From: an uncultured virus (IMG/VR IMGVR_UViG_3300029258_001230)
Taxonomy: Duplodnaviria > Heunggongvirae > Uroviricota > Caudoviricetes
Reading direction: 5' to 3' (one strand)
Length of the DNA: 20,000 nt
IMG/VR virus record: IMGVR_UViG_3300029258_001230
The position numbers and the translations under genes are program-made. The notes below the pieces were generated by a model. The model had not been told where the DNA came from, ran no database searches, and was given only the letters and a program-made list of their open reading frames with translations. Position 1 is the first letter of the stretch, and the number at the start of each line of letters is the position of its first letter. This document shows positions 1 through 20,000 of the stretch, one piece after another.

Positions 1-1
1 A

Positions 2-97
2 ACGGCAGGTTTTTTAGCGTATAAGCACTTCACCAAAGAGGAAGATGTAAACGGAGAAGAGACTCATTCAGGAGCGTCTGGATGTGGGTGTAGTTAA
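2..97 (+). CDS. 3' end of a truncated small protein (end of hydrophobic segment, C-terminal SGASGCGCS)
   Basis: Frame 2 is open from the window edge: TAGFLAYKHFTKEEDVNGEETHSGASGCGCS*, stop TAA at 95-97; not in ORF track. Confidence 0.55.
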   Translation, partial: TAGFLAYKHFTKEEDVNGEETHSGASGCGCS

Positions 98-120
98 TTT
101 AAGTTTAAGGTAAAAAAGGT

Positions 121-570
121 ATGGAAAAAAAGAAAAGAAACATTTTAATCGGAGTAGGGTTGATTGCTACTGGGTTAATCTTAACGAAAAGAGCAGTTGA
201 CAAAGGAAAAGAAGTTCCTGTGATCGGGAAATTGTTTAAAAAAGATGGTGCATCAGAAGAAGTAGCTGTTGAACAAGTAACAGAAGAAAGTCATTCAGAA
301 GCTATAGGAATTAGAGGTGGTTCAGGTAGTATTAAATGGCAAAACTGTTTCACAGATGATAAAGGGAATACTTGTTGTTATCACCCTACTACGGGAGATG
401 TTCACTGTAACGTAGGAGCTTCAAAGGTAAGGGCTAAAGCAAATGCTATTGACAGGAGTTTTAGAAGTGTTCAAAGAGATTTGAGAGGTAGAACGGTTAG
501 ACCACTAAGAAGAGCTGTTAGGACAAATGCACTTAACAGAGCTTCTTTGTTTCAAATGTACGGTTTATAG
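121..570 (+). CDS. Hypothetical protein with N-terminal membrane anchor, Cys cluster and Arg-rich C-terminus
   Basis: KKKR followed by hydrophobic NILIGVGLIATGLIL; C-x8-CC-x9-C cluster; basic tail; followed by terminator. Confidence 0.75.
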   Translation: MEKKKRNILIGVGLIATGLILTKRAVDKGKEVPVIGKLFKKDGASEEVAVEQVTEESHSEAIGIRGGSGSIKWQNCFTDDKGNTCCYHPTTGDVHCNVGASKVRAKANAIDRSFRSVQRDLRGRTVRPLRRAVRTNALNRASLFQMYGL

Positions 571-592
571 TTTAAGTAATTAATTTAAAATT

Positions 593-619
593 AAAGGGAG
601 GCTAGTTCTCCCTTTTTTT
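593..619 (+). terminator. Rho-independent terminator
   Basis: AAAGGGAG-gctagtt-CTCCCTTT stem followed by T-tract right after ORF 121-570. Confidence 0.8.
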
Positions 620-622
620 GTT

Positions 623-1120
623 ATGCACAAAGAAGCAAAAGAAGAGGCGATAAGGTTTTCTGAATTATATCTAAAAGATGCTGAAAATCTACAAATTTTA
701 GACGTAGGGAGTTATAGCGTTAATGGATCGTTAAGAGAGGTTTTTGAAAAACATGGAAACTATACAGGATTAGATATTCAGGAAGGAAAAAACGTTGATA
801 TTGTAAGCCCCGTAGATAACTTTATATTTACGGATAATATGTTTGACGTTATTGTTTCTAGTAGTTGCTTTGAGCATAATATCGTGTTTTGGAAAACATT
901 TGAAGAAATGATTAGAGTTGCTAAATCGGAAGCCTTAATTTTTATCAACACACCTAGCAGAGGTGGTTATCATGGTTATCCATTAGACTGTTGGAGGTTT
1001 TACAAAGACGCATATAAAGCGTTAGAGATGTCTAATTCTGGTAAAGTAGAGTTGTTGGAGCAAAGGTTTAATGATAAAGGGCATTGGGGCGATAATATCG
1101 GGATATTTAAAGTAAAGTAA
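623..1120 (+). CDS. Class I SAM-dependent methyltransferase (Methyltransf_11-like)
   Basis: ILDVGS motif I, YTGLDI, FDVIVSSSCFEH, YHGYPLDCWRF typical of glycan-locus methyltransferases. Confidence 0.85.
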   Translation: MHKEAKEEAIRFSELYLKDAENLQILDVGSYSVNGSLREVFEKHGNYTGLDIQEGKNVDIVSPVDNFIFTDNMFDVIVSSSCFEHNIVFWKTFEEMIRVAKSEALIFINTPSRGGYHGYPLDCWRFYKDAYKALEMSNSGKVELLEQRFNDKGHWGDNIGIFKVK

Positions 1121-1665
1121 TGAGAAAGGTTTATTATTCTACGCCATACGATCAGTCAATGAATATTGGAAGGTATTACAATGATTTCATGGAGCTACTT
1201 CCAAGTGATGATTGTTGGGCTGTTTTCACGGATGGAGATGCTATGTTCTCAACTCCTGATTACGGTAGTAAGATAGAGTACATAATCGCTAAACACGGAA
1301 AAGAATACCCTTTACTAACTTCTGTTACTAATCGAATAGGAAGACCAGAACAAAGAGTAAATGGAACATGGGAAAGTAATGATTTGTCGTTTCACAGAAG
1401 CAAGGGAGAGCAAGTATGGAGTCAAAATAAAGACCTTATAGATAACGCTACTAATTACCAACCAATAGGAGGGGTGTTATTAGCACTCAATAAAGGCAGA
1501 TGGAAAAAGGTAGGGAAATTCTCTGAAAAAGGGATGTTGGGAATTGATAACGATATTCACAGAAAATTTGTATCTTTCGGAATGAAAGTGGGTATCATGA
1601 AGGGTATTTATATGATTCATTGGTACAGAGGGGGAGACGCAAAAAACAAGAAACATTTATTATAA
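1120..1665 (+). CDS. GT-A fold (GT2-like) glycosyltransferase
   Basis: DxD motif in VFTDGDAMF, GGVLLAL..WKKVGKF, GIDNDI, terminal H motif; start overlaps upstream stop. Confidence 0.65.
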   Translation: MRKVYYSTPYDQSMNIGRYYNDFMELLPSDDCWAVFTDGDAMFSTPDYGSKIEYIIAKHGKEYPLLTSVTNRIGRPEQRVNGTWESNDLSFHRSKGEQVWSQNKDLIDNATNYQPIGGVLLALNKGRWKKVGKFSEKGMLGIDNDIHRKFVSFGMKVGIMKGIYMIHWYRGGDAKNKKHLL

Positions 1666-1676
1666 ACCGAATAAAC

Positions 1677-2222
1677 ATGGAAAGAAAAGTTTTTTTATTA
1701 GGAAGAGCTAAATCAGGAACGAGGTCTATTGATAAAGCCTTAAATGACTTAGGGTATTCGACTCTAAACAAACACCAAGGGCTAGATACCGATAATCTAG
1801 CACAAGACATCATTAAGAAAATGAAAAATAAAGGAGCTTTCACAGCTACCGTTAAATTTGATATTGAGCAAATAAAAGAGATTGAAAAAACTTATCCAGA
1901 AGCCGTGTTCATTCTTACGGAAAGACCTTCTGATAAGTGGTACTCATCATGGGTGGGTCATCATTCAAGAAAAGCAACAAAAGAAAATCCCAGAACAGAA
2001 GAAACGGCTTTTAAGAATAAAGGGGCGTGGGTAGATAAGTATTACATTGAGTATAATACTTTAGTAAAAAGACATTTCCAAGGAAGAGAATGGAAACTTT
2101 TACACATAATGTATGGAGCTAAAAATGATAATTGGGGCGCACTATGTAGCTTTCTTAAAAAGCCAGTTCCAAAAGGCGGTTTCCCACATCAAAATAGATC
2201 GGTAGATCAAAAGAAAAAGTAA
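1677..2222 (+). CDS. Sulfotransferase-like P-loop protein (Sulfotransfer_4-like)
   Basis: KVFLLGRAKSGTRSI (5'-PSB-like loop), FILTERPSDKWYSSW (3'-PB-like), WGALCSFLKKPVP..FPHQN; ATG 1677 preferred over the overlapping 1620 start. Confidence 0.75.
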   Translation: MERKVFLLGRAKSGTRSIDKALNDLGYSTLNKHQGLDTDNLAQDIIKKMKNKGAFTATVKFDIEQIKEIEKTYPEAVFILTERPSDKWYSSWVGHHSRKATKENPRTEETAFKNKGAWVDKYYIEYNTLVKRHFQGREWKLLHIMYGAKNDNWGALCSFLKKPVPKGGFPHQNRSVDQKKK

Positions 2223-2878
2223 TGAATCGAAAAGTCATATATAGTGCTATATTTGGCAATTACGATGCGGTCAAAATACATAGTCATATCAATAAGGAAT
2301 ATGACTATGTATTATTTTCTGACTCTGCTACTATATCAGCTCAATCTAGCAGGATGGATAGTTCTAATTGGACTGTTATCAATATGGGTAATGTTTCAAA
2401 TCCTCGTTTATTAGCTAGAGAATTAAAAGTTTTGAATAAGGTTTTAGGTTCTTATTCGGAATCAATATGGTTAGACGGTAAATATAAACAGATTGGAGAT
2501 ATTAACGATTTGTTTGAAAACGACTCAAGCTATTTTACGACTATGACTCATCCTAGTAGGAGTTGCGTATATAAAGAAGCGGAGGCTTGTGTTTCAATGG
2601 GTAGAGGGAATAAAGATGATATATTAACGCAGATAGAAAGGTATCAATCAGAAGGGCTTCCAAAAAACATCGGAATGGTTAATTCAGCCGTAATAAGGAG
2701 GTTTAACACACCTAGAGTTAATGCGATCAATGAGGGTTGGTGGAACGAGATAGAAAACGGAAGTATCAGAGACCAAATAAGTTTTAACTACGTTTTGTGG
2801 AAATTAAAAGAAAAAATCCATATATTCGACCATAACAAACTTAAAGGAGTTCTTCAAGAACACAAACATTTAATTTAG
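2222..2878 (+). CDS. DUF616 / TOD1-MUCI70-like glycosyltransferase
   Basis: VIYSAIFGNYD, SIWLDG, HPSRSCVYKEAEAC, RDQISFNYVLWK. Confidence 0.8.
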   Translation: MNRKVIYSAIFGNYDAVKIHSHINKEYDYVLFSDSATISAQSSRMDSSNWTVINMGNVSNPRLLARELKVLNKVLGSYSESIWLDGKYKQIGDINDLFENDSSYFTTMTHPSRSCVYKEAEACVSMGRGNKDDILTQIERYQSEGLPKNIGMVNSAVIRRFNTPRVNAINEGWWNEIENGSIRDQISFNYVLWKLKEKIHIFDHNKLKGVLQEHKHLI

Positions 2879-2883
2879 ACAAT

Positions 2884-3525
2884 ATGAAAAGATGGGACAT
2901 TATTAATTCTTATATCCATAAGGAAGGGTATTCTACGTATTTAGAAATCGGTTTGCAGTCTGGAATTTGCAGAGATAATATACAGATTCCAAACAAGAAT
3001 AAAACCACGGTAGACCCTGATGAAAGGTCAAATAACCCAACTCACAATATGACTTCTGATGAGTTCTTTGAGCAAAACGACAAGACTTTTGATGTGATAT
3101 TCATTGATGGATTACACCATGCAGAACAAGTGTTTAAAGATATTGAAAATGCCTTAGAGGTGCTTAATGAAGGTGGGACAATATTTTGTCATGATATGCT
3201 TCCAATTGAAGAGGTGCAAGCTAAAGTTCCGAGAGAAACGCAAGTATGGAACGGTGACTGTTGGAAGGCTTGGTATAAGTTAAAAGGTACTAGAGACGAC
3301 TTAGATATGTTCGTTATTGAAAGAGATTGGGGTGTTGGTGTTATTAAGAAAGGTTCTCAGGAAGTGGTCAAGGAATTAGATATTCCAATGAGTGAAATGA
3401 CTTGGTCTTTCTATATGGAGCATAAAAGAAAAAACACTATTGGAAAAATAGATGGGAAAGAATTTAAGAATCACAACCCAGAGTTCTTTAATGATCCGAA
3501 ACTATTTAAACCAATGAATAGATAG
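2884..3525 (+). CDS. Class I SAM-dependent methyltransferase (Methyltransf_24-like)
   Basis: YLEIG, TVDP, FDVIFIDGLH, LNEGGTIFCHD, WNGDCWKA. Confidence 0.85.
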   Translation: MKRWDIINSYIHKEGYSTYLEIGLQSGICRDNIQIPNKNKTTVDPDERSNNPTHNMTSDEFFEQNDKTFDVIFIDGLHHAEQVFKDIENALEVLNEGGTIFCHDMLPIEEVQAKVPRETQVWNGDCWKAWYKLKGTRDDLDMFVIERDWGVGVIKKGSQEVVKELDIPMSEMTWSFYMEHKRKNTIGKIDGKEFKNHNPEFFNDPKLFKPMNR

Positions 3526-3701
3526 TTGAGAATTTAAAACTAACGAGTAACTTAACTGATGTGCTAATACCAGAAAGTGAAGGTTCGTAAATATAAATAT
3601 ATTGACAGGATAGCCGAGCCTATATAAGTAAGTAGGAAGTTTCTAATGTTTTAAAGGATGGCAACAAGTTTTAATTAGAAGCGAAATAAATAGTTTGAAA
3701 A

Positions 3702-3872
3702 ATGAAATACACCATAGAAATATTAGAAAGAAGCATTGATTCTCTTGAAGTTGCTTATATGATGAGAGTAGTTAGAGGCACTGTTGATAAGGATAGTGAA
3801 CAAGCTATCATCAACAGACATAGAGTTGATGAGTTGAAGAAAGCAATAAACATTTTGCAAAGTAATTCATAA
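3702..3872 (+). CDS. Hypothetical 56-aa protein (not in ORF track)
   Basis: MKYTIEILERSIDSLEVAYMMRVVRGTVDKDSEQAIINRHRVDELKKAINILQSNS*; stop codon lies in left box of palindromic site 1. Confidence 0.65.
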   Translation: MKYTIEILERSIDSLEVAYMMRVVRGTVDKDSEQAIINRHRVDELKKAINILQSNS

Positions 3873-3996
3873 TGGTCGAGCATAACAAATGGTGGGGATA
3901 AAGAGCGAAACCCTTTCACACCACAAAAAAGATAATTAGTAACCGAATAGCTTAAAGTTGGAAACCTGCCCCACTTTTTGTTATACATTGTAATAG
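3867..3996 (+). repeat. attC-like site 1 (long type, degenerate core boxes)
   Basis: Arms ATAACAAATGGTGGGG (3882-3897) and CCCCACTTTTTGTTAT (3969-3984); outer boxes read AAT and GTA instead of AAC and GTT; 130 bp, similar to sites 2 and 5. Confidence 0.6.
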
Positions 3997-4019
3997 GTAG
4001 GCTTTAATACAATTTTATT

Positions 4020-4223
4020 ATGGCAAAGAAAGTTAAACGTCATGTAGTAAAAGAGACTCTTTATCATGCTATTTCAAAAAAGAAAAACGGAGAGGTTGTT
4101 AATTTAGAAATGAATGCTAAAAACAAAGCTCATTTCAAGAGAAAAGCAAAAGAGTTTGGGTACAGTGTTACTGGAAATATATTTTCAGGCAAGGCAAGGT
4201 CTTATATGGATATGCAACAGTAA
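4020..4223 (+). CDS. Hypothetical basic 67-aa protein (cassette cargo)
   Basis: ORF track; sole gene between sites 1 and 2. Confidence 0.7.
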   Translation: MAKKVKRHVVKETLYHAISKKKNGEVVNLEMNAKNKAHFKRKAKEFGYSVTGNIFSGKARSYMDMQQ

Positions 4224-4230
4224 TGTTACA

Positions 4231-4256
4231 AGGTAGGCTCTTTCGGGGGCTTACCT
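4231..4256 (+). other. Small hairpin abutting site 2
   Basis: AGGTAGGCTCT-TTCG-GGGGCTTACCT with G-T wobbles; no T-tract. Confidence 0.45.
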
Positions 4257-4387
4257 ATAACGGTTACTTGTATGAGTATTAGCCGATTAGAAATTACAGA
4301 AGTATCGAATTGAAAATTAACTTAATAAATAGTAATAGCTTTAAAAACAAGCACTGCAACGGCTATTGCTTATACAAATTGTTGTGG
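4255..4387 (+). repeat. attC-like site 2 (long type)
   Basis: CTATAAC-ggttac-TTGTATGAGTATTAGCCG ... CGGCTATTGCTTATACAA-att-GTTGTGG; 133 bp. Confidence 0.8.
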
Positions 4388-4401
4388 TGCGTTATTTAGC
4401 G

Positions 4402-4710
4402 ATGGCAAAATTTAGAAAGAAACCTGTGATTATTGAAGCAATTCAATTAAAAGAAACGAACATAAGCGAAGTGCTTAATTTTATGGGGCAAACTGTAAGA
4501 TTACCATCTTTTCAAGAGCAAATGAGATTTGAGCAGTATGAAGATAGTGTCATTGAAAACGGTATGGATATATACACTTTAGAAGATGGTAGAGATGGTA
4601 GAGCGAAGCACGTAGCGACTATTGGTGATTGGATTATTAAAGGTGTTAAAGGTGAGTTTTATCCTTGTAAACCTGATATTTTTGAACAGACCTATGAGAG
4701 CGTTGGCTAA
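4402..4710 (+). CDS. Conserved phage protein (KKPV.IEA / GDWIIKGVKGEFYPCKPDIF family), cassette cargo
   Basis: Recognisable widespread phage motifs; ATG 4402 preferred over TTG 4366, which lies inside site 2; stop TAA is part of GGCTAAC box of site 3. Confidence 0.85.
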   Translation: MAKFRKKPVIIEAIQLKETNISEVLNFMGQTVRLPSFQEQMRFEQYEDSVIENGMDIYTLEDGRDGRAKHVATIGDWIIKGVKGEFYPCKPDIFEQTYESVG

Positions 4711-4776
4711 CACCGTTATAACCTCCGTTTTAATGGAGGGTTATGTGGTGTTATGATCCGTTGCGATAGCTAATGG
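4705..4776 (+). repeat. attC-like site 3 (short type, 4705-4756) plus tail hairpin (4758-4776)
   Basis: TAACACC-gtt-ATAACC-TCC-gttttaat-GGA-g-GGTTAT-gt-GGTGTTA then CCGTT-GC-gata-GC-t-AATGG; near-identical to site 7. Confidence 0.85.
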
Positions 4777-4801
4777 CGTTTTCTTTTTTTAAATCAAATC
4801 A

Positions 4802-5080
4802 ATGATAGTAAAATATTCAATAATAGTATTCCTTACTCAATTAGTTTTCATAGGTTGTAGAACGTGGAATGTTAAGGCAATATCTAAAGATAAGATTGGT
4901 CAAGTTCTTTTGTCTGGATCATTAATACATATAGCATGGTTGATTTCTATTTCAATTGGTGCTATTTCTGTAAATGAAATTATTTCCGATTTTGATTGGA
5001 GGTATTTACCTGTTGTAATCTGCTCTTTGATAGGTGGATTAGTAGGTAGCTATATCTCAATGAAAAGTAAAAAGATTTAG
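4802..5080 (+). CDS. Small integral membrane protein (about 3 TM helices)
   Basis: Three hydrophobic segments, GGLVGSY glycine motif. Confidence 0.75.
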   Translation: MIVKYSIIVFLTQLVFIGCRTWNVKAISKDKIGQVLLSGSLIHIAWLISISIGAISVNEIISDFDWRYLPVVICSLIGGLVGSYISMKSKKI

Positions 5081-5086
5081 AATACA

Positions 5087-5131
5087 TTTGTATTTTAACA
5101 ATCAAAACTATATTTTAGCACAAACACAAAC
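5087..5131 (+). promoter_or_regulatory. Putative Bacteroidota-type promoter with ACACAAAC leader
   Basis: TTTG(5087)-N20-TATTTTAG(5111) then CACAAACACAAAC; resembles TTTG/TAnnTTTG consensus; recurs at 8490, 18192 (-) and 19866 (-). Confidence 0.55.
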
Positions 5132-5141
5132 ATTTTAAATC

Positions 5142-6185
5142 ATGGAATTAGAAAAGATTGACCCTGAAAAGTATGGGTTAGAAGAAATGAAAGCGGAACA
5201 AATACGTTCTCAATTTCAACCAATGCTTGACAAGATGGTCGAGTTAGAAAAGGAAGCAAATGAAGTGTTTAGCAAGCCTATTGATGAAGACACTTGTAAA
5301 TTAGCTAAAGAGGTTAGGTTGAAATTCGTTAAGGTAAGAACAGGAACGGCTAAAGTTCATAAGGAGCAAAAGGCTTTTTACTTAGCGGCTGGTAAGTTTA
5401 TTGATGGGTGGAAGAACACACAAAAATTTGCTTCTGAGGGAGTTGAAAAACGTCTTTTAGAAATTGAGAAGTATTACGAAAACTTGGAACTTCAAAAAAT
5501 CAAGGAATTAAGAGAGTCCAGAGAAGAAGAGTTGAAGTCGTTTGATGTAGAGGTTATTCCAGAGGGGTTAGGCGTAATGGATGATGCTATTTGGGATAAT
5601 TACATTCAGGGAGTCAAGACCAACCACAAGTTAAGAAAAGAAGCAGAAGAAAAGTCTCGATTGGAACAAGAGGAGAAAGAGCGAAAAGCAAAACTTCACG
5701 AAAGCAGAAAGAATAAGGTTCTTCATTTTTGGTTCTTAATGAATGATGAAGAAAAGCAGTTAGATTTTTCGGACTTCACTAATGATGAGTTTGACCAATT
5801 TTATCAAGACTTCTCAAAGCAGAAAGAGAATCACGATTTAGATCAAAAGAAAATTAAGGAAGAGAACGAAAGGCTTAAACGTGAGCAAGAGGAGAAAGAA
5901 GCCGAGGCAAAACGTCAAAGAGAGTTAGAAGCTAAAAAGCTCAGAAAACTAGAGGAGGAGAAAAAGGCTTTAGAACTAGAAGCTGAAAACAAGCGAAAAG
6001 CAGAAAAGGAAAAAGAAGAATTAGAACTTTCCAAAAAGGATTCGGATAAGGTTAAAGCACTAATCAATGATGTTACCGAATTAAAATTAAAGTATTCTTT
6101 CAAGTCAAAGAAGAATAAAGTAATGTTTGATGGGGTGTGTTCTCTTTTAGAGAAAGTAATCCATTATATTCAGACAAATAGTTAG
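5142..6185 (+). CDS. Coiled-coil phage protein, function unknown
   Basis: 347 aa, strongly E/K-rich helical C-terminal half. Confidence 0.85.
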   Translation: MELEKIDPEKYGLEEMKAEQIRSQFQPMLDKMVELEKEANEVFSKPIDEDTCKLAKEVRLKFVKVRTGTAKVHKEQKAFYLAAGKFIDGWKNTQKFASEGVEKRLLEIEKYYENLELQKIKELRESREEELKSFDVEVIPEGLGVMDDAIWDNYIQGVKTNHKLRKEAEEKSRLEQEEKERKAKLHESRKNKVLHFWFLMNDEEKQLDFSDFTNDEFDQFYQDFSKQKENHDLDQKKIKEENERLKREQEEKEAEAKRQRELEAKKLRKLEEEKKALELEAENKRKAEKEKEELELSKKDSDKVKALINDVTELKLKYSFKSKKNKVMFDGVCSLLEKVIHYIQTNS

Positions 6186-6217
6186 TAAACAATTTTTTTA
6201 ATTATAAATCAAGTATT

Positions 6218-6685
6218 ATGAATTTCAAGTGTAAAATTTCCTACATTAAACAGAACGAAAACGGATCAGTTGTAAAAGTTAAAGAAGAATATGTAGTTCC
6301 TGCATTGTCTTTTACCGAAGCAGAAGCGAATCTTCAAAGTATTTTAGAAAGCTATATTGCAGAGTATAACCTTGAAAGCTGTACTCCTTTAAAAGTGACA
6401 GATGTTATTTTTGGAGAGGGAGCAGATGATTTTTACAAAGCTAAGATAGATTATGTTAGTTATGATGAAGATTCTGGGAAAGAAAAGAAGATTTCTGAAA
6501 CTTATTTAATCCGTTCTAACAACCTTAAAGATTGTTTACCTATGATTGAATCAAGAATGGAAGGAAGTGTTGTTAATTGGGAGGTAACGTCTGTTTCAAA
6601 GACCAATATCGCAGACGTGTTTGTTGCTGAGCAATTAAAAGAAGCTTTAGGAATGAATATTCAAGAATCTGTTGAATCAAAGTAA
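6218..6685 (+). CDS. DUF4494-like protein (Bacteroidota)
   Basis: FKCKISY..ENG..KVKEEYVVPALSFTEAE, FYKAKI..DEDSGKEKK. Confidence 0.8.
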   Translation: MNFKCKISYIKQNENGSVVKVKEEYVVPALSFTEAEANLQSILESYIAEYNLESCTPLKVTDVIFGEGADDFYKAKIDYVSYDEDSGKEKKISETYLIRSNNLKDCLPMIESRMEGSVVNWEVTSVSKTNIADVFVAEQLKEALGMNIQESVESK

Positions 6686-6687
6686 AA

Positions 6688-6915
6688 ATGGATTTAAAAT
6701 GTATTGATAAGCATAAAGACGAGGACTCCGTTTTGGAGTTCTTGTCCGTTGCTAAAGAGTTTGATAACGGCATTTCGTTAGAGGACAATGTAACTATATT
6801 AAATATGGACAGGTTTTGTAATTCAATGATTAACCTAATCAAAGCAAAACCAAGTAAGCTTCAATATGAGCTAGCTATCCAAATGTCAAAATCATTAATG
6901 GCAGAGATTACCTAA
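6688..6915 (+). CDS. Hypothetical protein
   Basis: ORF track; starts 3 bp after upstream stop. Confidence 0.65.
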   Translation: MDLKCIDKHKDEDSVLEFLSVAKEFDNGISLEDNVTILNMDRFCNSMINLIKAKPSKLQYELAIQMSKSLMAEIT

Positions 6916-6995
6916 TAAACATTTTGTTAAAAAACAATAGGCAATTGCAGTAAAATTGAGTTTAACTTTATAATCCAAAATTAAAATTCAAGACT

Positions 6996-7157
6996 ATGGC
7001 AGAAATTCAGGAAGAGATTAAGAGATTACAGGGTAAGTTGACGGGGGATATGTTTAAAGACATGGACGTTAAACATAGAATCCATAAGTTAGAAATGAAG
7101 ATGAATGGTGTGAAGCCGAATGATTCTCATTTTGAGTGCGTTGGATGTAGTGCTTAA
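6996..7157 (+). CDS. 53-aa protein ending in CxxC-S-A (not in ORF track)
   Basis: MAEIQEEIKRLQGKLTGDMFKDMDVKHRIHKLEMKMNGVKPNDSHFECVGCSA*; AT-rich leader and own terminator. Confidence 0.8.
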   Translation: MAEIQEEIKRLQGKLTGDMFKDMDVKHRIHKLEMKMNGVKPNDSHFECVGCSA

Positions 7158-7181
7158 TTAATTTTAGTTTTAGTTTTTAGG

Positions 7182-7208
7182 AAAAGAGGGGTAATTCCCT
7201 CTTTTTTT
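7182..7208 (+). terminator. Rho-independent terminator
   Basis: AAAAGAGGG-gtaatt-CCCTCTTTT plus T-tract. Confidence 0.8.
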
Positions 7209-7297
7209 GTATATTAGTGTCACACAAACGTTAATAACAGGTAATTGTAATGAGACTAGAGGTCAATAGAATTGCTAATGAATGCCTTTAAATATTA

Positions 7298-7371
7298 CAA
7301 TAACACCGTAATAACAAACGTCCGCAGGATGTTTAGTTATGGGGTGTTGAAGAGCGTTGCGAAGCTAATGC
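7298..7371 (+). repeat. attC-like site 4 (short type, 7298-7352) plus tail hairpin (7354-7371); solo copy
   Basis: AACACC-gta-ATAAC-AAACGTCC-gca-GGATGTTT-a-GTTAT-gg-GGTGTT then GCGTT-GC-gaa-GC-t-AATGC; near-identical to site 6. Confidence 0.85.
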
Positions 7372-7405
7372 GAATTATTTTAAAAAACACACAAATACTA
7401 AAATT

Positions 7406-7825
7406 ATGATTGAGTTAATACCACCTTACGTCTATGTTGGGTTAGATTACAAAGTAGAGGATAAGGACTATATTTCTTATGTGGAAGATAAAACAAAAAC
7501 CATTATTAATAGGTTTTGCGGATTAGATTACCAAACATATATGATAGATAATGCTAATAGTAGAAAAAGAGAGTATGTTGTTCCTAGACAAATATACTTC
7601 TTTTTATGCCATAACATTCTTTTGGGCAGAAGGGAATATATTATATCCAAGTTTGCAAGAGAAAAGGGTTTTAATCATGGAACTCTTATTTCAAATATTA
7701 ATAGGATAAAAGGGTTTGTGGAAACAGATAAGTTGCTTAACTTTGAAATTCAGAACATGTTAAAATCAATAAAAGAATGGACTTTTCGTTACGAGCCAAC
7801 AAACACTTTTCAAGACCTCTTTTAG
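7406..7825 (+). CDS. Protein with DnaA C-terminal (domain IV)-like helix-turn-helix
   Basis: SRKREYVVPRQIYFFL ... NHGTLISNINRI ... ETDK resembles DnaA domain IV (R.r.i..pRQiamyl ... dHtTv.ha..ki). Confidence 0.6.
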   Translation: MIELIPPYVYVGLDYKVEDKDYISYVEDKTKTIINRFCGLDYQTYMIDNANSRKREYVVPRQIYFFLCHNILLGRREYIISKFAREKGFNHGTLISNINRIKGFVETDKLLNFEIQNMLKSIKEWTFRYEPTNTFQDLF

Positions 7826-8352
7826 TCAAACTTTTCAAGAATTTAAAAGGTGTTAATTGTAAAGTAGTATTCAATAAAGGGTGTAATTATTATTCTCCAG
7901 AACTAAGTATTCAGCAAAAGGAGCAAATTAATAAGTTGGTTGGATTTTCCGATGGGTTGTTTGTTCATAGAAATTCATTCAGGGTAGGTTGGAGGGCAAA
8001 TACTATTGGAGATATTGAGTTGTTTGCATATTTCTATAAAAACGGGAAAAGACCAAGCCTTCCTGAGATTGAGTACACCTATTATTTAGGTTCTGTATCT
8101 ATTGGAGAGCCTTTTGATGTTTCGATTAATAAAGTTAGTGGTAGTTATGGGGAGTCCGATTACGTTAAATATATTGTCCGAACAAGTAAAACCAAAAGTA
8201 AGGTGTTGATAGAACATAAGTCTAAAAAATCTTATGGTTGGTTTTTGAAACCCTACATTGGTGGAAAAGCTACCTATCCAAACGATATGAGTATTACGAT
8301 CAATGAAAAATCAAAAAAAGAATACTACTTCAAAGCAAAAGGTTTTAAGTAG
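7777..8352 (+). CDS. Hypothetical phage protein (predicted beta-rich)
   Basis: ORF track; NKLVGFSDG..HRNSFRVGWR, LKPYIGG; true start uncertain. Confidence 0.7.
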   Translation: MDFSLRANKHFSRPLLVKLFKNLKGVNCKVVFNKGCNYYSPELSIQQKEQINKLVGFSDGLFVHRNSFRVGWRANTIGDIELFAYFYKNGKRPSLPEIEYTYYLGSVSIGEPFDVSINKVSGSYGESDYVKYIVRTSKTKSKVLIEHKSKKSYGWFLKPYIGGKATYPNDMSITINEKSKKEYYFKAKGFK

Positions 8353-8494
8353 AGTAGACCTTAAAGGTGTCAGGCTTTGCCAATTCTACACGGATAATCC
8401 TGATTTGTTCCATAACGATAAAAGGAAGCAATACAATATATTAGGAGGGGTTGATTTCCTGCCATTGTATGATGATGTAGAAGAGGATGTTTGA
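8303..8494 (+). CDS. Hypothetical protein
   Basis: ORF track; overlaps upstream gene by 50 bp. Confidence 0.45.
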   Translation: MKNQKKNTTSKQKVLSRVDLKGVRLCQFYTDNPDLFHNDKRKQYNILGGVDFLPLYDDVEEDV

Positions 8495-8535
8495 TTTAAT
8501 AAATTAATTTATTATATTGTACCATACACAAACAC
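8490..8535 (+). promoter_or_regulatory. Putative promoter with ACACAAAC leader
   Basis: TTTG(8490)-N19-TATATTGT(8513) then ACACAAACAC before ATG 8544. Confidence 0.45.
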
Positions 8536-8543
8536 ATTGAATT

Positions 8544-8825
8544 ATGAAAAAGATTACTATTCCAGACCTGATTGTTAATTTAGAGTCTAAAAAAAGGGTT
8601 GACAAACAAGCTCCCGAAGAATCCTTACCTGACCTATATAAGAAGATTGGCTATGGTTTAGCTTTAGAGTCTTTAGAGGAGTGTAAAGATTACATTATTC
8701 ACTCAGTAAAAGGGTTTGAAGAAGCTATATCTATTTGCCGAATGTTAATCAAGAACGATAGGAAGTTAAGTAAGGATGAAATATTGGAATCATTAAAATT
8801 GTTCTTAGAAAATAACGAGTTATGA
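8544..8825 (+). CDS. Hypothetical protein
   Basis: ORF track; ATGA overlap with next gene. Confidence 0.7.
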   Translation: MKKITIPDLIVNLESKKRVDKQAPEESLPDLYKKIGYGLALESLEECKDYIIHSVKGFEEAISICRMLIKNDRKLSKDEILESLKLFLENNEL

Positions 8826-9199
8826 AAGATGAATATTTAAGAGAAAAAATCATTGCTGAATCAAAAATCCAGTCTTTAGAAGCCTCCGTCAGTAGAGAAA
8901 AAGAGATTTCAAGTAAGGCTATTGAGTCTTTAAATAGTTTCGCATCATGGCTTATAGTGGTAGTCATATTTTTTCTAAGTATAATATCATGGAAGTTTTA
9001 TGACTCCAAACCTAAGTCGCAATTAGAGTTAGAGAATGAGCGTTTGAAACAAGAGCTTAAATTTAAGCAGGAGATAATCAATAGTTGGGAGGATCATGCC
9101 AACAGAATGAAAAGAATAGTTGGTCTTCCAGATACAGTTGAGTGGTCTTATAAGCAAAAGGTTATTCGCCCAATAGATACTCATAAATTAGAGAAGTAA
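8822..9199 (+). CDS. Hypothetical single-TM coiled-coil protein
   Basis: Hydrophobic FASWLIVVVIFFLSIISW followed by coiled coil. Confidence 0.7.
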   Translation: MKDEYLREKIIAESKIQSLEASVSREKEISSKAIESLNSFASWLIVVVIFFLSIISWKFYDSKPKSQLELENERLKQELKFKQEIINSWEDHANRMKRIVGLPDTVEWSYKQKVIRPIDTHKLEK

Positions 9200-9216
9200 C
9201 AAAATTTTGAAAACAA

Positions 9217-9645
9217 ATGGAAACAAAAAATTTACGAATAGGAAACTTGGTGGGAATAAAGAAAACCGCCCTACACGCTGACGGCTGCAATACTGAAAAC
9301 ACCTTCTTTGAAATAGAGGAACTAAAAAAAGACGTAGTGCAATTTAAAGGCTTTCACGCTGGCGAATATTACAAAGACTTGAAGGGAATCAAACTTAATG
9401 AAGGGATGCTATCTCTATATGGTTTTAAACGTTCAAGTGAGAAACTAATTTACTTGCCAATACCACAGATAAAATCTGAAATACACTTTGAGAAACACGC
9501 TTACGGGAACGTGATAACCTTACAAAGTAGTGTAGGGATGTTTGTTCCAAATGATATTCAGTACTTCCACGAATTGCAGAATCTATTTTTTTCGATTACT
9601 GGCGAAGAACTTGAATTAGTACACGAACGTAGCACTTGTGGCTAA
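9217..9645 (+). CDS. Conserved Bacteroidota phage protein (LRIGN ... HELQNLFF..TGEEL family)
   Basis: Characteristic terminal motifs; stop TAA is part of GGCTAAC box of site 5. Confidence 0.8.
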   Translation: METKNLRIGNLVGIKKTALHADGCNTENTFFEIEELKKDVVQFKGFHAGEYYKDLKGIKLNEGMLSLYGFKRSSEKLIYLPIPQIKSEIHFEKHAYGNVITLQSSVGMFVPNDIQYFHELQNLFFSITGEELELVHERSTCG

Positions 9646-9771
9646 CGTATAGTGGTATGGTGTCGTAGCGGATTAGAACGCACGAACCTTTGAATAATAA
9701 CAGAACTTAATAAATAGAATAAATGATTGACTTAAACGAAAAACCGCTATGCACTATACCACGTGTTACAG
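9640..9771 (+). repeat. attC-like site 5 (long type)
   Basis: GGCTAAC-gtata-GTGGTATGGTG-t-CGTAGCGG ... CCGCTATG-CACTATACCAC-gt-GTTACAG; 132 bp. Confidence 0.85.
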
Positions 9772-10679
9772 GCAGTACGGGTATAAATGTACTATCTCTT
9801 TTTGACGGAATGAGTTGTGGACAAATAGCTTTGCAAAAGGCAGGAATAAAGGTTAACCAATACTTTGCAAGTGAGATAAAACCACACGCGATAAAAGTAA
9901 CTCAACATAACTTCCCAAATACAATACAATTAGGTAGCGTATTAGATGTAAAAGCAAGTGATTTACCGAAAATTGATTTATTGATAGGTGGAAGCCCTTG
10001 CCAAGATTTTAGTTCAGCTAATAAAGAGAAATTAGGATTGCAAGGCGAAAAATCAGGGTTATTTTATGAGTATTTAAGACTTTTAAAAGAATGTGAGCCT
10101 AAATACTTTTTACTTGAAAATGTCGCAATGGATGATTATAGTTATGCAGCAATAAGTGAAATGCTTGGAACTTACCCAACTAACATAAATAGTGAACTTG
10201 TATCAGGGCAATTAAGACAAAGAAGTTATTGGACTAATATAGGTCCGGAAAGTTTTGATTTATTTGGAAATAGATACTCAATGATACCACAACCTAGAAA
10301 CAAAAAAATAAAGTTTCAAAATTTATTAGAGAATGGATATACAGATAGATTAAAAGCAAGGTGTTTACTTGAAAGCGAAAGTAGAAATCCGGGTAGTACA
10401 TTTTCATCATTAAGAAGATATATGATAATGGGGTTTATTAATGTTATTTTTAAAGACGAAGAAACTTATAATAAATACTCTAAAATGACCGAAGATGAAA
10501 TGAAATTAAATTTTGTTGATGGCGATATTAGAAAGCTAAACCAAACAGAAATGGAAAGGCTGCAAACAGTACCAGAAGGATATACAAGTATTTTAAAAAG
10601 AAATGAAGCAGCTTGTTTGCTTGGTGATGGATGGACTGTTGATGTTATTGCACATATTTTCGGATATGCACAGTTTTAG
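9723..10679 (+). CDS. DNA (cytosine-5)-methyltransferase, orphan
   Basis: Motif I VLSLFDG, motif IV GGSPCQ, motif VI LLENV, motif VIII QLRQRSYW, motif IX ERLQT, motif X LGDGW; no cognate endonuclease nearby. Confidence 0.95.
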   Translation: MIDLNEKPLCTIPRVTGSTGINVLSLFDGMSCGQIALQKAGIKVNQYFASEIKPHAIKVTQHNFPNTIQLGSVLDVKASDLPKIDLLIGGSPCQDFSSANKEKLGLQGEKSGLFYEYLRLLKECEPKYFLLENVAMDDYSYAAISEMLGTYPTNINSELVSGQLRQRSYWTNIGPESFDLFGNRYSMIPQPRNKKIKFQNLLENGYTDRLKARCLLESESRNPGSTFSSLRRYMIMGFINVIFKDEETYNKYSKMTEDEMKLNFVDGDIRKLNQTEMERLQTVPEGYTSILKRNEAACLLGDGWTVDVIAHIFGYAQF

Positions 10680-10685
10680 TATTGC

Positions 10686-10759
10686 CTGTAACACCGAAAT
10701 AACAAACGTCCGTAGGATGTTTAGTTATGGAGTGTTAAAGAGCGTTCCGAAGGAAATGC
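10686..10759 (+). repeat. attC-like site 6 (short type, 10686-10740) plus tail hairpin (10742-10759)
   Basis: TAACAC-cgaa-ATAAC-AAACGTCC-gta-GGATGTTT-a-GTTAT-gga-GTGTTA then GCGTT-CC-gaa-GG-a-AATGC. Confidence 0.85.
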
Positions 10760-10810
10760 GAACTATTTATGAAATTTTGACAAATCAATTAAAAACAATA
10801 TATTTAAACT

Positions 10811-11053
10811 ATGAATCATCAAAAAGGAACACTAGGTTATTTACGATCGAATGGCTATATTAAAGCGGTCAACAGAATAGAGGATTTGGCTAAAAGACAA
10901 GATGTTGTAGTTCACGACATTGAGAACCCGTTATTTGTTGTAGATTTTACAGAGTCAGAAGAGGGTGCGGTTTTTTGGAAAAAGTTTCTCTCTGGGGATT
11001 TTGAATCATTAATAGTAAAAGAACATGAACATTTATTAAATTTAGAAGTATGA
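10811..11053 (+). CDS. Hypothetical protein (F.ES.EG..FW motif)
   Basis: ORF track; ATGA overlap with next gene. Confidence 0.7.
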   Translation: MNHQKGTLGYLRSNGYIKAVNRIEDLAKRQDVVVHDIENPLFVVDFTESEEGAVFWKKFLSGDFESLIVKEHEHLLNLEV

Positions 11054-11322
11054 AAAGAGGCTTTAAATGGTGGGTAGAACTTTACGAGAAAAACGAGTTA
11101 ACCCAAATTTTATCAGCAGGAGGATTAATGTGCCTATGTGCTATAATAGCAAACTTTAACGATGACTTCATGTATGGGGTTGTCTTTTTTGCTTTATTGT
11201 TTGCCGTAATGATTCTGAGATATATTGTTTATGCTTGGATTATTTACCCAATTAAAGCGAAGAAAGAAAGCAGGCAAAGAAAGTTAAACAAGGATAAAGA
11301 ACTTTTCGGGGATGATAATTAA
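11050..11322 (+). CDS. Hypothetical membrane protein (2 TM)
   Basis: Two hydrophobic segments, basic tail. Confidence 0.7.
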   Translation: MKRGFKWWVELYEKNELTQILSAGGLMCLCAIIANFNDDFMYGVVFFALLFAVMILRYIVYAWIIYPIKAKKESRQRKLNKDKELFGDDN

Positions 11323-11443
11323 GGTTATACTGGTAGCTATTGTTTTAGAGTTGTTTTTAAAACCCAGATTGGATAGAACTAATCAAGGTGTATGGCTATT
11401 GTGGTATGGTCGTAAAAACAGAGACTACATTAAATTGAATTAG
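11312..11443 (+). CDS. Hypothetical 43-aa membrane-anchored peptide (not in ORF track)
   Basis: MIIKVILVAIVLELFLKPRLDRTNQGVWLLWYGRKNRDYIKLN*; fills the gap between 11322 and 11446. Confidence 0.55.
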   Translation: MIIKVILVAIVLELFLKPRLDRTNQGVWLLWYGRKNRDYIKLN

Positions 11444-11445
11444 AT

Positions 11446-11838
11446 ATGTTTGGATTAAGAAAAAAAGTTAAGCAGTTAGAGCGTGATTTACGAAGTATTC
11501 AGTTAGGTTTAGGTTCTACTCCTAACAGGTTGGGCAGTCAAGAAAGGCGAATTGATAAATTAGAGAAGAAGTTTAGGGAGCAAGAATTAGATGGTTTTAA
11601 GCGAGATAACCCTCCTAAGTTTGAGTTAGGTTCTGTTCATGAAAAAGAGTCTAAAAATGGAGAGGTAGTTGATTTTGTGATAATCGGGGTCAAGCCTTAT
11701 AGGTCTGTTAGTGATAACCCTGTGACTAATCCGTTAAAACTTAAAGGTACGAGTTACGGAAAACCTAATACTTATCTTTACACCCTGAAAACAAAGGATG
11801 GAAAAGTAGAAAAAGCTCTTCTTGAAGAAGAATTATAA
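11446..11838 (+). CDS. Hypothetical protein
   Basis: ORF track, 130 aa. Confidence 0.7.
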   Translation: MFGLRKKVKQLERDLRSIQLGLGSTPNRLGSQERRIDKLEKKFREQELDGFKRDNPPKFELGSVHEKESKNGEVVDFVIIGVKPYRSVSDNPVTNPLKLKGTSYGKPNTYLYTLKTKDGKVEKALLEEEL

Positions 11839-11866
11839 AATAAACAGTAAATAAATAAACCGAATC

Positions 11867-12505
11867 ATGGCAAAAACAAAGATTTTTTTAGATATGGAGT
11901 TTACAGGGCTTCATAAGTTAACAACACCTGTATCAATAGCTTTAGTATCAGAAAATGGACGTGAATACTATGCGGAATTTACGGATTATGATAAGCTTCA
12001 AGTAGATGATTTTATCGCTCAAATGGTAATAAAGAATCTTACTCTTGATGAGTATGTTTTTGAACGGGATTACGATCCAAATGCAAAAAGCGTTTTAGTA
12101 AAAGGGGATAGCGATTTAATTCGCCAAACTTTAGAGAAGTGGTTAGAGCAATTCAAAGATGATGGAGTTGAAATATGGGGTGATGTTCCAACGTATGATT
12201 GGGTTCTATTCGCTAGTATTTTTGGGAGTGCTTTGGATATTCCAAGCCATGTGTACTATATTCCGTTAGATATTTCTACGGTAATGAGGACTTGCGGAGT
12301 TGATCCAGATGTAAATAGAGAAGAATTTGCTTATAATGGAGCAATTCCTAAAGAAGTAGATAGTGGCAAGCACAACGCTTTAACCGATGCAAAGACTATG
12401 ATTGAGTGTTATAAACGCTTATTAGAGATAAGCACAGAGTCTAAATCAAGTGAAGAAACCTCTGGAGAAGATATTGAAACAGTAGAAACAGAAGAAGTTG
12501 ATTAA
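11867..12505 (+). CDS. DEDDh 3'-5' exonuclease (Rv2179c/DUF5051-like exoribonuclease)
   Basis: Exo I IFLDMEFTGL, Exo II YDWVLF, Exo III HNALTDA. Confidence 0.85.
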   Translation: MAKTKIFLDMEFTGLHKLTTPVSIALVSENGREYYAEFTDYDKLQVDDFIAQMVIKNLTLDEYVFERDYDPNAKSVLVKGDSDLIRQTLEKWLEQFKDDGVEIWGDVPTYDWVLFASIFGSALDIPSHVYYIPLDISTVMRTCGVDPDVNREEFAYNGAIPKEVDSGKHNALTDAKTMIECYKRLLEISTESKSSEETSGEDIETVETEEVD

Positions 12506-12629
12506 ATGTTATGATTCAACTCTGATGTCATACGTTGTAAGAGGACGCACAGGACAACCAACAACACAAAAGGTTGACTATTGACATAAGAAAGAATAGC
12601 TAAGGACTGTGTGAGGGTTTCGTAATAAT

Positions 12630-12830
12630 AAAAGCGGTAAGGGAGTGAGGCGGTGAGCTTTAAAATAGGTGGCGGTGCGTACGACTGAAAGTTAATTGAC
12701 CGTTTAAATAACTACCTACCCTTATCGCTTTTCTTTGTAAGTATAAAATCCATAGACGGTGAGGTATAGCGTCTGTTTAGAAATAGTAGTCACAGATTGT
12801 GGCTTCAAGTATATTCAGACAGCCGTCTAT
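12630..12830. other. Structured non-coding region (candidate ncRNA)
   Basis: AAAAGCGGTAAGGG (12630-12643) pairs with CCCTTATCGCTTTT (12719-12732); ATAGACGG (12752-12759) pairs with CCGTCTAT (12823-12830); nested inner stems. Confidence 0.4.
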
Positions 12831-12836
12831 ATAATT

Positions 12837-12912
12837 ATTGAACACCGTTATAACCTCCGTGCGAAGCCATGGAGGGTTATGTGGTGTTACGAGCCGTTGC
12901 GAAGCTAATGGC
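12837..12912 (+). repeat. attC-like site 7 (short type, 12837-12892) plus tail hairpin (12893-12912); solo copy
   Basis: AACACC-gtt-ATAACC-TCCGTG-cgaagc-CATGGA-g-GGTTAT-gt-GGTGTT then GCCGTT-GC-gaa-GC-t-AATGGC and T-tract; near-identical to site 3. Confidence 0.85.
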
Positions 12913-12938
12913 GTTTTCTTTTTTTTAATAATAGAACA

Positions 12939-13460
12939 ATGGATAATAATGAAATCAAGACATTCGTAATTTTAGGGATGCACCGATCAGCAACTTCTTT
13001 AGTTGCTAAATCAATGAATGAAAATGTGTTTATGGGGTATAATGAGGAGATGTTACCTCCAGCTCCAGACAATCCAGAAGGATTCTTTGAAAATAAAAGA
13101 TTTTTAGAGTTGAATGATGCTATACTTCATAAGGCAGGGGGTAACTGGTTAGAACCACCTTTAAAAGAAGCGATTTTAGAGCAGAAGAGTGAGTTTTTGA
13201 GTGATATTACCTCAATCGTAAATGAATATAACGAGAATGGCTTAAATTGGGGATGGAAAGACCCTAGAACAAGTTTGACTATTCCTTTGTTTCACGAACA
13301 TCTTATAAATCCTCACTATATTAGCGTGTTTAGAGAGCCTTTAGAGGTTGCTAAGTCATTAAATAGGCGTAATGGTATTTCAATTGAGAAAGGAATGTTA
13401 TGCGCTAAGGAATACAATTACCGAATCATTCAGTTTTTGAGTGAGTTTGGATTGAAGTAA
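12939..13460 (+). CDS. Sulfotransferase family protein
   Basis: ILGMHRSATS (PAPS 5'-phosphosulfate loop), NPEGFFE, WGWKDPRT, FREPLEVAKSL (3'-phosphate-binding R..S). Confidence 0.85.
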   Translation: MDNNEIKTFVILGMHRSATSLVAKSMNENVFMGYNEEMLPPAPDNPEGFFENKRFLELNDAILHKAGGNWLEPPLKEAILEQKSEFLSDITSIVNEYNENGLNWGWKDPRTSLTIPLFHEHLINPHYISVFREPLEVAKSLNRRNGISIEKGMLCAKEYNYRIIQFLSEFGLK

Positions 13461-13480
13461 TTAATAATATTATAGCAAAT

Positions 13481-13512
13481 AAAAAGCCTCTACTTAATCG
13501 TGGAGGTTTTTT
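13481..13512. terminator. Bidirectional terminator between the converging arms
   Basis: AAAAAGCCTCTAC-ttaatc-GTGGAGGTTTTT, A-tract left and T-tract right. Confidence 0.8.
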
Positions 13513-13619
13513 GTTTTCGGGTGTTTTTAAAAAGGTTTTCAATCTTCCTGAGATTAAATAGCCCTAAGAAGTATAATCCAATTAGGGCTAGAATAATAAT
13601 CGTCTTTAATACAATCATT

Positions 13620-13829
13620 TTAGCAGGCTAATTTAACGATTGTTCTGTTCTCGAAAGCTGAGAGCTTTTTAGCTTCCTTTAAGTTTTCTCGTTCTTCTCT
13701 TGTCTTCTTAAACCAATCTCTGTTAATCGGAGTTAATCCGTAGTTAATTTCGTCCTGAACGATTCTTCTTAAACTCTCCGCTTGAGCGATAATCTGTTGG
13801 ATTGATAAATTCTTTCTTTCTGGTTTCAT
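13620..13829 (-). CDS. Hypothetical protein
   Basis: ATG 13829 (MKPERKNL...) preferred; preceded by AAACACAAA leader motif. Confidence 0.65.
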   Translation of the reverse strand: MKPERKNLSIQQIIAQAESLRRIVQDEINYGLTPINRDWFKKTREERENLKEAKKLSAFENRTIVKLAC

Positions 13830-14273
13830 AATTTTAAAATTTGTGTTTGATAAATATACTAATAAAAAACAAGACATAGGATTATAATAAGCTCTATAAA
13901 GCAGATTATAGTAACCATTCCAATTATTCTTTGCTGTTCTTTGATTTTGTGATATGATCTTATGATTAGATCATCTTGTTTAGATAAGTTTGATTTCATG
14001 AGTCTTGGGATAATGTTAGTATTAAGGTCAATATACAAAAAAGTGAAAATCTAGGCAATAAAGGATACGGTATTGTCTCTACAAATAAAACGATTATAAA
14101 GAATAGGTAAACCCTAAGATAATTTTTTATGTGCCGACAAGCCCTTTTAAACAAATTGTTTTGGTTATAATTATCACGCATTACTTCTTTTTTTTTAGAG
14201 GTACGAGATTACTATTTACATAGTAAGCATCTTTGTCCTTTCTGTATTTTTTTCAAACTTGTAGTATTTCATT

Positions 14274-14663
14274 TTAAAAGTGATTATTTGCTACTAAGGT
14301 AATAAATATAGCCCACATTATAAGGAGTACCCAAAAGGTTACTGAAAACAGATTGTTTAATTCAGAGCTTCCCTTCGCCCAAGATTTAAGAGTGAACCAT
14401 TTGTTGTGCCAAGGGTGATTGGAGGCGGAAGCATAGCGATTAAATAGATTAACGAGTATCCAAGTCGGGAAAACCAATAAGTGTTTAGCAATATATTTTG
14501 TGTGTAGCATGATCCTATCGAGCCAAGATGATTGCTTAAAGGTCAATTTGTATGTCTCTGACTTGTCTATGTTTTTAAAACTTAATTCGACTCGTTGCTT
14601 TTTATCTGTATCACTCAAGTCTATTGTTTGTTTAGGGTGTTTAAACGGTTTATGTAGGATCAT
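14274..14663 (-). CDS. Hypothetical membrane protein
   Basis: ORF track; C-terminal hydrophobic helix. Confidence 0.65.
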   Translation of the reverse strand: MILHKPFKHPKQTIDLSDTDKKQRVELSFKNIDKSETYKLTFKQSSWLDRIMLHTKYIAKHLLVFPTWILVNLFNRYASASNHPWHNKWFTLKSWAKGSSELNNLFSVTFWVLLIMWAIFITLVANNHF

Positions 14664-14673
14664 TCTTGATGTG

Positions 14674-14874
14674 TTAAAAAAGGTAGTTAATAATAATTAT
14701 AGATACAATACATATACCGTATATAATCACTTTTGTTACTATATAAGGTATGTCTGGTTTAAAGCTAGTTGAACACTCTCTTGTTCTAGTGTTTGATTCG
14801 TTATCTGTTACCATTTCTGCATAGGGTTGTTTGAAATTTATGCCAAAATCAGCTTTCTTTTGTAGGTCTTTCAT
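14674..14874 (-). CDS. Hypothetical protein with C-terminal TM helix
   Basis: ORF track; tandem packing with neighbours. Confidence 0.6.
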   Translation of the reverse strand: MKDLQKKADFGINFKQPYAEMVTDNESNTRTRECSTSFKPDIPYIVTKVIIYGICIVSIIIINYLF

Positions 14875-14883
14875 AGATTATTT

Positions 14884-15132
14884 TTAAAATTCAAGATCTG
14901 ATTTGTCTATTTGCATTTTACCAGTCCATTTGATGTTTACCCAAGCCTTTTGCAATGGGTTTTTGCAATCTTTTAATAGTAAGGGAATACTGAAAACAAC
15001 CTTGTAAGGGCGATTCTTCATAAAATCAGTCTTAATGATATGCGCACCTATTTTAATAAAGTTTATTTTATTAAGAGGTACGTTTATTATTAGAGAGTCT
15101 CCTTCTTTGTATCGGTTTAATTTATTACTCAT
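14884..15132 (-). CDS. Hypothetical protein
   Basis: ORF track frame; ATG 15132 (MSNKLNR) preferred over TTG 15153. Confidence 0.6.
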   Translation of the reverse strand: MSNKLNRYKEGDSLIINVPLNKINFIKIGAHIIKTDFMKNRPYKVVFSIPLLLKDCKNPLQKAWVNIKWTGKMQIDKSDLEF

Positions 15133-15232
15133 GTCTTCTAAATATTCTTTCAATTAAGTTCCTTTGTTTGAGTATATGCAAGTCTGATTTGAGGTTAGTT
15201 ACTTCGCTTTCCAATCGCTTTACCTCTTTCAT
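15125..15232 (-). CDS. Possible 35-aa coiled-coil peptide (not in ORF track)
   Basis: MKEVKRLESEVTNLKSDLHILKQRNLIERIFRRHE*; fills gap and overlaps next start. Confidence 0.4.
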   Translation of the reverse strand: MKEVKRLESEVTNLKSDLHILKQRNLIERIFRRHE

Positions 15233-15267
15233 TAGTCTAATCTCTCTATTAGTAGCTCTAAGCTTGT

Positions 15268-15453
15268 TTAATTTCGGCATACGTCTATCTTTCTAATATT
15301 TGATACAATCTCTGCTTTAGTCTTTTTAGCAACATGGTCGGCGAAGTCTTTTAGGAAGTAATGCAGGTATTGACCACCCCCTTCTTTCTCTATCCTTTGA
15401 TTAGAATCACAATCCATTTTTGCTAGGTAATTGGATATTTCTTTTGGCGTCAT
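15268..15453 (-). CDS. Hypothetical protein
   Basis: ORF track; ATGA overlap with upstream gene. Confidence 0.6.
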   Translation of the reverse strand: MTPKEISNYLAKMDCDSNQRIEKEGGGQYLHYFLKDFADHVAKKTKAEIVSNIRKIDVCRN

Positions 15454-15872
15454 ATTTTTTTTGATTCTATTAATTCTCTATTGTGGCTTAATACTTCTTG
15501 TATTTCATTAATAGAAGATTCAGCTATATTGATAGCATATTTTATAGATTCTTCGGGAGTGTCAAAATTTTTAGTTCCTTCTGACCACATCGCAGATGAA
15601 CCCCCAGCTTTATCTTTTTCCGAGTTTATAAAAGATGAGTAGGTAGTTACCTTTCCCCCTTCTCCATCCCATACTATATTTTCGAGAACCTCCATACTAC
15701 CTAAAGTAGCGCTGTAATGATAAGACGTTACCTCCCAAATATTAGCCTTCCAATTACCGCCAACTTTCTCTTTTAGTCTATTTGCTAATCTTTTCGATAA
15801 TTCTAAGGACTCTTTTTTGGATAAGGGAACACGACACCCCTTGAACTGTGTATTTTCTAAATTAGGAATCAT
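15450..15872 (-). CDS. Hypothetical protein
   Basis: ORF track, 140 aa. Confidence 0.7.
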   Translation of the reverse strand: MIPNLENTQFKGCRVPLSKKESLELSKRLANRLKEKVGGNWKANIWEVTSYHYSATLGSMEVLENIVWDGEGGKVTTYSSFINSEKDKAGGSSAMWSEGTKNFDTPEESIKYAINIAESSINEIQEVLSHNRELIESKKI

Positions 15873-15875
15873 AAT

Positions 15876-16940
15876 CTACTTCTTTAAATCGTTTAACATT
15901 TCTTCTTCTGAATTGTAGGTTTTAAGGATTTCACACCCTTCTTTAAAATCCTTCATACCTTCAAAGTATCTAACCTCTTTCCATTTGTCGGACGGGAAAT
16001 TGATAGGGACTAAAACCTTATACCACTTGTCTTCTTTAGGTTGTTCAATAGGTTTAGCATTCTTCCAAGATAAATACTCTCTACAATCCATGTCAGTTGA
16101 GTAACAAACATAAAAATCTCTATCCATAGCAAAGAATATAGAATATTCATAGTCCTCTATATCATTGTGCCACACTTTGATTTTTTCTCCTTTCTCAGGT
16201 TTCCACTCTTTTTCATAATGCTCTCCAGTATTTCCATTTTGTCCTATTATATCCACACGTCTATTGGTTTCTTCTTCGGTTGAGTGTTCGATAAGAAGTT
16301 GCTCTATACTCTTAGCAGAACAGTAATTAATCTCTTTATTTTTATGTAATTTATAAATATATGAGTCAGTTTCTTTTTGATAGCCCGTAATAACGCCCTT
16401 ATATCCATTGACACCCATAACGTCCATTCCAAGAATACCTAAAGGATCGTTTTCGTTAGCTTTAGTTAGTAAGCGTTTCATTTTTTCGTATGACACGGGG
16501 TTAATCACTAATGATTTATGACAGTAGGTAAAAGCATTGCCATTCCAGTAGAAATTTAAAGAATCAACAGCGTTTTGAAGTCCATTTATGTGTATAGGGT
16601 ATCCATTGCTCTGAGCTAAGTGTAATAGTTCACTCTTTTCTTCTCTATTTACATCATCTCCTAAGCATCCATCACCAATATTAAATTCATGTTTCATAAG
16701 TTTGTTTGTTTCAGGAGTGTCTTCTTTGTTATCGAATAGGTGCGGTTGGAGTTGTTTGGCTTGGTCGAAATCTTTGCTATCGACCGATGACCAAAAATCG
16801 TGACCCTCACTTGTTTCTCCCCACGAAATGTAAAATAAATCGTGAGAATCACCAAGCCTAACACTTTGCTCTTTCTGACACTCCAAAGCCCTTTTATAAA
16901 GCTTATGGTAACCTAATTCTTTTAATTCTTTAATTTTCAT
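15876..16940 (-). CDS. Hypothetical multi-module phage protein
   Basis: ATG 16940 (MKIKELKELG) preferred; short motifs WGETSEGHDFW, DIIGQNGNTGEHYE, SWKNAKPI. Confidence 0.75.
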   Translation of the reverse strand: MKIKELKELGYHKLYKRALECQKEQSVRLGDSHDLFYISWGETSEGHDFWSSVDSKDFDQAKQLQPHLFDNKEDTPETNKLMKHEFNIGDGCLGDDVNREEKSELLHLAQSNGYPIHINGLQNAVDSLNFYWNGNAFTYCHKSLVINPVSYEKMKRLLTKANENDPLGILGMDVMGVNGYKGVITGYQKETDSYIYKLHKNKEINYCSAKSIEQLLIEHSTEEETNRRVDIIGQNGNTGEHYEKEWKPEKGEKIKVWHNDIEDYEYSIFFAMDRDFYVCYSTDMDCREYLSWKNAKPIEQPKEDKWYKVLVPINFPSDKWKEVRYFEGMKDFKEGCEILKTYNSEEEMLNDLKK

Positions 16941-16956
16941 ATTTTTTGATTTGTAG

Positions 16957-17280
16957 TTATTTGACAAAAACAAAACCGTCTTCTCCGTTTCTATTTTTAA
17001 CAGTTATTTTAATCGTGTATAAATTGTGAGAACTAGGTCTTCTAACAGCATCACCGTCACTATATTTTTTAACAACATCACCATTTTCGTTAAAACAAAA
17101 CGCTCCATCCATGTGATCTATTGCTGTAACTAAATCATTCTTAAAGTAATGAATCAAACCAGTCTCGTTTAAAATATAATTCGCTCTAAATCTACCGACT
17201 AACTTTACAATATACTCTTTATAATTAGTAGTGTTGTTTGGGTGAGATACTTTCATCATTTCTGGTAACATACTAATCAA
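16957..17280 (-). CDS. Hypothetical protein
   Basis: ORF track; start uncertain. Confidence 0.65.
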   Translation of the reverse strand: MISMLPEMMKVSHPNNTTNYKEYIVKLVGRFRANYILNETGLIHYFKNDLVTAIDHMDGAFCFNENGDVVKKYSDGDAVRRPSSHNLYTIKITVKNRNGEDGFVFVK

Positions 17281-17566
17281 ATTTTAATTTTTCCATTTCC
17301 TTTCTGATTCCTTCGTATTTGTGCCATCCGCTTGGTTCGTAAAAGTCTCTCAATTCATTAAGCGATAACCCTCCAGATGCGAACGCTATTCTTTCTCTAG
17401 TCTTTTCGTACTCCATAGCCTCCCACGTCATATTTGCGTAAAGCTTCTGAATTGCGTTTTGGGTCATTTGACTTGTGTCGTAACTTTTCTCTAAAAGTTT
17501 CTTTCTTTTCTTGGCTGTTTTGTTTAGTTCTTTTGCTTGTATTAAAATATATTCTTCCTTGGTCAT
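17273..17566 (-). CDS. Hypothetical protein
   Basis: ORF track, 97 aa. Confidence 0.7.
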   Translation of the reverse strand: MTKEEYILIQAKELNKTAKKRKKLLEKSYDTSQMTQNAIQKLYANMTWEAMEYEKTRERIAFASGGLSLNELRDFYEPSGWHKYEGIRKEMEKLKFD

Positions 17567-17581
17567 TTTTGCGTGTTTTAA

Positions 17582-17794
17582 TTATTTAATTGTAGAATAG
17601 CAAAGTTCGTCAATACTTATCTTGAAAAAGTCTGCTAAAATTTTCAGGGTATGAACAGTTGGAGTTGAAAACCCACTCTCATAGTGTCTGTATATAGCTT
17701 CATTCTTCTTTCCAATAACCTTTGCCATATCCAGTTGGGTTAACCCTCGTTTAGATCGCAAGTGTATTAAGTTGTGGTGTAGCCTGTATTTCAT
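17582..17794 (-). CDS. XRE/Cro-C1 family helix-turn-helix regulator
   Basis: NLIHLRSKRGLTQLDMAKVIG...YRHYESG.STP....LKILADFFKISIDEL. Confidence 0.9.
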   Translation of the reverse strand: MKYRLHHNLIHLRSKRGLTQLDMAKVIGKKNEAIYRHYESGFSTPTVHTLKILADFFKISIDELCYSTIK

Positions 17795-17798
17795 AGGT

Positions 17799-18137
17799 CT
17801 AAAAAACTTTAATTCGGTTAATTACTTTAATGCTCTCAAAGAACTTATCGCATTCATCGCTTACCACTTCCATGACATCGTATTCAAAAACAGTTTCTCC
17901 AGTAGCGCAATCTAAAACGTCAAACTCAACTGCTTTTGCTTTATAAAGTTCTGCATTTAAAACCAAGCTAGGGCAACTATCTCTGCAAACAGATAAGTCA
18001 TAGTATAGATATAAATAAACCTCTCGTTCGTTATCTACCACCTCCACAGGAAGGTATCCATTTATTCGGTTCTCGTCTGTTAATTCTGAATCTTTAATTT
18101 CAGTCTTGATTAAATCAATTAAATTTTCCTTTCTCAT
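17799..18137 (-). CDS. Hypothetical acidic protein
   Basis: ORF track; preceded by promoter/leader motif. Confidence 0.7.
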   Translation of the reverse strand: MRKENLIDLIKTEIKDSELTDENRINGYLPVEVVDNEREVYLYLYYDLSVCRDSCPSLVLNAELYKAKAVEFDVLDCATGETVFEYDVMEVVSDECDKFFESIKVINRIKVF

Positions 18138-18144
18138 AATATTC

Positions 18145-18192
18145 GTGTTTGTGTGTTTATGCTAAAATAGTAATTATTTTACGGTTATCAAA
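18145..18192 (-). promoter_or_regulatory. Putative promoter with ACACAAAC leader
   Basis: Minus strand TTTG-N19-TATTTTAG-cataaACACACAAACAC before ATG 18137. Confidence 0.55.
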
Positions 18193-18196
18193 ACAA

Positions 18197-18559
18197 TTAT
18201 TCATTCTGCTTGAATGTTTTGATTAGTTTGTCCGCTTCAAACAATATTTCATGGACTTCCGACTTAGTTAATATTAGATCATGTTCTTGTTTCATGAACT
18301 CAAAAAATGACTGATACTCTGGAGTTATACCACTATCTTCTTTTTTGCTTAATTGAGGTTGAGAGATTATAGTTAAATAAGATTGGCACTCCGCCCTATT
18401 GAAACGCCAAGAAGGGATCTGAAATGGCTTAGGGTTGGTTAACATAAAGTAAACCACTCCATCCTCAATGTCGTAAATCTCTACTTCTGAAACAGTCCCT
18501 AAGCATCTAGCCATTGCCTTTTGCCCTACTTTAATTTTTTGAAAGTGTTTATCAAACAT
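18197..18559 (-). CDS. Hypothetical protein
   Basis: ORF track, 120 aa. Confidence 0.7.
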   Translation of the reverse strand: MFDKHFQKIKVGQKAMARCLGTVSEVEIYDIEDGVVYFMLTNPKPFQIPSWRFNRAECQSYLTIISQPQLSKKEDSGITPEYQSFFEFMKQEHDLILTKSEVHEILFEADKLIKTFKQNE

Positions 18560-18616
18560 ATTTTTTTTTAAAAGGTTGGTAATTAGTTTTTGATGCTATT
18601 AAGCAAATCGTTCAAG

Positions 18617-18880
18617 TTATATGTAACCTTTGTTTCGTGCCTTTCTATCAGCGTTCTTTTGGTTACGAGCGTATATCACATTTTGACCGTAAAAGTATTC
18701 GTTAACACCTTGTTTTTTAAGTCGCTCTATTCGTTTCTTTTCCGAAAAAGATTTTAGTTCTTCCTTTTTTTTATCTGTCAAGCCTTGGTATTCAGTACCT
18801 TCATGATAGCCAGACCCGTACATGGAAGCCATGCTAGCCATCATTGCTAGTAATCCTGCTTGTTTTTTCATCCTATTCAT
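18617..18880 (-). CDS. Hypothetical phage protein (IYARNQKNADRKA motif)
   Basis: ORF track; start overlaps upstream stop. Confidence 0.75.
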   Translation of the reverse strand: MNRMKKQAGLLAMMASMASMYGSGYHEGTEYQGLTDKKKEELKSFSEKKRIERLKKQGVNEYFYGQNVIYARNQKNADRKARNKGYI

Positions 18881-19104
18881 TACTTCCTGTTTTTTCGAGA
18901 TTCATTAACTTTACTCGCAATTAAATCAATAGCAAGCTTTTCTGTAATCCATGATTCCACATCTGACCATGGAACACAATCACCTTTATTATCTATAAAC
19001 ACTTTAAGTGTTCTGCTGTAAATAGTTTTAGTGATTTGACTATTGCCTTTAGTTACCACAAGACAGTGTTCTTCGTTCTTTGGTTCTCTTCTTAATTTAC
19101 TCAT
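18880..19104 (-). CDS. Hypothetical protein
   Basis: ORF track; AAACACA-rich leader downstream of site 8. Confidence 0.7.
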   Translation of the reverse strand: MSKLRREPKNEEHCLVVTKGNSQITKTIYSRTLKVFIDNKGDCVPWSDVESWITEKLAIDLIASKVNESRKNRK

Positions 19105-19137
19105 TTTATGTGTTTTATGTGTGTTTCAAAATAATTC

Positions 19138-19210
19138 GCATTAGCGTTCCGCAACGCTCTTTAACACCGTATAACTCGCCATTAAAACGGCGGTTATTTC
19201 GGTGTTACCT
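19138..19210 (-). repeat. attC-like site 8 (short type, 19159-19210) plus tail hairpin (19138-19157)
   Basis: Minus strand TAACACCG-aa-ATAAC-CGCC-gttttaat-GGCG-a-GTTAT-a-CGGTGTTA then GCGTT-GCG-gaa-CGC-t-AATGC; same orientation as local genes. Confidence 0.85.
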
Positions 19211-19216
19211 ACAACA

Positions 19217-19513
19217 CTACCAAAGTGCTTTAAGGTGATTAATCGCTCTTGATAATGCTTTAACATATCCGTAGTTATATTCAGCCTTGTTGTCATTCGG
19301 TAGTTCATGTCTTACTTTGTCTTGTTCAAACATTTCAATAAGTCTTTTAGCTCGGTCATTTTCAACAACAAGTCTATTAATATCAAGTGTGTGAAATTCA
19401 GTTTCACCATTTCCAAATTCACTTATAATATCAATTATTTCTTCGTTTGTTTTTAGTTGGTAGCCGTTTTCTTGTTCGTCTTCCATTTGCTGTAACTCTT
19501 CTCTAATAGTCAT
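19217..19513 (-). CDS. Hypothetical acidic protein (cassette cargo)
   Basis: ORF track; sole gene between sites 9 and 8. Confidence 0.75.
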   Translation of the reverse strand: MTIREELQQMEDEQENGYQLKTNEEIIDIISEFGNGETEFHTLDINRLVVENDRAKRLIEMFEQDKVRHELPNDNKAEYNYGYVKALSRAINHLKALW

Positions 19514-19547
19514 TTATTTAAGTTTTATAATTAATAATCCGTGCAAT

Positions 19548-19604
19548 AGGTAACAACACCTAACAAAACATTGCTTCGCACGTTTGTTAGCTAAATCGTT
19601 ACCC
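19548..19604 (-). repeat. attC-like site 9 (intermediate type)
   Basis: Minus strand GGGTAAC-gatttag-CTAACAAA-CGTGCGAAGCAATGT-TTTGTTAG-gtgtt-GTTACCT; left box contains stop of ORF 19599-19799. Confidence 0.8.
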
Positions 19605-19799
19605 ATTCCAAACACTCCAATCTTTATTCCATAAACTAGACTCTCTAACACTCCAAAACTCTTCACTGTGTATAAGAAGACCTTCTTCCGTAACTATTTG
19701 TCCGCTTCGATTTAAAGATACCCATTCATTAGGGGTGAAAAATCTATGAGTTAATTTAAGCCCCATCTTCATGTATTCGATTGCTTGTTTTCTGTCCAT
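19599..19799 (-). CDS. Small phage protein, loosely DUF2829/Tad2-like termini
   Basis: MDRKQAIEYMKMGLKLTHRFF...NKDW; resemblance judged by eye only. Confidence 0.6.
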   Translation of the reverse strand: MDRKQAIEYMKMGLKLTHRFFTPNEWVSLNRSGQIVTEEGLLIHSEEFWSVRESSLWNKDWSVWNG

Positions 19800-19822
19800 A
19801 ATGCTTGTATTAACAATTTCTA

Positions 19823-19866
19823 TTTGTGTGTTTTACTAAACTACTAACTTAAACTTAAAACCGCAA
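19823..19866 (-). promoter_or_regulatory. Putative promoter with ACACAAA leader
   Basis: Minus strand TTG-N20-TAGTTTAG-taaaACACACAAA upstream of ATG 19799. Confidence 0.5.
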
Positions 19867-19887
19867 GTAAATTACGGTATTTATTTT

Positions 19888-19981
19888 CTCCACTCACCCT
19901 CCACTTGCCCTCCGCGTTGCTCCCACAACCCACGCCAATCAACAAAAACGCCCTCCACTTGTCCTCCACTTCGCCTCCACG
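19888..19981. repeat. Two triplets of CTCCAC(T) direct repeats with 11-bp period
   Basis: Units start at 19888, 19899, 19910 (CTCCGCG variant) and 19953, 19964, 19975 in an abruptly C-rich tract. Confidence 0.75.
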
Positions 19982-20000
19982 AGCCACCAAAACACCCAAA

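What the first reader, a model, noticed from the sequence alone, without database searches (positions are those of the whole stretch)
4758..19157. Covarying mini-hairpin tail marks the short sites, which close every cassette run or stand alone
Seen: each short site is followed within a few nt by a second hairpin with conserved pairing but variable sequence: CCGTT-GC-gata-GC-t-AATGG (4758), GCGTT-GC-gaa-GC-t-AATGC (7354), GCGTT-CC-gaa-GG-a-AATGC (10742), GCCGTT-GC-gaa-GC-t-AATGGC (12893) and GCGTT-GCG-gaa-CGC-t-AATGC (19157, minus). There are compensatory changes, a constant G-T pair and a constant one-base bulge. Short site plus tail is last in all three runs and solo at 7298 and 12837; the other four sites lack it. 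Established: GCGAAGC is an unusually stable ssDNA mini-hairpin. Inference: the module is a resident landing pad (functional attI analogue) or an accessory protein-binding element, and solo copies may be empty docking sites.
Basis: partly seen in the sequence, partly recalled or inferred. Interest (0 to 1): 0.72.

Follow-up and report, generated by a model that had tools for sequence, protein, structure and literature searches.

The report
Two-hairpin gene-boundary module of uncultured phages
The "tail" is the real second hairpin of an ~85-base two-hairpin spacer that uncultured phages place between genes, and whole gene blocks differ between these spacers, but nothing supports an integron-like docking site.

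Summary
The five tail hairpins are real, at the stated coordinates, and structurally constrained. Each is the second hairpin (H2) of a discrete ~85-nt module. H1 runs AACACC..ATAAC-variable top-GTTAT..GGTGTT; a 3-5 nt spacer follows, then H2.

I found 19 copies in the window and related uncultured phage contigs. Pairing covaries (score 0.211 against 0.074 in shuffles, 0/500). The G.T pair in the CGTT/AATG helix is invariant (19/19).

The inner GNA mini-hairpin and its one-base bulge are not the defining feature. Eight of 19 copies lack them and have a plain loop instead, so they act as an optional cap. The same cap swaps in and out of H1 tops.

Modules sit between co-directional genes, usually starting at the upstream stop codon. 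They always lie in the gene's orientation, and only the sense strand folds well.

A related contig shares with the window only these modules (77-96% identity, sharp edges, same order) plus a 184-nt terminus. No gene between them is shared.

No integrase or transposase turned up in anything searched.

Best reading: gene-boundary punctuation acting on the sense strand, probably in RNA, and doubling as a homology patch for block exchange. It works like the PeSL cassettes of T4-type phages but is unrelated to them. The attI-like landing-pad idea is not supported.

The parts
4709..4790 (+). Module 1 (type A): H1 4709-4752, spacer, H2 4758-4776 capped by GCGATAGC, T-tract 4779-4790. The stop codon of gene 4366-4710 overlaps its first bases; the next ATG is at 4802.
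   Evidence: 82 bits; z -4.05
7302..7385 (+). Module 2 (type B): H1 7302-7348 with a GCA-loop cap, H2 7354-7371 capped by GCGAAGC, then an A/T-rich leader to the ATG at 7406. It lies 92 nt after a canonical terminator at 7182-7210.
   Evidence: D5; 96.2 bits; z -3.93
10690..10773 (+). Module 3 (type B): H1 10690-10736, H2 10742-10759 capped by CCGAAGG. It starts 10 nt after the stop of the C5 DNA methylase gene 9723-10679. A promoter-like TTTG-N19-TATATTTA (10776-10806) follows it.
   Evidence: (94.5 bits)
12841..12926 (+). Module 4 (type A): H1 12841-12888 capped by the mini-hairpin, H2 12893-12912 capped by GCGAAGC, T-tract 12914-12926. The scan calls it terminator-like. A 333-nt ORF-free stretch precedes it.
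   Evidence: (89.9 bits)
19125..19206 (-). Module 5 (type B, minus strand, among minus-strand genes): H1 19206-19163, H2 19157-19138 capped by GCGGAACGC, leader to the ATG at 19104.
   Evidence: 77.3 bits; z -4.59
19519..19602 (-). Degenerate relative of H1 with a longer outer stem and a GCGAAGC cap. It has no H2.
   Evidence: (29.7 bits, E 0.0047)
7182..7210 (+). Context: canonical hairpin plus T-run terminator that closes the unit before module 2.
   Evidence: (D5)
13485..13515 (.). Context: hairpin flanked by A-run and T-run at the point where + and - strand genes converge.
19796..19979 (.). Context: terminal stretch, 96% identical in reverse to the first 184 nt of the related contig. Both contigs end here.

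Best explanation
The tail is hairpin 2 of a conserved, discrete ~85-nt two-hairpin module that a group of uncultured phages places between co-directional genes. The hosts are probably Flavobacteriia or other Bacteroidota.

Shown:
- Both hairpins are under selection for pairing.
- Only the gene-sense strand folds well.
- The module starts at or just after the upstream stop codon and ends 10-35 nt before the next start.
- Both hairpin tips carry the same small helix, CGT paired with ATG through a G.T pair. It is closed either by a plain TTTA loop or by a GNA/GNNA mini-hairpin cap.
- The modules are the only DNA conserved between otherwise unrelated gene blocks.

Inferred: the module acts in the transcript as gene-boundary punctuation.
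- In the four copies whose H2 is followed by a T-run, it acts as an attenuator or terminator.
- In the others, it acts as a processing or stability element. Cleavage in the short purine-rich spacer would leave H1 protecting the upstream 3' end and H2 capping the downstream 5' end, with the AUG in H2 sequestered.

Because the same ~85 nt recur at many boundaries and in many co-occurring phages, they also serve as patches for homologous recombination that swaps whole gene blocks. This is how PeSL cassettes behave in T4-type phages. The mini-hairpin is an optional stabilising cap, not a recombination signal.
For: Structure: covariation and controls; folds.

Strand: the sense strand folds better than its complement in 17/19 modules with RNA parameters and 19/19 with DNA parameters. 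For H2 it is 19/19 with both.

Placement: 10 of 10 modules in the two long contigs lie in the orientation of the flanking genes. The upstream same-strand ORF ends -2 to +25 nt from the module in 13 of 17 copies that have one. The next same-strand ORF starts 72-122 nt after the H1 start in 15 of 19 (ORFs of at least 40 aa, called mechanically).

Terminator-like copies: a T-run follows H2 in modules 1 and 4 and in their two counterparts. The scan calls 12893-12912 terminator-like.

Block exchange:
- Window and related contig share only the modules (77-96% identity) and a 184-nt terminus by blastn.
- They share 0 protein pairs at E<=1e-5.
- Identity starts exactly at AACACC and stops after the T-run.
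- Counterparts of modules 1, 3 and 4 keep their order.
- Between L044 and L022, homology (93.7%) begins exactly at the module's first base.
- Public-run contigs break at the modules, and depth there is about 87 against about 14 in the flanks.

No dedicated enzyme: no integrase or transposase family found.

PeSL precedent: abstracts of PMC2839356 and PMC4122927 and section 13 of PMC2839356.
Against: No RNA data exist: no RNA run holds this DNA, so transcription, ends and cleavage are all unobserved.

Most copies lack a T-run next to the stem, so a terminator role covers only 4 of 19.

The caps are exactly the GCGNAGC/GCGNNAGC and CCGAAGG motifs that are extraordinarily stable as DNA but much less so as RNA, according to passages of the review PMC13037366. 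That points towards a DNA strand.

Outside the two conserved G.T columns, wobble pairs do not favour the sense strand: 4 G.T against 17 A.C cells, 12 of them at one loop-edge column.

Module 2 lies just after a canonical terminator, so it is not needed for termination there.

Near-identity of 94-96% over the whole module between genomes with unrelated flanks is more than hairpin function alone requires.

Only about half of the source contig could be held, so an enzyme could be encoded in the unseen part.
Confidence: 0.5

Rival explanations
1. A single-stranded-DNA signal on the sense strand. This could be a priming site (as in G4 origin hairpins or RSF1010 ssiA) or a hairpin promoter (as in phage N4 early promoters), read by a primase or polymerase while the strand is exposed during replication or transcription.
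For: The caps match the mini-hairpin DNA motifs, and CCGAAGG is the very cap reported in ssiA. The G4, St-1 and N4 precedents come from passages of PMC13037366. Folding is strand-specific. One carrier genome encodes a primase/helicase.
Against: Eight of 19 copies have no cap. Placement is tied to stop and start codons, which a priming site does not need. No protein is shared by all carriers. The complete carrier genome has a tape-measure protein, so it is siphovirus-like rather than N4-like.
Confidence: 0.13
2. A small selfish mobile element (MITE-, REP- or homing-type) that copies itself into intergenic sites of phage genomes, with no benefit to the phage.
For: Sharp edges and 94-96% identity amid unrelated flanks. 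Many copies per genome. Higher depth than flanks in the community. The outer arms form a terminal inverted repeat.
Against: Counterpart modules keep their order in two genomes. Co-orientation with genes is strict. The module starts at stop codons. No transposase was found. No copy was found in about 186,000 representative bacterial and archaeal genomes: 0 true among 10 pattern hits. I looked for no target-site duplication and saw no empty site.
Confidence: 0.1
3. An integron-like site-specific recombination site. H1 would be an attC analogue and H1 plus tail a resident attI-like pad, with the folded strand recombined by an integrase.
For: H1 has the general layout of a folded attC: outer stem, unpaired spacer, inner stem ATAAC/GTTAT, an extra base on one arm, and a variable top (the attC layout is recalled). 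Gene blocks between modules differ between relatives.
Against: No tyrosine recombinase in the window, in the relatives' held DNA, or in a complete carrier genome. Intervals of 2-6 kb hold several genes plus terminator- and promoter-like signals. The strand that folds is the gene-sense strand, whereas attC sites use the bottom strand (recalled). The tail occurs at every full module, not at one resident site.
Confidence: 0.06
4. A double-stranded operator or cruciform bound by a phage or host DNA-binding protein, for example a regulator acting on a promoter embedded behind H2.
For: H1 has invariant outer boxes AACAC/GTGTT and ATAAC/GTTAT, and H2 has CGTT/AATG. Eleven of 19 copies are followed by a weak match to the Bacteroidota -7 box, whose consensus is recalled.
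Against: Compensatory changes in the variable top (7 pairs with changes on both sides) and the strand asymmetry are not expected for duplex recognition. Spacing between any -33-like TTG and the -7-like box varies from 9 to 26 nt by my reading.
Confidence: 0.08

Closest known systems
PeSL (promoter-early stem-loop) cassettes of T4-type phages (PMC2839356, PMC4122927)
   Same: Both are short conserved intergenic motifs that begin at the upstream stop codon, contain a stem-loop, and end at the next start codon. Both are concentrated among small accessory genes, sit at insertion, deletion or replacement junctions between related phages, and are thought to act as homology patches for modular shuffling.
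   Different: There is no sequence relationship. The host and phage type differ: the complete carrier is siphovirus-like and the hosts are probably Bacteroidota. This module has two hairpins with a fixed architecture and a conserved G.T helix. A promoter inside the module is not established. No mini-circles have been shown.
Integron attC/attI sites
   Same: An imperfect hairpin with an unpaired spacer, an extra base and a variable top. Located 3' of genes in a fixed orientation, with variable gene content between sites.
   Different: No integrase was found. The intervals are multi-gene and carry their own signals. The sense strand folds. The primary sequence is highly conserved. The second hairpin is present at every full copy.
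Intercistronic RNase III sites of T7-like phages and intrinsic terminators (recalled)
   Same: Irregular hairpins of about 20 bp with an internal loop between cistrons, repeated along the genome in the direction of transcription. In four copies a T-run follows the hairpin.
   Different: No cleavage or termination data exist. The conserved CGT/ATG helix and the second hairpin have no counterpart that I know of.
Mini-hairpin DNA motifs GCGNAGC/GCGNNAGC and CCGAAGG in G4/St-1 origins, RSF1010 ssiA and N4 early promoters (passages of PMC13037366)
   Same: The caps in H1 and H2 are exactly these motifs.
   Different: Here the cap is optional (absent in 8 of 19 H2) and sits on top of a larger conserved structure at gene boundaries of a double-stranded DNA phage.
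REP/BIME and REPIN elements with RAYT transposases (recalled)
   Same: A dispersed family of intergenic imperfect palindromes.
   Different: These are in phage genomes, not bacterial chromosomes. No Y1 transposase was found among 89 proteins scanned. Gene-sense orientation is strict, and counterpart order is conserved.

Membership tests
Integron attC/attI | An IntI-type tyrosine recombinase encoded with the array | tested here: not met
   No PF00589 match in 37 window proteins, in 52 proteins of relatives and the upstream 5 kb of the source contig, or in the complete 40-kb carrier G001. About 23 kb of the source contig could not be held.
Integron attC/attI | Cassettes of one promoterless ORF, each followed by one site | tested here: not met
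   Intervals of 2.1-6.3 kb hold 1 to about 12 ORFs, a canonical terminator (7182-7210) and promoter-like sites.
Integron attC/attI | RYYYAAC...GTTRRRY boxes, with the bottom strand as the folded substrate (recalled definition) | tested here: inconclusive
   ATAAC/GTTAT resembles the AAC/GTT core but departs from the full consensus. The better-folding strand is the gene-sense strand.
PeSL cassettes | Intergenic, from the upstream stop codon to the downstream start, with a stem-loop | tested here: met
   definition from section 13 of PMC2839356.
PeSL cassettes | A functional early promoter inside the motif | tested here: inconclusive
   Only weak matches to the Bacteroidota -7 box follow H2 in 11 of 19 copies, with no consistently spaced -33 element. 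The consensus is recalled.
PeSL cassettes | Located at replacement or indel junctions between related phages | tested here: met
PeSL cassettes | T4-type myovirus genomes and sequence similarity to known PeSLs | tested here: not met
   The complete carrier has a tape-measure protein and a 40-kb genome. DUF4494 homologues point to Bacteroidota phages. No match in 50,697 phage records.
Intrinsic terminator | A G+C-rich hairpin directly followed by a T-run | tested here: inconclusive
   Met by 4 of 19 copies (modules 1 and 4 and their counterparts). The others have a T-poor or displaced tract.
Rfam RNA families | A match to any curated covariance model | tested here: not met
   0 matches at gathering score over the window, and 0 at E<=1 around module 4 and in 3500-4400.
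Mini-hairpin DNA signals (ssi sites, N4 promoters) | A GCGNAGC-type cap required within the recognised hairpin | tested here: not met
   Present in 11 of 19 H2 (one broken) and absent in 8.

The most novel reading that the evidence does not exclude
The module is a dedicated, integrase-free recombination device. Strand-specific DNA hairpins, stabilised where needed by mini-hairpin caps, would form on the exposed sense strand and be used to cut and paste whole gene blocks between co-infecting phages. The agent could be a phage single-strand annealing protein, template switching, or an unknown nuclease. This would be a functional analogue of integron attC sites in lytic Bacteroidota phages.

One observation fits exchange inside the hairpin: the same 8-nt cap appears on two different H1 stems, and all four stem/cap combinations exist.
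Probability: 0.08. Interest if true: 0.85.

Novelty: new variant of a known kind. Interest (0 to 1): 0.5.

Why it matters
Phage genomes are mosaics, but the sequences at which blocks are exchanged are known in detail for few groups, mainly the PeSLs of T4-type phages. Here, a group of uncultured and probably Bacteroidota-infecting phages keeps a scaffold of near-identical two-hairpin spacers while everything between them is replaced. That gives a concrete, testable boundary element in a poorly studied phage-host group.

It also defines a structured motif absent from Rfam, with an invariant G.U-containing helix that could be a handle for a host or phage factor. If the element controls RNA ends, it could also be tried as an insulator part for Bacteroidota genetics.

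Tried and rejected
- Whole genome of the window: none is held.
- Megablast of 10 kb against phage records: no match. Distant blastn of two modules found only chance-level short hits, plus a weak H1-like hairpin in Flavobacterium phage 11b that the model does not detect at E<10.
- Rfam and tRNA scans: nothing.
- Relatives by protein: the 347-aa protein found none in viral contigs.
- Viral-contig patterns gave mostly chance hits: 1 true of 20 loci, 1 of 1, 1 true of 2.
- Representative genomes: 10 pattern hits, none a module.
- Expression: no RNA holder listed. Only DNA contigs could be laid. Its joints had short sides (27-57 nt) or unknown inserts, so I did not use them as evidence of deletions.
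- Wobble-pair counting as an RNA-versus-DNA test: uninformative outside the two conserved G.T columns.
- A conserved partner protein: an all-against-all comparison of carriers found none shared by all.
- A short reading frame from the H2 ATG: its stop overlaps the next start as ATGA in 4 of 10 modules of the two long contigs. My post hoc estimate puts chance near 0.002. Its length runs from 2 to 35 codons and its peptide is not conserved, so I did not build on it.
- An embedded promoter: spacing is inconsistent.
- Earlier notes of this scan by place and by sequence: nothing.


Full report
**What the window is.** It has 33% G+C and is packed with small genes. Genes run on the + strand up to about 13.5 kb and on the - strand after that. 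Family hits are phage-like: methyl-, glycosyl- and sulfotransferases, a C5 DNA methylase, a DEDD exonuclease, an HTH regulator and DUF4494. DUF4494 homologues lie in Bacteroides, Parabacteroides and Porphyromonas phages. No close relative exists among 50,697 phage records. The window matches the last 20 kb of a 48-kb metagenome contig at 99.99%.

**The observation.** Each follows, after 3-5 nt, a 44-48-nt main hairpin (H1). H1 has an outer stem AACACC/GGTGTT, a 3x2-nt internal loop, an inner stem ATAAC/GTTAT, usually one extra base on the 3' arm, and a variable top. The H1 arm pattern occurs 5 times against 0.67 expected. All five copies fold into H1 plus H2 with z from -3.0 to -4.6.

**Relatives.** Pattern scans found the module in these places:
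- A second contig of the same sample series (L043/L035), with five copies.
- Seven further metagenome contigs.
- Two viral contigs. One of these is a complete 40-kb genome with terminal repeats (G001) that has one full and one weak copy.

Yields were 16 true loci of 26 in the metagenome scan, five of them the window's own contig, and 1 true of 20, 1 of 1 and 1 of 2 in the viral scans. None of 10 hits in representative bacterial and archaeal genomes is a module.

A covariance model built on 18 copies recovers 19 at E<=1e-6. Three pairs among them are close relatives of each other: L044/L022, L027/L038 and L045/L051. The model also finds weaker, tail-less variants, among them window 19519-19602 on the - strand.

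**Covariation.** On the 19 copies, 89.4% of cells pair. The covariation score is 0.211 against 0.074+-0.012 in shuffles (0/500), and 0.04-0.10 with slid partners.

| H2 pair | Pair types |
|---|---|
| Closing pair | CG 9, GC 8, AU 2 |
| Next pair out | GC 8, AU 1, CG 1 (unpaired in 9) |
| Cap pair | GC 7, CG 3 |
| G.T pair | 19/19 |

Seven pairs of the H1 top change on both sides. RNAalifold predicts the bases of both hairpins independently.

In 8 of 19 copies H2 has no inner mini-hairpin and no bulge. The helix CGTT/AATG simply closes on a short T/A loop, while the stem below it covaries.

The same small helix, CGT paired with ATG through G.T, also tops H1 in most copies (G.T or T.G in 15 of 19). 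There too it is closed either by TTTA or by a cap such as GCGAAGC.

Modules 1 and 4 have the same H1 stem, without and with the cap. Module 5 and its counterpart in the relative repeat this on a different stem. All four stem/cap combinations therefore exist, which I cannot explain by point mutation.

The caps are exactly the mini-hairpin DNA motifs GCGNAGC, GCGNNAGC and CCGAAGG. The review PMC13037366 (passages read) confirms their unusual stability as DNA. It reports much lower stability as RNA, and lists them in G4/St-1 origins, RSF1010 ssiA and N4 promoters.

**Placement.** All 10 modules of the two long contigs lie in the orientation of the flanking genes. Across the 19 copies:
- The upstream same-strand ORF ends -2 to +25 nt from the module in 13 of 17 copies that have one. 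In four of them the stop codon overlaps the module's first bases.
- The next ORF starts 72-122 nt after the H1 start in 15 of 19.

The sense strand folds better than its complement in 17/19 modules (RNA parameters) and 19/19 (DNA parameters). For H2 alone it is 19/19 with both.

Two kinds of 3' flank exist. Four copies (type A: modules 1 and 4 and their counterparts) have a long T-run. Type B copies have a conserved A/T-rich stretch leading into an ACACAAA-type leader.

Module 2 lies 92 nt after a canonical terminator. Module 3 is followed by a Bacteroidota-type promoter candidate (the consensus is recalled).

**Mosaicism.** By blastn, the window and the related contig share only the modules (77-96% identity) and a 184-nt terminal stretch. 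tblastx adds only faint similarity in one gene, and blastp finds no shared protein at E<=1e-5.

Identity starts at AACACC and stops after the T-run. Counterparts of modules 1, 3 and 4 (96%, 87% and 94%) keep their order. The whole series is inverted relative to the shared terminus.

Other junctions:
- Between L044 and L022, homology starts at the module's first base.
- L027 and L038 differ by a 213-nt indel right after the module.
- L045 and L051 share little beyond H1.

Contigs of public runs break at the modules, and depth there is about 87 against about 14 in the flanks. This indicates that several co-occurring genomes share the module.

**Enzymes.** No integrase, transposase or Y1 family appears among 37 window proteins or 52 proteins of relatives and the upstream part of the source contig. 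None appears in the complete carrier genome. Carriers share almost no proteins. Some encode general recombination functions next to a module: Erf in L027, and a PD-(D/E)XK nuclease in L043.

**Reading.** The data show a strand-specific, structurally constrained, gene-boundary module that is also the unit of homology between otherwise unrelated gene blocks.

I infer an RNA-level punctuation role: attenuation in the T-run copies, and processing, stability or start-codon sequestering elsewhere. A PeSL-like role as a recombination patch follows from that (two abstracts and section 13 of PMC2839356).

The DNA-type caps keep an ssDNA signal alive as the main rival. The integron analogy fails on enzyme, cassette structure and folding strand. 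There are no RNA data, so the mechanism remains inference.

Noticed in passing
window 12506-12838: A 333-nt ORF-free, G+C-richer stretch directly upstream of module 4, which carries a T-run. It folds with z -3.17 and has no Rfam match at E<=1. It may be a structured non-coding RNA that ends at the module.
   Followed up: partly
window 19796-20000; L043 1-184: The last 184 nt of the source contig are 96% identical, in reverse, to the first 184 nt of the related contig, and both contigs end there. The stretch 19897-19998 holds CCCTCCAC-like direct repeats. It is probably a physical genome end or a packaging/terminal-repeat region.
   Followed up: partly
window modules 1/4 and 5; L043 461: The same 8-nt mini-hairpin cap replaces TTTA on two different H1 stems, so all four stem/cap combinations exist. 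This points to exchange or templated insertion inside the hairpin tip, and remains unexplained.
   Followed up: partly
window 4773-4804, 7368-7409; L043 2655-2685, 9293-9335: The ATG in the 3' arm of H2 opens a short frame whose TGA overlaps the next gene's ATG (ATGA) in 4 of 10 modules of the two long contigs. Elsewhere the frame is 2-35 codons long and the peptide is not conserved. It may reflect translational coupling or chance.
   Followed up: partly
window 5088-5118 (+), 10776-10806 (+), 18191-18162 (-): Intergenic matches to the Bacteroidota promoter pattern (TTTG, 18-20 nt, TAnnTTT-type box). Two are followed by ACACAAA-rich leaders. At 10811 the ATG lies 5 nt after the box, suggesting a leaderless message.
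   Followed up: no
window 9723-10679; L043 8450-9229: The module-3 counterpart is preceded by a DNA methyltransferase in both phages, but of unrelated families: C5 cytosine in the window and D12 N6-adenine in the relative. An analogous gene has been replaced at the same boundary.
   Followed up: no
L064 2485-2535 (Flavobacterium phage 11b, NC_006356.2 about 3000-3050): An intergenic hairpin with an H1-like layout and a T/A-rich loop but no H2, upstream of small genes that precede the terminase. The covariance model does not detect it, so it is only a lead for a cultured relative.
   Followed up: partly
window 3526-4019 and 4224-4365: Two further ORF-poor stretches, with a strong hairpin at 4231-4256. 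No Rfam match at E<=1.
   Followed up: partly

Follow-up and report, generated by a model that had tools for sequence, protein, structure and literature searches.

In class 1 integrons, the attI1 site (ORF-11, cassette fusions) lends translation initiation to cassettes that have none of their own, and the palindromic elements of Rickettsia are selfish, cargo-free insertions within genes. The IS200/IS605 elements cut next to hairpins, show strand polarity and insert after a fixed tetranucleotide without duplicating the target. The exchange mediated by promoter-stem-loop (PeSL) motifs proceeds by homologous recombination between promoter and terminator motifs; to our knowledge, neither cassette-specific complementary ends nor an in-motif start codon has been described for these motifs. 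As reported for T4-type phages (Arbiol et al., 2010, PMC2839356; Comeau et al., 2014, PMC4122927), PeSL are conserved intergenic regulatory motifs beside variable small genes, with sister-phage indels bounded by the motifs and with mini-circles proposed as well. Closest among published findings are the attC-like sites of phage P12002L (Qi et al., 2023, PMC9892861), from a study that reported CALINs in lytic phages, with just two sites in P12002L; P12002L_attC2 recombined with attI1 under IntI1 and attC1 did not. Its passages on P12002L describe neither bracketing stems nor donation of a start codon.

The DNA analyzed here, a stretch of 20,000 nucleotides from an uncultured tailed phage of marine type (hereafter the window), carries a DNA methylase gene in a setting that resembles integrons in its array of small genes, in the imperfect hairpins with an AAC...GTT core between them, in the favouring of one strand, in the methylase cargo, and in that the cassette start is complementary to the outer box at the cassette end. 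It differs from them in that the phage site stands upstream of its gene, the outer paired box is longer (14 bp against 7 bp) and contains a fixed G-T, the loop holds a start codon and the arm is translated, and the window revealed neither an integron integrase nor attI or Pc. Since the site moves upstream of its gene, the polarity is inverted relative to integrons; formally, a unit with an upstream hairpin equals an integron cassette read on the opposite strand with its gene reversed. As in attI1, a recombination site appears as the source of the translation start, but attI1 is a single donor at the array head, whereas each phage unit has its own hairpin. As in the Rickettsia elements, a mobile palindromic sequence is translated in frame within proteins, but the phage palindrome heads a cargo gene. 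The features shared with PeSL are those listed above, although the sequences are unrelated to the phage hairpin units.

We consider it rather probable that positions 9647-10692 constitute one cassette of an integron-like, integron-integrase-free module system of Flavobacteriia phages, which moves at TAAC/GTTA. A unit of this system would comprise, in order, an imperfect hairpin bounded by TAAC and GTTA with a start-bearing A-rich loop, a 14-nt X, the cargo gene and a 14-nt X'; X would open with the GTTA of the hairpin, and X', complementary to it, would close with TAAC. The features of the locus are as follows.

9643-9646, + strand: TAAC, left boundary of the unit; homology with contig L053 starts at 9643, with contig L021 at 9640
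9647-10692, + strand: the putative mobile unit as a whole, 1,046 bp (hairpin, X, methylase, X')
9647-9764, + strand: B-type hairpin (site 5), with GTATA spacer, arms 9652-9671 and 9744-9762, and GT spacer
9723-10679, + strand: ORF of the predicted C5 cytosine DNA methyltransferase, 318 aa, PF00145
9765-9778, + strand: X, GTTA plus 10 nt, 5' half of the bracketing stem, translated V-T-G-S-T
10679-10692, + strand: X', 10 nt plus TAAC, 3' half of the bracketing stem
10689-10768, + strand: A-type element (site 6), hairpin TAACAC...GTGTTA followed by a small terminator-like hairpin

Read directly, X is GTTACAGGCAGTAC and X' is GTATTGCCTGTAAC. A preceding sequence-only reading had claimed that the ends of the unit are complementary and that sites 5 and 6 do not pair their own flanks past TAAC/GTTA. 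Both statements were confirmed: X and X' are reverse-complementary at 13 of 14 positions, the remaining one (position 11) being a G-T pair whose G, read on the + (coding) strand, belongs to the 5' copy and whose T belongs to the 3' copy, while the flanks of the individual sites match at 2-3 of 10 positions, by eye. The unit ends on the right with the TAAC of X', whose first base is the G of the methylase TAG stop; the TAA of the left TAAC doubles as the stop of the upstream gene (9217-9645). The methylase is the sole gene in the window with matched X/X' ends, which are absent at the other between-hairpin genes, e.g., 4402-4710. One could suppose that the complementarity is accidental and the N-terminal extension of the methylase an artefact of ORF calling, as the sequence is AT-rich and the + strand of the window holds two further GTT/AAC-anchored pairs with 13 matches out of 14. 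However, these two lack the signature and do not lie at hairpin junctions, whereas the signature pair of the methylase is unique among 6,487 GTT/AAC-anchored comparisons within positions 3501-13500 (0.03 expected from shuffles), and L053 repeats both the X/X' pair and the reading frame. Because the unit recurs in L053 amid unrelated DNA, its ends are not a product of chance, and we give the accidental reading practically no credit.

The upstream hairpin, closed by TAAC (9643-9646) and GTTA (9765-9768), has an A-rich loop of 72 nt (9672-9743) and folds with -29.1 kcal/mol as the coding strand vs -22.5 as the complement. Judged by hairpin layout, it is of attC type: TAAC, 5-nt spacer, 19-20-bp stem, loop, 2-nt spacer, GTTA. 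The gene behind it matches PF00145 (Pfam) from residue 22 with E 9.7e-36 and 124.2 bits against a cut-off of 22, in two stretches with the variable middle of the protein poorly covered, and the catalytic Pro-Cys motif is readable in the translation as GGSPCQ; by profile and motif together, the product of 9723-10679 is predicted to be a C5 cytosine DNA methyltransferase. Its only in-frame ATG ahead of motif I had been noted in the hairpin loop, and indeed ATG 9723, inside the loop, is the first ATG/GTG/TTG past the in-frame stop, with none other before ...LSLFDG-M, so that codons 1-15 (MIDLNEKPLCTIPRV) come from the hairpin loop, the right arm and GTT. Comparison with homologues, suggested earlier as a check on this extension, points the same way. 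The methylase of Cellulophaga phage phi18:3 begins MKNG-INVLSLFDG with its own ATG, which the window methylase lacks, and aligns to the latter from residue 20 only. Close relatives of the methylase stand behind three loop variants, each with an in-frame ATG (one in L053, another in contig L112, and the window form, found again in L111), and the predicted sharing of a similar N-terminal peptide by unrelated proteins was observed as well, the ...PLCTIPRV leader being also present on unrelated methylases. These independent comparisons (phi18:3, loop variants, shared leader) favour the idea that the site doubles as a translation start, and the alignments show that the window methylase has lost its own first codons and would be read from the loop ATG through the right arm and X. 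The same layout, with translated arm and X, occurs in a methylase (38053-37358) and a CDS (40566-40318) of phage P12002S and at 15644 and 16588 of contig G001. A scan with a sigma-70-type model, which does not cover Bacteroidota-type promoters, gave 25 promoter-like sites in the window vs 38 in shuffles and none in the B hairpin.

The extent of the unit follows from its occurrence elsewhere. A unit of 1,051 bp (TAAC, hairpin, GTTA, X, methylase, X', TAAC) recurs in L053: homology with the window covers 9643-10693 (85.8% over 1,053 nt; the methylases are 88% identical) and the flanks are unrelated on both sides. The A-type element is missing behind the L053 copy; at 10689 it is part of the next unit and not of the methylase cassette. 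The alignments thus show the unit as a discrete block with TAAC at both boundaries, found in unrelated flanks. Comparison of the Polaribacter phages Danklef_1 and Danklef_2 shows that near-identical phages can have or lack units of this design: the two differ by one unit, a 781-bp insertion in Danklef_1 with 99.8% identical flanks, which consists of a hairpin, X GTTACCTGTAGTAA, an adenine methylase and X' TTATTACAGGTAAC, and lies between ...TCTAAC| and ...GGTAAC|. Danklef_2 keeps the downstream hairpin and misses the upstream one. A transposon with terminal inverted repeats and TAAC target duplication was considered for this insertion and rejected, as its ends, taken inside the flanking TAACs, are not inverted repeats.

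The limits of the L053 homology and the Danklef indel agree with the earlier proposal of inverted polarity, in which the site moves with its downstream gene, and they contradict classical integron polarity. An ordinary integron array (CALIN), in which each gene is followed by its own attC and a host integrase cuts G|TT downstream, would account for the AAC...GTT inverted core and imperfect hairpins of the sites, and for the sister phage P12002L the passages mentioned above give HattCI/INFERNAL attC calls besides the recombination of one site with attI1 under IntI1 (Qi et al., 2023, PMC9892861). The attC2 primer sequence given there matches the stretch directly past an X' in P12002L. Nevertheless, we regard such an array as very improbable: in both comparisons it is the downstream hairpin that stays behind, so that the boundaries place the hairpin upstream of its gene and not the gene before its attC; the paired outer box has 14 bp, not 7 bp; and, apart from the lack of integron integrase, attI and Pc in the window, no tyrosine recombinase match, and thus no IntI beside the array, was obtained by Pfam among 36 window ORFs.

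Other junctions are less uniform. Between P12002S and P12002L, a methylase block is exchanged with both boundaries at AAC|, and the crossover of a 1,080-bp indel lies 12-15 nt inside a hairpin arm. The site 5 hairpin (B2) is 97% identical in L021 amid unrelated flanks, yet X differs, and B1 (see below) with its X is common to the window and contig G002, the cargo being different. The scatter of these breakpoints, in the hairpin arm and on either side of X, means that ordinary recombination at conserved sequence also contributes. Still, three of four junction pairs fall at TAAC with just 4 nt of common sequence, despite the longer arm homology on offer. A near-identity search of the phage collection with the window gave no match, and relatives of the upstream gene 9217-9645, sought as an empty site, were not found in viral contigs.

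The window contains further elements of the same kind.

4226-4261, + strand: gene-less GTTA...TAAC hairpin S1, absent from the G002 copy
4258-4398, + strand: second B-type hairpin B1 with X GTTGTGGTGCGTTA, upstream of gene 4402-4710

B1 is 92% identical to its counterpart in G002, where a different gene and a matching X' follow; in the window no matching X' for the X of B1 was found downstream. S1 looks like an empty X-loop-X' bracket, and such brackets of 61-62 nt are present in G002 and Danklef_1. The A-type element has four copies in the window (4707, 7300, 10689 and 12840) with compensatory changes in the stem. Apart from a weak Thr-leader match, the Rfam scan of the window gave nothing relevant, and neither did the tRNA scan.

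Over six regions (42,257 nt in total), gene-bracketing signature pairs with G-T at position 11 number 28 on the coding strand and one on the other, against 0.23 expected from shuffles. Invertible segments, with the inverted repeats as invertase sites, were considered as well; the gene is sense-oriented in every bracket except P12002S 14606-15181, which encloses a gene annotated on the other strand. Stem sequences vary from cassette to cassette with compensating changes; position 11 is G-T in 21 of 30 strong distinct X/X' pairs, with conserved neighbours (A/T-G-T opposite A-T-T). An origin of X/X' from methyl-cytosine deamination was rejected, since a symmetric mutational process would not always strike the 3' copy. 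All seven window hairpins are more stable folded as the coding strand than as the complement. As the folding strand is also the transcribed one, the G-T polarity suits a role in RNA equally well. The hairpins and X/X' stems could act in a polycistronic early mRNA, the hairpin showing an A-rich start region in its open loop and the X/X' stem being a processing site or a folding insulator, while module shuffling would need nothing beyond homologous or microhomology recombination at these conserved sequences, as proposed for PeSL. RNase III processing of phage T7 mRNAs and of rRNA precursors is a model for cleavage of such bracketing stems. The RNA role would explain why G-U-compatible polarity tracks the sense strand, in the brackets as in the hairpins, and why the start codon is loop-borne in several genomes; the indel junction within homologous arm sequence, the breakpoints on either side of X and the absence of a recombinase match from the complete P12002S and P12002L genomes speak for it as well. 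Yet the preference of the junctions for a shared TAAC over longer arm homology does not fit it, a 14-bp stem is weak for closing a translated RNA of up to 1.2 kb (X itself being translated), selection for pairing alone fails to predict a fixed G-T with conserved neighbours, and IntI1 in E. coli recombined one site from the same phage group at the DNA level (Qi et al., 2023, PMC9892861). We therefore hold this explanation unlikely, though by no means negligible.

The exact 20-mer of the right arm was found at 98 metagenome loci, one of which, L111, is identical to the window; 26 different X sequences follow the arm at these loci. The reading frame through the arm continues into no fewer than three mutually unrelated families of methylase; the proteins headed by it include PF00145, PF01555 (two kinds) and DUF551 members. 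The left arm is missing within 170 nt of the right one in about 19 of 82 loci. For 7 of the 26 X types there is no in-frame ATG upstream, and the arm is equally conserved in these, for which reason the leader peptide was dismissed as the conserved object. In the common N6_N4 methylase cassette the leader is dispensable, because the gene has its own ATG directly after GTT. Among viral contigs, the A-type hairpin pattern was found at one locus only, and the B-type loop pattern at 23 loci, where only L004, L006 and L021 are real elements, the rest being an unrelated repeat or chance matches. Since the cargo consists mostly of DNA methylases, the system probably swaps anti-restriction genes.

No recombinase or transposase family was recognized among the scanned window ORFs (36 with Pfam, 38 with PHROGs); the complete P12002S and P12002L genomes gave no match to PF00589, and neither PF00239 nor PF01797 matched in any of the five records searched. 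The result for PF01797 bears on a single-strand transposon of IS200/IS605 type, in which the subterminal hairpin would guide an HUH nuclease, itself encoded elsewhere, to cleave behind the TAAC at either end of the unit and to paste the single strand after another TAAC. The phage units do share with these elements the insertion 3' of a fixed tetranucleotide, the hairpin adjoining the cut site, the strand polarity and the absence of target duplication past the shared TAAC. They differ in that the Y1 transposase (PF01797) was not found in the five records and in that the units form ordered head-to-tail arrays and not scattered copies, which makes such a transposon, in our opinion, improbable. 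Joints that close or skip the methylase unit were not seen among the assembled contigs of the sequencing runs; a joint that goes back is the A-type repeat, with its copies at 7300 and 10689, within a single contig. Contigs in runs X3 and X4 end at 9768, which is compatible with a branch after GTTA and proves nothing.

For the cassette of the integron-like system, a mechanism can be proposed. Units may move via recombination at TAAC/GTTA of the folded coding strand; excision and closure would bring X' beside the hairpin, so that X', hairpin and X would form one continuous extended stem. From the complementary ends, we infer a circular intermediate of the methylase unit; the modelled site of the closed unit is more stable than its array form (-49.9 vs -37.5 kcal/mol with RNA parameters, -22.5 vs -14.1 with DNA parameters). 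The extended stem would be the recombination site, and strand identity would be signalled by the fixed G-T of position 11, which becomes an A-C mismatch in the complement. As enzyme, a single-strand nuclease is conceivable, or a small tyrosine recombinase of the Xer type from phage or host; those present in G002 and Danklef are the first candidates.

That flavobacterial phages have a gene-capture class of their own, with a folded single-strand site upstream of the gene, a cassette-specific 14-bp outer stem whose invariant G-T (A-C) mismatch sets the strand, a non-integron recombinase and a portable translation start, is a tentative suggestion, which we find plausible without expecting it to hold. 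If it is true, genes with neither start codon nor promoter, chiefly anti-restriction methylases, would be expressed wherever they are inserted, the recombination site that gives a start codon and a shared N-terminal peptide being a compact way to express captured genes. Many cassette genes will consequently receive wrong starts or be annotated as fused ORFs. The signature of TAAC, hairpin and GTTA with matched 14-mers and the position-11 G-T allows cassettes to be located and delimited in metagenomes, and the fixed mismatch is a direct handle on the cassette enzyme. The cassette system, if true, would show how integrase-free lytic phages of the abundant marine and freshwater Flavobacteriia trade accessory genes, in particular the DNA methylases by which they overcome host restriction.

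The ends of the C5 methylase cassette, X (9765-9778, GTTACAGGCAGTAC, starting with GTTA) and X' (10679-10692, GTATTGCCTGTAAC, ending in TAAC), are complementary at 13 of their 14 positions, and position 11 is a G-T pair, as read directly from the sequence; the complementarity of the ends, claimed in the sequence-only reading, is thus confirmed. The gene and the hairpins considered here are as follows.

Hairpins and methylase gene of the window
4258-4388 and 9643-9768: B-type hairpins (B1 and B2), long stem, loop of about 72-75 nt, conserved ...AATAAATAG ahead of the start
4707, 7300, 10689 and 12840: A-type hairpins, TAACACC...GGTGTTA followed by a small terminator-like hairpin
9643-9646 and 9765-9768: TAAC and GTTA closing the B2 hairpin
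9652-9671 and 9744-9762: arms of the B2 hairpin, the 72-nt loop holding the ATG at 9723
9723-10679: C5 methylase ORF, PF00145 match beginning at residue 22

Besides 9723, no in-frame ATG, GTG or TTG was found in this ORF ahead of motif I. Since this sole start lies in the hairpin loop, MIDLNEKPLCTIPRV is translated from the loop, the right arm and the GTT, just as the sequence-only reading had proposed. The suggested comparison with homologous methylases agrees with an N-terminal extension: the homologue in Cellulophaga phage phi18:3, which lacks a hairpin and starts from an ATG of its own (MKNG-INVLSLFDG), aligns to the window methylase from residue 20 only. Translation initiation without a Shine-Dalgarno sequence is known from Bacteroidota.

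An exact match to the right-arm 20-mer was found at 98 metagenome loci, with 26 different X sequences behind the arm; one locus, L111, matches the window exactly across 3,000 nt and is therefore not independent. C5 methylases stand behind three loops (leaders MIDLNEKPLCTIPRV, MKETLNTAQNPLCTIPRV and MNTDNKKKENEQCTIPRV), the in-frame ATG lying in each case in the loop, and the cargo having none. The arm, translated as ...CTIPRV, also continues in frame into a PF01555 methylase (52 loci carrying the commonest X, the matching X' being on the contig in 24), a second PF01555 methylase (L096), a DUF551 protein (L060), a 43-residue fragment with a Dam-like motif and no Pfam match (L061), and small Cys-rich peptides; unrelated proteins sharing an N-terminal peptide, which the sequence-only reading proposed to look for, do exist. 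Judged from these sequences, donation of the start codon by the hairpin site is well supported. The common PF01555 cassette has its own ATG directly behind the GTT, and 7 of the 26 X types lack an upstream in-frame ATG, which argues against a leader being universally needed; it is thus as nucleic acid, and not as peptide, that the arm is conserved. A complementary left arm lies within 170 nt at no fewer than 59 of the 82 loci with enough upstream sequence and is missing at about 19; the predicted energy of the arm duplex is about -33 kcal/mol, compared with -10 to -14 in shuffled sequences. In the sequencing runs X3 and X4, the assembled contigs stop at window position 9768, the GTTA closing the hairpin, and a second, diverged hairpin copy likewise ends at the equivalent GTTA, as would be expected if several different cassettes follow one hairpin in these samples.

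The extent of the mobile unit was delimited by three comparisons. Contig L053 encodes a methylase 88% identical to that of the window, and DNA homology is confined to window 9643 to 10693 (85.8% over 1,053 nt), with unrelated DNA on both sides and no A-type hairpin downstream of the L053 copy. Danklef_1 and Danklef_2, with flanks 99.8% identical, differ by a 781-bp insertion in Danklef_1 comprising hairpin, X, adenine methylase and X', which begins after ...TCTAAC and ends with ...GGTAAC; of the two hairpins, Danklef_2 has only the one downstream. Between Polaribacter phages P12002S and P12002L a methylase block is replaced, with AAC| at both boundaries. These boundaries assign the hairpin to the gene downstream of it, bearing out the inverted polarity proposed earlier, and a window unit of 9647-10692 (1,046 bp) is well supported. 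Read on the other strand, the phage unit is built like an integron cassette whose gene is reversed; integron mechanics, IS200/IS605, Rickettsia palindromic elements and ORF-11 of attI1 are the systems for comparison.

The hairpins recur beside other genes. B2 is 97% identical to a hairpin of IMG/VR contig L021 and B1 92% identical to one of contig G002, and no DNA or protein similarity was found between the genes flanking either pair. In L021 the hairpin precedes a different methylase (PF01555) starting with the same 15 residues as that of the window; the sequences diverge immediately past GTGTTA, and the L021 cassette has its own matched ends, GTTATGTGCTGGGC and GCCTTGCACATAAC.

Runs of units of the form [TAAC-hairpin-GTTA][X, cargo, X'] occur in G001 (14.9-17.5 kb), G002, P12002S, P12002L and Danklef_1. 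With the signature defined as G-T at position 11, pairing throughout positions 12-14 and no fewer than 8 Watson-Crick pairs among the first 10 positions, six regions (42,257 nt) contained 28 pairs on the coding strand versus 1 on the other, shuffles predicting 0.23; spans ranged from 61 to 1,231 nt. Position 11 is G-T in 21 of 30 strong distinct pairs, and a T-T mismatch at position 10 is seen in a further seven. Among 26 distinct signature pairs the neighbouring positions are partly conserved (X positions 10-12 A/T-G-T, opposite X' bases A-T-T), and the stem elsewhere is freely variable. Short GTT...AAC hairpins bearing the G-T signature and no gene occur at window 4226-4261, in G002 and in Danklef_1 (spans 61-62), and may be brackets that were emptied, or the bracket in its ancestral form. 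In P12002S, a signature bracket on the plus strand at 14606-15181, among late genes, encloses a gene annotated on the minus strand, the only case seen with cargo antisense to the bracket polarity. In the same record, X'-spacer-X junctions (41694-41664, 41084-41054 and 40148-40117) lie in frame within annotated ORFs, and the HNH endonuclease (41415-40975) runs over a junction into a 108-nt mini-unit encoding a four-Cys peptide; such in-frame junctions may reflect unit fusion at the protein level or mis-called ORF fusions. The hairpin arm shared by the metagenome loci was seen, together with a matched X/X' pair separated by 1,026 nt, in contig L070; since this contig has 990,847 bases, nearly one megabase, units of this type probably occur in a cellular genome or prophage as well.

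The window itself (G+C 33%) carries small genes, most on the plus strand up to about 13.5 kb, with matches to phage families (DUF4494, RNase H-like exonuclease, DnaA-C-like protein, Cro/CI-type regulator, and glycosyl-, sulfo- and methyltransferases). No close relative was found in the phage collection, and the matches for the methylase and for some elements come from phages of Cellulophaga, Polaribacter, Croceibacter and Flavobacterium. Genes resembling SAM methyltransferases, glycosyltransferases (TOD1/MUCI70-like) and sulfotransferases cluster at 623-3525, and a further sulfotransferase-like gene, preceded by an A-type hairpin, lies at 12939-13460, a set unusual for a phage. Upstream of the fourth A-type hairpin, 335 nt without an ORF (12506-12840) have a strong predicted fold (-88.6 kcal/mol) and gave no match in Rfam and tRNA scans. 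C-rich direct repeats (CCCTCCAC...) occupy the plus strand at the window end (19897-19998), in a region of minus-strand genes.

In the portions of Qi et al. (2023; PMC9892861) examined, a CALIN is described in P12002L that comprises two attC-like sites together with two methylases, one site having recombined with attI1 under IntI1; bracketing stems, a fixed mismatch and start codons within sites are not mentioned there. In the P12002L alignment, the primer sequence given for the recombined site matches the stretch directly past an X'. The main text of the Danklef paper (PMC8776804) contains none of the terms hairpin, cassette, palindrom and inverted repeat, and our literature search found no description of the hairpin and matched-end architecture.

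When the unit was modelled as closed, X', hairpin and X formed one continuous stem, with predicted energies of -49.9 versus -37.5 kcal/mol for the array form (RNA parameters) and -22.5 versus -14.1 (DNA parameters); this supports the extended stem proposed earlier as a structure, the circle itself being putative. The stems of the window hairpin copies differ through compensating changes, and the coding strand is predicted to fold more stably than its complement in all seven window elements with both parameter sets. The main rival explanation holds that the stems act at the RNA level and that the units are shuffled like PeSLs, the promoter-stem-loop motifs of T4-type phages. As to an enzyme, no recombinase or transposase family matched among the window ORFs scanned, PF00589 was not found in the complete genomes of P12002S and P12002L, and PF00239 and PF01797 matched in none of five records. 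PF00589 is present in a 197-residue protein of G002 (14717-15310) and in a start-less fragment in Danklef. The latter, a tyrosine-recombinase catalytic domain to which the G002 protein is related, lies about 0.5 kb beyond the array stretch of Danklef_1 (L037 707-1156; record 41006-41455; array stretch L035); lacking an ATG and preceded by stop codons, it may represent a remnant or start in an unusual way. Breakpoints are not uniform: they fall on either side of X, and in one indel the junction is 12-15 nt into a hairpin arm. Site-specific recombination of the folded strand appears the most likely mechanism, by which the units would move through a circle.
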